Origin: Thermoanaerobaculia bacterium
Lineage (GTDB): Bacteria > Acidobacteriota > Thermoanaerobaculia > UBA5066
Length of the DNA: 64,000 bases
Assembly: GCA_963719225.1 (NCBI GenBank)
Contig: CAVRAY010000001.1
Location: 3,488,001 to 3,552,000 of the forward strand
Reading direction: 5' to 3'
The notes under the pieces were generated by a model, which saw only the letters and a program-made list of their open reading frames with translations, ran no database searches and was not told the DNA's origin. This document shows, in pieces, positions 1 through 64,000 of the stretch. Positions within the stretch are counted from its first letter, which is position 1; each line of letters begins with the position of its first letter. A program made the position numbers and the translations under genes.

Positions 1-1744
1 CTGTCACGACGGCGGTCTCCTGGCTCGCGTCGGTCGTTGAAAGGTAAATCCCGCGGTTCGTGTCGCCGGAGTTTTCGGCTCGGTCGTACGCGATGGTACG
101 GTTGTCAGGCGACAGCGTTACCTTCCAGGGGCTACGCTCGAAGGTCCGGACGGGACGTACCGAACCGTCTAGCGCGGATATCAATATGACCTCGGTTTCG
201 CTCGCGCCGCGCTGGCGCGTTCCAAGGATCTGGCGGCCGTCGAAAGACCACTCGAGGGGAAGTATCTCGGTCCCACCCTTGCCCCTGTAAAGGACGCGCG
301 AGTTGACGCCCCCCGCGTCTATCACGCGAAGCTGATTGCACCCGCAGGATGCGTCAACCCAGTTATAGGCAACCTGGCTGCTATCGGCCGAGAGGATGGA
401 TTCCGTCGCATAGTTCTCGTGGCCTCCATCTCCATCTTTCGTCAGAACGCGGCTGACGCCGGTCGCGAACTCGTAGATCGCCAGGTTCCCTGTCGCCAGC
501 TCGGAGTAGGGGAAGTACTTTCCGTCCGGGGATGGCGTGCCCGCCACCATGACGGGGGGAATCTGCACCGCGCGTTTCTCCTGAGTCACGCCGACGTAAG
601 GCGTACGGCCTCCCCGTGAACGCCCATCCCGATCAGCGTCGCCACGCCGCAAGAACGGGGAGACCGCGAGAGCGATCGCGATCAGCGAGACGGCCCCCAG
701 GGCGAGCCCGTAGCGCTTCTTTTTGAGCGCCTCCGTCTCGCCCTGCAGGCCCTCGAGTGCAGCGAGCATCTCGCGGCTGGATTCGAACCGCTCCGAAGGA
801 TTGGGATGAATGGCGCGGCTGATCGTGGCCGCAAGAGCCTTGCTCACGCCGGGAGCTAGCGTCACGAGGTCCAGCCGCTCGCCCCGCACGTGTGCCGCAC
901 CGACGTCCTTGACGGTCGCTCCTCGAACCGGGTACATGCCGGTGAGGAGATGGAAGAGCACGACGCCCGTGCTGTAGATATCGGTCCGAACCGTCGCCTG
1001 CTCACCGTTGAAAATCTCCGGCGCGAGGTACAACGGCGTCCCGGCCGCATCCACAATGCAGGACGGTGTCTCTTCCAGCTCCCGCCCCGTCCCAAAATCC
1101 ATCAGGACCAGGCGTCCGTCGGCGGCCTGCATCAGATTCTGCGTCTTGATGTCGCGGTGGAGGAGGCCGGCGTCGTGCACCGCCGAAAGCGCCCTGCAAA
1201 GCTCGATACCAATCCGCGTCACCTCGGGTTCATCGAATCTCTTTCTTTCGTTGAGAATCTGCTCGAGATTGCGGCCGTGGATGAATTCCATCCACAGACC
1301 GACTCGGCCTTCGAGCTCGTCGGCATCGTAAACGGTAACGACGTTTGGGTGGCGAACACGCGCAAGCAGGCGCGCTTCCTTGAGAACGGTGGCTCCTTCG
1401 GGTTGCACTCTGCCGGCTTGTAAGAGCTTGACCGCCACTTCGCGGTCGAGCTTTGAATCCCAGGCGCGGTAAACCTCGCCGAACGATCCCTGCCCGATGC
1501 ATTCGCGGATCTCCAGCCTTCCCCAGCGCTCCAGTCTTCCCTTCGGGACCTCGGGCCGTGCGAGCTCCGGGATGTCGTAGATCAGGTTCCGGTGAAGTTC
1601 GGCGATGCCCGCCAGGACTTTGAGTTGCCGGACAGCTTCGCGTTCCGGCCCGCCTGAAGACGACTCCGCGGAGACCCAGTCGACGGCGTGTCCTTCGAGA
1701 ACGGCTTCCGCCAGCTCGTCGAGCGGCTGGCCTTCACCTTCCAC
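1..1744 (-). CDS. Membrane Ser/Thr protein kinase with C-terminal TolB-like (PD40) beta-propeller repeats; runs off window start
   Basis: Not in the ORF track; translated by hand from GTG 1744: IGQGSFGEVYRAWD..VAVK, HRDIKTQN, MDFG, GTPLYLAPE, then a TM helix and SPDG/WSFDG/LSPD repeats in the same frame. Overlaps the ECF stop by 11 nt. Confidence 0.9.
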   Translation of the reverse strand, partial: MEGEGQPLDELAEAVLEGHAVDWVSAESSSGGPEREAVRQLKVLAGIAELHRNLIYDIPELARPEVPKGRLERWGRLEIRECIGQGSFGEVYRAWDSKLDREVAVKLLQAGRVQPEGATVLKEARLLARVRHPNVVTVYDADELEGRVGLWMEFIHGRNLEQILNERKRFDEPEVTRIGIELCRALSAVHDAGLLHRDIKTQNLMQAADGRLVLMDFGTGRELEETPSCIVDAAGTPLYLAPEIFNGEQATVRTDIYSTGVVLFHLLTGMYPVRGATVKDVGAAHVRGERLDLVTLAPGVSKALAATISRAIHPNPSERFESSREMLAALEGLQGETEALKKKRYGLALGAVSLIAIALAVSPFLRRGDADRDGRSRGGRTPYVGVTQEKRAVQIPPVMVAGTPSPDGKYFPYSELATGNLAIYEFATGVSRVLTKDGDGGHENYATESILSADSSQVAYNWVDASCGCNQLRVIDAGGVNSRVLYRGKGGTEILPLEWSFDGRQILGTRQRGASETEVILISALDGSVRPVRTFERSPWKVTLSPDNRTIAYDRAENSGDTNRGIYLSTTDASQETAVVT

Positions 1745-2348
1745 GGGCCATCTCCTCGGCGAGACGCACCAGAGCGCGCTTCGTCGCCTTGTGCGCGGCG
1801 CCTGAAGTCGGCTTTCCGAGCAGGCGGGCGAGCTCCTCGTACGTATAGCCCAGCTCGACACGGAGAATGATCGCTTCGCGCTCCTCCGGCCGCAGCCGGC
1901 CGAGAGCGTCCTCGTAGCGCTCGATTTCCGCCATGCCAACCGCTTCCTCGAGGGGCGACCGTGCCTTGCCGACCTCGGTCCCCTCGAGCTCCATGTGCGC
2001 GGGCCTCCTCGCCACGCGGCGAATCTCGTCGCGGATACGGTTCATCACGGCCTGCCGGAGGTAGGCCTGCAGCGCCCCCTCCCGCTCGGGTTCGAACACA
2101 TCCATCCTGTTAAACGTCTGAAGCAGGGTTTCCTGGACAAGATCCTGCGTGTCGGCCAGATCGCGCGCCCATCGCGGCAGCCGCCCCTTCGCCCAACGCT
2201 GCAGCCGGGGAAGGTGCCGCGCGAAGAGCCGCTCGAGCGCCTGCCTGTCCCCGCTGCGAAAGCGCGCAATGAGCTGGAAGGTGGATTCCGCCTCGCCTGC
2301 GGGGTCGAATTCAGAGCCCGCACTGCCGGGTTCGGGAGACTTCTTCAT
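1734..2348 (-). CDS. ECF-type RNA polymerase sigma factor
   Basis: Sigma2 region (ALERLF..DTQDLVQET..AVMNRIRDEIRR) and sigma4 region (LRPEEREAIILRVELGYTYEELA). Confidence 0.92.
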   Translation of the reverse strand: MKKSPEPGSAGSEFDPAGEAESTFQLIARFRSGDRQALERLFARHLPRLQRWAKGRLPRWARDLADTQDLVQETLLQTFNRMDVFEPEREGALQAYLRQAVMNRIRDEIRRVARRPAHMELEGTEVGKARSPLEEAVGMAEIERYEDALGRLRPEEREAIILRVELGYTYEELARLLGKPTSGAAHKATKRALVRLAEEMARGR

Positions 2349-2476
2349 GAATACGGGACGACTTGGCGGCGATTCTAGTCCGCGGCTCCCCCAAAGCGAT
2401 TTCCACCAGCTTTTCAGCGATTTGGTGTCCAGAAATCTCTTCGGCGTCGTTAGTAGTGGGTGCGACGGTGAAGAGA

Positions 2477-2725
2477 ATGGACAGTTCTTCGGCCCCGAGA
2501 AGCAGTGACCCCGACACTGAGCTGCGCCGGCGCTTCTCGCTTACTCCCTCGGAAGCACGTATCGCTCTCCTGCTCGCCGAGGGCCTCTCTTATGCCGAGG
2601 TGGCCGACCGCCTCGGGGTCTCCTACCACACCGTGCACACGCACGTGAAAGCGATCCACGAGAAGGTGAACGTCAAGAGCAACGGCCGGCTGCTCGCGCT
2701 CATCCGGAAGGTGGAGGAACGCTGA
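2477..2725 (+). CDS. Stand-alone LuxR-family HTH regulator (~82 aa)
   Basis: LTPSEARIALLLAEGLSYAEVADRLGVSYHTVHTHVKAIHEK; ATG 2477 in the frame of ORF 2363..2725. Confidence 0.85.
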   Translation: MDSSSAPRSSDPDTELRRRFSLTPSEARIALLLAEGLSYAEVADRLGVSYHTVHTHVKAIHEKVNVKSNGRLLALIRKVEER

Positions 2726-2883
2726 GGTGTCCCGAAGGCAGGCAGAAAAATCTACCCAGTTCTGGCGATGGCCTGGGCGACCGGCCGGGAATAGGGTAAG
2801 CGTCAGTCAATCGCAGAAACAACTCTGAATCCAGCCTTGGGGCTCTCGGAGCAGTGCCACCCCTCGGAAACCGGGAGGCAAAC

Positions 2884-5800
2884 ATGCACTCTGCAGGTGG
2901 ATCTTCTGACCACGAGCGGCTGAACGACAAGCGGGAATCGAACCCTCAAGAGTGCCTAACTGAGGCGCTGCCGAAGAAGATGCTCAGGGTCTTTCCAGCC
3001 GCAGCGGCTTCGGCTTGCGTGGGGCTGCTCTTGTTAGCGGTCTTTCTCCTGAATCGCTCCGCCACGGACCAGGATCGAGACAACCCCGCGGCTCCTGCCT
3101 CGGGCAAGAGAGTCGCCGTGACGCGCGCTCTCGAGCGCATGCCGCTCTACTTCATCGAGAATCGCGGCCAGCTCGATTCTCGCGTGGCCTATTACGTTCA
3201 GGGACGGGACACGACTCTCTACTTCACTGCCGAAGGAATGACGCTCGTCCAGACCGAGCGAAATCGCGGAGAACAAGGTTCGAAAAGGAAGCTGGAGAAG
3301 GCGTCGTTCAGTCGAGGCACCCCAGCACCGGAGGCGGGGAAACGTTCGGTCGTCAAGCTCGATTTCGTCGGAGCAAACCCGAATCCGGAGATCACGGCGA
3401 GCGACAAACGGCCTGCAGTCGTCAGCTACTTCAAGGGACGGCAGGAGAATTGGAAGGCAGGTCTCTCGACCTACCGCTCGATTGTCTACTCCGAACTCTG
3501 GCCAGGCATTGATCTGGTCTATTCCGGGGCGGCCAACCGGCTCAAGTACAGGTTTCTCTTGAAGCCAGGGGCCGACCCAACCCAAGTGAGGCTTGCGTAT
3601 CGCGGAGTCCATAAGATCCGCTTGAACGACGTGGGGCAGCTCGAAGTCGAGACACCTGCGGGAGGATTCCGGGACGACAAGCCGTGCGCCTGGCAGGAAG
3701 TCGACGGGCGTCGCGTGGAGACCGACGTAGCGTACTCGCTCGATCGGGCCTCAGCCAACGGACCGCACGGGTACGGATTCGCACTGGGCCCCTATGACCG
3801 TAGCAAGCCCCTCGTCCTCGACCCGGCTGTGCTCGTCTATGCCGGCTACATCGGTGGCAGCAGCAACGAGAACGGCAACGCCCAGGCCGGCATCGCCGTG
3901 GACAGCTCCGGCAACGCCTATGTCACGGGCTCCACGGATTCCACCGACTTCCCCGTCACCGTCGGGCCCGATCTGACTTTCAACGGAACGCGGGACGCCT
4001 TCGTGGCGAAGGTCAATGCGGCCGGCACCGCGCTCGTCTATGCGGGCTACATCGGGGGCAGCGGGGACGACACTGGCAACGGCGTCGCGGTGGACAGCGC
4101 CGGCAACGCCTACGTCACGGGCCAGACCGGCTCCACAGAAGCCACGTTTCCCGTCACCGTCGGGCCCGGCCTGACATACAACGGCGACAACTCCGACGCT
4201 TTCGTCGCGAAGGTCAATGCCGGCGGTACCGCGCTCGTCTACTGCGGATACATCGGCAGCATCAGAAGCGATTTCGGCAACGGCATCGCGGTGGACAGTT
4301 TCGGTAACGCCTACGTCACGGGGGCAATCTTTTCGGCGACGTCCGAGTGGGACACCTTCGTGGCGAAGGTCAAGGCCGATGGCACCGCCCTCGACTACTT
4401 CAGAGGTATCGGCGGCAGCGGTAGCGAGGTTGGCTACGGCATCGCGGTGGACAGCTCCGGCAACGCCTATGTCACGGGATACACAAATTCCACGAACTTC
4501 CCGGTGACCGTCGGGCCGGGCATGACTTACCAGAACAATGTCGACGCCTTCGTGGCGAAGCTCAACGCTACCGGCACAGGGCTCGTCTACTCAGGCTACA
4601 TCGGCGGCAGCGGCCAGGATGTCGGCACCGCCATCGCCGTGGACAGTTCCTGCAACGCCTACGTCACTGGACACACCCTCTCGGACGAGAGCACGTTCCC
4701 TGTGACCGTGGGACCGGACCTCACGTACAACGGCGGCTTCGATGCGTTCGTGACGAAGGTCAACATCGACGGTAGCGCGCTCGTGTACTGCGGCTACATT
4801 GGTGGCGGTCGCACCGACGCGGCCTACGGCATTGCGGTGGACACTGCCGGCAACGCTTATGTCACGGGAGAAACGGGCTCCGATGAGACTACATTCCCCG
4901 TGATCGGAGGACCCGACCTTGCATTTCACGGGCCCGGCGACGACGCCTTCGTGGCAAAGGTGAATGCCGCCGGCACCGCGCTCGTGTACTGCGGCTACAT
5001 CGGCGGCAGCGGCGTCGATGCTGCCTTCGGCATCGCGGTGGACGGTGCCGGTAATGCCTATGTCACTGGAGAAACCGACTCCACTGAGGCCACATTTCCC
5101 GTGACCGTCGGGCCGAGCCTGAGCTTCCGCGGTGGCAACGACGCCTTCGTCGCGAAGATCGCAGAGGTCACTCCACCTACCCCTACGCCGACGGATACGC
5201 CGACGAGCACGCCATCCGTGCTGCCGACGGACACTCCGATGCTTACGCCCACTCAGACACCGACCAATACGCCGACGCCTCTTCCGTGCGGTCCGATTCC
5301 CAACGAGTATCCGGTCCCCGCGGGTGGTAGCAATCCTATCGGCATCGCCGCGGGGCCGGATGGCAACCTCTGGTTTACGGAACACAGCGGCAACAAGATC
5401 GGACGGATCACTACCGGAGGCGTCATCACGGAATTCACCATTCCCACGGCGAACAGCGGTCCTCGCGGCATCACCGCGGGGCCGGATGGCGCCCTCTGGT
5501 TCACCGAACTCGGCGGCAACAAGATCGGCCAGATCACCACCGGCGGCGTTATCACGGATTTCACAGTTCCCACAGCTGTCAGCTTTTCGTTCGGCATCGC
5601 CGCGGGACCGGACGGTGCTCTCTGGTTCACCGAGATGAACAGCAACCAGATCGGCCGGATCACTACCGCGGGTGTCATCACGGAATTCGCAATCCCCACG
5701 GCTGGCAGCAATCCTGTCGGCATCACCGCGGGCCCGGATGGAGCCCTCTGGTTCACCGAGTACAACGGCGGCAAGATCGGCCAGATCACCACCGGCGGCG

Positions 5801-6525
5801 TCATTACCGAATTTCCCGCCGGCAGTAATCCTTTCGCTATCACCGCGGGGTCAGATGGCACACTCTGGTTCACGCAGAACAACAAGATCGGCCAGATCAC
5901 TACCGGGGGCGTCATCGCGGAATTCGCGGTTGCCAGCGCTGGCGGAGGCATCGCCGGCATCACCACAGGGCCAGATGGCACGCTCTGGTTCACGGAAACG
6001 AACGCCAACAAGATCGGTCGGATCACCACCGCCGGCGTCATCACGGAATTTACGGTCCCCACGGGTGGCAGCAATCCTTTCGCCATTGCTGCGGGGCCAG
6101 ATGGCGCCCTCTGGTTCACTGAGTACATCGGCAACAAGATTGGCCGCATCTGCACGTCGGCAACGCCAAACCCGACGAGCAGTCCGACGCCGACCCACAC
6201 GCCGACTGGAACTCCGACCAACACGCCAACGTCCACACCGACGAGTACCCCGACCGCGACCGCGACTCCGACGGCCACCGCGACGAGCACGCCGACGAGT
6301 ACGCCAAGTAACACCCCCACCAACACGCCGACGCCGACCAGCAGTCCAACCATCACACCAACGAACACACCGACGAACACCGCGACACCGACCTTTACGC
6401 CGACCCGCACACCAACGATTACGCCAACGCCGGGCAACACTCCAGTGCCGACCAATACACCGAGGCCGACGCACACCCCGAAGCCGACGCACACCCCGAG
6501 GCCGACGAAGACGCCAAAACCGTGA
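2884..6525 (+). CDS. Large secreted/surface protein: N-terminal SBBP-associated domain, 7 SBBP repeats, 7 Vgb-like repeats, Pro/Thr-rich linker and tail
   Basis: FIENRGQ domain; 7x GIAVDxxGNAYVTG; 7x GPDGxLWFTE; (TP)n tracts; GGAGG precedes ATG 2884. Confidence 0.88.
6157..6522 (+). repeat. Low-complexity Pro/Thr coding repeat (C-terminal tail)
   Basis: ACGCCG/ACCAAC-type repeats encoding TPTNTPT.., ending PTHTP(K/R) x3. Confidence 0.85.
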
Positions 6526-6556
6526 CGAAACAAATCTCAGAGAGGGGGGACTCCTC

Positions 6557-7285
6557 ATGTCAGCCATAGGTCGCGCATCCGTCATTCTCTCGGCCTGCCT
6601 CATCCTGGTTCAATCCCAGAGCAGCCTGGGCAAGGGAGGCGGGCATCCTTCGAACATCCCGCTCACGACGTATTTCAGCGACCTCGATTCGAGCGGCCTT
6701 CCCGCGGACATCGCAAGCGATGGACTCGGGGCCTACAGTGACGGCGTGGCGGGCGTCACATCGTTTCTGACGACCAATGGCTACAACGGCATCGTGTGGG
6801 GCGACTGGCAGTTCGACACCTATAGCTCCACGACCCGGGCCGTGAACCACAGCCTCGACGCGGCTGATGCAGTCCAGCCGGGAGATCCGCATTACACCGT
6901 GACGGCGAACCCGCCCTTCTGGGGAACTCAGAACCTCAAATCTCATATTGAGGTCAAGTGCACGCTCATCAACAACGACATGCTGACGATGGCCGCAGGA
7001 TCCTCGTTCACATGCCCATTGATGAATCGATTCAACACCGCGGGCAACGTTGATTACGGCCTCAGCCCGGCATATTCATTTACCGGTTACGCGGAAACGA
7101 CCGATGCCCGCATCGTCTGCAACACGGCAGACGCGGGCGGCTGCAACGACTGGTTCATCGATCCGATCGGCCCCGGACCGGCAGTGGGACGGCTCACGAC
7201 AGCATCGACTTCGAAGAAGCCGGGGCCCCCCATCAATGATGGAAATTTCTACATGAGGTTTCACATTCACTTGACGCGCCCTTGA
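6557..7285 (+). CDS. Secreted hypothetical protein (242 aa)
   Basis: ATG 6557 after GAGGGGGA; signal-peptide-like N-terminus; 4 Cys in the mature part. It is the C-terminal part of track ORF 5672..7285. Confidence 0.75.
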   Translation: MSAIGRASVILSACLILVQSQSSLGKGGGHPSNIPLTTYFSDLDSSGLPADIASDGLGAYSDGVAGVTSFLTTNGYNGIVWGDWQFDTYSSTTRAVNHSLDAADAVQPGDPHYTVTANPPFWGTQNLKSHIEVKCTLINNDMLTMAAGSSFTCPLMNRFNTAGNVDYGLSPAYSFTGYAETTDARIVCNTADAGGCNDWFIDPIGPGPAVGRLTTASTSKKPGPPINDGNFYMRFHIHLTRP

Positions 7286-7313
7286 GACAAGACGGCTCGC
7301 TATCCACCACGCG

Positions 7314-10300
7314 GTGCGCTTGCGCTGGTGGGAGAACAGATATCAGGAAACTAGCCCTGGTCGGGGTGAAGGTGTGACTATAAACACGGGCTTCCGCTTC
7401 CGTCAGCGGTCCTTCATAGCTGTCGCGAGGCGTCGCTGGGTTCTGTCTTTCGGTCTGGCGCCGGTCCTGCTACTAGCGACCCTTGCCCTGAACTGCTCTA
7501 CCGATCTGGCCCGGGTAAGGCCCTACAGCGATTTGTCCTTGAAGCCCGCCTCCCTTCACGAGGGGCACCAGCCCGCAGCTTCCGCCTCGGAGAAGAAAAT
7601 CGCCGTGACGCGAGTTCTCGAGCGGATGCCGATCTACTTCATCGAGAATCGCGGCCAGCTCGATTCACGGGTGGCCTACTACGTCCAGCGTGGGGACACG
7701 GCTCTGTACTTCACTGCCGACGGGATGACCCTCGTGCAAACCGACCAGAGGCATGGAGAAAACGGCCCGGAGGGCGGGCTGGAGAAGACATCGCTCGTTC
7801 GGAACGGCATGCCGACACCGGAGGCAGGGAGCCGATGGGCTGTCAAGCTCGATTTCGTTGGAGCAAACCCGAGCCCCAGTATCCAAGCAAAGGATCCAAC
7901 ACCCGCCATCGTCAGCTACTTCAAGGGCCCGAAGGAGAACTGGAAGGCGGCCCTCTCAACGTATGGCTCGATCATCTACTCCGATCTCTGGCCGGGAATT
8001 GATCTGGTCTATTCCGGAACGGCCAACCGCCTCAAGTACACCTTCCTTGTGAAGCCTGGGGCAGATTCGGCGCAGGTTAGGCTGGCGTATCGAGGCGTCC
8101 ATGGGATCCGGTTGAACGAAGCCGGGCAGCTAGAAATCGAGACACCTGCGGGACGTCTCCAGGACGACAAGCCGTATGCGTTTCAGGAGATCGATGGGCG
8201 CCGCGTCCAAATTGACGCGGCATATTCGCTCGATCCGTTGGGAGCCGCAGCGTCATACCGATATGGATTCGCAATCGGGTCCTATGACCGCGCTAAGCCT
8301 CTGGTGCTCGACCCGACAGTGCTCGTTTATTGCGGGTACATTGGTGGTAGCGGTTTCGATCAAGGCCGCAGTATCGCGGTGGACACTTCGGGCAACGCCT
8401 ATGTCACGGGACGAACCGGCTCCTCCGAGCCCACGTTCCCCGTGACCGTCGGGCCGGACCTGACCTACAACGGCGGCGGCGTAAACGGCAACACTGATGC
8501 CTTCGTGGCGAAGGTCAACGCCGCCGGCACCGCCCTCGTCTACTGTGGCTACATCGGCGGCGGCGACTATGATGAAGGCTACGGCATCGCGGTGGATAGC
8601 TCGGGCAACGCCTATGTCACGGGAGTAACCTCCTCGACCGAGGCCACGTTTCCCGTGACCGTCGGGCCGGGCCTGACCTTCGGCGGCGGCACCTATGACG
8701 CTTTCGTGGCGAAGGTCAACGCCGCCGGCACCGCCCTCGTCTACTGCGGCTACATCGGCGGCAGCGGAGGCGAGCAAGGTAACGGCATCGCGGTGGACAG
8801 CTCGGGCAACGCCTATGTCACGGGGCAAACCAGCTCCGCCGAGGACACGTTCCCAGTGACTGTGGGGCCCGACCTTACCTTCAACGGGCCCTTCGGCGGC
8901 GGTTCGGACGCCTTCGTAGCGAAAGTCAACGCCGCCGGCACCGCGCTCGTCTACTGCGGCTACATCGGCGGCGGCTATGCGGATGCTGGCTACGGTATCG
9001 CGGTGGACAGTTCGGACAACGCTTATCTCACGGGATTGACCCAATCGCCCGAGACCTTTCCCGGCCTATTCCCCGTAACCGTGGGGCCGGCCCTGACCTA
9101 CAGCGGCGGCGAGGATGCCTTCGTAGCGAAGGTCAACGCCGCCGGCACCGCCCTCGTCTACTGCGGCTATATCGGCGGCACGGGCTTGGATCAAGGCACG
9201 GGAATCGCGGTGGGCTCTTCAGGCAACGCCTATGTCATTGGGACCACTTCCTCCACCGAGACAACATTCCCCGTGACCGTCGGACCCAACCCGACGTACA
9301 ACGGCGGCCCCCATGACACTTTCCTAGCAAAGGTCAACGCAGCCGGCACCGCGCTCGATTACTGCGGTTACATCGGCGGCAGCGGCAACGATTTTGGCCG
9401 GGGTATCGCGGTTGACAGTTTGGGTAACGCCTATGCCACGGGGGAAACCACCTCCACCGAGGCCACGTTCCCAGTAATGGTCGGGCCGGACCTAACCTTC
9501 AATGGCCCTCTCGGCGGATCCAACGCCTTCGTCGCAAAGGTCAACGCCGCCGGCACTACGTTGGTGTACTGCGGCTATATCGGCGGCAGCAAAGGTGGCG
9601 AGAGTGGCCAGGGCATCGCGGTGGACAGTTCGGGCAATGCATATGTCACGGGATCCGCCGATTCCGATGAGACAACGTTCCCGGTGACCGCCGGACCAGA
9701 CCTGACCTTTGACGGCGGCAGCGACGCCTTCGTTGCGAAAATCGGGACCAGCTGTTTGCCTCGGGCCGGTCCTTTGGCATCGAACAACGGCCCGATCTGC
9801 GCAGGTCACACGCTGCAGCTTGCGGCGTCGCCAATTTCGGGGGCGACATATAACTGGACGGGGCCAAACAGCTTCACTTCGAACCTTCAGAACCCGACGA
9901 TTCTGGCCGCCACGTCGGCCGCGGCCGGAACTTACAGCGTCACGGCGACAGTCGGCGGCTGCACGTCGCCGGCCGGGACGACTGCGGCCGTCGTCAACCC
10001 GACCCCGGCTACTCCGGTCATCACGGCGCCAGCGAACACGGCCGGGGGGACGAGAGGTTTGTCAGCGTCGGTGGTTCCACACGCGGGGGGCAGCTGGTTC
10101 TGGACGGTCCAGAACGGCACCGTCACGGCGGGGCAGGGGACGAGCCAGATTACCTTCACCGCGGGGAGCATCCCCGAACCACTGACTCTCTCGGTCATGG
10201 ACACGAATGCCTCAGGATGTGTGAGCGCACCGGGAATCGCCTCCGTTGCGATTGATCCGTTCGGACCGCCGTACCTCTTCTACACGGTAACGCCGTGTCG

Positions 10301-10646
10301 AGTCCTTGACACCAGAAATCCGGCCGGTCCACTGGGCGGCCCGGCATTGCAGGCCGGCGCGATGCGGACGTTCGACGTGGCAACGTCCCGATGTGGTATC
10401 CCGTCCGGGGCGGTCGCAATCTCGGCGAACCTGACCGTCACGAATGTAGGTTCTCTCGGTGAACTCTTGGCCTTCGCGTCGGACGCGGCGCCGACAAACG
10501 CGAGCAGCCTCAGCTTCCGGCCGGGGCGCACCCGCGCTAACAACGCTATGGTTTCTCTCTCGAAATCGAGTGCGACGTTCTCCATCTTCAACAACTCCGC
10601 GTCCACTGTAGATTTCATCCTCGATGTGAACGGGTACTTCCAGTAG
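7314..10646 (+). CDS. SBBP beta-propeller surface protein with Ig-like modules and conserved C-terminal PCRxxDTR...DVNGYF domain (start uncertain, alternative GTG 7374)
   Basis: Same FIENRGQ domain and 7 SBBP repeats as 2884..6525; WTGPNSFTSNLQNP Ig-like module; C-terminal domain shared with two other genes. Confidence 0.88.
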   Translation: MRLRWWENRYQETSPGRGEGVTINTGFRFRQRSFIAVARRRWVLSFGLAPVLLLATLALNCSTDLARVRPYSDLSLKPASLHEGHQPAASASEKKIAVTRVLERMPIYFIENRGQLDSRVAYYVQRGDTALYFTADGMTLVQTDQRHGENGPEGGLEKTSLVRNGMPTPEAGSRWAVKLDFVGANPSPSIQAKDPTPAIVSYFKGPKENWKAALSTYGSIIYSDLWPGIDLVYSGTANRLKYTFLVKPGADSAQVRLAYRGVHGIRLNEAGQLEIETPAGRLQDDKPYAFQEIDGRRVQIDAAYSLDPLGAAASYRYGFAIGSYDRAKPLVLDPTVLVYCGYIGGSGFDQGRSIAVDTSGNAYVTGRTGSSEPTFPVTVGPDLTYNGGGVNGNTDAFVAKVNAAGTALVYCGYIGGGDYDEGYGIAVDSSGNAYVTGVTSSTEATFPVTVGPGLTFGGGTYDAFVAKVNAAGTALVYCGYIGGSGGEQGNGIAVDSSGNAYVTGQTSSAEDTFPVTVGPDLTFNGPFGGGSDAFVAKVNAAGTALVYCGYIGGGYADAGYGIAVDSSDNAYLTGLTQSPETFPGLFPVTVGPALTYSGGEDAFVAKVNAAGTALVYCGYIGGTGLDQGTGIAVGSSGNAYVIGTTSSTETTFPVTVGPNPTYNGGPHDTFLAKVNAAGTALDYCGYIGGSGNDFGRGIAVDSLGNAYATGETTSTEATFPVMVGPDLTFNGPLGGSNAFVAKVNAAGTTLVYCGYIGGSKGGESGQGIAVDSSGNAYVTGSADSDETTFPVTAGPDLTFDGGSDAFVAKIGTSCLPRAGPLASNNGPICAGHTLQLAASPISGATYNWTGPNSFTSNLQNPTILAATSAAAGTYSVTATVGGCTSPAGTTAAVVNPTPATPVITAPANTAGGTRGLSASVVPHAGGSWFWTVQNGTVTAGQGTSQITFTAGSIPEPLTLSVMDTNASGCVSAPGIASVAIDPFGPPYLFYTVTPCRVLDTRNPAGPLGGPALQAGAMRTFDVATSRCGIPSGAVAISANLTVTNVGSLGELLAFASDAAPTNASSLSFRPGRTRANNAMVSLSKSSATFSIFNNSASTVDFILDVNGYFQ

Positions 10647-10707
10647 GAGGCCATTCAGCATACCTGCGCGCACTCTGTGCCCTGAGGCATCCGCTATCCT
10701 CCTGCCC

Positions 10708-12585
10708 ATGCGAATCCTCGCCGGCGTCGCGCTCGGCGCGGTTCTCTTTTCGGGGCCGCTTTCCGGGCAGGACCTGTCGTCCGAGGAACCGGCCCCTCCT
10801 CACGTCAAGCAGGAGGTGGCGGTCGTCGCGACGCGCCTCGACATGGCGCCCGTCTCCGCCACGGTCCGCGTGGTCACGCGGGAGGAAATCGCCGCGATGC
10901 CGGGAGTCCGCGCGCTTTCCGACGTGCTCCAGACCGTACTCGGGCTCGACGTGAGAAGGCGCGGCGCGAACGGAACGCAGGCCGACATCGGGATTCGCGG
11001 CTCGGATTTCAACGGCGCGCTGCTCCTGGTGGACGGCCAGCCCATGACGGATCCCCAGAGCGGCCACCTCTCGGCGGACTTCGACGTCCCCCTCGGAGCC
11101 ATCGAGCGGATCGAGGTCCTGGCGGGGGGCGGCTCGGCGCTGTGGGGCTCGAACGCGATCGGCGGCGTCGTGAACATCGTGACGCGCGGCGCGGATCTCG
11201 GACGGTCGAACATGCAATGCGAGACGCGCTACTCGCACGGCAGCGACTCTCTCGACGCCGGCGGCTATCGCGCCGCGATGAAGATCGGAGAGTCCTTCTC
11301 GGCGGCGGTCGACTGGCAGCGGACCGAGAACGCGGGCTTCCGCGACGACACCGAGTCCGCGTCGGGCCTGCTGCGCGTCTCCGGGCGATGGGAGACGGAC
11401 GCAGGGCCCGTCACGCTCGGTCTCGGCTACGCGAACCGGAACTTCGGCGCTTACGCGTTCTACGGGACCGCGTTCCCGAACCAGCAGGAGTCGACGCGCA
11501 CGCGCACGGCCACGCTTTCCTCGACTCTCGCCCTCGGCGGCTGGACCGTGAGCCCCTCGGCTTCCGTGCGCGCGCATCACGACGACTTCGTCCTTGAACG
11601 CAGCAACCCCTCGTTCTACGAGAACCTTCACGACACGGTCAGCTCCGTGCTGCGCGCGGCGGCGCGACACGCGCTTCTCGAAGGGACGTTCGCGTTCGGG
11701 GCGGAGGCCGCACGCGAGACGATCTCCTCCACGAACCTCGGGAGCCACGGCCGCGATCACGGCGCGCTCTTCGCCGAGTTCGCGCGCGCCTGGATCCCCG
11801 GCTCCTCCTCGGCGGCGGGCTTGCGTGCGGGGCTGCGCGCCGATCTCTACGAAGGGTACGGGTCGCGGCTCTCCCCTTACGCGGGAGTCGCCTGGGACGC
11901 CGCCCGGAACCTCACCTTCCGGGCGTCGTTCGCGTCGAGCTTCCGCGTGCCGTCGTTCACGGAGCTCTACTACGTCGACCCGCAGAACATTGGCAACCCG
12001 AACCTGAGGCCCGAGAAGGCGTGGCAGGTCGAGGGCGGGGCGGTGCTCGCCGTGGGAGCCGCCACGCTCGATGCCGCGTACTTCCACCGGCGGGCGACCG
12101 ACCTGATCGACTTCGTCCGATCGTCCCCCGACGAGCCCTGGAGGTCGCGGAACGTGCGGGACGCCGTCGTTGACGGCATCGAGGCCTCGGCCGACTGGAC
12201 CCGGAGGCGGCCCGCGTTTCTGACCCAACTTCGTGTTCAGGCTGCGTACACGTTCGTCGATCTCGCGAGTCTCTCGGAGGCGGCCGACGGAGCGACACAG
12301 GGCAAGTACGTGCTCGACCCGCTCCATGCGAAATGGGACCTCCTCGCGGGCATCGCCCTGCCGCTCCGGATCTCCCTGGCCTCGCGCCTCTCTTACTTTT
12401 CACGGCCGAGCTTCGCCGACGGTGTCTGGCTCCTCTCCGCGCGCCTCTCGTGGCAGGCCTTCCAGGGGCGCATCCTCGAGTTCTTCGTGGACGGGGAGAA
12501 CCTCGGCAATGTCCGCTACGAAGAGGTCGCCTTCGTCCCCCTGCCGCGGCGCACGGTCGCCGGGGGGTTCAATCTGACCTGGTGA
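10708..12585 (+). CDS. TonB-dependent receptor (BtuB-like)
   Basis: Signal peptide; plug motifs IRG..LLVDG and IERIEVLAGGGSALWGSNAIGGVVNIVT; GNPNLRPEK; C-terminal W. Confidence 0.92.
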   Translation: MRILAGVALGAVLFSGPLSGQDLSSEEPAPPHVKQEVAVVATRLDMAPVSATVRVVTREEIAAMPGVRALSDVLQTVLGLDVRRRGANGTQADIGIRGSDFNGALLLVDGQPMTDPQSGHLSADFDVPLGAIERIEVLAGGGSALWGSNAIGGVVNIVTRGADLGRSNMQCETRYSHGSDSLDAGGYRAAMKIGESFSAAVDWQRTENAGFRDDTESASGLLRVSGRWETDAGPVTLGLGYANRNFGAYAFYGTAFPNQQESTRTRTATLSSTLALGGWTVSPSASVRAHHDDFVLERSNPSFYENLHDTVSSVLRAAARHALLEGTFAFGAEAARETISSTNLGSHGRDHGALFAEFARAWIPGSSSAAGLRAGLRADLYEGYGSRLSPYAGVAWDAARNLTFRASFASSFRVPSFTELYYVDPQNIGNPNLRPEKAWQVEGGAVLAVGAATLDAAYFHRRATDLIDFVRSSPDEPWRSRNVRDAVVDGIEASADWTRRRPAFLTQLRVQAAYTFVDLASLSEAADGATQGKYVLDPLHAKWDLLAGIALPLRISLASRLSYFSRPSFADGVWLLSARLSWQAFQGRILEFFVDGENLGNVRYEEVAFVPLPRRTVAGGFNLTW

Positions 12586-12628
12586 AAGCGAGTACACTCG
12601 CCAGCGAGACTCGCTCTCGAGTTCGCCC

Positions 12629-13312
12629 ATGCCGACCATTCTTCTTCTCGAGGGCGCGCGGAGGCGCCTGCCCGAGGGGCCGTCCTGGCTCCGGCGGAGC
12701 GACTGGAAGCTCATCGACGTCGCCACCGCGGAAGGCACCGTGCGCGCCGTCGCCGATCACCGCCCGTCCCTCCTGATCGTGGACCTCGAGCAGGATCCCG
12801 AAGGCGCTCTCGAGACCGTCCGCGCGGTTTGCGCCGACGCCGCCGCGCGCGCGGTCCCGCTCCTCGTCCTGGCGCCGGCGGAGCGCGCCGAAGCCGTCCG
12901 CGCCGCGGGAGCGGGCCACGTCTTTCCGGAAAGCGCACCCCCGGAAGAAGTGCTCGCCGAGGTCCGCCGTCTCCTCGCCCTTCTCGAGCGCCGGGCGCCG
13001 CGCGTGAAAGTCGAGGCGTCCGTCGCGATCTGGCGCGACGGGCATCCGACCGAGGGGCGCGTCACCGACATCTCCTCGTCGGGGTTCTTCACGGCGACGA
13101 GCGAGCCTCAACCGGTCGGCGCGCGCCTCGAGATCAGCTTCAAGCTCCCCCACGACCGGTCCGGCAAGACCGTGACGGGCGAGGTCATCGTCGTGCGGCG
13201 CGCCGAAGGGCCGGAGTCCGGGTTCGGTGCCCGTTTCTTCCGGCTGCCGCAGACCGCGAGCCAGCTCATCGACGACTACCTCGCACCGCGAACGAAACAG
13301 TCGAAGATCTAG
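12629..13312 (+). CDS. Receiver-like domain fused to PilZ (c-di-GMP-binding) domain
   Basis: PSLLIVD receiver-like core; RRAPR (RxxxR) and DISSSG (DxSxxG) PilZ motifs. Confidence 0.8.
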   Translation: MPTILLLEGARRRLPEGPSWLRRSDWKLIDVATAEGTVRAVADHRPSLLIVDLEQDPEGALETVRAVCADAAARAVPLLVLAPAERAEAVRAAGAGHVFPESAPPEEVLAEVRRLLALLERRAPRVKVEASVAIWRDGHPTEGRVTDISSSGFFTATSEPQPVGARLEISFKLPHDRSGKTVTGEVIVVRRAEGPESGFGARFFRLPQTASQLIDDYLAPRTKQSKI

Positions 13313-13755
13313 AGCGGACGCGCCGGCGGGACGGCCGACAGGTCGACGAGGCGGATGCCGACGCGGTCGGCGTAATCGTGGATGCGCGGCTCCCTATAGA
13401 ACTCGCCGAAGTAAACGGCGACGAGCCCCGCGTTCGCGATGAGCTTGAAGCAGTGCCAGCAGGGCGAGGCCGTCGTGTAGATCTCGCCACCCTCGATGCG
13501 GACACCGTTCATCGCCGCCTGGAGGATCGCGTTCGCCTCGGCGTGGACGGTCGCGATGCAGTGCCCGTCCTCCATGAGGCAGCCCACCTCGTCGCAGTGC
13601 GGCAGGCCCCGAAGCGAGCCGTTGTACCCCGTCGACAGAAGCCTCTTGTCGCGCACGATCACCGCGCCGACGTGCTTGCGCGGGCACGTGGCCCGGCTCG
13701 CCACCTCTCCGGCGATGTTCATGAAGTAGCGGTGCCAATCGACGCGCTCCGTCAT
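13309..13755 (-). CDS. dCMP/cytidylate deaminase family protein
   Basis: RATCPRKHVGAVIV, GYNG, HAEANA, PCWHC zinc motifs; own ATG at 13755. Confidence 0.92.
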   Translation of the reverse strand: MTERVDWHRYFMNIAGEVASRATCPRKHVGAVIVRDKRLLSTGYNGSLRGLPHCDEVGCLMEDGHCIATVHAEANAILQAAMNGVRIEGGEIYTTASPCWHCFKLIANAGLVAVYFGEFYREPRIHDYADRVGIRLVDLSAVPPARPL

Positions 13756-13760
13756 GTCGC

Positions 13761-15570
13761 TCACCAGCCGACCGGCTTCCCCTTGTTCTGCTCGTCCAGC
13801 CACTTCTGAAGCGGGGCGAAGTAGTCGCGGATCGCGCCGGCGTCCATCTGCTTCTGTCCCGTCAGCGTCGCGAGGGCTTCGGGCCACGGGCGGCTCGTGC
13901 CCATCGACAGCATCGCGTTCAGGCGGCTTCCCGCCTCCTTGTTCCCGTAGATCGAGCAGCGGTTGAGCGGGCCCTTGCAGCCCGCGATCCCCGCGAGCGC
14001 GCGATGAAACTGGAACTGGAGGATGTCCGCCAGAAAGTAGCGCATGTAGGGCACGTTGCCGGCCACGTGGATACTTCGCGCCCGGGTCGAAATCCTCCTC
14101 GCTCCGCGCCACCGGCGGCGCGATTCCCTGATATTTCCGCCGCAGCTCCCACCACGCCTCGTTGTATTTCTCCGGCGGAATCTGCCCGGAGAAGACCTTC
14201 CAGCGCCACTGGTCGATCACGAGCCCGAACGGCAGGAACGCGATCTTCTCGAGCGCCCTGTCGAGAAGAAGACCGATGTCCTTCGACGCGTCCGGCGCCT
14301 TCTCGAGGAGGCCGAGCTTCACGAGGTATTCCGGCGTGACGGAGAGCGCGATCGTGTCGCCGACGGCCTCGTGGAAGCCGTCGTTGGCGCTGTCGCGGAA
14401 GAGGTACGGCTGCTCGTTGTACGCGCGCTGGTAAAAATTGTGGCCGAGCTCGTGATGGATCGTGCTGAAGTCCTCGGCCGTGGGCTCGATGCACATCTTG
14501 AGGCGCAGGTCGTTGAGGTAGTCGATGTCCCAGGCGCTCGCGTGACAGACGACCTCGCGGTCCCGCGGCTTCACGAAGAGCGACCGCTTCCAGAACGTCT
14601 CGGGCAGCGGCGCGAAGCCGAGAGACGTAAAGAACCCCTCGCCGTACTTCACCATCTGCTGGTCGTTCGTCTTGCGGCCCTTGAGGATCTGCGTCAGGTC
14701 GTATCCGGGGTCCGCGCCGGCCGGCGCCACGAGCGGGTAGATGTTTCCCCACTCCTGCGCCCACATGTTGCCGAGGAGATGCGCGGGGATCGGACCGCTC
14801 GCACTGACGCGATCGCCGTACTTCTCGCGCAGCTTCGCGCGAACGTAGGCATGGAGGGAGAGGTAGAGCGGCTTCACCTGCTCCCAGAGGCGGTCGAGCT
14901 CCGCCTCGAAGGCTTCCGGCGGCATGTCGTACTTGGACCGCCACATCGCGCCGGTGTCGGCGAAGCCCAGCTCTTTCGCGCCCTTGTTCGCGAGCGCGAC
15001 GTACGTGATGAAGTCCTTCCGCATGGGACGCGAGATGGAGTGCCAGCCCGTCCAGGCGTCGAGGAGCTCGTCGTAGTTGCGACTCGACGCGAGGACCTTC
15101 GAGAGGTCGCCGAGGTCGCGGCACTCCTCCTTCCCGTCCTTTCCCTTGCGGCAGGATTTCCCCTTGCCGTAGAGGCCCTCCATCCGGGAGGCGATGCGCG
15201 TCAGCTGCTCGCTCTCCTTCGGGTCCGAGGGCGTCGCGAGCGTGAGCCCGTTCTTCAGGAGCCGCATCTTGCGGGCGAGCGCTTCCGGCAGCGCCAGCTT
15301 GTCGAACCGCACGGACTGTTTCGCGAGCTCGACGGCCGCGTTGATCGCGCGCTCGTCGGCCTTCGCCGCGAGAAGCTCGGTGTCCTCGGTGATGAAGTTG
15401 ATCTTCACCCAGTCCGCGCGCCCCGCCTCGACGAAGAGCTGCAGCAGGCGCCCTTCGGCGTTCGCCAGGAACGTCTCCGCCTCGACCGCAGTCGGGGGCG
15501 GCGCGGGCTGGGCCGCGGCGGGAAAGACGACGGACGCGAGGAGCAGGACGAACGTGCGGAAGCGCTTCAT
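13761..15570 (-). pseudogene. Peptidase M2 (ACE-like peptidyl-dipeptidase) with a single +1 frameshift near 14070 (real lesion or sequencing error)
   Basis: [30 protein letters not shown]; the continuation [17 protein letters not shown] lies in another frame (13761..14066). Confidence 0.85.
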
Positions 15571-15617
15571 GACGCGATCGTAGCAAGCCCCCGCCGGGAC
15601 TCAGTAAGATGCGGCAA

Positions 15618-16841
15618 ATGGACAACCGCCGCGTCGTCGTGACGGGCCTCGGGGCCGTGACGTCTCTCGGGAACGACCTCGCGTCGACCTGGGACTCTCT
15701 CGTCGCCGGGCGCTGCGGCATCGGCCCCATCACGCTCTTCGATGCCTCGGCCTTCCGCACGCAGCTCGCGGCGGAGGTCAAGGAGCTGCCCGGGGGCTTC
15801 GACCCCGCGCTCCGGCGCCGCCTCTCCCGCACGGACGTCATCGGCCTCACGGCGGCGGCCGAAGCGCTCGCCGACGCCGGCCTCGATCTGGGCCGCGAGG
15901 ATCCATCGCGCATCGGGGTCGTCCTCGGCGGGGGCGTGTCCGGGCTTCTCGACAGCGAGAACTATTTCCGCGATCTCGTCACGCGGGGGCCCCGCCGGGC
16001 ACGTCCCACGCAGGTCCTCAATCACCCGCCCGACCAGACGACCGACCGCATCGCCGAGCGCTGGGGCTTCCTCGGCCCGCGCTCGACGATCACGACCGCG
16101 TGCTCGTCCTCGGCGACTTCGCTCGGCTATGCCGCCGACCTCATCCGCCACGGTTTCTGCGACGTCGTCGTGACGGGCGGCGCCGACACGTTCGCGAGAC
16201 TGACGCACGGCGGCTTCAACGCGCTTCGCTCCGTCGACCCCGATCCCTGCCGCCCGTTCGACAGGCGCCGCAAGGGGCTTTCGATCGGGGAGGCCGCGGG
16301 CCTTCTCGTCTTCGAGGAGGAAGGCCGCGCGCGCCGCCGGGGAGCGCGGATCCGCGCCCGCTTCCTCGGCTACGGCGTCACGTCCGACGCGCACCACATG
16401 ACGCAGCCCGAGCCGACGGGCGAAGCCGGCGCCCGAACGATCAGCGCGTGCCTCGTGGCCTCCTCCCTGAACCCGGGCGACGTGGACTACGTGAACGCCC
16501 ACGGAACCGCGACCCCGCAGAACGACTCGGCCGAGACGGCGTCGATCAAGCGGGCGCTCGGGCCGCGCGCGCGGGAGATCCCCGTCTCGTCGATCAAGTC
16601 GATGCTCGGCCACTGCCTCTGCTCGGCAGGGGCCATCGAGGCGGTCGCGACCGTCCGCACGATCGAGACCGGCCTCGTGCCGCCCACGATCCACTGGGAA
16701 GAGCCGGACCCCGAGTGCGACCTCGACATCGTCCCGAACACGGCCCGGGAAGCGCGCGTCAGGATCGCGCTCTCGAACTCCTTCGCGTTCGGCGGGAACT
16801 CGACGGTCGTGGCGTTCGGGCAGTTCGAAGGGAGGGTCTAG
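15618..16841 (+). CDS. fabF: Beta-ketoacyl-ACP synthase (FabF-like KS), catalytically intact
   Basis: VVVTGLG, TACSSS, NAHGTAT, KSMLGH, SNSFAFGG. Confidence 0.9.
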   Translation: MDNRRVVVTGLGAVTSLGNDLASTWDSLVAGRCGIGPITLFDASAFRTQLAAEVKELPGGFDPALRRRLSRTDVIGLTAAAEALADAGLDLGREDPSRIGVVLGGGVSGLLDSENYFRDLVTRGPRRARPTQVLNHPPDQTTDRIAERWGFLGPRSTITTACSSSATSLGYAADLIRHGFCDVVVTGGADTFARLTHGGFNALRSVDPDPCRPFDRRRKGLSIGEAAGLLVFEEEGRARRRGARIRARFLGYGVTSDAHHMTQPEPTGEAGARTISACLVASSLNPGDVDYVNAHGTATPQNDSAETASIKRALGPRAREIPVSSIKSMLGHCLCSAGAIEAVATVRTIETGLVPPTIHWEEPDPECDLDIVPNTAREARVRIALSNSFAFGGNSTVVAFGQFEGRV

Positions 16842-16844
16842 GCC

Positions 16845-17285
16845 TTACTTCTCGGCCGCCTTCACGATCTCGTCCGCCGTCATCGGGCCGCGCGCGAGCG
16901 TGTCGGTGTGCGTTCCCATGAATTGCCGGAACTCGAACGCCGCTTTGAGCCCCGTCGCGAGCCCCTTCTGCTTCGAGATCGCCTCGACCTTCTTGTCCAC
17001 CTCCGCCTGCTTCGCATCGTCGAGCTGAGGAGTGATCGCGACGAAGTCCCAGCTGGCGCCGTCCTGATGCACGTACCACTGCGTGGCCGGCCCTCCGGCC
17101 TCCTTCGCGACCGCTTCCTGCTTCGCCATCCACTTCAGGAACTCGACGTGCTTTCCGGCCGCCACCTGGTACATCGACACGATGTTCAAACCCGGCTTCT
17201 TTTCCTGGGCCATGGCCGCCGAGGTCCAGCCGCACACGACGAGCAAACAGGCCACGATCGACAGACATCCGATGACACGCTTCAT
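16845..17285 (-). CDS. Secreted hypothetical protein (146 aa)
   Basis: Signal peptide ending AMA-Q; GGAG precedes the start; protein-like composition. Confidence 0.75.
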   Translation of the reverse strand: MKRVIGCLSIVACLLVVCGWTSAAMAQEKKPGLNIVSMYQVAAGKHVEFLKWMAKQEAVAKEAGGPATQWYVHQDGASWDFVAITPQLDDAKQAEVDKKVEAISKQKGLATGLKAAFEFRQFMGTHTDTLARGPMTADEIVKAAEK

Positions 17286-17397
17286 GGAAAACTCCTTTTC
17301 CGCTTTCGCGGGCCGCTTCAGATCGGGCCACCATGTCGCGGCAGAGACCCAGTGTCAACACCGAAAACGATGCCACCGCCCGTGTACGATCCTGTGA

Positions 17398-18501
17398 ATG
17401 CGCGCTCCCGTCATCACAGGAGAGTCCGCGGTCACCGCGCTCGGCCGGACTCTCGCCGAGACGCGTGCCGCGCTGGCCGCCGGGCGCTCCGCCGTGGCCC
17501 CGGTCGAGGACGACGGCGCGCCGCCGGCCTCCGAGCGATCTCCCGCCGCCCGCATCGGCGCATTCACGACGGAGCCGGAGCTGCCGAAGAGCAAGGCGCG
17601 GCGCCTCGATCGCGGCAGCCAGTACGCCGTCGTGGCGGTGAAGCAGGTGCTGGCCGACGCTCTCTACACCGTCGCGGGACGCGAGGAGCGGACCGGCATT
17701 CTCCTCGGCACCGGGTCGGCCGGCGTCGGTCCTCTCGTCGAGTTCGAAAGGCAGATGGCCGTCGAATCGCCGGACGCCGCGTCCCCGTTTCTCTTTCCGA
17801 ACACGGTGGCGAACGCGCCGGCCTCCCAGGCCGCGATCGAAGTCGGCATCAAGGGCCCGAACGTGACGATCACCCAGAAGGACCCGGCGGCGCTGAACGC
17901 GCTGTTCTACGCCCGGATGCTCCTCGCGGACGGACGGGCGGACGCCCTCCTCGTGGGCGCGGCCGACGAGTGGAACCTCGTCTACCACCGCGCGTACGAG
18001 CGCGTGCGCGCCACGCGCACCGGCACGCGCCCCGGCTTCGTCCTCGGCGAAGGCGCGGCCGTCGTCCTCGTCGAGGACGAGACGGCGGCCCGGGCGCGGG
18101 GAGCCCGGATCGACGCGCGAATCGCCGGCCTCGCGTCGCGCGGCGCGGCGCTCTCGCCCCAGAAGAGGCGTGCCGACCCGGCGATCCTCGCCGCCGCCAT
18201 TCGGGACGCCCTCGGAGAGGCCGGGATCGCGCCTTCCGGAATCGGCCTCGTCCATCTCTCGCGGAACGGCTCGCCGTTCACGGACGAGGCCGAGAGCGCC
18301 GCGCTCACGGACGTCTTCGGCGGCACGCCCCCGCGGCTTTCGGCCGTGAAGGACAGCCTCGGCGAAAACCCCGCGATCGGGGCGATCCAGATCGCGCTCG
18401 CGGCCGCGGAGCTGCGCGAGGACCCCGGACTCGGCGCGGTCCTGATCGACGCGTTCGGCGCGGGCGGCAACGTCCTCGCGGCGGTGCTCACGGCGCCATG
18501 A
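17398..18501 (+). CDS. Catalytically degenerate ketosynthase homolog (chain-length-factor-like)
   Basis: KS fold motifs (SPFLFPNTVANA, GFVLGEGA), but TITQKDPAA replaces TACSS and both His motifs are lost. Confidence 0.82.
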   Translation: MRAPVITGESAVTALGRTLAETRAALAAGRSAVAPVEDDGAPPASERSPAARIGAFTTEPELPKSKARRLDRGSQYAVVAVKQVLADALYTVAGREERTGILLGTGSAGVGPLVEFERQMAVESPDAASPFLFPNTVANAPASQAAIEVGIKGPNVTITQKDPAALNALFYARMLLADGRADALLVGAADEWNLVYHRAYERVRATRTGTRPGFVLGEGAAVVLVEDETAARARGARIDARIAGLASRGAALSPQKRRADPAILAAAIRDALGEAGIAPSGIGLVHLSRNGSPFTDEAESAALTDVFGGTPPRLSAVKDSLGENPAIGAIQIALAAAELREDPGLGAVLIDAFGAGGNVLAAVLTAP

Positions 18502-18965
18502 CGGCCCGGGCCTTCACGACGTCTTTCGACGTCCGCTTCCCCGAGGTGGACTCGTACGGGGTCGTCTGGCACGGCCACTACATCCTGTATTTCGAGGTCG
18601 CGCGAAACGCGCTGTGCGCCGCGTTCGGGCTCACCCCGGGAGACGCGCTCGCCCACGGCTACAAGGTGCCGATCACGAAGGTCGAGCTGAACCTCAAGAG
18701 GTCCGCGAAGCTCGACGACCGGCTGGAGGTCGCCGCCGTCCTCGCGCCGGCCGCGACGGCGAAGCTCGCGATGGCTTACGAGATCCGCCGCCTTCCCGAG
18801 CGCACGCTGCTCGCGACCGGGACGACGGAGCAGGTGATCCTGAATCCCGAGGGCGAGCTGCTGCTGACGCTCCCGTTGCCGGTGAAGACTCTCGTCGCGC
18901 GCGTGCTCGCGTTCCAGCGCGGCGAAGCGGATCCGGATCCCTCCAAGATCCTCCCGCCTCGCTGA
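18498..18965 (+). CDS. Hot-dog fold acyl-CoA/ACP thioesterase (YbgC/4HBT family)
   Basis: VRFPEVDSYGVVWHGHYILYFEVAR; ATGA overlap with the upstream gene. Confidence 0.88.
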   Translation: MTARAFTTSFDVRFPEVDSYGVVWHGHYILYFEVARNALCAAFGLTPGDALAHGYKVPITKVELNLKRSAKLDDRLEVAAVLAPAATAKLAMAYEIRRLPERTLLATGTTEQVILNPEGELLLTLPLPVKTLVARVLAFQRGEADPDPSKILPPR

Positions 18966-18968
18966 GCT

Positions 18969-20351
18969 TCAGGATCTCTTCGGGAAAGTCGCGACCGCGC
19001 GCGTCGGCTCGCCGGGCGACGAGGACAGCGTCAGCGTCCCGCCGTGCGCGCGCACGATCCGTTCGGCGATCGGAAGGCCGAGCCCGGTGCCCGCGGGCTT
19101 CGTGGACACGAAGAGTCTGAAGACATCGGCGGTCTTCGCGGGCGGGACGCCCGGGCCTCGGTCGGCGATCGTGAGCCGCCAGAAGCTTCCCGCGTCCTCG
19201 ACCCTCACTTCGACCTCGCGGGCCGCGGCGCCCTCCGCCTCCACGGCATCGAGCGCGTTCCCGACGAGGTTGAGGACCACCTGGCGTACGCGCCCTGGGT
19301 CCAGGAGCGCGGGCGCGCCTTCGGCATGGGGCAAGAACGTCAGGCGGATGTGGCGGCGGGAGGCTTCCGGCTCCAGGAACGACACCGCCTCGCGCGCCGT
19401 TTCATTCAGGTCGGCGGGAACGGGGCTCAGCGGCGACGGGCGCGCGTACGAGAGAAAGTCCGTGAGCAGCCGCGCGAGCCGGCTCGTCTCGACGCGGGCG
19501 GCCTGGGCAAGCTCCGCGGCCGAAGCCGCGTGCGAACCTTCGCGGCGGCCCGCGGCCGGATGCACGAGCTTCTCCTCGAGGAGCTCGAGGTTGAGGCCCA
19601 TCGCGTTCAGGGGATTCCGGATCTCGTGCGCGAGGCCCGCCGCCACCTCGCCGAGCTCGGCGCGCCGCTCGGCCTCGACGCGTGCCTCCTCGACGCGCCG
19701 CGTGCGTCGATAGAGGAGGATCACCGCCGCGGACGCCGCGAGAATCCCGAGGAACGAAACGACGGCCGCCGCGGCCGTCTTGAGGTAGAGCTCGCGGCGG
19801 AGCTTCTCGACGCGCTCGGCCAGGACGCGGCGCGAGACGCCGAAGCGCAGCACGGCGAAGTCGCCGACGGGCACCTCCATGTCGTAGGGATCGGTCTCGG
19901 GCGCCTCGAGACTGTAGCTGCGCGCGGTCGTGCCGGGTTCGGCGGGCTTCACGTCGAGGACCCTCGACCCCTCGGCGCCGACCTGGGCCTTGCGGTCGGG
20001 GACGGTGAGCGTGCCGCGATACGAATAGAGGACTTCCTTCTTCGCGCTGTCCAGGACCTCGACCTCCGTGAGGATCTGGCGCTCCGAGAGCCCGGTCGTG
20101 ACGAGCCGGTCGATCTCCGTCTGCTTCAGCTTCAGGACGAAAGGGTCTCCCGACGAGCGCTCCGCGATGCCGCGCGCGAGCCGCTCGGCGTCGAGCTTCG
20201 TGTGGAGGATCGCGTCGTTGACGACGTCCCTGGAAAGCGACTTGAAGAGGAGATGCCCGAAGAGCACCACGGCTCCCGCCGTCAGAAAGCCGAGGACCGC
20301 GAGGACGAGGGTCAGGGAGCGCCGGAAGGACCGGGCGTCGAGATCGGACAC
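18969..20351 (-). CDS. Membrane sensor histidine kinase
   Basis: Two TM segments; H-box LAHEIRNPL; NLVGNALDA; DRGPG; GTGLGL. Confidence 0.9.
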   Translation of the reverse strand: MSDLDARSFRRSLTLVLAVLGFLTAGAVVLFGHLLFKSLSRDVVNDAILHTKLDAERLARGIAERSSGDPFVLKLKQTEIDRLVTTGLSERQILTEVEVLDSAKKEVLYSYRGTLTVPDRKAQVGAEGSRVLDVKPAEPGTTARSYSLEAPETDPYDMEVPVGDFAVLRFGVSRRVLAERVEKLRRELYLKTAAAAVVSFLGILAASAAVILLYRRTRRVEEARVEAERRAELGEVAAGLAHEIRNPLNAMGLNLELLEEKLVHPAAGRREGSHAASAAELAQAARVETSRLARLLTDFLSYARPSPLSPVPADLNETAREAVSFLEPEASRRHIRLTFLPHAEGAPALLDPGRVRQVVLNLVGNALDAVEAEGAAAREVEVRVEDAGSFWRLTIADRGPGVPPAKTADVFRLFVSTKPAGTGLGLPIAERIVRAHGGTLTLSSSPGEPTRAVATFPKRS

Positions 20352-20392
20352 GACCGGAGTGTATCGGGACTCCGGTCGTGCCGATGCCGCGA

Positions 20393-21562
20393 CTACTGGA
20401 AGAAGCCGTTCACGTCCAGGATCACGTCCACCATTCCCGGCGCGGTGTTCTGGATCCGGATCGTGCCCGAGCCGTCCGTCGCGAGGCGGATCAGCGCATT
20501 GTTGGCGCGCGTCTGGAAGGCGCCGAAGCTGACCGTCGAGGCATTCGTGGGCATGCCGTCCCCCGGGTACGCCAGGAGCGTGCCCGCCGCGAAAGCGTTC
20601 GTCGCCGTCATGTTCACGGAGATCGAGGTGGCGTCCGCCGGGATGCCGCAGGTGCCGGCGACCGTGAACGTACGATCCAGGACGCCTGCCGGCGCGAGTG
20701 AGGGACCGCCGAGGGGCCCGACCGGCCCGCGCGTATCGATGAGGCGGCAGCCCGCCACCGTGTAGAAGAGCACGGCGCTTCCCGAAGGCGCGACCGTCAC
20801 GAGCGCGCTCCCGTGAGACGAGTAGCAGGCCGGCGGATTGGAGACGGTGACCCCGAGGTCGAGGACGCCCGGAGCCCCCGCGGTGAAGGTGATCTGTGAG
20901 GTGCCCTGGCCGGCGGTGATCGTCCCGTTCGCGATCGTCCACGTGATGACGGAGCCGAAGCCGAACAGCAGGCTCGCCGTACGGTTCGGCGAGAAGGCCC
21001 CTACGATCTCCGGCGCGACGATCAGGATCGGCGGGGGCGGCGGCGGGGGCAGGAAGAGGATGTTCACGCTCGCGCTCGCCGTGTTGTTGCTCGCGTCGGG
21101 GTCCATGGGAGAGGCTGCCGCGACGCTCGCCGTGTTCACGATCGTCCCGGGCGACGTCGAGCATTTGACGTCTGCATCGAGCGCGATGGTCGCCGTTGCG
21201 CCCGAAGCGAGGCTCGGGAACGAGATCGTGCGCGCGTTGCCCGCGCCGCCACAGACGCCTCCCCCCGAGGCCGAGCACGAGCTGAAGGCGACCTCGGGAG
21301 GGAGGTTGTCGGTCACGACGACGCTCGCCGCGTCGTCCGGGCCGAGGTTCGTGACCGTCAGCGAGAAGGAAATCGTGGAGCCGATGAACGCGTTCGCCGG
21401 CGCCGTCATGGTCAAGGCGAGGTCGGCCGAGGGAAGCGTCGGAGGGGAGGCGGCAATGGCCGCGGGTTCGCCGAGCCACCCGAAAAGGTCAGCGAAGAGG
21501 ATGGCCGATAGGACGAAGAGGAACCTGTGCGCCCCCGCCCGGAGTTCCGGAGAAGTCGGCAT
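20393..21562 (-). CDS. Secreted DUF11-domain protein with conserved C-terminal CRxxDTR...DVNGFF domain
   Basis: ADLALT..VTNLGPDDAASVVVTDNLP..DPDASNNTAS; poly-Pro linker; shared C-terminal domain. Confidence 0.85.
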   Translation of the reverse strand: MPTSPELRAGAHRFLFVLSAILFADLFGWLGEPAAIAASPPTLPSADLALTMTAPANAFIGSTISFSLTVTNLGPDDAASVVVTDNLPPEVAFSSCSASGGGVCGGAGNARTISFPSLASGATATIALDADVKCSTSPGTIVNTASVAAASPMDPDASNNTASASVNILFLPPPPPPPILIVAPEIVGAFSPNRTASLLFGFGSVITWTIANGTITAGQGTSQITFTAGAPGVLDLGVTVSNPPACYSSHGSALVTVAPSGSAVLFYTVAGCRLIDTRGPVGPLGGPSLAPAGVLDRTFTVAGTCGIPADATSISVNMTATNAFAAGTLLAYPGDGMPTNASTVSFGAFQTRANNALIRLATDGSGTIRIQNTAPGMVDVILDVNGFFQ

Positions 21563-21615
21563 GGGACCTCCGGAATGTAATGTCCGGTTTTTCGCCGACC
21601 TAACAGACTGTCGGG

Positions 21616-23532
21616 TCAGTCTCCCCGCTTCAAGTACCGGAAGTCTTTTATGTCGTACTCCTTCATCTTCGCGATGAGGCTGCCCCGCGAGATGTTCAGG
21701 AGGCGCGCGCCGAGAGACTGGTTTCCACGCACCTTGCGCATGACGCGCTCGATGACCTGCCGCTCCACTTTTTCGACGATCTCCTTGAGATCGTCGCTCT
21801 CCTTGAGCGCGAGCTCGACGTGCTCGCCCGAGAACTTCTGGTCGAGATCGGCGAGCGTGATGGCGCCGGCCCCGACCTGCGCGGCGAGGCGGCGCACCTC
21901 GTTCTCGAGCTCGCGCACGTTGCCGGGGTACTGGTAGTTGAGGAGCGCGTTCATGGCCTCGACGTCGAAGCGCTCCGCCGCCGGGCCGGCGTGACGCGCC
22001 GCGAGCGCATCGAGAAGGGCCGGAATGTCTTCCTTTCGATCCTTGAGCGGCGGCAGCCGAAGCGTGAGCGCCGAAAGTCGGAAGTAGAGGTCGTCGCGGA
22101 AGGCGCCGTCCTCGACGGCGCGCGTGAGAGGCCGCGAGGTCGTCCCGATGACGCGCACGTCGACGGGCACCGTCCGCCCGCCCGGCGCCGTGACCTCGCG
22201 GGCCTCGAGCAGGCGGAAGAGCAGCGCCTGCGTCGGAGAGGGAAGGTCGCCCACCTCTTCGACGAGGAGAGTCCCTCCGTCGGCCTCGAAGAGCCGGCCC
22301 ACTCTCCTTCGGCGGTCACCCGCGGCCGGTGCACCGAGGAGGTCCTCCTCGAGAGCCTGGGGGCTCGCGGCCGTCGCCGAGACCCGCACGAGCGGACGGG
22401 AGCGCCGGGGCGAGAGCGCGTGGAGCGTCTCGGCCACGAGCGTCTTTCCGCTGCCGACGTCCCCGACGAGGAGAATCGGCGCGCGCGCCGCCGCGACCCG
22501 TGTCAAGGAAGCCTTGAGATTCGAGAGAGCCAGGGATCCTCCGACGAGCAGCCCGAGCGGATCCTCGAGCTGGACGGCGAGAGGAGAGGGCGTCGGCGAG
22601 GCGCCGCGCTCGCCGAAGGCCGCCTCGCTGCGCTCGCCGTGCACGAACCCGACGGCGGCCGCAGCGTGCGCGACGAAGTCGAGGAGCGCCGGATCGGAGA
22701 CCGTCTCGGCGGGAACGAGGAGGAGCCCGACGCTCTCCCCCGTGGGCCGCGGGACGGGGAAAACGCGCAGGCGGGCGCCGGCCTCGGAGACCTCCCAGGG
22801 CGCGGTTTTCTCGCGTGCCTCGGCGAGGCTTCGGGCCGAGAGACGGGGAAGAGTCCCCTTCCAGAGCGCCGCGATCGCCTCGCCCTCGTTCGGAGGGAGC
22901 AGGGACACGAACGCGAGGCTGTGCACGGGCGTCACCGACGCGACGTAAGCCGTGACCTCCTGAAGCAGCTCTTCGAACGGAACCGGCCGGTGAAGACGCT
23001 TGAAGAGTCCCGGCCAGGGATCCCTCGTGGGCCCTTCGTCCTCCCGGCGTACCGGCTCGATCGGAGCCGGGGCGAGACGCCCGGCGCCGACCGGGGCCGG
23101 CCGCGTCGCGACCGCGGCCGGAGCGTTTGCCGGAGAGAGAGCGGGAGCCGGGGCGAGAGGCGAGAGCGCGGCCGTCGCGAGCGAAAGCGCGTCGCGTCCG
23201 CGAGGCGGAGGTGCCGCGATCCGGTTCGGATTCGGAGCCGGGCCGTTCAGGAGCGTGATCGTGGCCTCCCCGATCGAGATCCGGTCCCCCGCGGCCAGGG
23301 CCGCGGTCTTGACGATCGAGCCGTTCAAGGTCACGTCGGAGCCGGGGGCGCTCCCGAGCACCTCGAGGCGCAGCTCCTCTCCGGCCACGGAAATTCGGGC
23401 GTGCCGGCCGAGTACGCCGCGGGCGCGCACAACGAGATCATTGCCCGTCGAAGCGCCAATGTGAATGACATCCCGATGGACCTTGCGAACTTCCGATTCG
23501 CCGCCCGTTTTGCGGACTTCAAAGCTCAACAT
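21616..23532 (-). CDS. FHA-like + sigma54-type AAA+ + Fis-HTH transcriptional regulator (degenerate)
   Basis: GDVGSGKT, ADGGTL, FRDDLYFRL, YPGNVRELEN, C-terminal HTH; no GAFTGA. Confidence 0.88.
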   Translation of the reverse strand: MLSFEVRKTGGESEVRKVHRDVIHIGASTGNDLVVRARGVLGRHARISVAGEELRLEVLGSAPGSDVTLNGSIVKTAALAAGDRISIGEATITLLNGPAPNPNRIAAPPPRGRDALSLATAALSPLAPAPALSPANAPAAVATRPAPVGAGRLAPAPIEPVRREDEGPTRDPWPGLFKRLHRPVPFEELLQEVTAYVASVTPVHSLAFVSLLPPNEGEAIAALWKGTLPRLSARSLAEAREKTAPWEVSEAGARLRVFPVPRPTGESVGLLLVPAETVSDPALLDFVAHAAAAVGFVHGERSEAAFGERGASPTPSPLAVQLEDPLGLLVGGSLALSNLKASLTRVAAARAPILLVGDVGSGKTLVAETLHALSPRRSRPLVRVSATAASPQALEEDLLGAPAAGDRRRRVGRLFEADGGTLLVEEVGDLPSPTQALLFRLLEAREVTAPGGRTVPVDVRVIGTTSRPLTRAVEDGAFRDDLYFRLSALTLRLPPLKDRKEDIPALLDALAARHAGPAAERFDVEAMNALLNYQYPGNVRELENEVRRLAAQVGAGAITLADLDQKFSGEHVELALKESDDLKEIVEKVERQVIERVMRKVRGNQSLGARLLNISRGSLIAKMKEYDIKDFRYLKRGD

Positions 23533-23688
23533 GGAACGGATCCTCCGCCACTGGGAGACAGTTTCCTGTACAGACACCAGCCTATCACGGCTTGGGGGCT
23601 GTCCGCGCCTCGTCAACACAAATTGAACGAACGAGAGGGTCGGCCCGCAAGGCGCTTAGAATTCCAGGCGGAGGGCTGAGCGCCGCAC

Positions 23689-24675
23689 ATGCCTGTTTCA
23701 CCGCTCGATGGCCCGCCCTTCCGCGGCCGCCACGTCGCCTCGCTGACCCGGATCGTCGACACCGTCCGCTCGGTCCTCGACCCGGACTCGGTCGAGCTGG
23801 AATACCTGTTCGAGCCCTCCGGCCAGCGCTTCCGCTGGCGGGCCCGGCGCAGCCGCGTCTTCACCGCCGGGACGGTCCGCGTGGCCACCCGGCACGCGGC
23901 GACGGCGGAGTCCCTCGCCATCGAGTTCCATCTGACCGGCCTCCTTCGCGGGACCTTCACGCTGCATCGGCGGCCCCGCAGGCCGTGGACGCAGCCCGAG
24001 GTGTTGCGCTTCGAGGTCTTCCGGCCGCTGCTCGCCCAGCTTCTCGAGAGCGCGGCGGCCGCCGACATCCACGCGGCGGCCCGTCGGCGGCTGGAGAGCG
24101 CGGCCGAAGCCGCGTCCACGCCGATCCTTCTCGTCGGGCCGTCCGGCTCGGTCCTCTACGCGAACCGCGCCGCGGCGGCCTTCCTTTCCGCGCGGATCCC
24201 GCTCGTCGTCATTCCGGGCGACGGCCGCGAGACCTCGCTCGCGACCTGGATCGCGCGGCTCGGGGCCGGCGCAGCCGCGGGCGAAAAGAGATGCGCCGTT
24301 CTCGCGGATGGACGCGCGCTCGAAGCTTCCGTCGCGCGCTTCGCCGACGAGGAGGAGGACGACGTCGCCGTCCTCACGCTGAAGGTCCAGTCGGCTTTTT
24401 CCCTCGAGGACGTGCGCGAGCGGCTCGCGACGCGGGGCGTTTCCGGCCGCGAAGCCGACGTCGTGGGCGCCGTCCTCGAAGGACTCCGCAATGCGGAGAT
24501 CGCGCGCCGGCTCTTCATCACGGAGTGGACCGTCAAGGATCACCTCAAACACGTCTTTTCGAAGCTCGGCGTTGGCTCGCGCTCGGGCCTCCTGAAGGCG
24601 CTCGACGCGGCTCCCCGATCCGACGCAAAACCCCAGCCGGTTGAGTCTCAGGGTCGGCGGCACCTCAAAATGTAG
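23689..24675 (+). CDS. LuxR-family regulator with PAS-like central domain
   Basis: VLYANRAA PAS-like motif; SGREADVV..GLRNAEIARRLFITEWTVKDHLKHVFSKLGV. Confidence 0.85.
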   Translation: MPVSPLDGPPFRGRHVASLTRIVDTVRSVLDPDSVELEYLFEPSGQRFRWRARRSRVFTAGTVRVATRHAATAESLAIEFHLTGLLRGTFTLHRRPRRPWTQPEVLRFEVFRPLLAQLLESAAAADIHAAARRRLESAAEAASTPILLVGPSGSVLYANRAAAAFLSARIPLVVIPGDGRETSLATWIARLGAGAAAGEKRCAVLADGRALEASVARFADEEEDDVAVLTLKVQSAFSLEDVRERLATRGVSGREADVVGAVLEGLRNAEIARRLFITEWTVKDHLKHVFSKLGVGSRSGLLKALDAAPRSDAKPQPVESQGRRHLKM

Positions 24676-24694
24676 TGGTAGGCTCTCTGCGCTG

Positions 24695-27600
24695 ATGTTC
24701 CGACTGAAGAGACTCGAGATCCAGGGTTTCAAATCCTTCGTGGACCGGACCTCCGTCACGCTTCCGTCGCGCATCACGGCGATCGTCGGCCCGAACGGCT
24801 CCGGCAAGTCCAACATCTGCGACGCCGTGCAGTGGGTGCTCGGCGAGCAGTCGGCCAAGAGCCTGCGCGGGACGACGATGGAGGACGTCATCTTCAACGG
24901 GGCCGCGCGCCGGCGGCCGCTCGGGATGGCGGAGGTCGCCCTCACGCTCGAGTCGCGCGGCGGCGACCAGTGGGCCGAGACGGGCGGCGAGGTCGTCATC
25001 ACGCGGCGCGTCACGCGCGACGGCGAGAGCGACTACATCCTCAACGGAAAGAGGTCGCGCCTCAAGGACGTCCAGGAGATCCTCCTCGGCACCGGCCTCG
25101 GCGTGCGCGCGTACTCGATCATCGAGCAGCAGAAGATCGACCTGATCCTCTCGACGAAGCCGCAGGATCGCCGCCGCCTCATCGAGGAGGCCGCCGGCGT
25201 CTCGAAATACAAGATCCGCAAGCGTCAGGCCGAGGTGAAGCTCGAGGAGACGCGCGGGAACGTCCTGCGTCTCACCGACATCGTGTCGGAGATCGACCGC
25301 ACGTGCGCTTCGCTGAAGCGGCAGGCCTCGCGCGCCGCGCGCTGGAGAGAGCAGGCCGAGCTCCTCTCGGGGCAGAAGAAGAAGCTCGCGCGTCTGCGCG
25401 CCGACCGCCTGGGGGCGGGCTTCGCGGGCGGTCGGGCGGCCCTCGAGAGCGCGACGGACGCCGAGGCCGCGGCGCTTGCGGACCTCGCCCGCCTCGAAGC
25501 GGAGGTCGTGGAAGCGCGCCGCCTCGCCGACGAGGACGAACGTTCCATGCGCGAGGCGGGAGACGCGCTCTCCCGCGCGAGAGAGACTCTCCTCGCCGCC
25601 GAGGCCGCCGTCCAGGCCGCCGCCCGCGAGGCCGAGGAGGCCGCCGCGCGAAAAGAGCTCCTGGAGGCGCAGCGCCGGGAGTCCGAATCCGATCACAGCC
25701 GCTTCGTCGAGGAGGCCGGCCGCACGGTGAAGGCCCGGGACGAGGCGGAGTCGGCTCTCTCGGAGGCCGCCGCAGCCGCCGCCGCGGCCGCCCAGGCGCT
25801 GGCCGAAGTCTCGGCCCGCGAGGCCGACGTCACGGCGCGACGCGAGACTTCGCGACGCGACCTCCTCTCCGCGGGGGCTCGGGCGGCCGAGGCGACGAAC
25901 CGGGAGCGCGACGCCGCCCTCCTCGTCGACCGCCTCGGTTTCGCGCTCGCGAAGCTCGAGGAGAGAAAGGTGCGGGCGGAATCGCTGGTGGACGAGCGGC
26001 GGACGGCCTCCGCCGAGGCCGGAGCGCTTCTGGCCTCGGCTTCTTCCGGTCTCGACGCGGCGCGCCAGAATCTCGAAAAAGCGAGCCACGGCCGCCGCGC
26101 CGCCGAGGACCGCCTCACGACCCTCAAGGCCGTCCGCGAGGCCCACGTCGCCGCCCTCCATGCGGTGGACGTGCGCGCCGCCGCCCTCGAGACCACCCTT
26201 GCCGCACGCGAAGGCGGAGGCGAGTCCGCGCGCCGCGCGCTCGAGGCGGCGAACGTCGCGCCGAAGGGCGTCCTCGCAGACCACTTCGACGCGGCGGCCG
26301 GTTTCGAAAAAGCCCTGGACGCCGCTCTCGGGGCCGCTCTCGAGGCGCCGGTCCTCGAGACGCGCTCCGCTCTCGACGCCGCGCTCGCCTCCGTGCGCGA
26401 GAAAAAGCTCGGCGCGGCGCGCTTCGTCCACCCTCTGCCCGAGACGCCGTTTCCGCTGAAGCCGAAGGACCCCCGAGTCCTCGCGATCGCGCGCGAGCTC
26501 CTCACCGCGAAGTCGGCGTCGGCGCCGGCTTCCGCCCTGCCCGACGCGGTCGTCGTCGCGAACGTGGACGACGCTCTCGCGCTCGCGGCGCTCCATCCCG
26601 AACGCACGCTCGTGACGAAGGACGGTGTCGTCGTGCGGGGCGCGGTGGTCGAGGCCGCCGGCACCGAAGTTCCCGGAGAGGGTCTCTTCACGGTCCGGCG
26701 CGATCTCGTGAATCTCGCCGCGGAACGGAAAGGCGTCGCGGCGAATTTGGCGGAGGCGGATGCCGAGATCGCCTCCCTGTCCGCACAGGTCGGAACTTTC
26801 GCGGCGACGCTCGACGCCGCGCTCGCCGCCAAAGGGGCCGCCGAGCGCGCGCATTCCGAAGCCGAGGCGAGGAGCGCGGCCGCTCGCACCGAGGAAGAGC
26901 GCGCCGTCGAGGAGCTGCGGGTCCTCGCGGAGGAGGGCGACGCTCTTCGCCAGGATCTCGCGAAGGCTGCCGAAAGCCGGACGGAGGCGGCGCGCCTCGC
27001 GGCCCAGCGGCAATCCGAGATGGCGACCGTGGAACGCACGCTCTCGGAGCTGGAGGCGGCGCTCGATGCCGCGCGCTCTCTGCGCCTCACGGCTGCGGAG
27101 GCCGACGCCGTCGCGCGCAACGGACGCGACATCCTCGTCGAGCGCTCCCGGTCCCTCGCCGCCGCCTCCACGTCGGCCGAGGAGCGCGCCCGCGACGCGG
27201 CGCGCCGTGTCGCGGACCTGGCGGACGCCCTCGTCGAGATCGAGGCTCGGCGCGCCGGGGCTCTCGCCTCCGGAGAGGCAGCGAAGGCGGCGCAGGGCGC
27301 GGCCGCGACCGCCGCCGCCGAGGCCGACCGGCTGCGCGCCGGAACGGACGAGGCGGCGACGACACGGCGCGAGGCGCGCGCCGACGCCGAGGCGCGGGCG
27401 GCCGGCCAGCGCGAGGCCCTCGACGCCGTGCGGCGGACGCGCTTCGAGGCCGAGATCGCCCTCGAGCGCCACAAGGCCGACCAGGACCACCTCGTCGAGA
27501 CGTGCCGGACCGAGTTCGGCTGCCTTCCCGGCGAGCTGCCGGCCTTCGAGATGACCGACGAGGAGGCCGCTCTCCCGTCCGAGGAGCTCGAAGCCGCGCT

Positions 27601-28234
27601 CTCCGAGGACGTCGTCTCCCGTTCCCTGGCCCTCGAGCGGCTCGGCCCCGTCAACCACGCGGCTCTCAAGGAGTACGAAGTCGAGAGCAAAAGGCTCCAG
27701 GAGCTCTCGGCGCAGAAGGCCGATCTCGACGCGTCGCTCGCGCAGATCCTCGAGACGATCCGGACGATCAACACGACCTCGTCCGAGCGCTTCCAGGAAG
27801 CGTTCGCGGCCATCAACTTCAGCTTCGGCCAGGTCTTCCAGCGCCTCTTCCACGGCGGCACCGCCTCGATGCATCTGCTCGACGAGGGGGACCCGCTGGA
27901 TTCCGGCCTCGAGATCATGGCGCAGCCGCCCGGCAAGCGGAACCAGACGATCGGGCTCCTCTCGGGCGGCGAGAAGGCGCTCACGGCCATCGCGCTCCTC
28001 GTCGCGATCTTCAAGTACAAGCCGTCGCCGTTCTGCATCCTCGACGAGGTCGACGCCCCGCTCGACGAGGCGAACATCGACCGCTTCACGTCGCTCCTCG
28101 TGGAGCTCTCCGAGGAGACGCAGTTCGTCCTCATCACGCACAACAAGAGGACGATGGAAACCGCGCAGGCGCTCTACGGCGTCACGCAGGAGGAGCCGGG
28201 GGTATCGAAGCTCGTCAGCGTGAGATTCGACTGA
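24695..28234 (+). CDS. smc: Chromosome segregation protein SMC
   Basis: GFKSF, GPNGSGKSN, long coiled coils with hinge, LSGGEK, LDEVDAPLD, ITHNK. Confidence 0.96.
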   Translation: MFRLKRLEIQGFKSFVDRTSVTLPSRITAIVGPNGSGKSNICDAVQWVLGEQSAKSLRGTTMEDVIFNGAARRRPLGMAEVALTLESRGGDQWAETGGEVVITRRVTRDGESDYILNGKRSRLKDVQEILLGTGLGVRAYSIIEQQKIDLILSTKPQDRRRLIEEAAGVSKYKIRKRQAEVKLEETRGNVLRLTDIVSEIDRTCASLKRQASRAARWREQAELLSGQKKKLARLRADRLGAGFAGGRAALESATDAEAAALADLARLEAEVVEARRLADEDERSMREAGDALSRARETLLAAEAAVQAAAREAEEAAARKELLEAQRRESESDHSRFVEEAGRTVKARDEAESALSEAAAAAAAAAQALAEVSAREADVTARRETSRRDLLSAGARAAEATNRERDAALLVDRLGFALAKLEERKVRAESLVDERRTASAEAGALLASASSGLDAARQNLEKASHGRRAAEDRLTTLKAVREAHVAALHAVDVRAAALETTLAAREGGGESARRALEAANVAPKGVLADHFDAAAGFEKALDAALGAALEAPVLETRSALDAALASVREKKLGAARFVHPLPETPFPLKPKDPRVLAIARELLTAKSASAPASALPDAVVVANVDDALALAALHPERTLVTKDGVVVRGAVVEAAGTEVPGEGLFTVRRDLVNLAAERKGVAANLAEADAEIASLSAQVGTFAATLDAALAAKGAAERAHSEAEARSAAARTEEERAVEELRVLAEEGDALRQDLAKAAESRTEAARLAAQRQSEMATVERTLSELEAALDAARSLRLTAAEADAVARNGRDILVERSRSLAAASTSAEERARDAARRVADLADALVEIEARRAGALASGEAAKAAQGAAATAAAEADRLRAGTDEAATTRREARADAEARAAGQREALDAVRRTRFEAEIALERHKADQDHLVETCRTEFGCLPGELPAFEMTDEEAALPSEELEAALSEDVVSRSLALERLGPVNHAALKEYEVESKRLQELSAQKADLDASLAQILETIRTINTTSSERFQEAFAAINFSFGQVFQRLFHGGTASMHLLDEGDPLDSGLEIMAQPPGKRNQTIGLLSGGEKALTAIALLVAIFKYKPSPFCILDEVDAPLDEANIDRFTSLLVELSEETQFVLITHNKRTMETAQALYGVTQEEPGVSKLVSVRFD

Positions 28235-28286
28235 CGCCGAGCGCCCACAAGGGTTCTCCTCGTTGTCGCGGTGGTAACGTGTCACC

Positions 28287-28481
28287 GTGAAGGTCGTCCC
28301 ACTCGCCCGCGTGCCGAAGGACCAGCGCTGGTTCTATCACCCTGAGATGCAGGCTCGGATTGCTCAGGCTGAACGGAATTTCGCCGAAGGACGTTCGACG
28401 ACAACGAAGACCCTTGAAGAAGCCCGCGCTTTTCTCGATCGCCTCAAGAAGCGACGGGCGGGCGGCAGCAACCTTCGCTGA
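28287..28481 (+). CDS. Small protein resembling the C-terminal half of an AbrB/MazE-type antitoxin
   Basis: VPKDQRWFYHPEMQARIAQAERNFAEGR resembles the 'P.DQ.WFW..EWQ.....A..D...GR' pattern I recall from such proteins; TAACGT 6 nt upstream of GTG. Confidence 0.55.
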   Translation: MKVVPLARVPKDQRWFYHPEMQARIAQAERNFAEGRSTTTKTLEEARAFLDRLKKRRAGGSNLR

Positions 28482-28498
28482 CGGCGACTCGGCTCGGG

Positions 28499-30250
28499 CT
28501 ACTCGAAGAACCCCACGACGTCCACGATCACGTGAACCCCGCCAGCGGGTGCGACCGTCTCGAACCGGACCGTGAACTCCGCGTCCGGGCCCAGCGCGAT
28601 CGTCGCGTTGTTCGCGCGCGTCTGCCCTGCGCGGAAATTGATGACCGTCGCGTCCGGCGCTCCGATGTCCGAGGCATGGATGCGCAGGAGTCCGTTCGAA
28701 GTCGCGTCCGAGACGGTCACGTTCGCGGCAATCGCGCGGGCGGTCGCCGGGATCCCGCAAACGTCCCCAACTGGAAAAAGGCGAGGCGCGTTGGCCACGA
28801 GGGCGGGCCCTCCGAGGAAGCTGGTTGACGCGCGCGTGTCAATGACGCGGCACGGATTGAGCAACGAAAGCGAGGCCGGACGAACAGGCGCGGCGAACGA
28901 GGAGCCGTTCATCGCCCAGAGCTCCGTCCCTGCCGACGGGTCCTTGCCCGCGAAAAGCGTAACGCCGCGATAAGGGAATCCCGGGCCGCTCGCGCCGATG
29001 TCCTGCTGGACGGGAACCGTACCCGATGCCGTCCCGTCGCTCGTCCAGAGGCTCGTCGAGAAGGGAGATGTGTCCTGTGCTATCGAGGCGAGAAGCCGGC
29101 CGTTCGCGACCGTGAGCGACGCGATCGTCGCGTCTTCGCCACCTGTCTTGAAATCATGGAGAAGGACCGTCCCAGGGACGCTGCCGTCGGTGATCCACAG
29201 TTGCTGGGTAGCGCCCACGATGCCGCTGGTCTGGATCGTGAAATAGACGCCCTCCCGCGTTCCCACGCCGGCAGCCAGCGCGGCGACCGAAAACGATTTG
29301 AGAAGAAACGTGCCCGCAACCGTGCCGTCGGTCCGCCACAGGTCCTTCGCATTCGCGAAAAAGAGCACTCCTCCCGCCGAGCCCAGGAACGTCCCTCCAT
29401 CCACGACACCGATGGGCACCGTACCCGCGGCTGTCCCGTCGCTTCGCCAGACATTGCACCCCTTCGAGGCGTCGTCGGCGAGGAACACGAAGATCCTTCC
29501 GAGGCGGCGGGGCGTCGTCCAGCAGGAAACCGGGCCGCTCGACGACAGCGTCTTCAAGGGACCCGTCCCCGAGGCGGTCCCGTCACTGAACCACAGCTCC
29601 GAGATGCCGGCCAGAGACCTCTCGAGGAACGCGACGCCGCTGTTGAAGGCGAGAAGCGGTCCCAATCCATATAAGTCGAAACCTCCAGCGGTGAGCGGAC
29701 GCGTTCCCAGCGCGCTGCCGTCCGTGCGCCACAGCAGGGTCACGCCGGACTGGGATCCGAAGAAGAACACCTGCTCCGCGCTTGCGACGAGGGACCCTCC
29801 GAACGAAATCGGGACGAGGTCAGGCGGCAACGACACTGGAGCCGTGCCGGCCTGCATCCCGTCGCTCGCGAAGAGCTTTGACGCCGCCGGGCACAGTCCG
29901 CAAGGGCCGGCGGGGCCCGGTAAGACCGTACCCTCGAGCCAGAACAGCTTCCGGCTCGTCGCCACCAATAAGGAGAGCGCGCCTTCGGTCGTCTGGAAGA
30001 CGCGCGTGGTTCCGGCCTGCGTTCCGTCGGTTCGCCACACATCGGCGGGGACGTTCATTGCGCCCCTCGGGAACGCGAAGAAGTACGCGCTCCCAAAGAG
30101 CTCCTGAAAGCCGCTCGGGTACGAGCCGGAGGGCCCGGCGCTGATATCCACGAGCCGAGTCGCCGGCTGCGCGGTCGCGCTCGCGGCCAGGAAGAGTGCG
30201 AGGCAGAGAGTCAGGACCGCAAGGTAGTCGCTGCTTACGTTTCGGAACAC
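28499..30250 (-). CDS. Secreted ELWxxDGT-repeat protein with conserved C-terminal PCRxxDTR...DVVGFF domain
   Basis: Signal peptide; ~9 (L/V)WxxDG(T/S) repeats; shared C-terminal domain. Confidence 0.88.
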   Translation of the reverse strand: MFRNVSSDYLAVLTLCLALFLAASATAQPATRLVDISAGPSGSYPSGFQELFGSAYFFAFPRGAMNVPADVWRTDGTQAGTTRVFQTTEGALSLLVATSRKLFWLEGTVLPGPAGPCGLCPAASKLFASDGMQAGTAPVSLPPDLVPISFGGSLVASAEQVFFFGSQSGVTLLWRTDGSALGTRPLTAGGFDLYGLGPLLAFNSGVAFLERSLAGISELWFSDGTASGTGPLKTLSSSGPVSCWTTPRRLGRIFVFLADDASKGCNVWRSDGTAAGTVPIGVVDGGTFLGSAGGVLFFANAKDLWRTDGTVAGTFLLKSFSVAALAAGVGTREGVYFTIQTSGIVGATQQLWITDGSVPGTVLLHDFKTGGEDATIASLTVANGRLLASIAQDTSPFSTSLWTSDGTASGTVPVQQDIGASGPGFPYRGVTLFAGKDPSAGTELWAMNGSSFAAPVRPASLSLLNPCRVIDTRASTSFLGGPALVANAPRLFPVGDVCGIPATARAIAANVTVSDATSNGLLRIHASDIGAPDATVINFRAGQTRANNATIALGPDAEFTVRFETVAPAGGVHVIVDVVGFFE

Positions 30251-30306
30251 TCGATCAGAAGTGCCGAGCCGGGGAGCGGTCTCACGCGGCCGCGGGGGCG
30301 CTCTTT

Positions 30307-30534
30307 TCAGCTTCCCCGTTCCGTGTCCTTCGGCGGCAGCGGCGTGATGAGCTCGTGCATCAGGAAGAACGCGATGACCATGAAGCCGATGAGGTACCAG
30401 AGCTGGAAGAAGAGCTGGCCCGAGCCGTTTCGATAGAAGCCGACGCCGAAGACCGGAAGGATCGAGTAGGCCACGAGCGCGAAAAGAAAGATCAGCACCG
30501 CCTTGTGGCCCTTGTGGGAGGTCTCGTCCGCCAT
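30307..30534 (-). CDS. Small two-TM membrane protein
   Basis: GGAGG SD; two hydrophobic segments; divergent from the cox operon. Confidence 0.7.
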   Translation of the reverse strand: MADETSHKGHKAVLIFLFALVAYSILPVFGVGFYRNGSGQLFFQLWYLIGFMVIAFFLMHELITPLPPKDTERGS

Positions 30535-30644
30535 CGTTACGCCTCCTCGTGGAATGAGACTCTTTCCGGATTCTAGAACGAGACGCAGGCCGACTTGAAC
30601 TGAGACTCTGTTCCCTTATAGTAACCGCCCAGCGAGGGGACGAA

Positions 30645-31397
30645 ATGCATCAGTGGCCTTTTGCCTGGATGACGACCGTCGACGTCTCGAAGGACGGCTG
30701 GCGGGCGGAAGCCCTCTTCTGGTACACGACGCTCCTGTGCGTCGTCGCGTTCGCGCTCGTCGCGTTCGCGCTCGTGTACTCGTCGTGGAAGTACCGGGCG
30801 CGGCCGGGGGTGAAGGCGCTGTATACCCATGGCACGGACCGGAAGAGCTTCGCCGTCACCGGCATCCTGGCCGCCCTCGTCTTCGTGACGATCGACATGA
30901 ACCTCGTGCGGGTCTCTCAGATCGACGTCAAGGAGTACACGTACAACTGGCCCACGTCGCCCGACACCGTGAGAATCGAGGTCATGCCCCAGCAGTGGGC
31001 GTGGAACATCCGCTACGCCGGACCGGACGGCGTCTTCAACACCCCGGACGACGTCGTGACCCTGAACGAGATGCACGTGCCGGTCGGGCGTCCCGTGATG
31101 CTGAACCTCAAGGCGAAGGACGTCATCCACAGCTTCTACATCCCGAACTTCCGCCTGAAGCACGACGCGAACCCCGGCTACGTGACGCGAACGTGGTTCC
31201 AGGCGCTGAAGCCGGGCAACTTCGAGATCGCGTGCTCGCAGATGTGCGGGTGGGCGCATTACAAGATGAAGGGCGACCTCTTCGTCGAGCCTCCGGCCGA
31301 CTTCGAGCGCTGGATGAAGGAAGCCGTGGGCGACGCGAAGCGCCGGTTCGATCCGGCCGACAAGGAACAGCTGTGGGGCTGGGAGTGGGTACAGTGA
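30645..31397 (+). CDS. coxB: Cytochrome c oxidase subunit II
   Basis: QWAW, DVIHSF, CuA motif CSQMCGWAHYKM. Confidence 0.95.
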   Translation: MHQWPFAWMTTVDVSKDGWRAEALFWYTTLLCVVAFALVAFALVYSSWKYRARPGVKALYTHGTDRKSFAVTGILAALVFVTIDMNLVRVSQIDVKEYTYNWPTSPDTVRIEVMPQQWAWNIRYAGPDGVFNTPDDVVTLNEMHVPVGRPVMLNLKAKDVIHSFYIPNFRLKHDANPGYVTRTWFQALKPGNFEIACSQMCGWAHYKMKGDLFVEPPADFERWMKEAVGDAKRRFDPADKEQLWGWEWVQ

Positions 31398-33181
31398 GCG
31401 CCGTCCGGCACCTTCACGTCGGCCCCGAATTCCACGCGGAACAGCACATCCACCCGGAACCGACGTCGTTCGTCCGGAAGTACGTCTTTTCGACGGACCA
31501 CAAGGTCATCGCGAAGCAGTTCCTGTGGTACGGCCTCTTCTTCCTCGTCGTGGGCGGGGTCATGGCGATGATGATCCGCTGGCAGATCGCGTATCCCGGC
31601 ACGCCCTTTCCCGTCCTCGGGCAGCTCCTGTGGCCCCAGAGCGGCGGCGTCATGCCCCCGCAGGCCTATGCGTCGTTCTTCACGATGCACGGGACGCTCA
31701 TGATCTTCTTCGCGATCACGCCGATCCTCATCGGCGCGTTCGGAAACCTCCTGATCCCCCTGATGATCGGCGCGCGCGACATGGCGTTCCCCACGCTGAA
31801 CCTCATGTCGTTCTGGACGAACGTCCTCGCGGGCTCCTTCATGATCATCTCGTTCTTCGTCCCGATGGGTGCCGCGGCGGGAGGCTGGCAGTCGTATCCG
31901 ACGCTCTCGACGCTCGTGGGCTCTCCCGGTCACGGCCAGACGCTCTGGATCCTCGGCATCTTCTTCACGGGAAGCGCCTCGATCATGGGGGCCGTCAACT
32001 ACATCACGACGGTCGTGCGCCTGAGAGCCCCCGGCATGGGCTACTTCCAGATGCCGCTCTCCGTGTGGGGCATCTGGCTCACGGCGATCCTGAACGCCCT
32101 CTTCGTGCCGGTCCTCGCCGCGGGAGTCCTGCTCCTCTTCCTCGACCGCGTCTTCGGAAGCCACTTCTTCCTCGCCGGCGCGGCCATCACGAAGGGCGGC
32201 GGCGACCCGGTGCTCTACCAGCACCTCTTCTGGATCTTCGGCCACCCCGAGGTCTACATCCTCATCCTGCCCGCGTGGGGCATCGTTTCCGATCTCCTGT
32301 CGTTCTTCTCGCGCAAGCCCGCGTTCGGCTACAAGGCCACGGCGCTCTCGATGAGCGTCATCACGCTCCTCTCGATGGCCGTCTACGGGCACCACATGTT
32401 CGTCGTCGGCATGAGCCCGCTCCTCTCGCAGGGGTTCATGACGCTCACGATGCTCATCTCGATCCCGTCGGCGGTGTTCTTCCTGAACTGGCTCGGGACG
32501 ATGTGGCGCGGCTCGATCCGCTTCGCGACGCCGATGCTCTTCGCGCTCGGCGTCGTCTTCGTGTTCGGCCTCGGCGGCCTCACGGGCCTCCACCTCGGGG
32601 CGATCTCGTCGGACGTCTACCTGCACGACTCGTACTTCGTGATCGGGCACTTCCATCTCACGATGGCGGCTTCCGTCCTGCTCGGCGCGTTCGCGGCGAT
32701 CTACTTCTGGTTCCCGAAGATGTTCGGGAAGATGATGAACGACACGCTCGGCAAGTGGCACTTCTGGCTCACGATCATCCCGATCAACGTCATCTTCTGC
32801 GGGATGCTCATCGTGGGTTACGGTGGCATGCAGCGCCGCCTCTACAACTACGAGGCGTACGAGTTCCTCAAGCACCTCCACCCGGTGAACGTGTGGATGA
32901 CGCGGGCGGCGCTCCTCCTCGGCGTCTCCCAGTTCCTCTTCGTCGGGAACTTCCTCTCGGCCCTGATCTCCGGAAAGAAGGCGTCGGAGAACCCGTGGGA
33001 GGTCGGCACTCTCGAGTGGACGATTCCCTCGCCGCCCCCGCACCACAACTACGACGAGATCCCGATCGTTCTCCACGGCCCGCACGAGTTCAACAACCCG
33101 GCGGTGGCCGGCAAGGACTGGCTCGCGCAGGACGAGCCGATCGGCGACGAGCCCGTCGTCCTGGGTGCCGTCGGCAGCTGA
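31394..33181 (+). CDS. coxA: Cytochrome c oxidase subunit I (A1-type)
   Basis: STDHK, TMHG, FWIFGHPEVY, GHHMF, HDSYFVIGHFH, GMQRR; GTGA overlap. Confidence 0.96.
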   Translation: MSAVRHLHVGPEFHAEQHIHPEPTSFVRKYVFSTDHKVIAKQFLWYGLFFLVVGGVMAMMIRWQIAYPGTPFPVLGQLLWPQSGGVMPPQAYASFFTMHGTLMIFFAITPILIGAFGNLLIPLMIGARDMAFPTLNLMSFWTNVLAGSFMIISFFVPMGAAAGGWQSYPTLSTLVGSPGHGQTLWILGIFFTGSASIMGAVNYITTVVRLRAPGMGYFQMPLSVWGIWLTAILNALFVPVLAAGVLLLFLDRVFGSHFFLAGAAITKGGGDPVLYQHLFWIFGHPEVYILILPAWGIVSDLLSFFSRKPAFGYKATALSMSVITLLSMAVYGHHMFVVGMSPLLSQGFMTLTMLISIPSAVFFLNWLGTMWRGSIRFATPMLFALGVVFVFGLGGLTGLHLGAISSDVYLHDSYFVIGHFHLTMAASVLLGAFAAIYFWFPKMFGKMMNDTLGKWHFWLTIIPINVIFCGMLIVGYGGMQRRLYNYEAYEFLKHLHPVNVWMTRAALLLGVSQFLFVGNFLSALISGKKASENPWEVGTLEWTIPSPPPHHNYDEIPIVLHGPHEFNNPAVAGKDWLAQDEPIGDEPVVLGAVGS

Positions 33182-33774
33182 TGGCGACCGCCGTGGCCGT
33201 CACCCGCTTTCCGGTGCCCGAAGAGTCCCGGCGAACTTCGTTCGTCGGCATGGTGATGGCGCTCGCCTCGTGGACGATGCTCTTCGTCGCGCTCTTCTTC
33301 GCGTACGCGGTCCTGCGCTTGAGGGCGCCGGCCTGGCCGCCGGACGGCCTCCAGCCGCTCCCGAAGCTGCTGCCCACCCTGAACACTCTGGTGCTCCTGG
33401 CCTCGAGCTTCGTCCTCCACCGCGGGGTCCGCCCGGAAGCGGAAGACGAGCCCGGGACGCTGCGTCGCGCGCTCCTCGGAACGATCGCGCTCGGAAGCCT
33501 GTTCCTCGCGCTCCAGCTCGCCGTGTGGGTCCCTCTCTGGCGCTCCGGATTCCGGATCGACACCGGGACGTACGGGTCGATCTTCTATTCCCTCACGGTC
33601 TTCCACGCGGTCCACGTCCTGGCGGGCCTCGCGGCGCTGGCGATGCTCCTGCCCGGCGCGTTCGCGGGACGCCTCGTCTCCGGGCGGTCGAGCACGGTCC
33701 GCCTCTCGGCCATGTTCTGGCACTTCGTCGATGCCGTGTGGGTCGTCCTCTTCGTCGCGGTTTATCTCGTCTAG
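33181..33774 (+). CDS. Cytochrome c oxidase subunit III family, copy 1
   Basis: NTLVLLASS, FYSLTVFHAVHV, FWHFVDAVW. Confidence 0.9.
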   Translation: MATAVAVTRFPVPEESRRTSFVGMVMALASWTMLFVALFFAYAVLRLRAPAWPPDGLQPLPKLLPTLNTLVLLASSFVLHRGVRPEAEDEPGTLRRALLGTIALGSLFLALQLAVWVPLWRSGFRIDTGTYGSIFYSLTVFHAVHVLAGLAALAMLLPGAFAGRLVSGRSSTVRLSAMFWHFVDAVWVVLFVAVYLV

Positions 33775-33810
33775 AAGAAAGAAAGAGAAGAGAAGATTTC
33801 TATGAAGGTT
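33773..33810 (+). repeat. Purine-run element (AAGAG)n-ATTTC, copy A
   Basis: 24-nt pure A/G run followed by TTTCTATGAAGGT; similar to copies at 34.77 kb and 52.82 kb. Confidence 0.6.
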
Positions 33811-34764
33811 GGACGAATGAGGATCGACGGAGCCGCGGCGTCGAGGACGGTCGCGGCGTCGATTGCGGCGCTGCTGGTGGCCTCATTGGCCGGGAGCGTC
33901 ACCGCGTGCTCGGGACCGGGGAGGACCTTCAAGAAGTCGATGACCCTCGGCGGAAAGAAGGTCTCCGCGCGCCGCCTGAACGACGGCGAGCACCTTTTCA
34001 TGACGTACTGCTCCGCGTGCCACGGCGTGAACGGCGACGGAAAAGGGCCCGCGTCGATCGGCCTTCGCCCGCCCCCGCGCAACTTCCAGCAGGGACAGTT
34101 CAAGTTCGGCGCGGTGGCGAGCGGCCAGCTCCCGAACGACGAAGACTTCATGCGCATCATCCAGAAGGGGCTTCACGGCAGCGCGATGCTCCCGTGGAAC
34201 GACGTCCCCGAGCGCGAGCTCATGGACATCATCCAGTACATCAAGACGCTCTCGCCGAAGTGGGCCGACAAGACGCCCGGCGAGCCCATCGTTCCCGGCC
34301 CGGATCCCTGGGGGCCCGAACGCCGCGCCGAGGCCGTCACGCGGGGGATGAAGGTCTATCACGGGATGGCGCAGTGCCTCTCGTGCCATCCCGCGTACGA
34401 GACGAAAGAGACGATCAATGCCGCCAGCATGGAGCTCTCCAAGCGCGAGGCGACGCTCCGCCCGGACGCATATCACGCCGAGCTGAAGGACAGCGACTAC
34501 GGCTACAAGCTCATGCCGCCGGACTTCACGCGCGACCACATCCGTTCCGGCGAGACGCTCGAGGACATCTACCGCACGATCGCCTCCGGCATCGGCGGCA
34601 CGGCCATGCCCACGTGGAAGGGCGCGCTGCCGGACGACGATCTCTGGGCGATGGCGTACTACGTGAGATCCCTGATCGACATCAAGGGCACGCCCGAGGC
34701 CGACGCGCGGCGGGAAAAGCTCATTGCTGCGGTCGCGTCTCACGAAGACACGAGAACGAATTAG
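33802..34764 (+). CDS. Diheme c-type cytochrome, probably lipoprotein
   Basis: CSACH and CLSCH; PPPRNF; GTAMPTW; lipobox-like VTAC. Confidence 0.9.
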   Translation: MKVGRMRIDGAAASRTVAASIAALLVASLAGSVTACSGPGRTFKKSMTLGGKKVSARRLNDGEHLFMTYCSACHGVNGDGKGPASIGLRPPPRNFQQGQFKFGAVASGQLPNDEDFMRIIQKGLHGSAMLPWNDVPERELMDIIQYIKTLSPKWADKTPGEPIVPGPDPWGPERRAEAVTRGMKVYHGMAQCLSCHPAYETKETINAASMELSKREATLRPDAYHAELKDSDYGYKLMPPDFTRDHIRSGETLEDIYRTIASGIGGTAMPTWKGALPDDDLWAMAYYVRSLIDIKGTPEADARREKLIAAVASHEDTRTN

Positions 34765-34806
34765 GAAGAAGATGAAATCTTTCTCTTCCTCTTCATCTTC
34801 TCTTCC
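34764..34806 (-). repeat. Purine-run element, copy B (inverted)
   Basis: Reverse complement reads GGAAGAGAAGATGAAGAGGAAGAGAAAGATTTC. Confidence 0.55.
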
Positions 34807-35398
34807 GCAGCGCGTTGCGGCGCGTGTCACGGGGAGCAAGGTGTTCTGGGTCTTGTTCGTGGCGGCCGCGTTCGCGCTGCCGCTCGTGCGCTCGGTCCGC
34901 CGCGCGCTGCCGCCCGCGCCGCCCGTGCTGGGCTCGTTCCCGGCCTTCGCGCTCGTCGATCAGGCCGGCAATCCCGTCCGCCAGACCGACCTCGAGGGGC
35001 ACCTCATCGTCGCCGAATTCACGACGGCCCGAGCGCTCGCGGACGGCGGTTCGCCGCTCGCGAAGCTCCAGCGGCGCGTGCGCAACACGGGCGAAGTCGT
35101 TCACCTCGTCAGCTTCGTCGACACGGCGCGGTCTTCCCCGGACGACCCGACGCTCGCCGCCCTCGCGAAAGGCGCGGGTGCGGGCGCGTGGCGCTGGACC
35201 CTCGCGGGAGGCGACGTCAGGCCCCTCGAGACGGCCACGCTGAAGGCGCTTCGCGCTCCGGAGGGCGGCACGCTCGCGGGCCGCCTTCTCCTCCTGGACG
35301 CGCGCGGCCGCATGCGGCGCCTCGGCGCGCCCTCTCCCGACGAGATCGACCTCATGATGCGCGACACCGGACTCCTCGTGAACATGGAAGGACTGTGA
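34772..35398 (+). CDS. SCO-like thioredoxin-fold membrane protein lacking CxxxC
   Basis: TM anchor, PAFALVDQAG..DLEG..VAEF, LVSF, WTLAGG, LLLLDARGRMR; no Cys. Confidence 0.7.
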   Translation: MKSFSSSSSSLPQRVAARVTGSKVFWVLFVAAAFALPLVRSVRRALPPAPPVLGSFPAFALVDQAGNPVRQTDLEGHLIVAEFTTARALADGGSPLAKLQRRVRNTGEVVHLVSFVDTARSSPDDPTLAALAKGAGAGAWRWTLAGGDVRPLETATLKALRAPEGGTLAGRLLLLDARGRMRRLGAPSPDEIDLMMRDTGLLVNMEGL

Positions 35399-36013
35399 AT
35401 GAGCTCTCGCCCTGAGGCCTCGTACGCTCCCGCCCCGGCTCCGCTGACGACTCCCACGTTCGGCCCGGCGACGACGGGCAAGGTCGGGATGTGGATTTTC
35501 CTCGTCACGGACGCGATGACGTTCGGCGGGCTCCTGCTCGCCTACGGGATCATCCGCGCCGGCAATCCGCAGTGGCCCACCCCCACGAGCGTCCTCGGGA
35601 TCCCCTTCACGGCGGTCATGACGTTCGTCCTCATCGTGAGCAGCCTCACGATGGTGCTCGCGCTCGACGCGGCCCAGCACAAGAACGTGAAGGGAGCGGT
35701 CCGCTGGCTGCTCGCGACCGCGTCCGGCGGTGTCTTCTTCCTGTGCGGGCAGATCTACGAGTACCGGCACCTCATCCACGAGGGCTTCACGCTTCCGTCG
35801 GGCAACTTCCCGGCGACCTTCTACGTCATCACGAGCTTCCACGGCGGGCACGTCTTCACGGGCGTGTGCTATCTCCTGATCACGGCGTTCGGCGTCTCGC
35901 GCGGGAAGCATCTCGAGAACGGCGCGAACTTCGTCGAGATCACGGGCCTCTTCTGGCACTTCGTCGATCTCATCTGGATCCTCGTCTTCACCCTCGTCTA
36001 CCTCATTCCCTGA
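35399..36013 (+). CDS. Cytochrome c oxidase subunit III family, copy 2
   Basis: GKVGMWIFLVTDAMTF, FHGGHV, FWHFVDLIW. Confidence 0.92.
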   Translation: MSSRPEASYAPAPAPLTTPTFGPATTGKVGMWIFLVTDAMTFGGLLLAYGIIRAGNPQWPTPTSVLGIPFTAVMTFVLIVSSLTMVLALDAAQHKNVKGAVRWLLATASGGVFFLCGQIYEYRHLIHEGFTLPSGNFPATFYVITSFHGGHVFTGVCYLLITAFGVSRGKHLENGANFVEITGLFWHFVDLIWILVFTLVYLIP

Positions 36014-36024
36014 GAAGGCACGAA

Positions 36025-36381
36025 ATGAGCGAGCACGCATCCTCGGTTCCACACGCGGCGGACGCGGGCGTCCAGAAAGCCAAGGACCACCGGCGCGACT
36101 ATTTCCGCATCTTCTGGGTGCTCCTCGTCCTCACGATCGTCGAGGTCGCGGTCTCCTACATGAAGATCGACAAACGGGTCATGTCGGCCGTCATGATCGC
36201 GCTCGCGCTCTCGAAGGCCTCTTTCGTGGGCCTCTACTTCATGCACCTGAAGTACGAAAAGCGCTCGCTCTTGTGGCTCGCGTTTCTGCCCCTTCCGCTC
36301 GCGGGCTCCTATGCCGTGTTCCTCCTGCTCGATGCGTTCAATCTCCTACGCGGCGTGCCGGTGCCGTGGGTCCACCACTGA
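36025..36381 (+). CDS. Cytochrome c oxidase subunit IV (prokaryotic)
   Basis: LLVLTIVEV..KASFVGLYFMHLKYE. Confidence 0.9.
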   Translation: MSEHASSVPHAADAGVQKAKDHRRDYFRIFWVLLVLTIVEVAVSYMKIDKRVMSAVMIALALSKASFVGLYFMHLKYEKRSLLWLAFLPLPLAGSYAVFLLLDAFNLLRGVPVPWVHH

Positions 36382-36388
36382 GTCGCTC

Positions 36389-36667
36389 ATGAGGACGACC
36401 GTCCGCGCCGCTCTCCTCGCCGTCGCCGTGCTCCTCGCGCGCGGGGCGGCGGCGTGCCCCTCGTGCGCGGCCTCGGCATCGCCGAAGGATCCGAACATCT
36501 GGCCTCTCGTCGGCCTCTTCATGCTGGTGCCGTGGATCCTCGCGGCCGTCGTGACGATCCTCATCCGACGGGAGTCGACGTCGTTCTTCGGCAGTCGGAA
36601 GAACGCACGCGCCCCTCTCGCCGGCGTCCTCGGCTTCTCCCGCCCGCGCAAGCCCCGGCCTGCCTAG
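36389..36667 (+). CDS. Small membrane protein with exported CPSC motif
   Basis: Signal peptide ending AAA-CPSC, then a TM helix; last gene of the cox operon. Confidence 0.65.
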   Translation: MRTTVRAALLAVAVLLARGAAACPSCAASASPKDPNIWPLVGLFMLVPWILAAVVTILIRRESTSFFGSRKNARAPLAGVLGFSRPRKPRPA

Positions 36668-36688
36668 TACTCCGTACTCGGACGACCC

Positions 36689-37567
36689 TCAGACGCCGGC
36701 TCCCCGGGGCCGGGCGACCCGGGCGAGAAAAAGCTCGCGGAACGCACCCGCGTCCACGTGCGTCGCCAGGGAAACGTCCGCACCGCCTCCGAGCGGGTCT
36801 ACGCACGTTCGACCGCGCGCGTCGAAGGCGATCCGGACCTTTTCCAAAGTGAAGAGCCCGGGCGACGTGACCGCGGCCGCCGCGATCACGTCCCACGGGT
36901 GAAATCCGCCCTTCGCTTCCCCGGACGCGCGGCCGCGCATCCTCCGGAGGAAGCTCGTGAAGCGAGCGAAGGTACGGAGCCGGCCGCGCCGGCGCGCGAC
37001 GGCGCTCGCCGGATCCGCGCAGACCGCGTCCGTGTCGCCGGGAGAGATCGATACCGAAAAACCGACGTCGAGCGGTACGAACGTCTTCGGGCAAGAGAGC
37101 GCGAGCACGAGGGCCGCCGCAGCCGGGTCCCTGCGCACGTTGAAGTCCGAAGACGCGTTTCGTGACCGCCCCCCCATGACGACGAGCCCGGCGAGGCGCG
37201 TGGTGAATTCCGGGTCTTCCGCGGCGGCCGCGACGTTCGTGAGCGGCCCGAGCGCGAGGAGGACGGCACCGGGATGCGCACGGACCCACGACGCAAGGGC
37301 GTCTCCCGCGCGGCGGGCTCCCGCGGCGTCACGGCGCGAGTCCGCTCCGCGCACGAGAGGGAGATCGGCGCGTCCGGCGCCGGCGAGCGTCCTTTTCGCC
37401 GAGAGATGCGTGAGCGCCCCGAACGAGTTTCCGAACACGGTCGTCACGCCGAGGAGCTCCGCTTCCGGCGAGCCGAGCAGGAACAGGAGGGCGAGGTCGT
37501 CGTCCACGTCGAGGCCGAACGTCGCGAGGCTCGGGTCTGCGTCCACGAGGAGCGGGACCTTCGGCAC
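36689..37567 (-). CDS. Nucleoside hydrolase (IUNH family)
   Basis: VDAD..DVDDDLA, GVTTVFGN, LGPLTNVA, MGG, DFNVRRDP, HPWD; GTG 37567 preferred over ATG 37600. Confidence 0.88.
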   Translation of the reverse strand: MPKVPLLVDADPSLATFGLDVDDDLALLFLLGSPEAELLGVTTVFGNSFGALTHLSAKRTLAGAGRADLPLVRGADSRRDAAGARRAGDALASWVRAHPGAVLLALGPLTNVAAAAEDPEFTTRLAGLVVMGGRSRNASSDFNVRRDPAAAALVLALSCPKTFVPLDVGFSVSISPGDTDAVCADPASAVARRRGRLRTFARFTSFLRRMRGRASGEAKGGFHPWDVIAAAAVTSPGLFTLEKVRIAFDARGRTCVDPLGGGADVSLATHVDAGAFRELFLARVARPRGAGV

Positions 37568-37605
37568 GGGAAGACGATGCCACGTTCGAGGCGTTACCAT
37601 GCGGC

Positions 37606-39324
37606 GTGCAGCCCGTCGACGAACGCGGCCGGGCGGTCGAGAGGCTCCTCGCCGGACGCTACGAATTCCTCGGCTTTCTGGGACGAGGCGGGTTCGCGTC
37701 CGTGTACCAGGTCCGGAGCGCGAGCCTGCAGCGGTTCGAGGCGCTGAAGGTGCTCCTCGAGATGCACGTCGCGGACTCCGAGTTCGCGAAACGCTTCCAA
37801 CAGGAAGCCCGCGTCGCCGCCTCGCTCGAGCATCCGAGCATCGTGAAGATTTACGACTCCGGCCACGTCGAGGCGACGCTCTGGTACTCGATGCAGTTCG
37901 TCGAGGGGCCGACGCTCACCGGCGAGCTCGCGCGGCGCGGCTCCTTCGACGAGGAGACCGCCGCCCGGATCGTCATTCCGCTTCTCGACGCTCTCGACTA
38001 CAGCCACGCGCGGGGGATCATCCACCGCGACATCAAGCCCGACAACGTTCTCCTCGACATGCGCGGCCGGCCCTTCCTGATGGATTTCGGAATCGCGAAG
38101 ACGGGCGACAACCTCGTGAAGACGCAGACGGGCTTCATCCTCGGCTCGCCGGCCTACCTATCGCCCGAGCAGCTCCGGGGCCAGCCGCTCGACGGGCGCA
38201 CGGACGTCTACTCGCTCGGCGTCACCCTTTACCAGATGCTCGCGGGAGTCATCCCCTATCGCACGGAGAACATGTCGGCTCTCGCGCGGCGGCTCACCGA
38301 GGACGCGCCTCCACTCTCCGGCCGGCGCGAAGGCATCCATCCGGAGCTGGAACGCATCGTCCACCGCTCTCTGACACGCGATCGCGAAGCGCGGTACGCA
38401 TCGGCTGCCGAGATGCGGGAGGACCTCGAGTCCTTTCTCGCGGACGTCCATCCGAAGACGACGCGCTCGCGCCCCCCCTCCACCGAGCGTCCCGCGATCG
38501 CCTCCCCGACGGCCCCGACCGTGGCGCCCGTTCCGGCGCCGCCTCTCGCGCGGCCCGCTCCGGAGGAGCCGCCCTGGCCTTCGGTCGAGCGGGTTCCCAC
38601 CCCGGGGACTCTCGCCCCGGGGACTCTCGCCCCGGCGGCCCGCGCTCCGTCGATTCAGGTTCCGTCGGCTCGGGCTCCTTCGGTTCAGGTTCCGTCCGTT
38701 CGGGGCCCGTCCGTTCAGACTCCGGTCACGCCGGCTGCTGCGCGGCGACCCGTGTGGCTCTGGCCGGCGGCCGCCGCCGTGCTCCTCGCGCTGGCGGCCG
38801 TCACGTACTTCCTGACGCGCGAGCGAGACCTCATGATCGTTCCCGAAGCGCGTCCGGCGGTCACACCGGCGGTTCCGCCGCCCGTTCCGACCGCGGCTCC
38901 CGCTCGCGTCGAGGTCCCGACGCCTCCGGCGCTCCTGACCGTTCCGACTCCGTTGCCCGCGGCGACCGCCGCGCCGACGAGAGCTCACGTGGCCCGCGAG
39001 GCCCCCACGCGCGCGCCCGCGCTCGTCCACACGGTCGCGCCGACCCCCATTCCCCGTCGCGCGGTCAAGAAGCCGGACGTGGAGGAAGAGGTCAAGATCG
39101 CGCTGTCCCCCGCCCAGGAGCGGGAGTGCGGCGGCCAGGTCGTCGGGGTCTCGGTCGTCATCGGCGAGGACGGCAGCCTGAAGAGCCGCCACGTCATCTC
39201 GCCCGTCTCCCCCGCGTGCGACGCGCTCGCGCTCGACGCCCTCACGAAGTACCGGTTCCGGCCGGCGCGGGACCAACGGGGCCAGCCCATCGAAGGCCGT
39301 TTCGGCCTCGCGATCCATTTTTGA
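37606..39324 (+). CDS. Ser/Thr protein kinase with Pro-rich linker, TM helix and C-terminal TonB_C-like domain
   Basis: LGRGGFASVY, HRDIKPDN, DFGIAK, GSPAYLSPE; C-terminal VVIGEDG..ALDALTKYRFRPARDQRGQPI. Confidence 0.9.
   Translation: MQPVDERGRAVERLLAGRYEFLGFLGRGGFASVYQVRSASLQRFEALKVLLEMHVADSEFAKRFQQEARVAASLEHPSIVKIYDSGHVEATLWYSMQFVEGPTLTGELARRGSFDEETAARIVIPLLDALDYSHARGIIHRDIKPDNVLLDMRGRPFLMDFGIAKTGDNLVKTQTGFILGSPAYLSPEQLRGQPLDGRTDVYSLGVTLYQMLAGVIPYRTENMSALARRLTEDAPPLSGRREGIHPELERIVHRSLTRDREARYASAAEMREDLESFLADVHPKTTRSRPPSTERPAIASPTAPTVAPVPAPPLARPAPEEPPWPSVERVPTPGTLAPGTLAPAARAPSIQVPSARAPSVQVPSVRGPSVQTPVTPAAARRPVWLWPAAAAVLLALAAVTYFLTRERDLMIVPEARPAVTPAVPPPVPTAAPARVEVPTPPALLTVPTPLPAATAAPTRAHVAREAPTRAPALVHTVAPTPIPRRAVKKPDVEEEVKIALSPAQERECGGQVVGVSVVIGEDGSLKSRHVISPVSPACDALALDALTKYRFRPARDQRGQPIEGRFGLAIHF
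38600..38720 (+). repeat. In-frame tandem repeats in kinase linker
   Basis: CCCCGGGGACTCTCG x2 (PGTLA), then R(A/G)PS(I/V)Q(VPS) repeats x3. Confidence 0.75.
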
Positions 39325-39379
39325 CGGCGCCCCTTTTCTTTGGATAGATTCCGCCCTCGTCGGACGAGGGAGGTTGCCC

Positions 39380-40057
39380 ATGAAGAAGCCCATCCGCCTA
39401 GGTATCACGATCGCCTTCGCCGCGGTGCTGGCGGGATGCACGCGCGGCGTCGAGATGAAGATGGCGGTCGACGTCCTTTCCGAGCCCGAGAAGGCGACGG
39501 TCACTTACAAGGGGAAGGTCATCGGGGAGACCCCGAAATCCCTCAACGTGAAAACGTTCGAGGAGATCTCGTCCATCTCCGCGGCGAGCGGCGACCTCGA
39601 GGTCGTCGAGAAGCGCATCCGCATCGTCTCGCCCGATCAGGCCCAGGTCATCTTCCGCATGGGCAAGGGAGGCATCTCGCCCGTCGCGAAAAAGCTCGGG
39701 CTGACGAAGGTCCTGGTCTTCGAATACGCCGAGAAGGTCTGCTTCGATTCGGGCAAGTCCGACCTCAAGCCCGACGCCCTGCCCGTGCTCCAGAAGCAGG
39801 CCGAGATCCTGAATCAGTACTTTCCCAAGGCGGCCGTCTACGTCTGCGGCTACACGGACTCGACCGGCAGCGATGCTCTCAACGACAAGCTCTCGCTCCA
39901 ACGCGCCGAGGCCGTGCGCAGCTTCCTCGTGAACCACAACGTCGAAGCCGGGCGCATCAAGACTCAGGGCTTCGGCAAGCAGTTCGAGGTCGCGTCGAAC
40001 GCGACGGCCGAGGGGCGCTCGCTGAACCGCCGGACGGAGGTCATCCTTCCGGAATGA
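39380..40057 (+). CDS. OmpA-family lipoprotein, copy 1
   Basis: LAGC lipobox; [33 protein letters not shown]. Confidence 0.92.
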   Translation: MKKPIRLGITIAFAAVLAGCTRGVEMKMAVDVLSEPEKATVTYKGKVIGETPKSLNVKTFEEISSISAASGDLEVVEKRIRIVSPDQAQVIFRMGKGGISPVAKKLGLTKVLVFEYAEKVCFDSGKSDLKPDALPVLQKQAEILNQYFPKAAVYVCGYTDSTGSDALNDKLSLQRAEAVRSFLVNHNVEAGRIKTQGFGKQFEVASNATAEGRSLNRRTEVILPE

Positions 40058-40776
40058 GCGTGATCGGAGCGGCTGATCGCCTCGCGCTCCCGATCGCCTT
40101 CGCCGCGCTCCTCGCGGGCTGCGCGCACACCGTCGAGCCCAAGGTCGAACCGAAGGTCGAACCGAAGGTCGAAATGAAGATGGCGGTCGACGTCCTTTCC
40201 GAGCCCGGGAAAGCGATCGTCTCGTACAAGGGAGAAGTCATCGGGGAGACGCCACAATCCCTCAAAGTGAGTACCTTCGAGGATGTCTCGTCGATCACTG
40301 CGTCGAGCGCCGATCTCGACGTCGTCGAAAAGCGCATCCGCACCTTCTCGCCCGATCAGGCCCAGGTCATCTTCCGGCTGGGCAAGGGGGGCCTCTCGCC
40401 CATCGCGAAGCAGCTCGGCCTGACCCGCATTCTCGTCTTCGAATACGCCGAGAAGGTCTGCTTCGACTCCGCCAAGTCCGACCTCAAGCCGGACGCGCTG
40501 CCCGTGCTCGCAAGGCAGGCCGAAATCCTGAATCAGTACTTTCCAAAGGCCCCCGTCTACGTCTGCGGGTACACGGACTCGACCGGCAGCGACGCCCTCA
40601 ACGACAAGCTCTCGCTCCAGCGCGCCGAGGCCGTGCGCAGTTTCCTCGTGAGCCACGACGTGGACGCGGCGCGCATCAGGACCCAGGGCTTCGGCAAGCA
40701 GTTCGAGGTCGCGTCGAACGCGACGCCCGAAGGGCGCTCCCTGAACCGCCGGACGGAGGTCATCCTCCCGGAGTAG
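40054..40776 (+). CDS. OmpA-family lipoprotein, copy 2 (tandem paralog)
   Basis: LAGC lipobox; VEPK x3 insert; rest nearly identical to copy 1. Confidence 0.92.
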
Positions 40777-40806
40777 GCGTCATCGCCCAAGCTCCTCACG
40801 GGACGA

Positions 40807-40823
40807 CCGGCACCGCACTTGCG
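40807..40823 (+). promoter_or_regulatory. Putative sigma54 (-24/-12) promoter for mscL
   Basis: CGGCAC-CGCAC-TTGCG, GG-N10-GC, intergenic, ~70 nt upstream of the ATG. Confidence 0.55.
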
Positions 40824-40891
40824 TTCATGGGCTCCTCGTATATTTTGCGACTGATCCGGGAAGCCATTCAGGCATCCCGACAGGAGCGCAC

Positions 40892-41299
40892 ATGATCAAG
40901 GAATTCAAGGAATTCATCAGCAAGGGGAGCGTCCTGGATCTCGCAGTCGGGGTCTTGATCGGAGCCGCGTTCGGAAAGATCGTGGCGTCGTTCACGAACG
41001 ACATCCTCATGCCGCCCATCGGCCTGCTGATGGGAAGGGTCGATTTCTCCAACCTCTTCATCAATCTCACCGGAAAACCGGCCGAGAGTCTCGCGGCGGC
41101 AAAGGCGGCCGGCCTCCCGACGATAAATTACGGCATCTTTTTCAACACAATCATCGATTTTTTGATCGTGGGCTTCGTGATCTTCCTGATCGTCAAGCAG
41201 GCGAACCGCCTGCGCGGGAAAGCTCCCGCCCCGGCGCCGACGGAGCCCACGAAAGACCAGCAGCTCCTCACGGAGATCCGGGACCTACTCAAGAAATGA
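40892..41299 (+). CDS. mscL: Large-conductance mechanosensitive channel
   Basis: [34 protein letters not shown]. Confidence 0.97.
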
Positions 41300-41319
41300 C
41301 CATGGGAGGCTCGTGGCCA

Positions 41320-42069
41320 ATGACGTTCAAGCAGCTCTTCCGCTCGACACTCTTCGTCCTGTTCGCGGCTGCGCCCGCCTTCGCGCAGCCGTGCCCCTGC
41401 CCGGAGCCCCCTCCCCCGGCTCTGCAGGGCTCGCTGAGCGCGGGACTCTCGATCACGAGCGGAAACACGGACACGAGCGCCTTCAACCTCGCTTTCAACC
41501 TCGTCTACGACCCGAAGACGCACGGCGTCTTCAAGGCTGACGCCTTCTATCTGCGCTCGACGACGAACGGCGACACCACGACCGACAAGGCCGCGGCGGC
41601 CCTTCGCTACGAGTACGCGCTGACGGACCGGATCTACGGATTCGCGCAGGTCGGCTACCAGCGCGACCGGTTCAAGAACGTGACGTACCTCTTCACGCCG
41701 ATGGCCGGCGGCGGCTACTACTTCCTGAAGCAGCCGAACCTCGAGCTGGGCGCCGACGTCTCGATCGGCGGCGCCTTCGAGAAGGACAGCGGATTCGACT
41801 CGAGCAACAGCGGGGCATTCTCGGTCGGGCAGGGGTTTCTCTGGAAGATCTCCCCGGTCGCGACGTTCACCGAGAAGGCGAGCGGCCTCTGGAAGACGAG
41901 CTCCGTCTCGGACGCCTTCTACCACTTCGAGATGAGCCTCGCGGCTTCCGTCACGAAGAAATCCGAGCTGAAGATCACGTACCTCGTCGACATCAAGGCC
42001 AAGCCGAATCCGGACACCCTCGAGAAAACCGACACGGCGCTCATCGCCGCCTTCGTTTTCAAGTTCTGA
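41320..42069 (+). CDS. DUF481-like outer-membrane beta-barrel protein
   Basis: Signal peptide; G.SITSGNTDT, RDRF, alternating strands, terminal FKF. Confidence 0.82.
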   Translation: MTFKQLFRSTLFVLFAAAPAFAQPCPCPEPPPPALQGSLSAGLSITSGNTDTSAFNLAFNLVYDPKTHGVFKADAFYLRSTTNGDTTTDKAAAALRYEYALTDRIYGFAQVGYQRDRFKNVTYLFTPMAGGGYYFLKQPNLELGADVSIGGAFEKDSGFDSSNSGAFSVGQGFLWKISPVATFTEKASGLWKTSSVSDAFYHFEMSLAASVTKKSELKITYLVDIKAKPNPDTLEKTDTALIAAFVFKF

Positions 42070-42083
42070 CCGATACTGGGGCC

Positions 42084-44573
42084 ATGCTCCCCGGCCGTCC
42101 CGCGAAGGATGTCAACGCGGACGACGTCGTCCTCGGCCTCGACGCCGCGTCGATCCGGCGCTCGTTCGTCGAGAAGCTCTTTTTCGAGGTCGCCAAGTTC
42201 CCGGGCGTCGCGACGCGTAACGATCACTATCTCGCGCTCGCGCGGGCGGTGCGCGACCGCATCCTGCACCGCTGGATCCGCTCCGCGCGTACGTACCTCG
42301 AAGAGCAGCACAGGACCGTCATCTATCTCTCCGCCGAGTACCTGATGGGACCCCAGCTGGGACACAACCTCCTGAACCTCGGCATCGAGGTTCCGACCCG
42401 TCAGGCCATGGAGTCCCTGGGCCTCGACCTCGACGAGCTCATCGAGCACGAAGAGGAGCCCGGCCTCGGCAACGGCGGCCTGGGACGCCTCGCGGCCTGC
42501 TTCATGGACTCCCTGGCGACTCTCGACTTCCCGGCCATCGGCCACGGGATCCGCTACGAATTCGGCATCTTCGATCAGGAGATCCGGGACGGCTGGCAGG
42601 TGGAGCGCACCGACCGCTGGCTGCGGCTCGGCAACCCATGGGAGGTCCGCCGCTACGAGATCGAGCACACCGTCGGGTTCGGCGGGCGCACGGAGGTGTT
42701 CGTGGATCCCGCCGGCCGTTCCCGCACGAGGTGGATCCCCGCCCGCGTCGTGCACGGCGTGCCTTACGACACCCCGGTCGTGGGTTACCGGACGGTGACG
42801 ACGAACTTCCTCCGCCTGTGGACGGCCGTCGCCGCGGAGGAGTTCGATCTCGGCGCATTCCAGGTTGGCGAGTACTGGCGCGCGGTCGACGAGAAGATCC
42901 GGAGCGAGAACATCACCAAGGTCGTCTATCCGAACGACGCCTCGACGGCCGGGAAGCAGCTGAGGCTCGAGCAGGAGTACTTCTTCGTGTCCTGCGCCCT
43001 GCAGGACTGCATCCGGCTGCTGCTCCAGCGCACGACGATCGACAAATTCGCCGAGAAATTCGCGGTCCAGCTCAACGACACCCACCCGACGCTCGCGATC
43101 CCGGAGCTCATGCGGCTCCTCATGGACGAGCATGGCCTCGGCTGGGAGGAGGCGTGGTCCATCGCTTCCCGCTCCTTCAACTACACGAATCACACGCTCC
43201 TGCCCGAGGCGCTCGAGACGTGGCCGCTCCCGCTGTTCCAGAGCCTGCTGCCGCGGCACCTCGAGATCGTCTACGAGATCAACCGGCGTTTCCTCGACGA
43301 GGTGCGGGCACGCTTTCCGGGGGAGGACGGGCGCCTCGCGGCGCTCAGCCTGATCGACGAGCGCGGCGAAAAGAGCGTGCGCATGGCAAACCTCGCAACG
43401 GTCGCGAGCCGGAAGGTGAACGGCGTCGCGGCTCTGCACTCGCGGCTCCTGCGCGAGACCGTCCTCGACGCATTTGCCGGGCTGTGGCCCGGGCGCTTCA
43501 CGAACGTCACGAACGGCGTGACACCGAGGCGGTTCGTCGCCCTCGCCAACCCGCGCCTGTCGTCGCTCATCACGGAGGCGATCGGCGACGGCTGGCTCAC
43601 GGATCTCGAGCGCCTCGCCGGCCTGGAACGCCTCGTCGGCGACGCCGGGTTCCGGGAGCGCTGGCGGGTCGTGAAGCAGGCCAACAAGGAGCGTTTCGTC
43701 GGATGGATCCGCGACACGATGGGCCGGGACGTGGACCCTTCCACGCTCTTCGACGCGCAATGCAAGCGCATTCACGAGTACAAGAGGCAGCAGCTCAACC
43801 TGCTGCACGTCGGCTGGCTCTACCAGCGCATCCTTCGCGGAGACGTCGCGGGGATCGCGCCGAGGACCTTCCTCTTCTCGGGCAAGGCGGCGCCTTCGTA
43901 TCAAATGGCGAAGCTGATCATCCGTCTCGCGAGCGCCTTCGGAGAGACGATCGCGCGGCATCCCGTCGCGAAGGACCTCCTCGCGGTCGTGTTCGTTCCC
44001 GACTTCAACGTGAAAAACGCCCAGCGCATCTATCCGGCCGCCGACCTGTCGGAGCAGATCTCCACCGCCGGCAAGGAAGCCTCCGGCACCGGGAACATGA
44101 AGTTCGCGATGAACGGCGCGCTGACGATCGGCACCCTCGACGGCGCGAACGTGGAGATCCGCGAGGCCGTCGGCGCGGAGAACTTCTTTCTTTTCGGCCT
44201 GACCGCGGCCGAGGTGGAGGATCGCGTGCGCCGGGGTTACCACCCGCGCGCGATCGCGGAGGCGGATCCCGAGCTTCTCGGCGTCCTCTCGCTCGTCGAC
44301 TCCGGCCATTTCGCTCCGGACGAAACGGGCCTCTTCGCCCCTCTCGTCCGCGACCTCCTGGAACGCGACCCCTTCCTGGTGCTGGCCGACTTTCGCGCCT
44401 ACGTCGAATGCCAGGAGCGCGTCTCGAGGGCGTGGGCCGACGTCGTCGGGTGGACGAGCGCCTCGATCCTCAACGTCGCGCGCATGGGACGCTTCAGCTC
44501 GGACCGGTCGATTCGCGACTACGTCCGCGACGTCTGGCACGTGAGGCCCGTGAAGCTCGCTCCCGTGACGTGA
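42084..44573 (+). CDS. glgP: Glycogen/maltodextrin phosphorylase
   Basis: GLGNGGLGRLAACF, QLNDTHP, KRIHEYKRQ, EASGTGNMK, GTLDGANVEI. Confidence 0.97.
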   Translation: MLPGRPAKDVNADDVVLGLDAASIRRSFVEKLFFEVAKFPGVATRNDHYLALARAVRDRILHRWIRSARTYLEEQHRTVIYLSAEYLMGPQLGHNLLNLGIEVPTRQAMESLGLDLDELIEHEEEPGLGNGGLGRLAACFMDSLATLDFPAIGHGIRYEFGIFDQEIRDGWQVERTDRWLRLGNPWEVRRYEIEHTVGFGGRTEVFVDPAGRSRTRWIPARVVHGVPYDTPVVGYRTVTTNFLRLWTAVAAEEFDLGAFQVGEYWRAVDEKIRSENITKVVYPNDASTAGKQLRLEQEYFFVSCALQDCIRLLLQRTTIDKFAEKFAVQLNDTHPTLAIPELMRLLMDEHGLGWEEAWSIASRSFNYTNHTLLPEALETWPLPLFQSLLPRHLEIVYEINRRFLDEVRARFPGEDGRLAALSLIDERGEKSVRMANLATVASRKVNGVAALHSRLLRETVLDAFAGLWPGRFTNVTNGVTPRRFVALANPRLSSLITEAIGDGWLTDLERLAGLERLVGDAGFRERWRVVKQANKERFVGWIRDTMGRDVDPSTLFDAQCKRIHEYKRQQLNLLHVGWLYQRILRGDVAGIAPRTFLFSGKAAPSYQMAKLIIRLASAFGETIARHPVAKDLLAVVFVPDFNVKNAQRIYPAADLSEQISTAGKEASGTGNMKFAMNGALTIGTLDGANVEIREAVGAENFFLFGLTAAEVEDRVRRGYHPRAIAEADPELLGVLSLVDSGHFAPDETGLFAPLVRDLLERDPFLVLADFRAYVECQERVSRAWADVVGWTSASILNVARMGRFSSDRSIRDYVRDVWHVRPVKLAPVT

Positions 44574-44595
44574 GTCCGCCTCTACGAAGGCGCCG

Positions 44596-46908
44596 TCACG
44601 ACCCCGAGGGTGCCGTCGCGTCCTCGAAGTGATCGAGGATCGAGAGCTCGCGGCGCGCCGGCTCAAACCCAGGATCCAGGGTCAGGGTCTCCCGGAACCG
44701 TTCGCGAGCCTCGGAAAAGCGGCCGTAGCGGCGCAACGCGCGCCCGAGACGAAAGCGCGCGCCCGCGGACGCGGGCTCGTCCCGCGAGGCTTTTTCGTAT
44801 GCGGGAAGAATCGAGTCTTCCAGTCCGAGCGGATCCTCGTGGAGGGAAAAAGCCGCTTCCGCGTGCGCGATCGCTCCCGGAACGTCGCCGGCGCGGAACG
44901 ACGCGGCGGCCGCGTAAAGACGCGAACGCCGGAAATCCGGGAGCCATTCGGCGACGCGGCCGTGCCAGAGCGCGGCTTCCGGCCCGTATCCCCGCTCGAG
45001 GCAGGCTTGCCCCAGCGCAAAGGCCGCGTCGACATCGGGCCTCTCGGCGAACAGTTCCTGGCGCGCGGCCGCCGCATCTTCCGGGCGACCCGACTCGTCG
45101 AGGAGGAGGCTCAGGTGCGCGAGCGACGAAGCGTCCCCGGGGGCCGCCCGAAGGGCAGAACGGAAGAGACGCTCCGCCTCCTGCCTTTCTCCCCCGGCGC
45201 GCTCCACGATTCTCGCGAGATAGTAGGCGGGCGCCGGCGCGCACCGGCCGCCGCGGTCGAACCGACCGCCCGCCTTCTCCAGCCCGGTGAAGACCATTCG
45301 CGCCGCGTCGAGATCGCCTCCTCCGTAAAGGAGGAGCCCGAGGTCGAAGAGCCGGTCCCGCGTCGTCCGGCCGGCGGCGATCTCGGCCCGCGCGGCCCCG
45401 AGCGACGCCGCGATCGGGCCGCCCGGGCGATACGGAAGGTTCGCGAGCGTCATCTCCTCCGCGGAAAACGGAGCTTCCGCGACGGCGCGGGCGACGACCG
45501 CAGCCGCCGCCACCCTCGAGCCACGGTTCCTCAAGTTCGCGGCCTCCGCGCGCAGGAGCGAGGCCGAGTACTGCGCGAAGAAGCCGTGACGCAGGGTCGC
45601 TTCCGCGTCCGTCGGAAGCTGAAGGAGCGCGAACAGGGCCGCGACTGCCAGAGCCCCGGCGCCGACGGGGCGCCACGCACGGCCGGCGAATCCGCGGCGA
45701 AGCGCGTCGAGCGCCGCACAGGCGAAGAAGGCCGCAAACGGCACGAGAGGCGCTCGCATTCGCGTGTTGACGTAGAACACGAGGACGCTCGCCGCGCCGG
45801 CGGCCCCCCACGCGAGAAGCGGCAGGACGTCCGCGACCCGATGCCGCAGGGACCACAGACCCACGACGCCGAGCGACACGAGGAGAGAGAAGGGGATGAG
45901 CGGGACGTGCGCGGCGCGCAGATTTCGCTCGAGCTCGAACGCGGCGATGGAGTCCGGCGGTTCCCAGGCCCGGCAAAGAAGACCGAGCTTCTCGCCGGCG
46001 AGGCGGAACGCCTCCGCCGGATGGCGGCGAAGAAACGCGATGGCCTTCTTCGACCAGTACCGGCTCGCCTCGCTCGCGGATACGGAGTGACCGAGGGCGA
46101 CGGCGGAGAATCTCTTGTAGAGAACGTGCGACCAGTCCGGCTCCTTCGGCCCGAACTCCTCCAACTCCTTGAGGAGCGGCGAATCGGCGAAGGTTCCGCG
46201 GCTCGCCGGATTATTCGAGCCGTAAAGGGTCGGGCCGGGGTCCATGACGGTCGGATCGAGCCGGCCCGTCAGCGCGCGGTTGCGAATGGACACGAGCCCG
46301 AGGAAGAAGACCGGGGTTGCGGCGACGAGAATCGCCGCCTTCCACGCGCGGCGCCCTTCGACCGCGACGAGAGCGGCCGCGAGCGCAAACGCGAGGACGA
46401 GCGCCGTGGGACGCGTCGAGGCGGAGAGGCCGAGGAAGAGCGAGGAGACAACGAGGTGCCGGAGGCGGCGCGTCCGGCGGTAGGAGACGAGCCCGAGAAG
46501 AGCCGCGACGTCGAAGAGCACGCGCCAGACCTCGGGCAGGAGGAGATGCGACAGGAGCAGCGGGGCCGGGCTGAGGACCAGGAGAACCGTACCTGCGAGA
46601 GCGACCCGGGACGGGAAGAACTCCAGGCAGAGGCGCGCGAAAAGGGCCGCCGTCAGTGCGGTCGCGAGGATCTCCACCGCGTGGAGGAAAGCGGCGTACG
46701 AAAGACCCGTTCGTGCGAGCAGGAGATGCAGATGGAAATAGAACGGCGAGAAATCCGGTATCCGGGAGGACTCGAGGCGGCCCGCCGCCCGGAGCGACGC
46801 GGCGGTGAGATAGATCGGGAAGGGTCGAAACGGAATTGACGCCCAGATGGCGAAGTGCAGCACGGCGGTGCCGCAGAAAACCGCGACCGGGAGCCGCCGC
46901 GAAGGCAT
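44596..46908 (-). CDS. GT-C (family 39/ArnT-PMT-like) glycosyltransferase with C-terminal TPR repeats
   Basis: Multi-TM N-terminus with SPFY, GLSASTRP and RMRAP motifs; TPR-like helical repeats at the C-terminus. Confidence 0.75.
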   Translation of the reverse strand: MPSRRLPVAVFCGTAVLHFAIWASIPFRPFPIYLTAASLRAAGRLESSRIPDFSPFYFHLHLLLARTGLSYAAFLHAVEILATALTAALFARLCLEFFPSRVALAGTVLLVLSPAPLLLSHLLLPEVWRVLFDVAALLGLVSYRRTRRLRHLVVSSLFLGLSASTRPTALVLAFALAAALVAVEGRRAWKAAILVAATPVFFLGLVSIRNRALTGRLDPTVMDPGPTLYGSNNPASRGTFADSPLLKELEEFGPKEPDWSHVLYKRFSAVALGHSVSASEASRYWSKKAIAFLRRHPAEAFRLAGEKLGLLCRAWEPPDSIAAFELERNLRAAHVPLIPFSLLVSLGVVGLWSLRHRVADVLPLLAWGAAGAASVLVFYVNTRMRAPLVPFAAFFACAALDALRRGFAGRAWRPVGAGALAVAALFALLQLPTDAEATLRHGFFAQYSASLLRAEAANLRNRGSRVAAAAVVARAVAEAPFSAEEMTLANLPYRPGGPIAASLGAARAEIAAGRTTRDRLFDLGLLLYGGGDLDAARMVFTGLEKAGGRFDRGGRCAPAPAYYLARIVERAGGERQEAERLFRSALRAAPGDASSLAHLSLLLDESGRPEDAAAARQELFAERPDVDAAFALGQACLERGYGPEAALWHGRVAEWLPDFRRSRLYAAAASFRAGDVPGAIAHAEAAFSLHEDPLGLEDSILPAYEKASRDEPASAGARFRLGRALRRYGRFSEARERFRETLTLDPGFEPARRELSILDHFEDATAPSGS

Positions 46909-46929
46909 GGGTCGCAGGGTACCAGCAGC

Positions 46930-49900
46930 TCAGGGCGCGACGGCGGGCAGCTCCCGCTCCTTCCAGAGCATGTAGATCGCGGGATAGACGAGGAGCTCCA
47001 GTGCGAACGACGTCACCAGGCCGCCGACCATCGGCGCCGCGATGCGCTTCATCAGGTCGGCGCCCGCGCCTGTCGACCACATGATCGGAATCAGGCCGAA
47101 GAACGCCGCGCAGACGGTCATGGCCTTGGGCCGCACCCTCTTGACGGCGCCGTGGATGATCGACTCGACGAGGTCGGAGCGATTGCGGAGCAGCCCTTTC
47201 TCCTTCGCCTCGGCGTGCGCGAGGTCGAGGAACAGGAGCATGAAGATGCCCGTCTCCGCGTCGAGGCCCATGAGCGCGATCATGCCGACCCAGACCGCGA
47301 TCGACATGTTGTAGCCGAGGAGGTAAAGGAACCACACGGCGCCGATGATCGAGAACGGCACGGCGAGGAGGACGATCATCGTCTTCATCGCGGACTTCGT
47401 GTTCGCGTACATGAGGAGCCAGATGAGGACCAGCGTGACCGGGATGACGACCTTGAGCCGCTCCTTGACGCGGAGCATGTTCTCGAACTGGCCGCTCCAG
47501 ACGAGCGCGTAGCCGGGCGGAAGCTTGACGTTCCGGACGACGGCCTGCTTCGCCTTCTCGACGTAGCCCCCGATGTCCTCCTTCGACGTGTCGAAGTCGA
47601 CGTACACGTAACCCGATAGGAGGCCGTTCTCGTTCCGGATCATGGCGGGCCCCCGCAGCTGGCGGATGGCCGCGAGCTGGCCGAGCGGCACCTGGGTGCC
47701 GGACTTCGTCGTGACGAGGACGCGGGCGAGCCGGTCGAGATCCTCGCGCAGCTCGCGCGGGTAGCGCACGTTGACCGAGTAGCGCTCCTGCCCCTTGATG
47801 ATCGTCGTGACGGTCTCGCCCCCGATCGCCGTCATGATGACCGCGTTCGCGTCGTCCACGGTGAGGCCGTAACGGGCGAGCGCGTCCCGGTCGAGGTCGA
47901 AGTCGATGAAGTAGCCTCCGGCGACGCGCTCGGAGAAGACGGACCGCGTGCCCGGGACGGCCTTCACGGCCGCCTCGACCTCGGCGCCGATGCGCTCGAT
48001 CTCCCCGAGGCTCGCGCCGAACACCTTGATCCCGACCGGCGTCCGGATGCCGGTCGAGAGCATGTCGATCCGGTTCTTGATCGGCATCGTCCACGCGTTC
48101 GTGGTCCCGGGGATCTTCAGCGCCCGGTCCATCTCGTCCACGAGCTCGTCGTGCGAGATGTGGTCCTTCCACACGTGGCTGAGGGCGCCGGCGAGCCAAC
48201 GCGGCGCCCAGGACGAATACCAGCGGTCCTTCTTCCGCCACTCGCTCTCCGGCTTCAGGAGGACCGTCGTCTCCATCATCGAGAGCGGCGCCGGATCCGT
48301 CGACGTGTCTGCGCGTCCGGCCTTGCCGAACACGCGCTCGACCTCCGGGAAGGACGTCAGGACCCGGTCCTGGACCTGCAGCAGCCGCTCGGCCTCCGTC
48401 ACCGAGATCCCCGGCAGCGTCGTCGGCATGTAGAGGATCGAGCCCTCGTAGAGCGGCGGCATGAATTCCGACCCGAGCTTCAGGAAGACCGGGACCGTGG
48501 AGACCATCGCGAGGACGGCGATCGCGATCGTCGTCTTCGGATGCCGCAGGACGGCGCGGCAGGGGCGCTCGTACAACCGGTGGAGGATCACGCTGATGGG
48601 ATGTTTCTCTTCGGCGTAGTACTTCCCCACGGTGACCTGGTTGACGAGCCAGGCGAGCCACTTCGGACGGAACGAGAACCCGTCCATCCGCGCGAACAGC
48701 ATCCGGATCGCCGGATCGAGCGTGATGGCCAGGCAGGCCGCGATCGCCATCGCGAGGTTCTTCGAGTACGCGAGCGGCTTGAAGAGCCTGCCTTCCTGGT
48801 CCACGAGCGTGAAGACCGGCAGGAACGCGACCGCGATGACGAGGAGCGAGAAGAAGACGGACGGGCCGACCTCCATGAGCGCCTCGAGCCGGACCTTGTG
48901 GAAATCCCCGGGCCGCCCACCGTCGTTCCACAGCTGGAGCTTCTTGTAAGCGTTCTCGACCTCCACGATCGCGCCGTCCACGAGGATGCCGATCGAGATC
49001 GCGATGCCGCCGAGCGACATGATGTTGATGTTCAGGCCCATCGCGTTGAACGGGATGAACGCGAGAACGATGGAGATCGGAATCGTGACGATGGGAACGA
49101 TCGCGCTCGGGACGTGCCAGAGGAACACGAGGATCACGAGCGACACGACGACGATCTCCTCGATCAGCTTCGAGCGGAGCGTGTCGACGGAGCGCTTGAT
49201 CAGGTCGGACCGGTCGTAGGTCGTCACGACCTTCACGCCCGGCGGGAGCGACGGCTCGATCTCCTTCAGCCGGGCCTTCACGCGGTCGATGACGTCGAGC
49301 GCGTTCTCGCCGCTGCGCATCACGACGATGCCGCTCACGGCGTCGCCCTTCCCGTCGAGATCGGTGATCCCCCTCCGGATCTCGGGGCCGAGCGACACGC
49401 GTCCGATGTCCGCGACGGTCAGCGGCGTGCCCCTCTCGTTCGTCTTGACGACGATCTTCCCGATGTCCTCGATCGACTTGAGGTACCCGCGGCCGCGCAC
49501 CATGTATTCGCGCCCCGAGAACTCGATGAGGCGCCCGCCGATCTCGTTGTTGCTCTTGCGGATCGCCTCGACGACCGACTCGAGCGGCAGGCCGTACGCC
49601 GCGAGCGTATTCGGGTCCAGCGTCACCTGGTACTGTTTCTGGAAGCCGCCCACGGTCGCGACCTCCGCGACTCCCGGCACCGACTGCAGCGCGTACCTCA
49701 GGAACCAGTCCTGGTACGAGCGGATCTCGTCCGTCGCGTTCTTCCCGCTCGTGTCGACGAGCGCGTACTGGTAGATCCAGCCCACGCTCGTGGCGTCCGG
49801 TCCAAGCTCGGTCCTCACGCCGGCGGGGAGGTGCGACTGGATCTTCGAGAGGTACTCCAGGACGCGCGAGCGCGCCCAGTAGATGTCCGTACCGTCCTCG

Positions 49901-50187
49901 AAGATCACGTAGACGTACGAGAAGCCGAAGTCCGAAAAGCCCCGGATCGTCTTCACCTTCGGCGCGCCGAGGAGAGCCGTCACGATCGGGTACGTGACCT
50001 GGTCCTCGAGGACGTCCGGGCTGCGGTCCCAGCGCGAGAAGACGATGACCTGCGTGTCCGAGAGGTCGGGAATCGCGTCCAGCGGCGTCCTCCGGATGAC
50101 GCCGATCGCGAGGACGATGATGATCGCGTAGAACGCGATCACGAGGAACTTGTTCTCGGCCGAGAACCGGATGATCCGTCGGATCAT
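46930..50187 (-). CDS. cusA: CusA/CzcA-family heavy-metal RND permease
   Basis: PLDAIPDLSDTQVI, GPDATSVGW, MSLGGIAI, MPPLYEG, RVRPKAMT, MKRIAAPMVGG. Confidence 0.95.
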   Translation of the reverse strand: MIRRIIRFSAENKFLVIAFYAIIIVLAIGVIRRTPLDAIPDLSDTQVIVFSRWDRSPDVLEDQVTYPIVTALLGAPKVKTIRGFSDFGFSYVYVIFEDGTDIYWARSRVLEYLSKIQSHLPAGVRTELGPDATSVGWIYQYALVDTSGKNATDEIRSYQDWFLRYALQSVPGVAEVATVGGFQKQYQVTLDPNTLAAYGLPLESVVEAIRKSNNEIGGRLIEFSGREYMVRGRGYLKSIEDIGKIVVKTNERGTPLTVADIGRVSLGPEIRRGITDLDGKGDAVSGIVVMRSGENALDVIDRVKARLKEIEPSLPPGVKVVTTYDRSDLIKRSVDTLRSKLIEEIVVVSLVILVFLWHVPSAIVPIVTIPISIVLAFIPFNAMGLNINIMSLGGIAISIGILVDGAIVEVENAYKKLQLWNDGGRPGDFHKVRLEALMEVGPSVFFSLLVIAVAFLPVFTLVDQEGRLFKPLAYSKNLAMAIAACLAITLDPAIRMLFARMDGFSFRPKWLAWLVNQVTVGKYYAEEKHPISVILHRLYERPCRAVLRHPKTTIAIAVLAMVSTVPVFLKLGSEFMPPLYEGSILYMPTTLPGISVTEAERLLQVQDRVLTSFPEVERVFGKAGRADTSTDPAPLSMMETTVLLKPESEWRKKDRWYSSWAPRWLAGALSHVWKDHISHDELVDEMDRALKIPGTTNAWTMPIKNRIDMLSTGIRTPVGIKVFGASLGEIERIGAEVEAAVKAVPGTRSVFSERVAGGYFIDFDLDRDALARYGLTVDDANAVIMTAIGGETVTTIIKGQERYSVNVRYPRELREDLDRLARVLVTTKSGTQVPLGQLAAIRQLRGPAMIRNENGLLSGYVYVDFDTSKEDIGGYVEKAKQAVVRNVKLPPGYALVWSGQFENMLRVKERLKVVIPVTLVLIWLLMYANTKSAMKTMIVLLAVPFSIIGAVWFLYLLGYNMSIAVWVGMIALMGLDAETGIFMLLFLDLAHAEAKEKGLLRNRSDLVESIIHGAVKRVRPKAMTVCAAFFGLIPIMWSTGAGADLMKRIAAPMVGGLVTSFALELLVYPAIYMLWKERELPAVAP

Positions 50188-51485
50188 TTCGGAGCCCCCA
50201 TCGCCGAGATGGCGGCCTTCAGCCGCGACTCGGAGTCCACGAGGAAGTTCGCGCCCCTCACGACGACCTCGCCCTCCTTCAGGCCGGACCGGATCTCGAC
50301 GACGCCGGCGCCGTGATCCCCGACCGAGACCTCGCGCGGCACCAGCTTTCCCTCGCCCTGGACCACGAACGCGATGTTCCGGGTTCCACTCTCGAGAATC
50401 GCGCCATCCGGAACCTGCAGGACGTGCCGCATCGGCCCGTGGATCGTCACGTCGGCGAACATCTCGGGCTTCAGCTCCCCCTTCGGGTTGTCGAGCTCGA
50501 CGCGCACCTTCACGGTCCGCGTCTTCTCGTCGACGGACGGGTATATGAACGTCACGGTGCCGTTCCAGACGCGCCCGGGCCAGTATGAAAGCGTCACGGT
50601 CGCCTTCTGCCCCACGGAGAGTCGCGGTAGCTCGTACTCGTAGACGTCCGCGAGCACCCAGACGTGCGAGAGGTCGAGAATGTCGAAGAGCGTGTCGGAC
50701 GACGTCACCTTCATGCCGTGAAAGGCCGTGCGGGCCGTCACGTACCCCGAGATCGGCGCGTAGACCGGCAGGGCGCGGATCGGCTCGCCGTTCTTCTCGA
50801 TTCGCTCGATGTCGGCGGGCGTGATCTCCCAGAGGAGCAGGCGCTGGCGCGCGGCGGAGAGCAGATCCCGGCCGCCCTGCGCTGCAGACGCGACGCCCGA
50901 CGTGCCGAGCGCCTTCGACGCTTTGAGCGCGAGGAGGTACTCCTGCTCGGTCGCGTAGAGCTCTGGACTGTAGAGGAGAGCGAGGACCTCGCCCTTGTGG
51001 ACGTACTTGCCGGTGAAGTCGGCGGTCACGTGCTCGACGTAGGCCTCGTACCGCGTGTGGACGTGGTGGACCCGCCTCTCGTCCGCGGCGACGCGGCCCG
51101 ACGTCCGGATCGAGGTCGAAAAGGGCGCCCGTGCGACGACGACGGTCTTCAGCCCGAGGAGATTCTCCTTCCGCGCGTCCAGGGTTACGGTCGCGAGGCC
51201 GTCCGGACCCGGAGGCTCCAGAGCCACCGCCCCGGACGCGGTCGTGGACGAAGGCTGCTCGATCGGCACGAGCTTCATGCCGCAGATCGGACAGTCGCCG
51301 GGGGCGTCCTTGATGACCTGCGGATGCATCGGGCACTGCCACTTGCGGACGGTGCTCTTCGCCTCGACCCTTGCGGCGCCCGGCGCCGCCGATGGTTTCT
51401 CTCCGCAACCGTGGAGGGCGAGGACGGCCGCCGCCGCGAGGGCGAAGACGCAAAGGGAGCGTGGGATCATTCGAAGAAACGTCAT
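50184..51485 (-). CDS. cusB: CusB-like RND membrane-fusion protein with heavy-metal-binding domain
   Basis: WQCPMHP..CPICGMKL; YSPEL; LKPEMF; FLVDSES. Confidence 0.92.
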   Translation of the reverse strand: MTFLRMIPRSLCVFALAAAAVLALHGCGEKPSAAPGAARVEAKSTVRKWQCPMHPQVIKDAPGDCPICGMKLVPIEQPSSTTASGAVALEPPGPDGLATVTLDARKENLLGLKTVVVARAPFSTSIRTSGRVAADERRVHHVHTRYEAYVEHVTADFTGKYVHKGEVLALLYSPELYATEQEYLLALKASKALGTSGVASAAQGGRDLLSAARQRLLLWEITPADIERIEKNGEPIRALPVYAPISGYVTARTAFHGMKVTSSDTLFDILDLSHVWVLADVYEYELPRLSVGQKATVTLSYWPGRVWNGTVTFIYPSVDEKTRTVKVRVELDNPKGELKPEMFADVTIHGPMRHVLQVPDGAILESGTRNIAFVVQGEGKLVPREVSVGDHGAGVVEIRSGLKEGEVVVRGANFLVDSESRLKAAISAMGAPK

Positions 51486-51496
51486 GGCGGTTCTCC

Positions 51497-52852
51497 CTAC
51501 ATTCCGGCGGCGGCTACAGGCGATATGGGGCGATTCGGCGTCGCCGCCGTTCGCTCGAGCGAGAACTCGCGGAGATCGGCGTCGGCGCGGAGGATGTCGG
51601 CCAGCCGCGCGATGGCGGAGCGGCGGTCGGTGAAGCTGGTACTGAGAGCCTCGAGGACGGTCACGAAGGGCACGGAGCCTGCCCGGTAGCTCGCGAGCGC
51701 GGCGTCCACGGCGAGGCGGTCCTGGACGAGGAGGGCTCCGGAATCGAGCCGGGACTCCTCCTCGAGCTGCCGGATCCTGATCAGCCTCTGTTCCGTGAGG
51801 GCCGTGACCCGGCGCTGCAGGGACGCCTCCGTCGCCGAAGCCGACTCGAGCTGGCTCTCGGCCTCGGCGATGAGCGGGCGCTGCTTCCGGCCGGCCCAGA
51901 GCGGGATGGAAACCCCGACGGCGGCGGACCACATCAGGGGGAGCGAGCCGCGGTTCATGTAAGCGGCGGACGCCACGAAGTCGGGCCTGAGGTTGCGGCG
52001 CGCGAGGTCCCCGGCCAGACTGGACCGCTCCTTCGCGAGGGCGGCCTCCTTCAGCTCGGGCGTTACTTCCAGGGCCTTCTTCAGGAGCTCCAGTTCCGGC
52101 GGAGAGGCCGGGAGCTCACCTGGGACGAGTCGGCGCGCCGTCGGGATCCCCGCGTCCGCCGGTCGATAGAGAAGCTGCCGAAGGTCGACCAGCGCTCCCT
52201 GCTCGGCGGCCTCGTCTCGTCGCCGCTGCTGGAGGAGGCGCGTCCGCTCGCTCTGCGCGCGCAGGACGTCCTGCTGAGATCCCAGGCCGGCCGCGTACCG
52301 GACCCGGATGACCTCCTCGATCCCGCGCCAGGCTTCGATCTGCTCGTCCACGAGACGCAGATCCTCGCGCGTCTGGAGGAGCGTCGCGTAGCCGCGCCTC
52401 ACGGCCGCCTCGAGGGCGAGCGCGACGCGCTCCGGCCCGGTCGCGGAGCGGTCGGCGTCCGCCCTCGCGACGCGCTCTTGAAGCCCGAGCTTCCCCGGGA
52501 ACGGGAACGCCTGCTGCGCCACGAGCTCGATGCGCGACATCGGCTGCGTCCCGAGCGAGACCGACGTCCCGTCGTTCACGTACCCGAGGGAGAGCATCGG
52601 ATCCGGCAGCGCTCCGGCTGGCGCGACACGCGCGCGAGCGGCCGCCGCTTCCTGCTTCGCAGCGGCAAGCTCCGGATTCTTCTCGAGAGCCTCGGCGACG
52701 AGCGCATCGACTTCGGACCCGGTGGGGATCGCGGAGCCCGCCGAGAACGCGGCGCCAGAACCCAGGACAGCCGCAAAGGCGATGAGAACAACGCCTCCCC
52801 TTGCTCGGGACCTTCCAAGAAAATCTCTCTTCTCTTCTCTTCTCTTCAACAT
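51497..52852 (-). CDS. TolC-family outer-membrane efflux protein
   Basis: ALEKNPEL, GALPDPM, PFPGKLGL, YAAG..QQDVLRAQ; SD GAGGTG upstream. Confidence 0.92.
   Translation of the reverse strand: MLKRREEKRDFLGRSRARGGVVLIAFAAVLGSGAAFSAGSAIPTGSEVDALVAEALEKNPELAAAKQEAAAARARVAPAGALPDPMLSLGYVNDGTSVSLGTQPMSRIELVAQQAFPFPGKLGLQERVARADADRSATGPERVALALEAAVRRGYATLLQTREDLRLVDEQIEAWRGIEEVIRVRYAAGLGSQQDVLRAQSERTRLLQQRRRDEAAEQGALVDLRQLLYRPADAGIPTARRLVPGELPASPPELELLKKALEVTPELKEAALAKERSSLAGDLARRNLRPDFVASAAYMNRGSLPLMWSAAVGVSIPLWAGRKQRPLIAEAESQLESASATEASLQRRVTALTEQRLIRIRQLEEESRLDSGALLVQDRLAVDAALASYRAGSVPFVTVLEALSTSFTDRRSAIARLADILRADADLREFSLERTAATPNRPISPVAAAGM
52811..52847 (-). repeat. (AAGAG)4 pentamer tract, purine-run element copy C, inside tolC 5' end
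   Basis: CTCTT x4 at 52827-52846 on the + strand; followed on the coding strand by AGATTTTCTTGGAAGG. Confidence 0.75.
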
Positions 52853-52853
52853 C

Positions 52854-52923
52854 GATCACCTCGTCGAAAAGCCTCACGGAGCCGCCCTTTCGGGCGGCGC
52901 GAGAAATGTTCGACGAGAGATCA
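52854..52923 (-). promoter_or_regulatory. Predicted long hairpin pairing the leader-ORF stop region with the tolC Shine-Dalgarno
   Basis: GAUC-U-CUCGUCGAA pairs with UUCGACGAG-GU-GAUC; inner stem GCCGCCC-GAAA-GGGCGGC. Confidence 0.7.
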
Positions 52924-53310
52924 GACGAGGAGAGCGGCGAACAGGAGGAAGAGAGGGGCCGACCGGGCACGCGGCGCGACGCGGCGCGACGGCCCCGCGA
53001 AAGAAGCCGTCAGGGACGGATCCGGCAGCTCGCGCGTGGTCACGGCGGGCGCCGCGAGCACGGGGGACGCGGTCGATCGAAGCGAGGGCGCCGCTTCCTC
53101 CGGCGTCGAAAGCCGACAGCATCCCGCGGAGGAGTCGCCCGGAGCGTCCCCTCCCGTGCAGCAGCACGCCGATTCACCAGACATCGGGCAGACCGCCGCC
53201 TCCGCCGAAGGCCGAGGGAGCGCGAGAGCCGAGACCGACACGAACAGCGCCGCGAGAGCCGCGACTGCGCCTCGAAGGCGAAATCGGCGTCCGGAAGAGG
53301 TCCGCATCAC
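52921..53310 (-). CDS. Cys-rich exported leader protein upstream of efflux operon (DUF2946-like architecture)
   Basis: Signal/TM segment, CPM..CCC..CC, Pro/Ser linker, RARSAP-LFLLFAALLV tail. Confidence 0.7.
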   Translation of the reverse strand: MMRTSSGRRFRLRGAVAALAALFVSVSALALPRPSAEAAVCPMSGESACCCTGGDAPGDSSAGCCRLSTPEEAAPSLRSTASPVLAAPAVTTRELPDPSLTASFAGPSRRVAPRARSAPLFLLFAALLV

Positions 53311-53398
53311 ACAGGAGATTAACGCAAAGCCGGGCGGGATATTCCTGAGCCAGATGCTTCAGCGGGGTCAGAAGGCGACGCTGGGTGAAAATGAGGCT

Positions 53399-53977
53399 AT
53401 GGGATCGGTCACACCGCCGCCCGGACACGCGGCGCGCCCCGCGCCTCCGTCTCGTTTCGACGCCGGGCGTCCGGCCCCCCCGCTGGGTCCGTCGAGCCGC
53501 GCGATCCTGTTCGGCCTCTTTGCCATCGTGGCCGGGGCGTGGCTCGTGATGAAGGCGCCCACGAAGCTCGCGGCGAGCTCGCTGCCGCGACTCGGCGCGG
53601 ATGGAGCACCGGCCGGAGACGCGCCCGCCGGAAAGTGCGTCGGCACGAAAGGCTGCCTCATCGTCTACGTCGCGCCGTGGTGCGGCCCGTGCAAGGCGTC
53701 GCTTCCGGGCGATCGTGCTCTTGCCGACTTCGTGAAAAGCCGCGGCATCGAGACGACGTTCGTCGTGGGCATGGACACGATGCCGAGGTGCGCGGAGATG
53801 GCCCGCGCGATCGGCCGCGAGGTCCTCGTCGACGAGTCCGGTGCATGGGCCCGGAAGATGAGCATTCGTGGAGTGCCTACCTTCCTCGTGACGGGGCCCG
53901 ACGGCAGCGTGAGGAAGCGGCAGGCGGGCGCGCTGGTCGCGAGCCCGGACGTGGTCGCGCGGCACCTCGGACTTTGA
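53399..53977 (+). CDS. Membrane-anchored thioredoxin/TlpA-like protein
   Basis: TM helix, APWCGPC, cis-Pro motif GVPTF. Confidence 0.82.
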   Translation: MGSVTPPPGHAARPAPPSRFDAGRPAPPLGPSSRAILFGLFAIVAGAWLVMKAPTKLAASSLPRLGADGAPAGDAPAGKCVGTKGCLIVYVAPWCGPCKASLPGDRALADFVKSRGIETTFVVGMDTMPRCAEMARAIGREVLVDESGAWARKMSIRGVPTFLVTGPDGSVRKRQAGALVASPDVVARHLGL

Positions 53978-53984
53978 GCGGGCT

Positions 53985-55511
53985 TTGAATGCTCTCTTGA
54001 AGATACGGGCGGCCAGGAGCGCTCTCCTCGCAGCCGGCCTCGCTCTTCTTGCCGCGTCTCTGAGCGCCTTTCTCGGACAGCGCGTCTTCGAGGGAGCGCC
54101 TCACGTTGCCGACGGGATCTCGTATGCCTTTCAGGGAAAGATCTTCGCGGCGGGCCGCCTCTGGCTCGATCCGCCGCCCGTCCCGGAAGCGTTCAAGGCG
54201 CAGAACATCCTTCTCGACGCGACGAGGTGGTGCGGCATCTACCCGCCCGGTTTTCCGTTGCTCCTCGCCGCCGGCTTCCTCTTCGGCGTTCCGTCCCTCG
54301 TCAATCCGGCTCTCCTCGGCCTCGCCGTCGTGGCCGTCTTTCGACTCGGAAAGATCCTCTTCGACGAAGGGACCGGGCTCTTCGGCGCCCTCCTGCTTTC
54401 GGTCTCGCCGTTCGCATTGCTGATGGGCGCCGACTACATGGGTCACGTGGCCGGGCTGTGCGTCTTCACCTGGTGCCTCGTTTTTCTCGCCGAGAGCGCG
54501 CAGGGCAGGCGCGGTCTCCCTCTCTTTTTCTCGGGCCTCTTCGGGGCCTTCGGGGTCGTCGTGCGCCCGCAGGCGGCCGTCTTCTTTCTCCTGCCCGCGC
54601 TCGTCGGAACGCTGATCGCCCGCCGCAAGGAGCTCCCGAGATCGGCCGGGCTCCTCGCGCTCGGCGCCGCCGGGCCGCTCGCGTTCCTCTTCGCCTACAA
54701 CTTCGCCCTCTCGGGACATCCCTTCCGGATGGCGTACCTCGTCTGGGACCCGAACCTCTCCTTCACGTATGGCTTCTCGGCGTCGCGGCTCTTCTCGACG
54801 CACTTTCCGTGGTTTCTTCACGACCTGAACGCGACCGTCTGGGGCTTCCCCTGGGGAGACCTTCTCCCGCTCGTTTTCCTTCTCGCTCCTTCGCCTTTCC
54901 GCCGGCGCGACGCATGGCTCGGCGCGTGCTTTCTCGCGCTCGTCCTCGGGTTCAGCTTCTACCGCTTTTACGAGATCAACCATTCGGGCCCGCGGTACGC
55001 GTTCGAGGGTCTCGGCGTCCTCGCGCTTCTCGTCGCGCGGGCGTTCCGCGCCGCCGGCCGCCTCGCGGCGTCGCTTTTCGAACGCCTCCGCCTCGGCCGG
55101 TTCCAGACGGCCGCGGCGGCCGGCGCCGTGGTCTTCCTCGCTCTTTTTCCGCTCGTCACTCTCCTCCCCGCGCAGGCCGAAGCGCTCTCCCACGCCTACC
55201 ACGCGCACACGCCGGAGCCGCTCCGAAGGCTCGAGGCGGCCGGCGTCGGCCCCTCGGCCCTCGTCCTCGTGGCCGGGAACACCGTGGAATGGACGTACGG
55301 CTCCTTCCTTCTCGAGAACGGAGTCGACCCGCGGCGCACGCCGCGCGTCTTCGTCCGCGACCTGCCCGAGAAGAGGGCCGAGCTCCTCGCCGCGTACCCG
55401 CGAAAGGAAGTCTGGCGCGTGGACGTCACCCTCGTGCCGCTCCCGCACCCGAACCTGTGGATCGACAACACCTGGGACGTGGAAAAGATCGTGTGGACCC
55501 GGCTCCGCTGA
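53985..55511 (+). CDS. GT-C (family 39-like) membrane glycosyltransferase
   Basis: ADGISY, YPPGFPLLLA, VRPQ, GPRYAFE; many TM segments. Confidence 0.8.
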   Translation: MNALLKIRAARSALLAAGLALLAASLSAFLGQRVFEGAPHVADGISYAFQGKIFAAGRLWLDPPPVPEAFKAQNILLDATRWCGIYPPGFPLLLAAGFLFGVPSLVNPALLGLAVVAVFRLGKILFDEGTGLFGALLLSVSPFALLMGADYMGHVAGLCVFTWCLVFLAESAQGRRGLPLFFSGLFGAFGVVVRPQAAVFFLLPALVGTLIARRKELPRSAGLLALGAAGPLAFLFAYNFALSGHPFRMAYLVWDPNLSFTYGFSASRLFSTHFPWFLHDLNATVWGFPWGDLLPLVFLLAPSPFRRRDAWLGACFLALVLGFSFYRFYEINHSGPRYAFEGLGVLALLVARAFRAAGRLAASLFERLRLGRFQTAAAAGAVVFLALFPLVTLLPAQAEALSHAYHAHTPEPLRRLEAAGVGPSALVLVAGNTVEWTYGSFLLENGVDPRRTPRVFVRDLPEKRAELLAAYPRKEVWRVDVTLVPLPHPNLWIDNTWDVEKIVWTRLR

Positions 55512-55586
55512 GGAGCCCGCGCGGACGGATTTGTCGGTGGACCCCGGAGAAGAGCAGACTTCGGACGGAGACGAAGGAAGCCGAGC

Positions 55587-56057
55587 GTGCCCGGAAGATC
55601 CGTCATCCGCTTCGATCACGTCCTCCTCGAGGAGATCGCGAGGGCGGCCTCGGCGGCCTATCCGTTCGAGGGGTGCGGCGCGCTGCTCGGCGCGAGCGGC
55701 CACGCGCGCGTCATGCTTCCCCTTCCGAACGCCGAGCTGGACAGGCCGCGCGTCAGGTTCGAGATCTCGCCGAAGGACTACCTGCACGTCGAGCGTGAGG
55801 CCGAGGCGCGGGGCCTGCTCCTCCTCGGCTTCTGGCACAGCCACCCGAACCACCCCGCGCTTCCTTCTGACACGGACCTCTCCTGCGCCTGGGTCGGGCT
55901 CCTCACCGTCATCGTCTCGGTGCAGAAGGCAGAGGCCCGTGACATCGGGGCGTGGGAAATCCGTGCTCCCGAGCTTCCCTTCGAACCCGTCCAGATCGAG
56001 TGTCCCGATTTCGCGGGTCAGCCCGTAACGACGCTTTCGAAAAAAGGAGAGGCGTGA
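55587..56057 (+). CDS. JAMM/MPN+ (Mec/M67) metallopeptidase
   Basis: YPFEGCGALLG..WHSHPNHPALPSDTD. Confidence 0.92.
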   Translation: MPGRSVIRFDHVLLEEIARAASAAYPFEGCGALLGASGHARVMLPLPNAELDRPRVRFEISPKDYLHVEREAEARGLLLLGFWHSHPNHPALPSDTDLSCAWVGLLTVIVSVQKAEARDIGAWEIRAPELPFEPVQIECPDFAGQPVTTLSKKGEA

Positions 56058-56338
56058 TGTCCGTGCCCGTCCGAATCCCCACACCCCTCCGGCGCTTCAC
56101 GGGCGACCATGCCGAGCTGTCCGTCGAGGCGGCCGATCTCTCGTCCATCCTGAACAGGCTCTTCGAGGAGTATCCCGGCCTCGAATCCCAGCTCCTGAAT
56201 GAGGACGGAACGCTGCGGAGCTTCGTGAACCTCTACGTCAACGACGAGGACGTCCGCTTTCTCGACGGCCTGAAGACGCGCGTCGCGGACGGGGACTCGG
56301 TCTCCATCGTCCCCGCCATCGCGGGTGGAGCGCGATGA
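56057..56338 (+). CDS. MoaD/ThiS/CysO-like sulfur carrier with masked C-terminus (GG-AR)
   Basis: VRIPTPLR..FVNLYVNDEDVRFLDGL..IVPAIAGGAR. Confidence 0.92.
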   Translation: MSVPVRIPTPLRRFTGDHAELSVEAADLSSILNRLFEEYPGLESQLLNEDGTLRSFVNLYVNDEDVRFLDGLKTRVADGDSVSIVPAIAGGAR

Positions 56339-57537
56339 CGTCCCGGCCGCCCGGCCCGGGGACGCGAGCCGCCCGCGGCGGCGAGAGGCGGAAGAAAGCG
56401 CTCGACGCCGTCACGCAGCCCATCGTCTGCACCTCCACCTATGCCTTCGACGGCACCGCAGAGATCCGCGACCACTTCGAGGGCCGGATCCAGCGCGAGG
56501 AATACGGCCGGTACGGAAACCCGACCGTGCGGACGGCGGAGCGGAAAATCGCCGAGCTGGACGGGGCGGAGGACTGCGTCCTCTTCTCGAGCGGGATGGC
56601 GGCGGCCACGACGGCGCTCCTCGCGCTCCTGAAAAACGGCCAGCACGTCGTCATGACATCCGATTGCTACCGGCGGACCCGGCAGTTCGTGTCGAAGACG
56701 CTGCCCCGCTGGGGGATCGATCACACGTTCGTCGAGCCGGGGAATTACGACGCGCTCGAGAGCGCGATCCGGCCCGGAAAGACGCGCCTCGTCCTGGCGG
56801 AATCGCCCACGAACCCGTACCTCAGGGTCGTGGACCTTCCGCGCCTCGTCGCGATCCGCGACCGGCATCCCGGCGTGAAGATCCTCATCGATTCCACGTT
56901 CGCGACTCCCGTCAACGAGCGGCCAATCGGGTTCGGCGTGGACCTCGTCCTCCATTCGGCCACGAAATACCTCGGCGGCCACAACGACCTCCTCGCCGGC
57001 TCTCTCTCGGGAAACGCGTCGCTCATCTCCGGCCTGCGCGACCTTCGCGGCGTTCTCGGGGCCGTCCTCGACCCGCACCCGGCATACCTGCTCCTCCGCG
57101 GCGCCAAGACGCTCGAGCTCCGCGTGAAGCGCCAGAACGAGACCGCCCTCCGCGTCGCGGCCTGGCTCGAGGCGCATCCGCGCGTGGAGCGCGTCTTCTA
57201 TCCCGGCCTCCCGAGCCACCCGGACCACGAGGTCGCGGCGCGTCAGATGTCGGGCTTCGGCGGCGTCGTGAGCTTCCTCGTGAAAGGCGGGCTCGACGAC
57301 GCGTCCCGCTTCATCGACGCCACGACGCTCCCGATCATCGCGCCGTCCCTCGGCGGCGTGGAGAGCCTCATCGAGCAGCCGGCCCTCATGTCCTTCTACG
57401 AGCTCACGACCGCGGAGCGCCTCGCGATCGGGATCTTCGACAACCTCGTGCGGCTGGCCGTGGGCATCGAGGACGCCGAGGATCTCGTCGCGGACCTCGG
57501 CAACGCGCTCGACGTCTCCGCGAAGGAGCTCCCATGA
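56335..57537 (+). CDS. Cys/Met-metabolism PLP enzyme (cystathionine gamma-synthase / sulfhydrylase family)
   Basis: YGRYGNPT, FSSGMAA, ESPTNP, DSTFATP, HSATKYLGGHND, SLGGVESL. Confidence 0.92.
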   Translation: MTSRPPGPGTRAARGGERRKKALDAVTQPIVCTSTYAFDGTAEIRDHFEGRIQREEYGRYGNPTVRTAERKIAELDGAEDCVLFSSGMAAATTALLALLKNGQHVVMTSDCYRRTRQFVSKTLPRWGIDHTFVEPGNYDALESAIRPGKTRLVLAESPTNPYLRVVDLPRLVAIRDRHPGVKILIDSTFATPVNERPIGFGVDLVLHSATKYLGGHNDLLAGSLSGNASLISGLRDLRGVLGAVLDPHPAYLLLRGAKTLELRVKRQNETALRVAAWLEAHPRVERVFYPGLPSHPDHEVAARQMSGFGGVVSFLVKGGLDDASRFIDATTLPIIAPSLGGVESLIEQPALMSFYELTTAERLAIGIFDNLVRLAVGIEDAEDLVADLGNALDVSAKELP

Positions 57538-58706
57538 CGGCCCCCTCGGCGCCGGCCGGTGACCTCAGCCGCGAGGAGCTCCAGCGCTACTCGCGTCATC
57601 TCATCATGCCGGAGGTCGGCCTCGACGGGCAGAAGAAGCTGAAGGCCGCGCGCGTCCTGTGCGTGGGAGCGGGCGGTCTCGGCTCGCCGCTCGCGCTCTA
57701 CCTCGCCGCGGCGGGCGTCGGCACGCTCGGCCTCGTGGACTTCGACGTCGTGGACTCTTCGAACCTGCAGCGCCAGATCCTGCACGGCACGAAGGACGTC
57801 GGGCGAAAAAAGCTCGAGTCCGCGGCCGAGCGGCTCGAGGACGTCAACCCGAACGTGACCGTCGTCGGGCACGAGGTCCGTCTCTCGTCGGAGAACGCGC
57901 TCGACCTCCTTCGCGATTACGACGTGATCGCCGACGGCACGGACAACTTCCCGACCCGCTATCTCGTGAACGACGCCTGCGTGCTTCTCGGGAAGCCGAA
58001 CGCGTACGCGTCGATCTTCCGATTCGAAGGGCAGGCGTCGGTCTTCTGGGCGGCGAAGGGCCCGTGCTACCGCTGCCTCTATCAGGACCCGCCCCCGCCG
58101 GGGCTCGTCCCGTCCTGTGCGGAGGGCGGCGTGCTCGGCATCCTGCCGGGCCTCCTCGGAGTGATCCAGGCGACGGAGACGATCAAGCTCATCCTCGGCG
58201 TCGGCGAATCGCTCGTCGGCCGGCTCCTCCTCGTGGACGCGCTCGGCATGAATTTCCGCCAGCTCAAAGTGCGCAAGAACCCCGATTGCGTCGTCTGCGG
58301 CGCGAACCCCACGGTGACGCGGCTCATCGACTACGAGGAGTTCTGTGGTATCCCTCAGGCGAAGGAAGAGGAGAAGCGAGAGATGGGCGTGCCGGCGATC
58401 ACGGTGCAGGAGCTGAAGAAGAGAATGGACGACGGCGAGCCGTTCGTACTCGTGGACGTGCGCGAGCCGAACGAGTTCGCGATCTCCCAGCTCCCCGGCT
58501 CGGTCAAGATCCCGCTCGGAACTCTTCCCGCGAGCGTGAACACGCTCTCCACGGCCGACGACATCGTGGTCCACTGCCGCACCGGCATCCGCAGCGCGAG
58601 GGCGGTGCAGTTCCTGATGTCGGCCGGCTTCAAGAAAGTCTGGAACCTGACGGGTGGAATCGACCGCTGGGCCGTGGAGATCGATCCCACCGTGCCGCGG
58701 TACTGA
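57534..58706 (+). CDS. moeB: MoeB/MoeZ-type adenylyltransferase with C-terminal rhodanese
   Basis: RYSRH, GAGGLGSP, SNLQRQ, CYRC, CAEGGV, CVVC; rhodanese DVRE..HCRTGIRS. Confidence 0.95.
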   Translation: MTAPSAPAGDLSREELQRYSRHLIMPEVGLDGQKKLKAARVLCVGAGGLGSPLALYLAAAGVGTLGLVDFDVVDSSNLQRQILHGTKDVGRKKLESAAERLEDVNPNVTVVGHEVRLSSENALDLLRDYDVIADGTDNFPTRYLVNDACVLLGKPNAYASIFRFEGQASVFWAAKGPCYRCLYQDPPPPGLVPSCAEGGVLGILPGLLGVIQATETIKLILGVGESLVGRLLLVDALGMNFRQLKVRKNPDCVVCGANPTVTRLIDYEEFCGIPQAKEEEKREMGVPAITVQELKKRMDDGEPFVLVDVREPNEFAISQLPGSVKIPLGTLPASVNTLSTADDIVVHCRTGIRSARAVQFLMSAGFKKVWNLTGGIDRWAVEIDPTVPRY

Positions 58707-58748
58707 ACCTCGCCCACGCCCGGAAACCCAGCCGCAGGAGCACTTTGT

Positions 58749-58788
58749 GGGCACTCCCCTTGCCCTTCTGTGGTTATCGGTGTACTTT
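58749..58788 (+). promoter_or_regulatory. Putative promoter of HTH-EIIA/hyf operon (overlapping sigma54-like and sigma70-like matches)
   Basis: GGCAC-TCCCC-TTGC (GG-N10-GC) and TTGCCC-N17-TACTTT. Confidence 0.45.
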
Positions 58789-58826
58789 GTTGTCTAGCGT
58801 TGTCCATCTGTGACAGGCACGCAGAC

Positions 58827-59543
58827 ATGAGTCCCGAAACCCAGGCAGGCGACATCCTGACGATCAAGCAACTCTCCGAGTACCTCATGGTCTCGGAGAA
58901 GACGATCTATCGGATGCTCGACAAGGGTCTCCTGCCGGCCCTTCGCATCGGCGCGCAGTGGAGGTTTCGGAAGCGCGACATCGACGGCTGGCTGGACGAG
59001 CGGGTCAGAAAAGTGGAGGTCGAAGGTCAGAACGCGGTCCTCGAGGAGCTCGCGCCTTCGGAGATCGACATCCACCCGCTGCTTCTCCCGGAAAACGTCT
59101 GGCTCGACGTGCCGGCCCGGCCTCGAGACGAGCTCCTCTCCTGGATCGTCGACCATGCGACTCTCGAGCCCGGTGTCGACCGCCACGCGTTGTACGAATC
59201 GATTCGCGCGCGGGAGCTCGTCTGCTCGACCGCGCTCGTCGAGGACGCGGCCTTTCCCCATCCGAACGAAACCGCCGACTTCCGTTTTTCGCGAAAACGG
59301 ATCCTCCTCGCCGTCGTGCGCGAGAGGGTGGACTTTCACGATCCGAACGGCCACCGTCCCCGCGTCCTCGTGGTCATCCTCGCCCGGACGACCCAGGGCT
59401 ATCTCCTCACGATCTCGCGCGCGGTGAAGCTCTTCGGAAACGCTTCGCTGATCGGCCGCCTCACGGGAAGCACCACGGCCGAAGAGATCATCGGCTCCAT
59501 TCGTGACGCGGAGGAACGCCTGAAGGCGTCGGCTCTCAGGTGA
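58827..59543 (+). CDS. HTH_17 (excisionase-like) + PTS EIIA domain protein, copy 1
   Basis: LTIKQLSEYL..TIYR..IGAQWRF; STA...AAFPH phospho-His motif. Confidence 0.88.
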   Translation: MSPETQAGDILTIKQLSEYLMVSEKTIYRMLDKGLLPALRIGAQWRFRKRDIDGWLDERVRKVEVEGQNAVLEELAPSEIDIHPLLLPENVWLDVPARPRDELLSWIVDHATLEPGVDRHALYESIRARELVCSTALVEDAAFPHPNETADFRFSRKRILLAVVRERVDFHDPNGHRPRVLVVILARTTQGYLLTISRAVKLFGNASLIGRLTGSTTAEEIIGSIRDAEERLKASALR

Positions 59544-59556
59544 AAGGAGTCCCCGC

Positions 59557-60228
59557 GTGCGCGTGACGGTCCGCGAAGCCGCGGCGCTCCTCGACTCTCC
59601 CGAGGAGAAGGTCTACGCCTGGATCGAGTCCGGCGATCTGCCGGCGTACCGCATCAACGACCAGTACCGCATCAACCGGAGCGAGCTCCTGGAGTGGGCG
59701 ACCTCCCGCCACCTCCCCGTGGACCCCGCTCTGTTCCACGAAGAGGATGAGGACGAGCGCATCCCGTCGGTCGCCGAGAGCCTCGAGCGCGGAGGCGTCT
59801 TTCACGACGTCGCAGGAGCGACCCGGGAGGACGCGCTTCGCTCGGTCATCGCCCTCCTGAAGCTCGACGACGAAGGGGACCGGGAAGCGCTGCTCCAGCT
59901 CCTCCTCGCGCGGGACGCCGCGGCGGTCGTGCCGGTCGGCGACGGGATCGCGATTCCGCACGTGAGAAACCCGATCGCCCTGTCCGCCGACGAGCCGTCG
60001 TTGTCCCTCGCGTTTCTCCGGCAGCCCGTCGACTTCAACGCGCCGGACGGCAAGGGTGTCTTCGCGCTCTTCTTCCTCGTCAGCCCCACGACCCGCGTTC
60101 ACCTCCAGATGCTCGCGAAGATCGCGTTTCTCCTCGGCGACCCGCAATTTCGCGATGCGATTCGCGGCCGCGAACCGGCCGCCTCACTGATCGATCTGGC
60201 GCGGATCCTCGAAAAGGCGAAGGCGTGA
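59557..60228 (+). CDS. HTH_17 + PTS EIIA domain protein, copy 2
   Basis: TVREAAALL..VYAWI..LPAYRINDQYR; GDGIAIPH; VDFNAPDG. Confidence 0.9.
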   Translation: MRVTVREAAALLDSPEEKVYAWIESGDLPAYRINDQYRINRSELLEWATSRHLPVDPALFHEEDEDERIPSVAESLERGGVFHDVAGATREDALRSVIALLKLDDEGDREALLQLLLARDAAAVVPVGDGIAIPHVRNPIALSADEPSLSLAFLRQPVDFNAPDGKGVFALFFLVSPTTRVHLQMLAKIAFLLGDPQFRDAIRGREPAASLIDLARILEKAKA

Positions 60229-62207
60229 TGCCGTCGTCCCTCGCGCTCCTGGCCGTCGCGTCGGCACTCGTCGCCTTCAGCGGACTCCCCGGCCTGCTGA
60301 TTCCGGCCGGGACCCGGGCGGCGCAGCGCATCGCCACCTGGAGCCACGTCGTGGGCTGCGCCCTCGGCGTCTCGGCGGCGGGTTTCGCGCTCGCCGGCGG
60401 CACGTCGACGGCCGTCCTCGCGTGGCCTCTGCCAGGAGGCGCTCTCACCTTCACGCTGGACCGCCTCTCGGCGTTCTTCCTCGTCCCCGTCTTCGTCGTT
60501 GCCGGCCTCGGCTCGATCTACGGCGAGGGCTACTGGGTCGAGGCGCATCACCCGAAGAACGGAAGGAAGCTCCGCGTCTTCTACGGCCTCGCCACGGCGG
60601 GTCTCGCGCTCGTGATGGCGGCGGGTGACGCCTGGAGCTTCCTCGTCGGCTGGGAGATCGTCTCGCTCGCCGCCTTCTTCCTCGTGACGACGGATCAGGA
60701 CGACGCGGCGGCGCTCCGTGCGGGATGGATCTACTTCGTCTCCGCCCACGCGGGCACCCTGGTCCTCTTCGCGATGTTCGCGCTGCTGCGGGACGTCACG
60801 GGCGCGTGGCTCCTCGCGCCGTCCGCGGCGCTCGGCTCGTCGAGGCTCCTGACGCCGATCCTCCTCCTCGCGCTGGCCGGCTTCGGCCTCAAGGCCGGCG
60901 TGATCCCGCTCCACGTCTGGATCCCGGGCGCGCACGCGGCCGCTCCGAGCCACGTCTCGGCGCTGCTCTCGGGCGTCGTCCTCAAGATGGGGATCTACGG
61001 CCTCGTGCGGGTGCTCACGATGCTTCCGGCGTATCCCTCCTGGCTCGGTCTCGCGCTCGTGGCGCTCGGAGTCACGTCCGGCGTCCTCGGGGTCGTGATG
61101 GCGCTCGCGCAGCACGACCTCAAGCGCCTCCTCGCGTACCACTCGATCGAGAACATCGGCATCATCCTGATCGGACTCGGCGTGGGCGCGCTCGGCATGG
61201 CGCAGGGCCGGCTCGACTGGGCCATGCTCGGGTTCGCGGGCGGCCTCCTTCACGTCTGGAACCACGCTGCCTTCAAGGCGCTCCTCTTCCACGCGGCCGG
61301 CGCCGTGATCCACGAGACCGGCACCCGCGAGATCGACGCGCTCGGCGGCCTCTTCCGGCGGATGCGCTTCACGGGCGCTTCCTTTCTGCTCGGCGCGGTC
61401 GCGATCTCGGGCCTCCCCCCTCTCAACGGTTTCGTGAGCGAGTGGCTGATTTCCCTCGCGAGCTTCCGCGCGCTCACGGGCGCGACCGGAGGCGCCGGGA
61501 TGCTCGGGGCCGCCGTCGCGGCGCCCGCTCTCGCGCTCATCGGCGCGCTGGCGGTCGCGTGCTTCGTCAAGGCGTTCTCCGCCGTGTTCCTGGGGACGCC
61601 GAGAGGGCCGCACGCGGCGCGGGACGTCGCGGACGCGACCCGATCCATGCGCTTTTCGATGGGGACGCTCGCCGTGTCGTGCGCCGTGATCGGCCTCTGG
61701 CCGAACGGTGCGACGCGTGTGAGCCGTCTCGCCGCGGACGCTCTCGTCGGTGCACGAGGTGGCGCAGGCCCGAGCGCAGACCTCGGCTTTCTCGGCGCGG
61801 TGCCGCTCGTCCTCCTCGGCGTCATCGCCGTCGTCGCGATCGGAGGTGTGACGCTGATGAGGCCCGCCGCGCTCACGACGACGTGGGACTGCGGCTACGC
61901 GTCGGGAAGCCCGCGGATCCAGTACACGGCCTCGTCCTTCGCTGAAATGCTCGTGAGGCTGTTTCGCTGGGCCGTCCTGCCGGAGGAGCACCGGCCGCGC
62001 CTGAACGGTCCTTTTCCGGCGGCCGGCCCGCGCTTCGAGAGTCATGCGCCCGATCCGGCTTTGGATCGCGCCCTGCTTCCTCTCTTCGCGCGCGGGCGGT
62101 CGCTCCTCGGCCTCCTGCACGTCATCCAGGCCGGCCGCATCCAGACCTACCTCCTCTACATCGTCGTCACGCTCGTCGTCCTCCTCGCGTGGAGCTGGTC
62201 GTGGTGA
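60228..62207 (+). CDS. HyfB-like proton-conducting (Mrp/complex I antiporter-like) membrane subunit
   Basis: KAGVIPLHVWIPGAH..APSHVSALLSG, KRLLAYHSIENIG, NHAAFK, PPLNGFVSEW, TWDCGY. Confidence 0.92.
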   Translation: MPSSLALLAVASALVAFSGLPGLLIPAGTRAAQRIATWSHVVGCALGVSAAGFALAGGTSTAVLAWPLPGGALTFTLDRLSAFFLVPVFVVAGLGSIYGEGYWVEAHHPKNGRKLRVFYGLATAGLALVMAAGDAWSFLVGWEIVSLAAFFLVTTDQDDAAALRAGWIYFVSAHAGTLVLFAMFALLRDVTGAWLLAPSAALGSSRLLTPILLLALAGFGLKAGVIPLHVWIPGAHAAAPSHVSALLSGVVLKMGIYGLVRVLTMLPAYPSWLGLALVALGVTSGVLGVVMALAQHDLKRLLAYHSIENIGIILIGLGVGALGMAQGRLDWAMLGFAGGLLHVWNHAAFKALLFHAAGAVIHETGTREIDALGGLFRRMRFTGASFLLGAVAISGLPPLNGFVSEWLISLASFRALTGATGGAGMLGAAVAAPALALIGALAVACFVKAFSAVFLGTPRGPHAARDVADATRSMRFSMGTLAVSCAVIGLWPNGATRVSRLAADALVGARGGAGPSADLGFLGAVPLVLLGVIAVVAIGGVTLMRPAALTTTWDCGYASGSPRIQYTASSFAEMLVRLFRWAVLPEEHRPRLNGPFPAAGPRFESHAPDPALDRALLPLFARGRSLLGLLHVIQAGRIQTYLLYIVVTLVVLLAWSWSW

Positions 62208-63109
62208 GCTCGATCGCGATCCTCCTCGTCGTCCTCGCCTTCGCGCCGCTCCTCCTGGGCGTGATCAACAAGACGAAGGCCCTCGTGGCGGGCCGAAAGG
62301 GACCGCCCGTCGCCCAGGCCATTTACGACCTCGTCAAGCTGCTCCGCAAGGGGTTCGTCGTCAGCCGCACGACGACGTGGGTGTTCCTCGCGGGACCGGT
62401 CCTCTCCGTCGCGGCGCCTCTCGTCGCGCTGAGCCTCCTTCCGCTCGCGGGCCGGCCGGCGCTGCTCTCTTTCCCGGGCGACATGCTTCTCTTCGTCGGC
62501 GTCTTCGCGCTCGCGCGATTCTTCGTCGCCGCCGCGGCCATGGACACCGGGTCGCCGTTCGAAGGCATGGGCGCGGCGCGCGAGGTCACGTTCTCGGCCC
62601 TCGCGGAGCCGGCGCTCCTCTTCGGAATGCTCGCGCTCACGCGTCTCTCGGGCTCCCTGTCGCTGACGGGCATGCTCGACGTCCGGGCCGCCGGAGCGTG
62701 GCAGAAGGCGAGCGCGTCGGTCATCCTCATCCTCGCGAGCTGGTTCATCGTTCTCCTCGCCGAGAACGCGCGCGTGCCTTTCGACGACCCGAACACACAC
62801 CTCGAGCTCACGATGATCCACGAGGCGATGGTCCTCGATCACTCGGGACCCGCGCTCGGCTTCGTCCTCTACGGTTCGGCTCTCAAGCTCACGGCGTTCG
62901 CGGCGCTGCTCGTGACGCTCCTGATCCCAGCGCGCACGGGAGGAGGCGCCCTGGACCTCGCCTTCTTAGTGGGCGGCCTCGCCGCAATCGGCTTCGTCGT
63001 CGGGCTCGTGGAGTCGAGCATGGCGCGGCTCCGGTTCGTTCGCGTTCCCCAGCTCCTCGTCACCGCGACTCTGCTCGCGGGGTTCGCCGTGGTCCTTCTC
63101 GTGAGATGA
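62204..63109 (+). CDS. HyfC/HycD (NuoH-like) membrane subunit
   Basis: GRKGPP, DTGSPFEGMGAARE, ENARVPFDDPNTHLELTMIHEAM. Confidence 0.92.
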   Translation: MSSIAILLVVLAFAPLLLGVINKTKALVAGRKGPPVAQAIYDLVKLLRKGFVVSRTTTWVFLAGPVLSVAAPLVALSLLPLAGRPALLSFPGDMLLFVGVFALARFFVAAAAMDTGSPFEGMGAAREVTFSALAEPALLFGMLALTRLSGSLSLTGMLDVRAAGAWQKASASVILILASWFIVLLAENARVPFDDPNTHLELTMIHEAMVLDHSGPALGFVLYGSALKLTAFAALLVTLLIPARTGGGALDLAFLVGGLAAIGFVVGLVESSMARLRFVRVPQLLVTATLLAGFAVVLLVR

Positions 63110-63753
63110 CGATGCGAGAAGCCGCCTCCTCCGTCCTGATCCTCGCCGTCACGATGAACTTCCTCGCGCTCGGGACGTCGAACCTGAAGGCCTGCATCCG
63201 GGCCGCCGCCCTGCAGGGCCTCTTCGTGAGCGTCTTCCCGGTGCTCTTCACGCCGGCGCCTTCCCTGCGCCTCCTCGGCCTCGTCATCGTGGCGGGCATC
63301 GTCAAGGCCGTCGTGATTCCCGGGATGCTCACCAAGGCTCTCCGCGAGGTGCACATCAAGCACGAGATGGAGCCGTATCTCGGGCTCGTTCCGTCCGTCC
63401 TCCTTCTCGCCGCCGGGACGGGAGCTACGACGCTCTTCGCGAGCCGCCTCCCTCTCCAGCCGGCGCACCGCGACCTCCTCGTCGTGCCGGTGGCGCTCTC
63501 GACGCTCTTCGCCGGATTCCTCCTCCTCACGACGCGCCGCAAGGCCATCTCGCAGGTCACCGGCTACCTGATCCTCGAGAACGGGATCTTCGTCTTCGCG
63601 CAGCTTCTCCACGAGGCGATGCCGACGCTCGTCGAGGTCGGAGTCCTCCTGGACCTCCTCGTCGGGATCTTCGTCATGGGAATCGTCATGAACCACATCC
63701 AGCGGGAGTTCGGCTCCCTCGACACGGAACGGCTCGCGGAGCTGAGGGACTGA
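63106..63753 (+). CDS. HyfE-like membrane subunit
   Basis: KAVVIP, RRKAISQVTGYLILENGI, VEVGVLLD. Confidence 0.9.
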   Translation: MTMREAASSVLILAVTMNFLALGTSNLKACIRAAALQGLFVSVFPVLFTPAPSLRLLGLVIVAGIVKAVVIPGMLTKALREVHIKHEMEPYLGLVPSVLLLAAGTGATTLFASRLPLQPAHRDLLVVPVALSTLFAGFLLLTTRRKAISQVTGYLILENGIFVFAQLLHEAMPTLVEVGVLLDLLVGIFVMGIVMNHIQREFGSLDTERLAELRD

Positions 63754-63755
63754 CG

Positions 63756-64000
63756 ATGCTGCTCCTCGCTCTCATCGTCGTCCCGCTCCTCGCCGCTCTC
63801 GTGGTGTTCGTGACTCGCTCCGAGAAGGCCGCTCCCCTCATGGTCGCCGGCACGGCCGTCCTCCATCTGATCGGCTCTCTGGCCGTGAGGTCCGGCACCA
63901 CGACCCTCGGAGGCTGGTTCTCGGTCGATGCGCTCGGACACCTGATCCTCGACGTCGTCTCCGTCCTCTTCACGCTCTGCGCGCTCTACGGCGTCGAGTA
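63756..64000 (+). CDS. HyfF-like membrane subunit, 5' part only
   Basis: ATG 63756, hydrophobic N-terminus, WFSVDALG; operon order B-C-E-F. Confidence 0.75.
   Translation, partial: MLLLALIVVPLLAALVVFVTRSEKAAPLMVAGTAVLHLIGSLAVRSGTTTLGGWFSVDALGHLILDVVSVLFTLCALYGVE

Follow-up and report, generated by a model that had tools for sequence, protein, structure and literature searches.

A terminal module shared by exported proteins of a Thermoanaerobaculia genome is a likely non-covalent envelope anchor

Three predicted exported proteins encoded in the window, the 64,000-nucleotide stretch of a Thermoanaerobaculia genome analyzed here, end in the same ~125-aa module. What does this module do for the proteins that carry it? 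The initial annotation proposed a lineage-expanded tag for surface attachment or secretion, borne by three unrelated proteins. The genes and module copies concerned are as follows.

7314..10646, + strand: gene of the SBBP protein, 1110 aa, predicted exported (ORF list, Pfam/NCBIfam, BLASTP)
10014..10226, + strand: PKD_6-like spacer of the SBBP protein, residues 901-971 (Pfam PF19408, E 1.5e-5; BLASTP)
10275..10646, + strand: module copy 1, residues 988-1110, cargo type (alignment; Arg in the TRANN motif)
20393..21562, - strand: gene of the DUF11 protein, 389 aa, predicted exported (ORF list, Pfam/NCBIfam, BLASTP)
20393..20770, - strand: module copy 2, residues 265-389, the copy used for folding (BLASTP, structure prediction)
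28499..30250, - strand: gene of the ELWxxDGT-repeat protein, 583 aa, predicted exported (ORF list, Pfam/NCBIfam, BLASTP)
28499..28873, - strand: module copy 3, residues 460-583, cargo type, ending the ELWxxDGT protein (alignment, BLASTP)

The three ends align, with pairwise BLASTP identities of 43-53% (E 1e-15 to 1e-40), confirming the common C-terminal module. The SBBP protein consists of a hydrophobic N-terminal segment, DUF7948, SBBP propeller repeats, PKD-like spacers and a cargo-type module at the C-terminus. In the DUF11 protein, a signal-like N-terminus, DUF11, a Pro-rich linker and a PKD-like spacer precede a C-terminal module of the same type. All three proteins have a hydrophobic N-terminal segment, as judged from hydropathy and by eye, in line with the export signal noted earlier; that of the SBBP protein (~residues 42-60) could be an uncleaved anchor. 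The passengers (DUF7948 plus SBBP, DUF11, and ELWxxDGT) do differ. Yet the SBBP and DUF11 proteins are not wholly unrelated, because in both a PKD_6-like spacer immediately precedes the module. The window also encodes an SBBP paralogue (2854-6525) without the module.

Genome-wide, the module occurs at 32 loci (35 matches, with three frameshift-split pairs merged) in an assembly estimated at 97% completeness and 6.2% contamination. It is C-terminal at 28 of these loci and N-terminal at two, a DUF1800 fusion and a collagen fibre; the remaining two are genes for a signal plus a module only. Location at the extreme C-terminus, described as invariable, thus holds in the window and not across the genome. 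The two cysteines are present in each window module and in the 27 genome copies aligned, but are absent from both Streptomyces proteins read. The Cys pair was consequently rejected as a functional core.

The module family has no name in the copies of Pfam, NCBIfam and PHROGs that we searched. The three window modules had no Pfam match at E≤1, NCBIfam gave only weak unrelated rows far under cut-off, and PHROGs and phage records gave no match. Nor were there matches among PDB sequences at E≤10. In the open-access literature we found no description of the module. An ESM Atlas search returned unnamed clusters only, mostly from Actinomycetota and Acidobacteriota. The family comprises 37,072 representatives at 50% identity, spans both phyla, and occurs in monoderm Streptomyces (16 plasmid records). 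In a phylum sample with 16 candidates scored per genome, at least 10 of 251 genomes carried it. The family is thus not restricted to one lineage.

Structure prediction for the DUF11 protein module gave an eight-stranded beta-sandwich with no helix of four or more residues (pLDDT 96.7, pTM 0.89), a predicted jelly roll. The closest fold is the fibre tip Bd2133 of Bdellovibrio (VIA Z 9.3, 1.8 above the next entry; rmsd 2.8; 105 of 121 residues aligned at 10% identity), also found by Foldseek (E 1.8e-4, TM 0.56), at 10-12% identity. Carbohydrate-binding modules of families CBM35, CBM36 and CBM22 matched at Z 6-7, the range of common jelly rolls, and the module had no Pfam match to CBM6/22/35/36. 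Hence no characterized carbohydrate-binding module, a kind of match that had been raised as a check on the tag proposal, was found by sequence.

Homologues in related genomes point to anchoring. We searched 118 distinct SLH proteins from SLH-rich relatives for homologues covering at least 50% of a passenger at E<1e-30. Such an SLH-tailed homologue was found for 8 of 24 passenger-bearing module proteins versus 5 of 1973 control proteins 300-1500 aa long. A frameshifted module gene accounts for one of the five control positives. The other 16 passengers had no SLH-tailed homologue in this partial sample of SLH proteins. In the relative G021, the homologue of the SBBP protein ends in three SLH motifs, in the module's place. 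The exchange also occurs at the other terminus: the DUF1800 protein, which starts with the module here, has three SLH motifs close to the N-terminus in its G021 homologue (46% identity), and the gene adjoins DUF1501 in both genomes. Between two genomes of one genus (G023 and G082), two proteins differ in whether they bear the module or an SLH triplet; their identities are 56% (818 aa) and 58% (342 aa). Homologues of the ELWxxDGT and SBBP proteins in three further genomes (G022, G025, G026) have short Pro-rich tails, neither module nor SLH. None of the proteins examined contains both. Judged by sequence, the module takes the same position as SLH triplets on homologous exported proteins.

The two also tend to exclude each other across genomes. 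Among 37 genomes of the order, 20 have the module only, 14 SLH only, two both and one neither. Since kin are not independent, this amounts to about four to five switches, as read from genus and family labels rather than a tree; contrasts occur inside genera g5 and g7 and families f1 and f3. Class-wide the exclusion is weaker, with 34 module-rich and 31 SLH-rich genomes, two of them both versus 7 expected, and neither in 88 of 151. A csaB-like match to PF04230 at E≤1e-24 is present in 24 of 25 SLH-rich genomes versus 2 of 29 module-only genomes, and some PF04230 match in 10 of the 29. The source genome, at its 97% completeness, has no match to SLH (PF00395) or PF04230. On these profile matches, the csaB-like gene accompanies SLH, not the module. 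We did not find the large SLH/csaB-like systems of this lineage described in the open-access literature.

If the module is an anchor, how many copies make a working unit? Each module-bearing protein of the source genome has a single copy, whereas elsewhere the modules stand in tandem threes. In the 247 top-scoring long homologues, runs of adjacent modules numbered three in 256 cases, six in 5, two in 10, four in 2, and five and one in a single case each; the lists were ranked by total score, so one- and two-copy proteins are under-sampled. One natural triplet (P0204) was predicted to fold compactly (pTM 0.92), and its repeats match the Bd2133 tip at Z 8.9. That this tip is a homotrimer, and that the module is also found at the head of collagen fibres, likewise speaks for threes. 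In fused triplets with the cargo motif (Arg in TRANN) in repeat 1, repeats 2 and 3 lean toward the helper motif (GEPAIANG, see below) in 18 of 21 cases, versus 9 of 265 other triplets. These 21 fall into four groups at 50% identity (17+2+1+1) and represent few lineages.

The helper-type motif characterizes a distinct secreted protein, the helper, made of a signal plus one or two modules and encoded behind cargo genes. Helpers, single or double, have no Pfam match and no other domain. A quick tree unites 14 of the 15 single helpers with the four modules of two double helpers in a single clade (SH-aLRT 97). A helper is present in 31 of 39 genomes with at least four modules versus 1 of 25 with two or fewer, and in that one it adjoins the only cargo gene. 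The other eight module-rich genomes had no helper above threshold, though in three there are other short ORFs that stand alone. Helper genes lie directly behind a co-oriented module gene at 26 of 30 loci, with a GT-C-like gene next at 14 of 30. In G083, helpers with a signal and two modules follow single-module cargo genes twice. Double helpers are rare: a close copy exists in 1 of 401 class genomes, and a metagenome scan with a single query found no close ones. A scan with an alignment found one truncated relative behind a single-module gene (L280).

The surroundings of the helper genes suggest a link to glycans. In the source genome and in G160, helper and cargo genes lie inside a cluster of ABC-2 exporter, GT2/GT4 and GT-C genes, and in G160 an SLH/csaB-like cluster adjoins it. 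Both helper genes of the source genome, one of them at positions 784981-785469, are on contig C2, with two mirror-image paralogous clusters; this contig may be partly contaminant. Of 56 genomes, 11 have close orthologues of the GT-C-like gene; all 11 are module-rich, and none of the 23 SLH-only genomes has one. As a universal partner this neighbour was rejected, being missing from 20 of 31 module-rich genomes. With the gene in only 11 of the 31, no universal ligand gene was identified.

We conclude that the module is likely a non-covalent envelope anchor, and that it probably works as a three-module unit of one cargo and two helper modules. Two findings support the anchor, and with it the lineage-expanded attachment tag proposed at first: SLH replaces the module in place on homologous proteins, and genomes with the module mostly lack SLH and csaB-like genes. 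Cargo and helper, with their hydrophobic N-termini, would leave by Sec-type export. The working unit would be three modules, as in the tandem triplets of most multi-copy homologues; in the source lineage this unit appears to be split, with cargo-type and helper-type modules co-assembling 1:2. The trimer would bind an envelope glycan without need for CsaB pyruvylation, and this glycan is plausibly made by the ABC-exporter/glycosyltransferase locus that holds the helper gene. The source lineage is presumably diderm, going by genes that we take for lpxC, and anchoring could be in the periplasm or at the outer surface.

Could the helper itself be the receptor? Helpers might assemble on the cell into a lattice or scaffold that cargo modules plug into, as in dockerin/cohesin pairs or S-layers. 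This would suit the helpers' being a conserved clade, secreted separately and found together with cargo, and jelly-roll folds do form capsid and appendage lattices (Ena3A and plant virus coats are among the structural matches). But helpers lack a further domain for attachment to the cell, so something else must still be bound. Moreover, the in-chain triplets of Bryobacterales and Streptomyces look self-sufficient, and fused triplets suggest a closed 1:2 unit. We consider a helper scaffold unlikely. Somewhat less probable still is that the module serves as a signal for secretion or sorting, recognized by a translocon of the outer membrane in the manner of the T9SS CTD, with the helper as adaptor or chaperone. 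Such a signal would account for the C-terminal placement in 28 of 32 genome copies and in 236 of 247 long homologues, which end few residues past the last strand, and the source genome has two secretin-like genes, under the GspD cut-off. This reading, and with it the secretion half of the proposed tag, is weakened because the module is also N-terminal, stand-alone and tandem-triplicated (even as duplicated triplets), and present in a monoderm. It is also interchangeable with SLH, a binding module, and matches no CTD family; the attachment half of the proposal fared better.

A further possibility is an outward-facing adhesin or lectin head, or a mere trimerization cap, aimed at foreign surfaces or substrates like the Bd2133 tip or a CBM. 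The best fold matches are just these, and the module heads collagen fibres even in SLH-rich genomes. On those fibres, however, it directly follows the signal at the N-terminus, and such a head gives no reason for the SLH/csaB exclusion or the position-keeping swaps. The available part of the Bdellovibrio paper (PMC10769870) names glycan-array binding for Bd2439, not Bd2133. We regard this too as unlikely.

If the unit is indeed split in this way, ~30 exported proteins would each bear one third of an anchor, a small secreted helper would give the other two thirds, and one helper gene would license anchoring of the whole cargo set. A 1+2 assembly would mean a heteromeric anchor controlled at one point, and would offer a two-part tag ready for display uses. 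The position-keeping swap gives a very large unnamed family a testable function, and suggests that a diderm lineage has moved back and forth between two chemistries of anchoring. More tentatively, the module may represent the third class of non-covalent anchor, after SLH and CWB2, and a very widespread one: a jelly-roll trimer, here a split plug-in system, with wholesale lineage switching with SLH/CsaB.

How does the module compare with known systems? T9SS CTD, PEP-CTERM and dockerin are each a tag shared by unrelated exported proteins, a distribution that the module shares. Unlike the T9SS CTD, it has no Pfam/NCBIfam match, takes N-terminal, stand-alone and tandem forms, and occurs in monoderms; the T9SS profile PF14349 had no match in the source genome, and matched 0 of 14 controls as well. 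PEP-CTERM is a short motif with a transmembrane helix and basic tail, whereas the module is predicted to be a soluble sandwich of 125 aa whose last element is a beta-strand. It also lacks the duplicated Ca-binding loops, helices and Pfam match of dockerin. Bd2133 of the MAT fibre (PDB 8OK3, 8OND) is, according to PMC10769870, a homotrimeric beta-sandwich in which the interface of the trimer holds a pocket. The predicted module shares this fold, its best structural match. Unlike Bd2133, the distal tip of a beta-helical fibre, it is N-terminal on fibres and has no sequence-level PDB match.

Among wall anchors, CWB2 triplets (PF04122) of Clostridioides difficile bind PS-II, as stated in PMC6081394. 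Like them, the module would be a three-repeat, CsaB-independent anchor; unlike them, it has no PF04122 match on cargo, single or double helper, a different predicted fold, and a diderm host. OmpM/SlpA of diderm Terrabacteria form single-SLH homotrimers (PMC10628300); the same alternation of three repeats per chain in some proteins with one copy in others is seen here. As described there, a coiled coil and barrel hold together the three identical chains of an OmpM trimer, whereas here varied cargoes carry one copy each and the helper clade would supply the other two. SLH triplets (PF00395) bind a pyruvylated secondary cell-wall polymer, e.g. in Paenibacillus alvei SpaA and Bacillus anthracis Sap (PMC6081394). 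Like SLH, the module would form a threefold unit, within one chain in the triplets and probably across chains for single copies; it sits at either end of varied exported proteins, in many copies per genome, with genes near glycan loci, and occupies the same position on homologous proteins. Unlike SLH, a three-helix bundle forming a helical three-pronged spindle, it has no PF00395 match, lacks the TRAE and GIIxG motifs and is a predicted all-beta jelly roll; its hosts mostly have no strong csaB-like gene, and its unit is probably completed by a separate helper.

The three open reading frames of the initial annotation, encoding an SBBP, a DUF11 and an ELWxxDGT protein, are present as described, and a C-terminal module is indeed common to them: their last ~125 residues align at 43–53% identity (E 1e-15 to 1e-40). 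The copies, as placed by alignment, are:

10275–10646, + strand, module copy of the SBBP protein
20393–20770, - strand, module copy of the DUF11 protein
28499–28873, - strand, module copy of the ELWxxDGT protein

The passengers, called unrelated, do differ (DUF7948 plus SBBP repeats, DUF11, ELWxxDGT repeats), but the first two proteins have in common a PKD-like spacer just ahead of the module. No sequence match to the module was found in Pfam, NCBIfam, PHROG or PDB. An SBBP-protein paralogue at window 2854–6525 (+; 66% over 737 aa), which runs on into a Vgb-like propeller, finishes in a lengthy Pro/Thr-rich tail and lacks the module, forms a natural control pair with its module-bearing relative. 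At window 13309–15570 (-), one ORF joins two unlike sequences, apparently through a frameshift; from motifs, we take these to be M2 (ACE-like) metallopeptidase-like and then dCMP-deaminase-like. Frameshift-type breaks are numerous in the assembly.

A profile built from the three window copies was used to search the genome (4.75 Mb, 97% complete, 6.2% contaminated). Judging by how close homologues are named, the host is probably a member of Thermoanaerobaculia (Acidobacteriota). Its 35 matches correspond to 32 loci, three frameshift-split pairs having been merged, and 20/32 lie on the window's contig. The module was said to be always at the extreme C-terminus. This is so at 28/32 loci; two copies are N-terminal (on a DUF1800 protein adjoining DUF1501, and on a collagen fibre protein) and two genes encode signal and module only. 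Among the cargoes (exported proteins with a passenger and one module) are M11 and M12 metallopeptidases, Vgb-like, FG-GAP and PD40 propellers, beta-helices and Ig-like arrays. By a rough test of N-terminal hydrophobicity, 18/27 module genes were positive versus 1126/3314 of all genes, several misses being truncated start calls or frameshifts. Given this enrichment and the N-terminal and stand-alone loci, the module is associated with export but not confined to the C-terminus. At L274:2564–3250 (G000:C1:38563–39249, -), a module without its first strands is fused to an upstream signal and N-terminal peptidase-like fragment, the join lying at a short shared motif; deletion or misassembly is possible. 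A short ORF with a signal and only the first third of the module (L276:2057–2320; G000:C1:2876056–2876319) is probably a pseudogene. The protein at G000:C1:816772–818460 ends in what we take to be an IPTL-type motif, a hydrophobic helix and a basic tail; its homologue in genome G023 carries the module.

Across related genomes, the module is swapped with SLH, a cell-wall anchor domain (PF00395). Among 31 close relatives, 4/5 module-free genomes have 13–90 SLH matches (the fifth, G015, has neither tag), and module-rich genomes have 0–1. We sampled 151 genomes of the class, 37 of them in the order, scoring at most 28 and 43 candidates per genome. Within the order, 20 genomes are module-only (at least 4 modules), 14 SLH-only (at least 5 motifs), two have both and one neither. 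The contrast recurs within genera g5 (G023/G082) and g7 (G133/G094) and families f1 and f3; counted by genus or family label, this amounts to some four or five independent switches. Class-wide exclusion is weaker (2 genomes with both versus 7 expected; 88/151 with neither). In a partial sample of 118 distinct SLH proteins, with Pfam confirmation, SLH-triplet homologues were found for 8/24 passenger-bearing module proteins, the window SBBP protein among them (32%), versus 5/1973 control proteins; the remaining 16/24 had no SLH-tailed homologue in that sample, and no protein in the comparison carried both tags. The DUF1800 protein has an SLH homologue at 46% identity, tagged N-terminally in both, and two proteins of the same-genus pair G023/G082 (56% and 58% identity) differ in tag. 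Some passenger homologues finish with neither. In G022, G025 and G026 (L048, L049, L050, L055, L058, L063), homologous passengers without module or SLH have short Pro-rich, Arg-containing tails, perhaps a further C-terminal tag.

Excerpts of PMC6081394 state that SLH binding needs ketal-pyruvate on the wall polymer. Pyruvyl-transferase-like csaB-like genes (PF04230 at E≤1e-24; one, scored against TIGR03609, reached 193 bits, cut-off 213) occur in 24/25 SLH-rich versus 2/29 module-only genomes. No csaB-like (PF04230) gene was found in the window's genome; in genus g12, both two-tag genomes have one and the module-only genome lacks it. In L083 (G082:C1:660001–680000) and other SLH-rich genomes, arrays of ~220–290-aa secreted proteins, encoded in tandem and each with one SLH motif at the C-terminus, adjoin the csaB-like gene, and the proteins are possibly homotrimers; of the SLH proteins examined, 22/118 have one motif and 87/118 three. 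Some diderm genomes fuse the csaB-like domain to GT2/GT4 (and methyltransferase) in 900–1700-aa proteins (L082:14879–19999, L089:15085–17778, L097:9655–13512).

By consensus and tree, stand-alone module genes form a distinct subfamily, encoding helpers (small secreted proteins with a signal and one or two modules). Cargo modules read G-x-T-R-A-N-N and helpers G-E-(P)-A-I-A-N-G; neither motif appears in the Bryobacterales in-chain triplets or in fibre-base copies. One clade of a quick tree (SH-aLRT 97) holds 14/15 single helpers and all four modules of two double helpers, and the fifteenth (G133) groups with a divergent lineage. Helper-profile scores of at least 153 bits occur in 31/39 genomes with at least four modules versus 1/25 with at most two. 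The exception, SLH-rich G082, has a single cargo gene, with the helper directly behind; in the other SLH-rich genomes examined, the module is confined to the N-terminal end of collagen fibres. G019 enters the tallies as one module-only, helper-positive genome (also locus L236), and no claim depends on it alone. Fibre-type copies lack the cargo Arg and are kept even in SLH-rich genomes. N-terminal modules on collagen or other fibre-like proteins were seen at L212–L216, L218 and L219 (G025, G027, G101, G141) and L034:7695–8903. In the best 30 helper loci, a co-oriented module gene precedes the helper in 26 (in two of these a short ORF intervenes) and a GT-C-like gene follows in 14. In G083, two one-module cargo genes are each followed directly by a gene for a signal and two helper-type modules. 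A homologue search with this double helper listed 119 new proteins: 75 with signal and one module, 13 with signal and exactly two (the query and its paralogue among them), two with signal and three, and 29 others.

AlphaFold2 (106 sequences) predicted an 8-stranded beta-sandwich (pLDDT 96.7, pTM 0.89). Its closest structural match is the fibre tip of Bdellovibrio Bd2133 (Foldseek E 1.8e-4; VIA Z 9.3, rmsd 2.8, 105 aligned; next entry Z 7.5), described in excerpts of PMC10769870 as homotrimeric, with a pocket where the subunits meet. CBMs, BclA, C1q and virus coats came next at Z 6–7, scores typical of common jelly rolls. Clustered at 50% identity, the family counts 37,072 representatives. Among 247 top-scoring long homologues, ranked by total score so that one- and two-copy proteins are under-sampled, adjacent modules formed 256 runs of three, 5 of six, 10 of two, 2 of four, 1 of five and 1 of one. 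A natural triplet was predicted at pTM 0.92, suggesting that its repeats form a single rigid body. Among named organisms, triplets occur in Bryobacterales and other Terriglobia and in Streptomyces (16 plasmid records). The two Streptomyces triplet proteins examined have a divergent third repeat and lack Cys, so the two cysteines thought invariant are missing from them. Occurrence in monoderm Streptomyces argues against the module being an outer-membrane translocon signal.

Within 286 in-chain triplets, the cargo motif falls in repeat 1 in 21, repeat 2 in 1 and repeat 3 in 2. Repeats 2 and 3 lean toward helpers in 18/21 cargo-first triplets, which represent only four groups at 50% identity, versus 9/265 others. 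Repeat 1 of these triplets shows just a slight bias to the cargo profile (median +7 bits, compared with +38 bits for 36 single cargo modules from other genomes). On the simplest reading, the unit would be one cargo module plus two helper modules, an assembly we consider about evenly balanced between right and wrong.

Helper and several cargo genes sit in clusters with an ABC-2 exporter pair, GT2/GT4 transferases, an epimerase and GT-C-like genes, which suggests an exported envelope glycan as ligand; the GT-C-like gene is present in only 11/31 module-rich genomes. In G160, a cluster of SLH, csaB-like and UDP-GlcNAc 2-epimerase genes adjoins the exporter/glycosyltransferase cassette, and in G082 the exporter pair lies beside the SLH cluster. 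Both helper genes of the window's genome are on contig C2, in mirror-image paralogous clusters (C2:5300–38300 and C2:760000–801500) of exporter, glycosyltransferases, helper, cargo, and smpB- and lpxC-like genes. The mirror-image arrangement suggests that one cluster may be a contaminant, contamination or a chimeric contig being the probable cause; genes beyond ~801 kb look unrelated. The C2 helper-locus gene order recurs in G001, G004, G012, G013 and G014.

The module is probably an envelope anchor that works like SLH and CWB2; it was rejected as a member of either family. That anchor combined with the 1+2 helper assembly is, we think, somewhat favored as an overall explanation. New here are the SLH swap, the helper subfamily and, in a diderm lineage, the mutual exclusion of module and csaB-like genes; searches of an open-access paper library turned up no description of the module. 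According to parts of bioRxiv 10.1101/2024.05.28.596244, S-layers in Acidobacteriota are ambiguous, and its supplements list further anchoring domains that may bear on the module's novelty. For OmpM, excerpts of PMC10628300 describe an anchor whose three repeats share a chain in some cases and sit on separate chains in others; they describe no dedicated filler subunit, the role that helpers would take in the module system.

Follow-up and report, generated by a model that had tools for sequence, protein, structure and literature searches.

The 64,000-nt window analysed here, from a Thermoanaerobaculia bacterium of the Acidobacteriota, carries on its minus strand an efflux operon headed by a small open reading frame. 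The operon comprises tolC/cusC, encoding an outer-membrane efflux protein of 451 aa (51497..52852; PF02321, E 3e-32), a cusB-type adaptor gene whose product has an N-terminal heavy-metal-binding domain (50184..51488; PF16576 and PF19335; best NCBIfam match CusB, NF007303, below cut-off), and cusA, encoding a heavy-metal RND pump of the Cu(I)/Ag(I) type (46930..50187; TIGR00914, 1057 bits, over cut-off). The pump matches E. coli CusA at E 1e-302 as against 1e-147 for ZneA, and keeps Met at the three positions of the CusA Cu(I)/Ag(I) site. A preliminary description of this DNA had proposed a cusCBA-like efflux operon behind a leader peptide, and the matches to OEP, CusB-type and CusA/CzcA-family genes bear this out. 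No plasmid match to the TolC protein was found at 1e-15.

The leader was originally described as a 129-aa reading frame with a signal or TM segment and cysteines arranged as CPM..CCC..CC, and this holds: the frame runs at 53310-52921 on the minus strand, 129 aa from a GTG, with a hydrophobic N-terminus. Initiation at ATG 53307 (52921..53307, minus strand, 128 aa) is more likely; this codon lies 8 nt 3' of a putative -10 hexamer of the form TAnnnT (TAATCT; 53316..53321, minus strand), and close homologs show the same arrangement, 7-8 nt before the ATG when read by eye; the distance suggests a leaderless mRNA. A strict sigma70 scan upstream of the leader returned no full promoter. Residues 1-29 (53221..53307, minus strand) read by eye as a predicted Sec signal peptide with a basic n-region, a hydrophobic core (hydropathy peak 2.6) and an A-x-A end; a Tat signal was ruled out, as the twin-Arg is not kept in homologs. 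Beyond it lies a cluster of putative Cu(I)/Ag(I) ligands, C40, C48-C50 and C63-C64 (53116..53190, minus strand), through which the leader would bind metal; among 23 close homologs one Cys is invariant and two are nearly so. The last cluster Cys stands 64 residues from the C-terminus, where the protein closes with a conserved tail, RARSAP-LFLLFAALLV (52924..52971, minus strand), a putative arrest sequence that reads RARSAPLFLLFAALLV* and then stops. The leader matches no Pfam or NCBIfam family, and scans that included its relatives likewise found none. The HYC_CC_PP (NF047658)/DUF8199 profile does not match the leader protein, and among 58 members it matched one, at E 0.023; DUF8199 is also an Atlas feature neighbour of the leader (score 0.94), which is a lead only. 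No second leader of the same type was found in the genome.

The 68-nt spacer between the leader stop and the tolC ATG at 52852 is predicted to fold into a hairpin that hides the tolC translation start, much as had been proposed. An anti-SD arm (52909..52922, minus strand), beginning inside the UGA stop, faces an SD arm (52850..52868, minus strand) that carries the tolC SD, GAGGTG (52862-52857), and the start codon; in the predicted free mRNA each of the two is paired. Between them an upper hairpin (52872..52904, minus strand) consists of a middle helix (52904-52899 with 52877-52872) and a GC-rich cap stem (52898-52881). The arms of the preliminary description (52922-52909 with 52868-52854) pair as described in both the MFE and the centroid fold, with the SD and the GCCGCCC-GAAA-GGGCGGC stem where it had placed them; additions are the middle helix and base pairs that join the last leader codon to the tolC start codon. 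Positions 52830-52940 fold as a single long hairpin (-52.3 kcal/mol, z -3.65), and none of 200 shuffles was as stable. Conservation of this hairpin in homologs was a check named beforehand, and 85.6% of cells were paired across 30 close homologs, rising to 88.9% in the middle helix (1 of 6 pairs changed on both sides) and 95.2% in the cap stem (3 of 7). The alignment holds 30 distinct stop-to-start regions, duplicates and the divergent loci L050 and L053 being excluded; RNAalifold mis-registered the outer stem on a long alignment (A2), and a shorter one (A4) was used instead. With the paired structure taken from this locus's own sequence, the covariation score over these regions was 0.168, against 0.108 when shuffled (0 of 500 as high) and at most 0.102 when slid, and 10 of 31 pairs in the hairpin changed on both sides, barely above the 6-9 of slid controls. 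Core pairs between SD and anti-SD are almost invariant and so yield little covariation. The hairpin is conserved, and the cap stem gives the clearest strict covariation. Close relatives were represented by ten genome loci (labelled Thermoanaerobaculia in eight cases and Acidobacteriota in two). The tail was found in 24 of 27 relative loci; 22 of these 24 have a start called 68-73 nt past the leader stop, and in 21 of the 22 its product matches the TolC of this locus.

Opening the tolC SD and AUG in the free mRNA would cost 24.7 kcal/mol, the highest value among 150 sampled SD-led starts of the same genome (median 11.4), a sample that appears to include tolC itself. In equilibrium models that block the ribosome footprint and assume a 15-nt reach, a ribosome at the leader stop lowers this cost to 11.4 kcal/mol, whereas one at the RSAP proline leaves it at 20.4, still in the top 4% of occluded starts; the genome median is reached only with a ribosome at the last two leader codons, not at RSAP. 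Costs vary with the folded span (18.8 or 24.7 free), the longer span giving 18.8 free, 11.5 at the stop and 18.9 at the RSAP proline. The earlier suggestion that a ribosome at the end of the leader opens the hairpin thus agrees with the models, in which the site opens only with the ribosome at the stop. Among 59 further loci whose spacers measure at most 95 nt, cost drops of more than 3 kcal occurred at the stop in 36, at codon -6 in 20 and at codon -11 in 6; the effect is uneven outside the home family, with 23 of the 59 lacking a 3-kcal drop at the stop. Spacer z falls below -2 in 45 of 75 loci; as a raw count without a background rate, 73 of the 75 loci with a called SD have most of that SD paired.

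This geometry is no proof of arrest, since any terminating ribosome would briefly open the hairpin. As the base of the hairpin overlaps the stop, normal termination could suffice, and the locus might show plain translational coupling, with pump output following leader translation and metal control residing in transcription. Such control is also suggested upstream of the leader promoter, where a 16-bp imperfect palindrome of the TGAnGC-N4-GCnTCA type (53346..53361, unstranded) forms a candidate transcription-factor site. Many close homologs have it in their upstream region, including cases in which a different gene lies upstream, and palindrome-like sites also occur before other genes of the genome. 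The preliminary description had found no adjacent CusRS/CueR-type regulator; the ORF list for 44-60 kb shows no evident regulator around the operon, but the conserved palindrome points to a regulator acting in trans, so that transcription may be controlled too. Searches of the genome (97% complete) found neither a CusR-type gene over cut-off nor CsoR, and the best three of six MerR matches have no Cys in their translated part, which tells against coupling of this kind. It would also leave the fixed Cys-to-end distance, the protein-level selection on the tail and the kept Cys cluster without explanation, and we regard it as unlikely.

Selection on the tail can be read from close homologs. A protein search with the leader gave PRARSAPL[FH]LL as the end of 20 of 22 matches, and RARSAP is near-invariant within the home genus. 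Among 13 close homologs, pN/pS of the last 20 leader codons is 0.20 at a normal pS of 0.38, and that of the leader body outside the tail is 0.60-0.74; at position -2, all six Arg codons are used across leaders. The low pN/pS and the use of every Arg codon together indicate that the tail is selected as a peptide, and a loosely constrained body is as expected of a nascent-chain sensor. Codons CTC and TTC are mildly favoured in the tail, CTC over CTG, which leaves room for an added RNA role, and in several lineages the predicted SD partner falls in the last leader codons. A tail conserved only as an RNA anti-SD element was, despite this mild preference, rejected as the sole cause on codon use and pN/pS. 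With the hairpin conserved and the tail under selection, the original proposal, in which a leader acting in cis is coupled to a hairpin that hides the SD, is supported.

Sequence searches reached only the home family and one distant protein, which ends GPPLFLLHRALLI, and a leader profile matched 12 of 401 genomes of the phylum, four strongly, all of the home family, and eight weakly; the wider class was therefore sought via the neighbouring tolC. At 1e-40 the TolC search found matches in 37 of the 201 genomes of the class, and at 1e-25 in 127 of the 401 of the phylum. From 105 TolC loci read, three without a candidate and 23 dropped by eye (two duplicates, and 21 without a signal-plus-Cys layout in the best frame, three of them incomplete) were set aside, leaving 79 leaders, which include this one and many of its kin, such that the counts are not independent. 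Beyond Cys and Pro, the bodies of these leaders are almost unalignable. Position -3 is L or F in 76 of the 79, position -2 is R or L in every one, and position -1 is I or V in 65 and N in 6, giving a phylum-wide core of [LF]-[RL]-(I/V/N)-stop. The stop is TGA in 69 of 79, a codon common in high-GC genomes anyway. CC is present in 74 and CxxC or CxxxC in 27; in 69 the distance from the last cluster Cys to the C-terminus is 56-72 residues, and the median spacer to tolC is 72 nt. Because the first scoring of candidates favoured hydrophobic ends, the count was repeated without such scoring: an upstream frame closes with [LF][RL][IV]* at 62 of 97 TolC loci, a pattern derived from the same loci in which it was counted, and such ends make up 62 of 221 frame ends at TolC loci versus 26 of 38,455 in this genome. 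PP occurs within the last 15 residues of 14 leaders and RAPP or RGPP in none of the 79, which upholds the earlier description of a non-RAPP tail. No leader of the 79 matched DUF2946 (PF11162) at E <= 0.05, nor did this genome yield a match, the control being positive in 2 of 14 genomes.

The nearest named layout is that of SilD from pMOL30 of Cupriavidus metallidurans, which, like the leader, heads a tolC-B-A operon (silDCBA) and is described as of unknown function (PMC7563307), as is CusD. SilD ends PRPPPRPLAILHCCFRI*, 72 nt before silC, and its spacer holds a predicted SD-covering hairpin that starts at the stop (z -3.07). In the models, opening silC costs 17.5 without a ribosome and 8.1 once one stands at the SilD stop; the figure is 17.0 at codons -15 to -13 and drops partly, to 12.7, at codon -11. 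The SilD tail has the register of the leader (P-11, L-10, L-7, F-3, R-2, I/T/N-1), and RARSAP-LFLLFAALLV runs in step with RAPPPP-LSILHCCFRT of SilD relatives (RAPPPP-LxILHCCFR[TIN]*). The leader thus has what we define, from the present analysis, as the SilD/CusD-type terminal register: P-L-x-x-L-x-x-x-[FL]-[RL]-x-stop, some 60 residues from the last Cys and before tolC. Cys-to-end distance is 62 in SilD and 59-63 in most of its relatives. Among SilD and 80 homologs, PP occurs in 77 of 81, mostly as RAPPPP, F stands at -3 in 74 and R at -2 in 65, and the last residue is T in 43, I in 18 and N in 18; PF11162 is carried by 2 of the 80 homologs. SilD relatives keep a CxxxC that the leader lacks, and the close relatives of the leader are absent from the 80 SilD matches. 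As only the last 15 residues align between SilD and the Acidobacteriota profile (hhalign probability 4.5%), a shared layout is claimed, not proven homology. The literature search found no test of the SilD mechanism. A Methylomonas plasmid carries a similar leader, ending CTFLN*, before tolC.

The register shared with SilD raises the question of where in the tail a ribosome would be held. Elongation could be arrested 11 codons before the stop, in the degenerate RAPP/RAGP-like motif R-A-R-S-A-P, with an effect relayed by Rho or by pairing of the pyrimidine-rich tail codons over a long range: RA at -16/-15 and P at -11 keep the register of the SilD RAPPPP, the motif is near-invariant in the home genus, and in one span the opening cost drops by 4 kcal at codon -11. 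The motif is not, however, kept phylum-wide (P at -11 in 33 of 79 leaders; RAPP/RGPP in none), a ribosome there leaves the tolC site among the top 4% of occluded starts, and 'RSAP' is absent from the main text of PMC12992588. We consider arrest at this point quite unlikely. The signal peptide and six Cys would also suit a periplasmic metal-binding peptide acting in trans, with the tail as a recognition or degradation tag and the hairpin only setting tolC output. The [LF]-x-[IV] end of most Acidobacteriota leaders fits a hydrophobic C-terminal motif, hydrophobic-x-hydrophobic ends being PDZ-like. Against this stand the weakly constrained body (pN/pS 0.60-0.74), unalignable across the phylum beyond Cys and Pro, and the strict R/L at -2; moreover, 61 of 81 SilD-family proteins end in T or N, and 6 of 79 leaders here end in N, which a hydrophobic-end rule disallows. 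CutF and CopL are reported to be inactive in trans (PMC9973294), and a trans-acting peptide appears very unlikely.

A copper-stalled leader that melts an SD stem-loop is a known concept: copper-induced stalling of the exported protein CutF unfolds such a structure (PMC9973294). An efflux- or detoxification-linked counterpart with logic opposite to that of CruR, implied to be new in the preliminary description, has thus already been published as CutF, and it is the tail that differs. CutF-cutO of Rhodobacter capsulatus shares with the present locus a small, Cys-bearing uORF with a Sec signal, a predicted one here, at the head of a copper-defence gene (PMC9973294; PMC8456105), and a short spacer with an SD-shielding stem-loop (PMC9973294), predicted and conserved here. 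CutF has CxxxC and, two residues from its end, a PPP sensitive to EF-P, 45 residues separating the motifs, and its stall was located at PPP with the involvement of EF-P (bioRxiv 10.1101/2025.02.05.636593); the leader, in contrast, has CCC/CC, lacks PP in its last 15 residues, closes with a conserved tail of 11 residues and has its last Cys 64 residues before the C-terminus. The published filter for CutF-like proteins, which takes those shorter than 150 aa with an N-terminal Sec signal and, on the same strand across a short spacer, a downstream metal-homeostasis gene, requires PP in the last 15 residues (PMC9973294), and its Cys/His metal motif was CxxxC in 2021 with variants admitted later. 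At 128-129 aa, and on the same strand 68 nt from tolC-cusB-cusA, the leader falls within the bounds of length and downstream gene; its Cys groups (C, CCC, CC) contain neither CxxC nor CxxxC, and PP is absent from its last 15 residues. In the same account OEP/CusC is the commonest neighbour of CutF-like proteins, SilD and CusD are labelled in the CutF-like network, and CzcI is given as lacking the proline motif (PMC9973294). The leader is outside DUF2946 and outside the PP-defined CutF-like set, and the best reading is of a SilD-type, PP-less CutF-like leader. Its tail may already be contained in List D or the Fig. S6 logos of PMC9973294; literature searches, which extended to neither subscription journals nor figure contents, found no paper on the terminal motif or on termination arrest in such leaders.

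The comparator first chosen, CruR (DUF2946) of Bordetella pertussis, is not the closest, CutF and SilD/CusD being nearer. CruR resembles the leader as a Cys-bearing uORF with copper-homeostasis genes in cis and a fixed, functionally tested spacing from Cys to a C-terminal motif (PMC9426467), and it arrests at RAPP (PMC12992588). It differs in its CxxC and RAPP, 45 residues apart, in the relief of arrest by copper, and in Rho termination before a downstream importer across a 162-nt spacer; the leader has no PF11162 match and no CxxC. Arrest at a UGA stop, as proposed for the leader, is known from TnaC (PMC9973294) and PepNL (PMC11890864), which, unlike it, are short cytoplasmic tryptophan sensors, not exported and without a metal cluster. 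Control in the manner of TnaC or CruR might be transcriptional, with a stop-held ribosome shielding a C/U-rich Rho entry site and the hairpin secondary. Rho is present in the genome, the tail codons and first spacer bases are C/U-rich with CTC over CTG, and in C. metallidurans cusCBAF but not cusD transcripts rise with copper (PMC7563307). Yet the spacer is short and almost wholly paired, as against the 162 nt of CruR, and the same RNA pattern would follow from polarity once tolC translation is blocked; Rho-based control is highly improbable.

The order of the genes, a tail conserved and under selection as protein, a fixed distance from Cys to C-terminus and a pairing potential kept among homologs are established. 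We favour, at slightly better than an even chance, a sensor of the CutF/SilD type, in which metal-prolonged arrest at the last codons or the stop opens the tolC start. Copper induction of cusCBAF but not of cusD in C. metallidurans speaks for this reading, and the lack of silDCBA induction by acute copper speaks against it (PMC7563307). The nascent leader would be exported co-translationally, its exported Cys would bind metal, and the metal-bound chain would keep the ribosome at the end of the leader, on its last codons or the stop, through its [LF][RL](I/V/N) tail; the held ribosome would then melt the base of the hairpin, free the tolC SD and switch on translation of the pump. The metal-on direction is proposed by analogy with CutF and from the role of the pump. 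Such arrest would occur without prolines and hence, presumably, without EF-P.

Known copper-sensing leaders stall on prolines during elongation. Should the tail instead stall ribosomes at the stop, this would be a different, EF-P-independent arrest chemistry, coupling periplasmic metal to release-factor action. More broadly, and with somewhat less than even confidence, we propose that metal-sensing arrest peptides which are exported, lack prolines and stall at termination via [LF]-[RL]-(I/V/N/T)-stop form a widespread class, the usual switch before Cus-type pumps in Acidobacteriota and possibly the true arrest element of SilD/CusD-type leaders in Pseudomonadota. If this is true, PP-filtered searches would largely miss the class, and published PP-based counts would leave out the majority of these leaders in a major soil phylum, PP being absent from 65 of the 79. 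For SilD and CusD the question raised is whether arrest is by the prolines or by the last three residues; for the class as a whole, a periplasmic ligand would be linked to peptide release.

Immediately inside tolC, codons 2-10 form an AGA/GAA-rich purine run (window positions 52825-52847, encoding KRREEKR) that is retained in most close homologs of the leader-tolC locus. Possible pairing partners for this run include the pyrimidine-rich tail of the leader (52939-52953), the CUUUUC of the spacer between leader stop and tolC start, and a conserved UUUUCUU just downstream; with such alternatives available, the hairpin switch may be lengthened or re-routed. In SilD (L149:24-419, minus strand; also locus L150), the leader preceding silC in silDCBA of Cupriavidus metallidurans pMOL30, the prolines lie 11-15 codons ahead of the stop, where a ribosome would mostly be too distant to melt the modelled silC hairpin, and that hairpin is most opened with the ribosome at the stop itself, so that SilD may, on this modelling, carry two candidate arrest elements.

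Plasmids of Ca. Manganitrophus (loci L145 and L146, about 1480-1786) hold an unannotated ORF with a signal segment and cysteines ahead of tolC. It ends in KASPLFFRPY* about 180 nt 5' of tolC, which is either a different tail or a frameshift from assembly. Several homologous loci or proteins (L006, L011, P0005, P0011) are frameshifted, either inside the leader ORF or where tolC begins; these are probably assembly errors.

Divergent from the leader lies a thioredoxin-like gene with a CxxC motif and a predicted membrane anchor (53399-53977, plus strand), found 5' of the leader in most close-homolog loci read, sometimes with another gene in between. Elsewhere in the window, two neighbouring genes (58770-60228), read by eye, resemble fusions of helix-turn-helix and PTS EIIA-type domains and adjoin a sulfur cluster (55587-58754) of MoeB/ThiS/Mov34-like and cystathionine-lyase-like genes.

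Upstream of the leader promoter, in the window (53346-53361) and likewise in close homologs, stands a palindrome, TGA(T/A)GC-N4-GCnTCA; several more distant leaders have at a similar place a TGTGA-N6-TCACA-like box of CRP/FNR type. The palindrome recurs in better form 5' of several other genes of the window's own genome, C1 (1032848, 1144641, 1895686, 3559131 and 317864), among them a P-type ATPase-like gene and one for a predicted secreted protein, and may point to a regulon under a putative factor.
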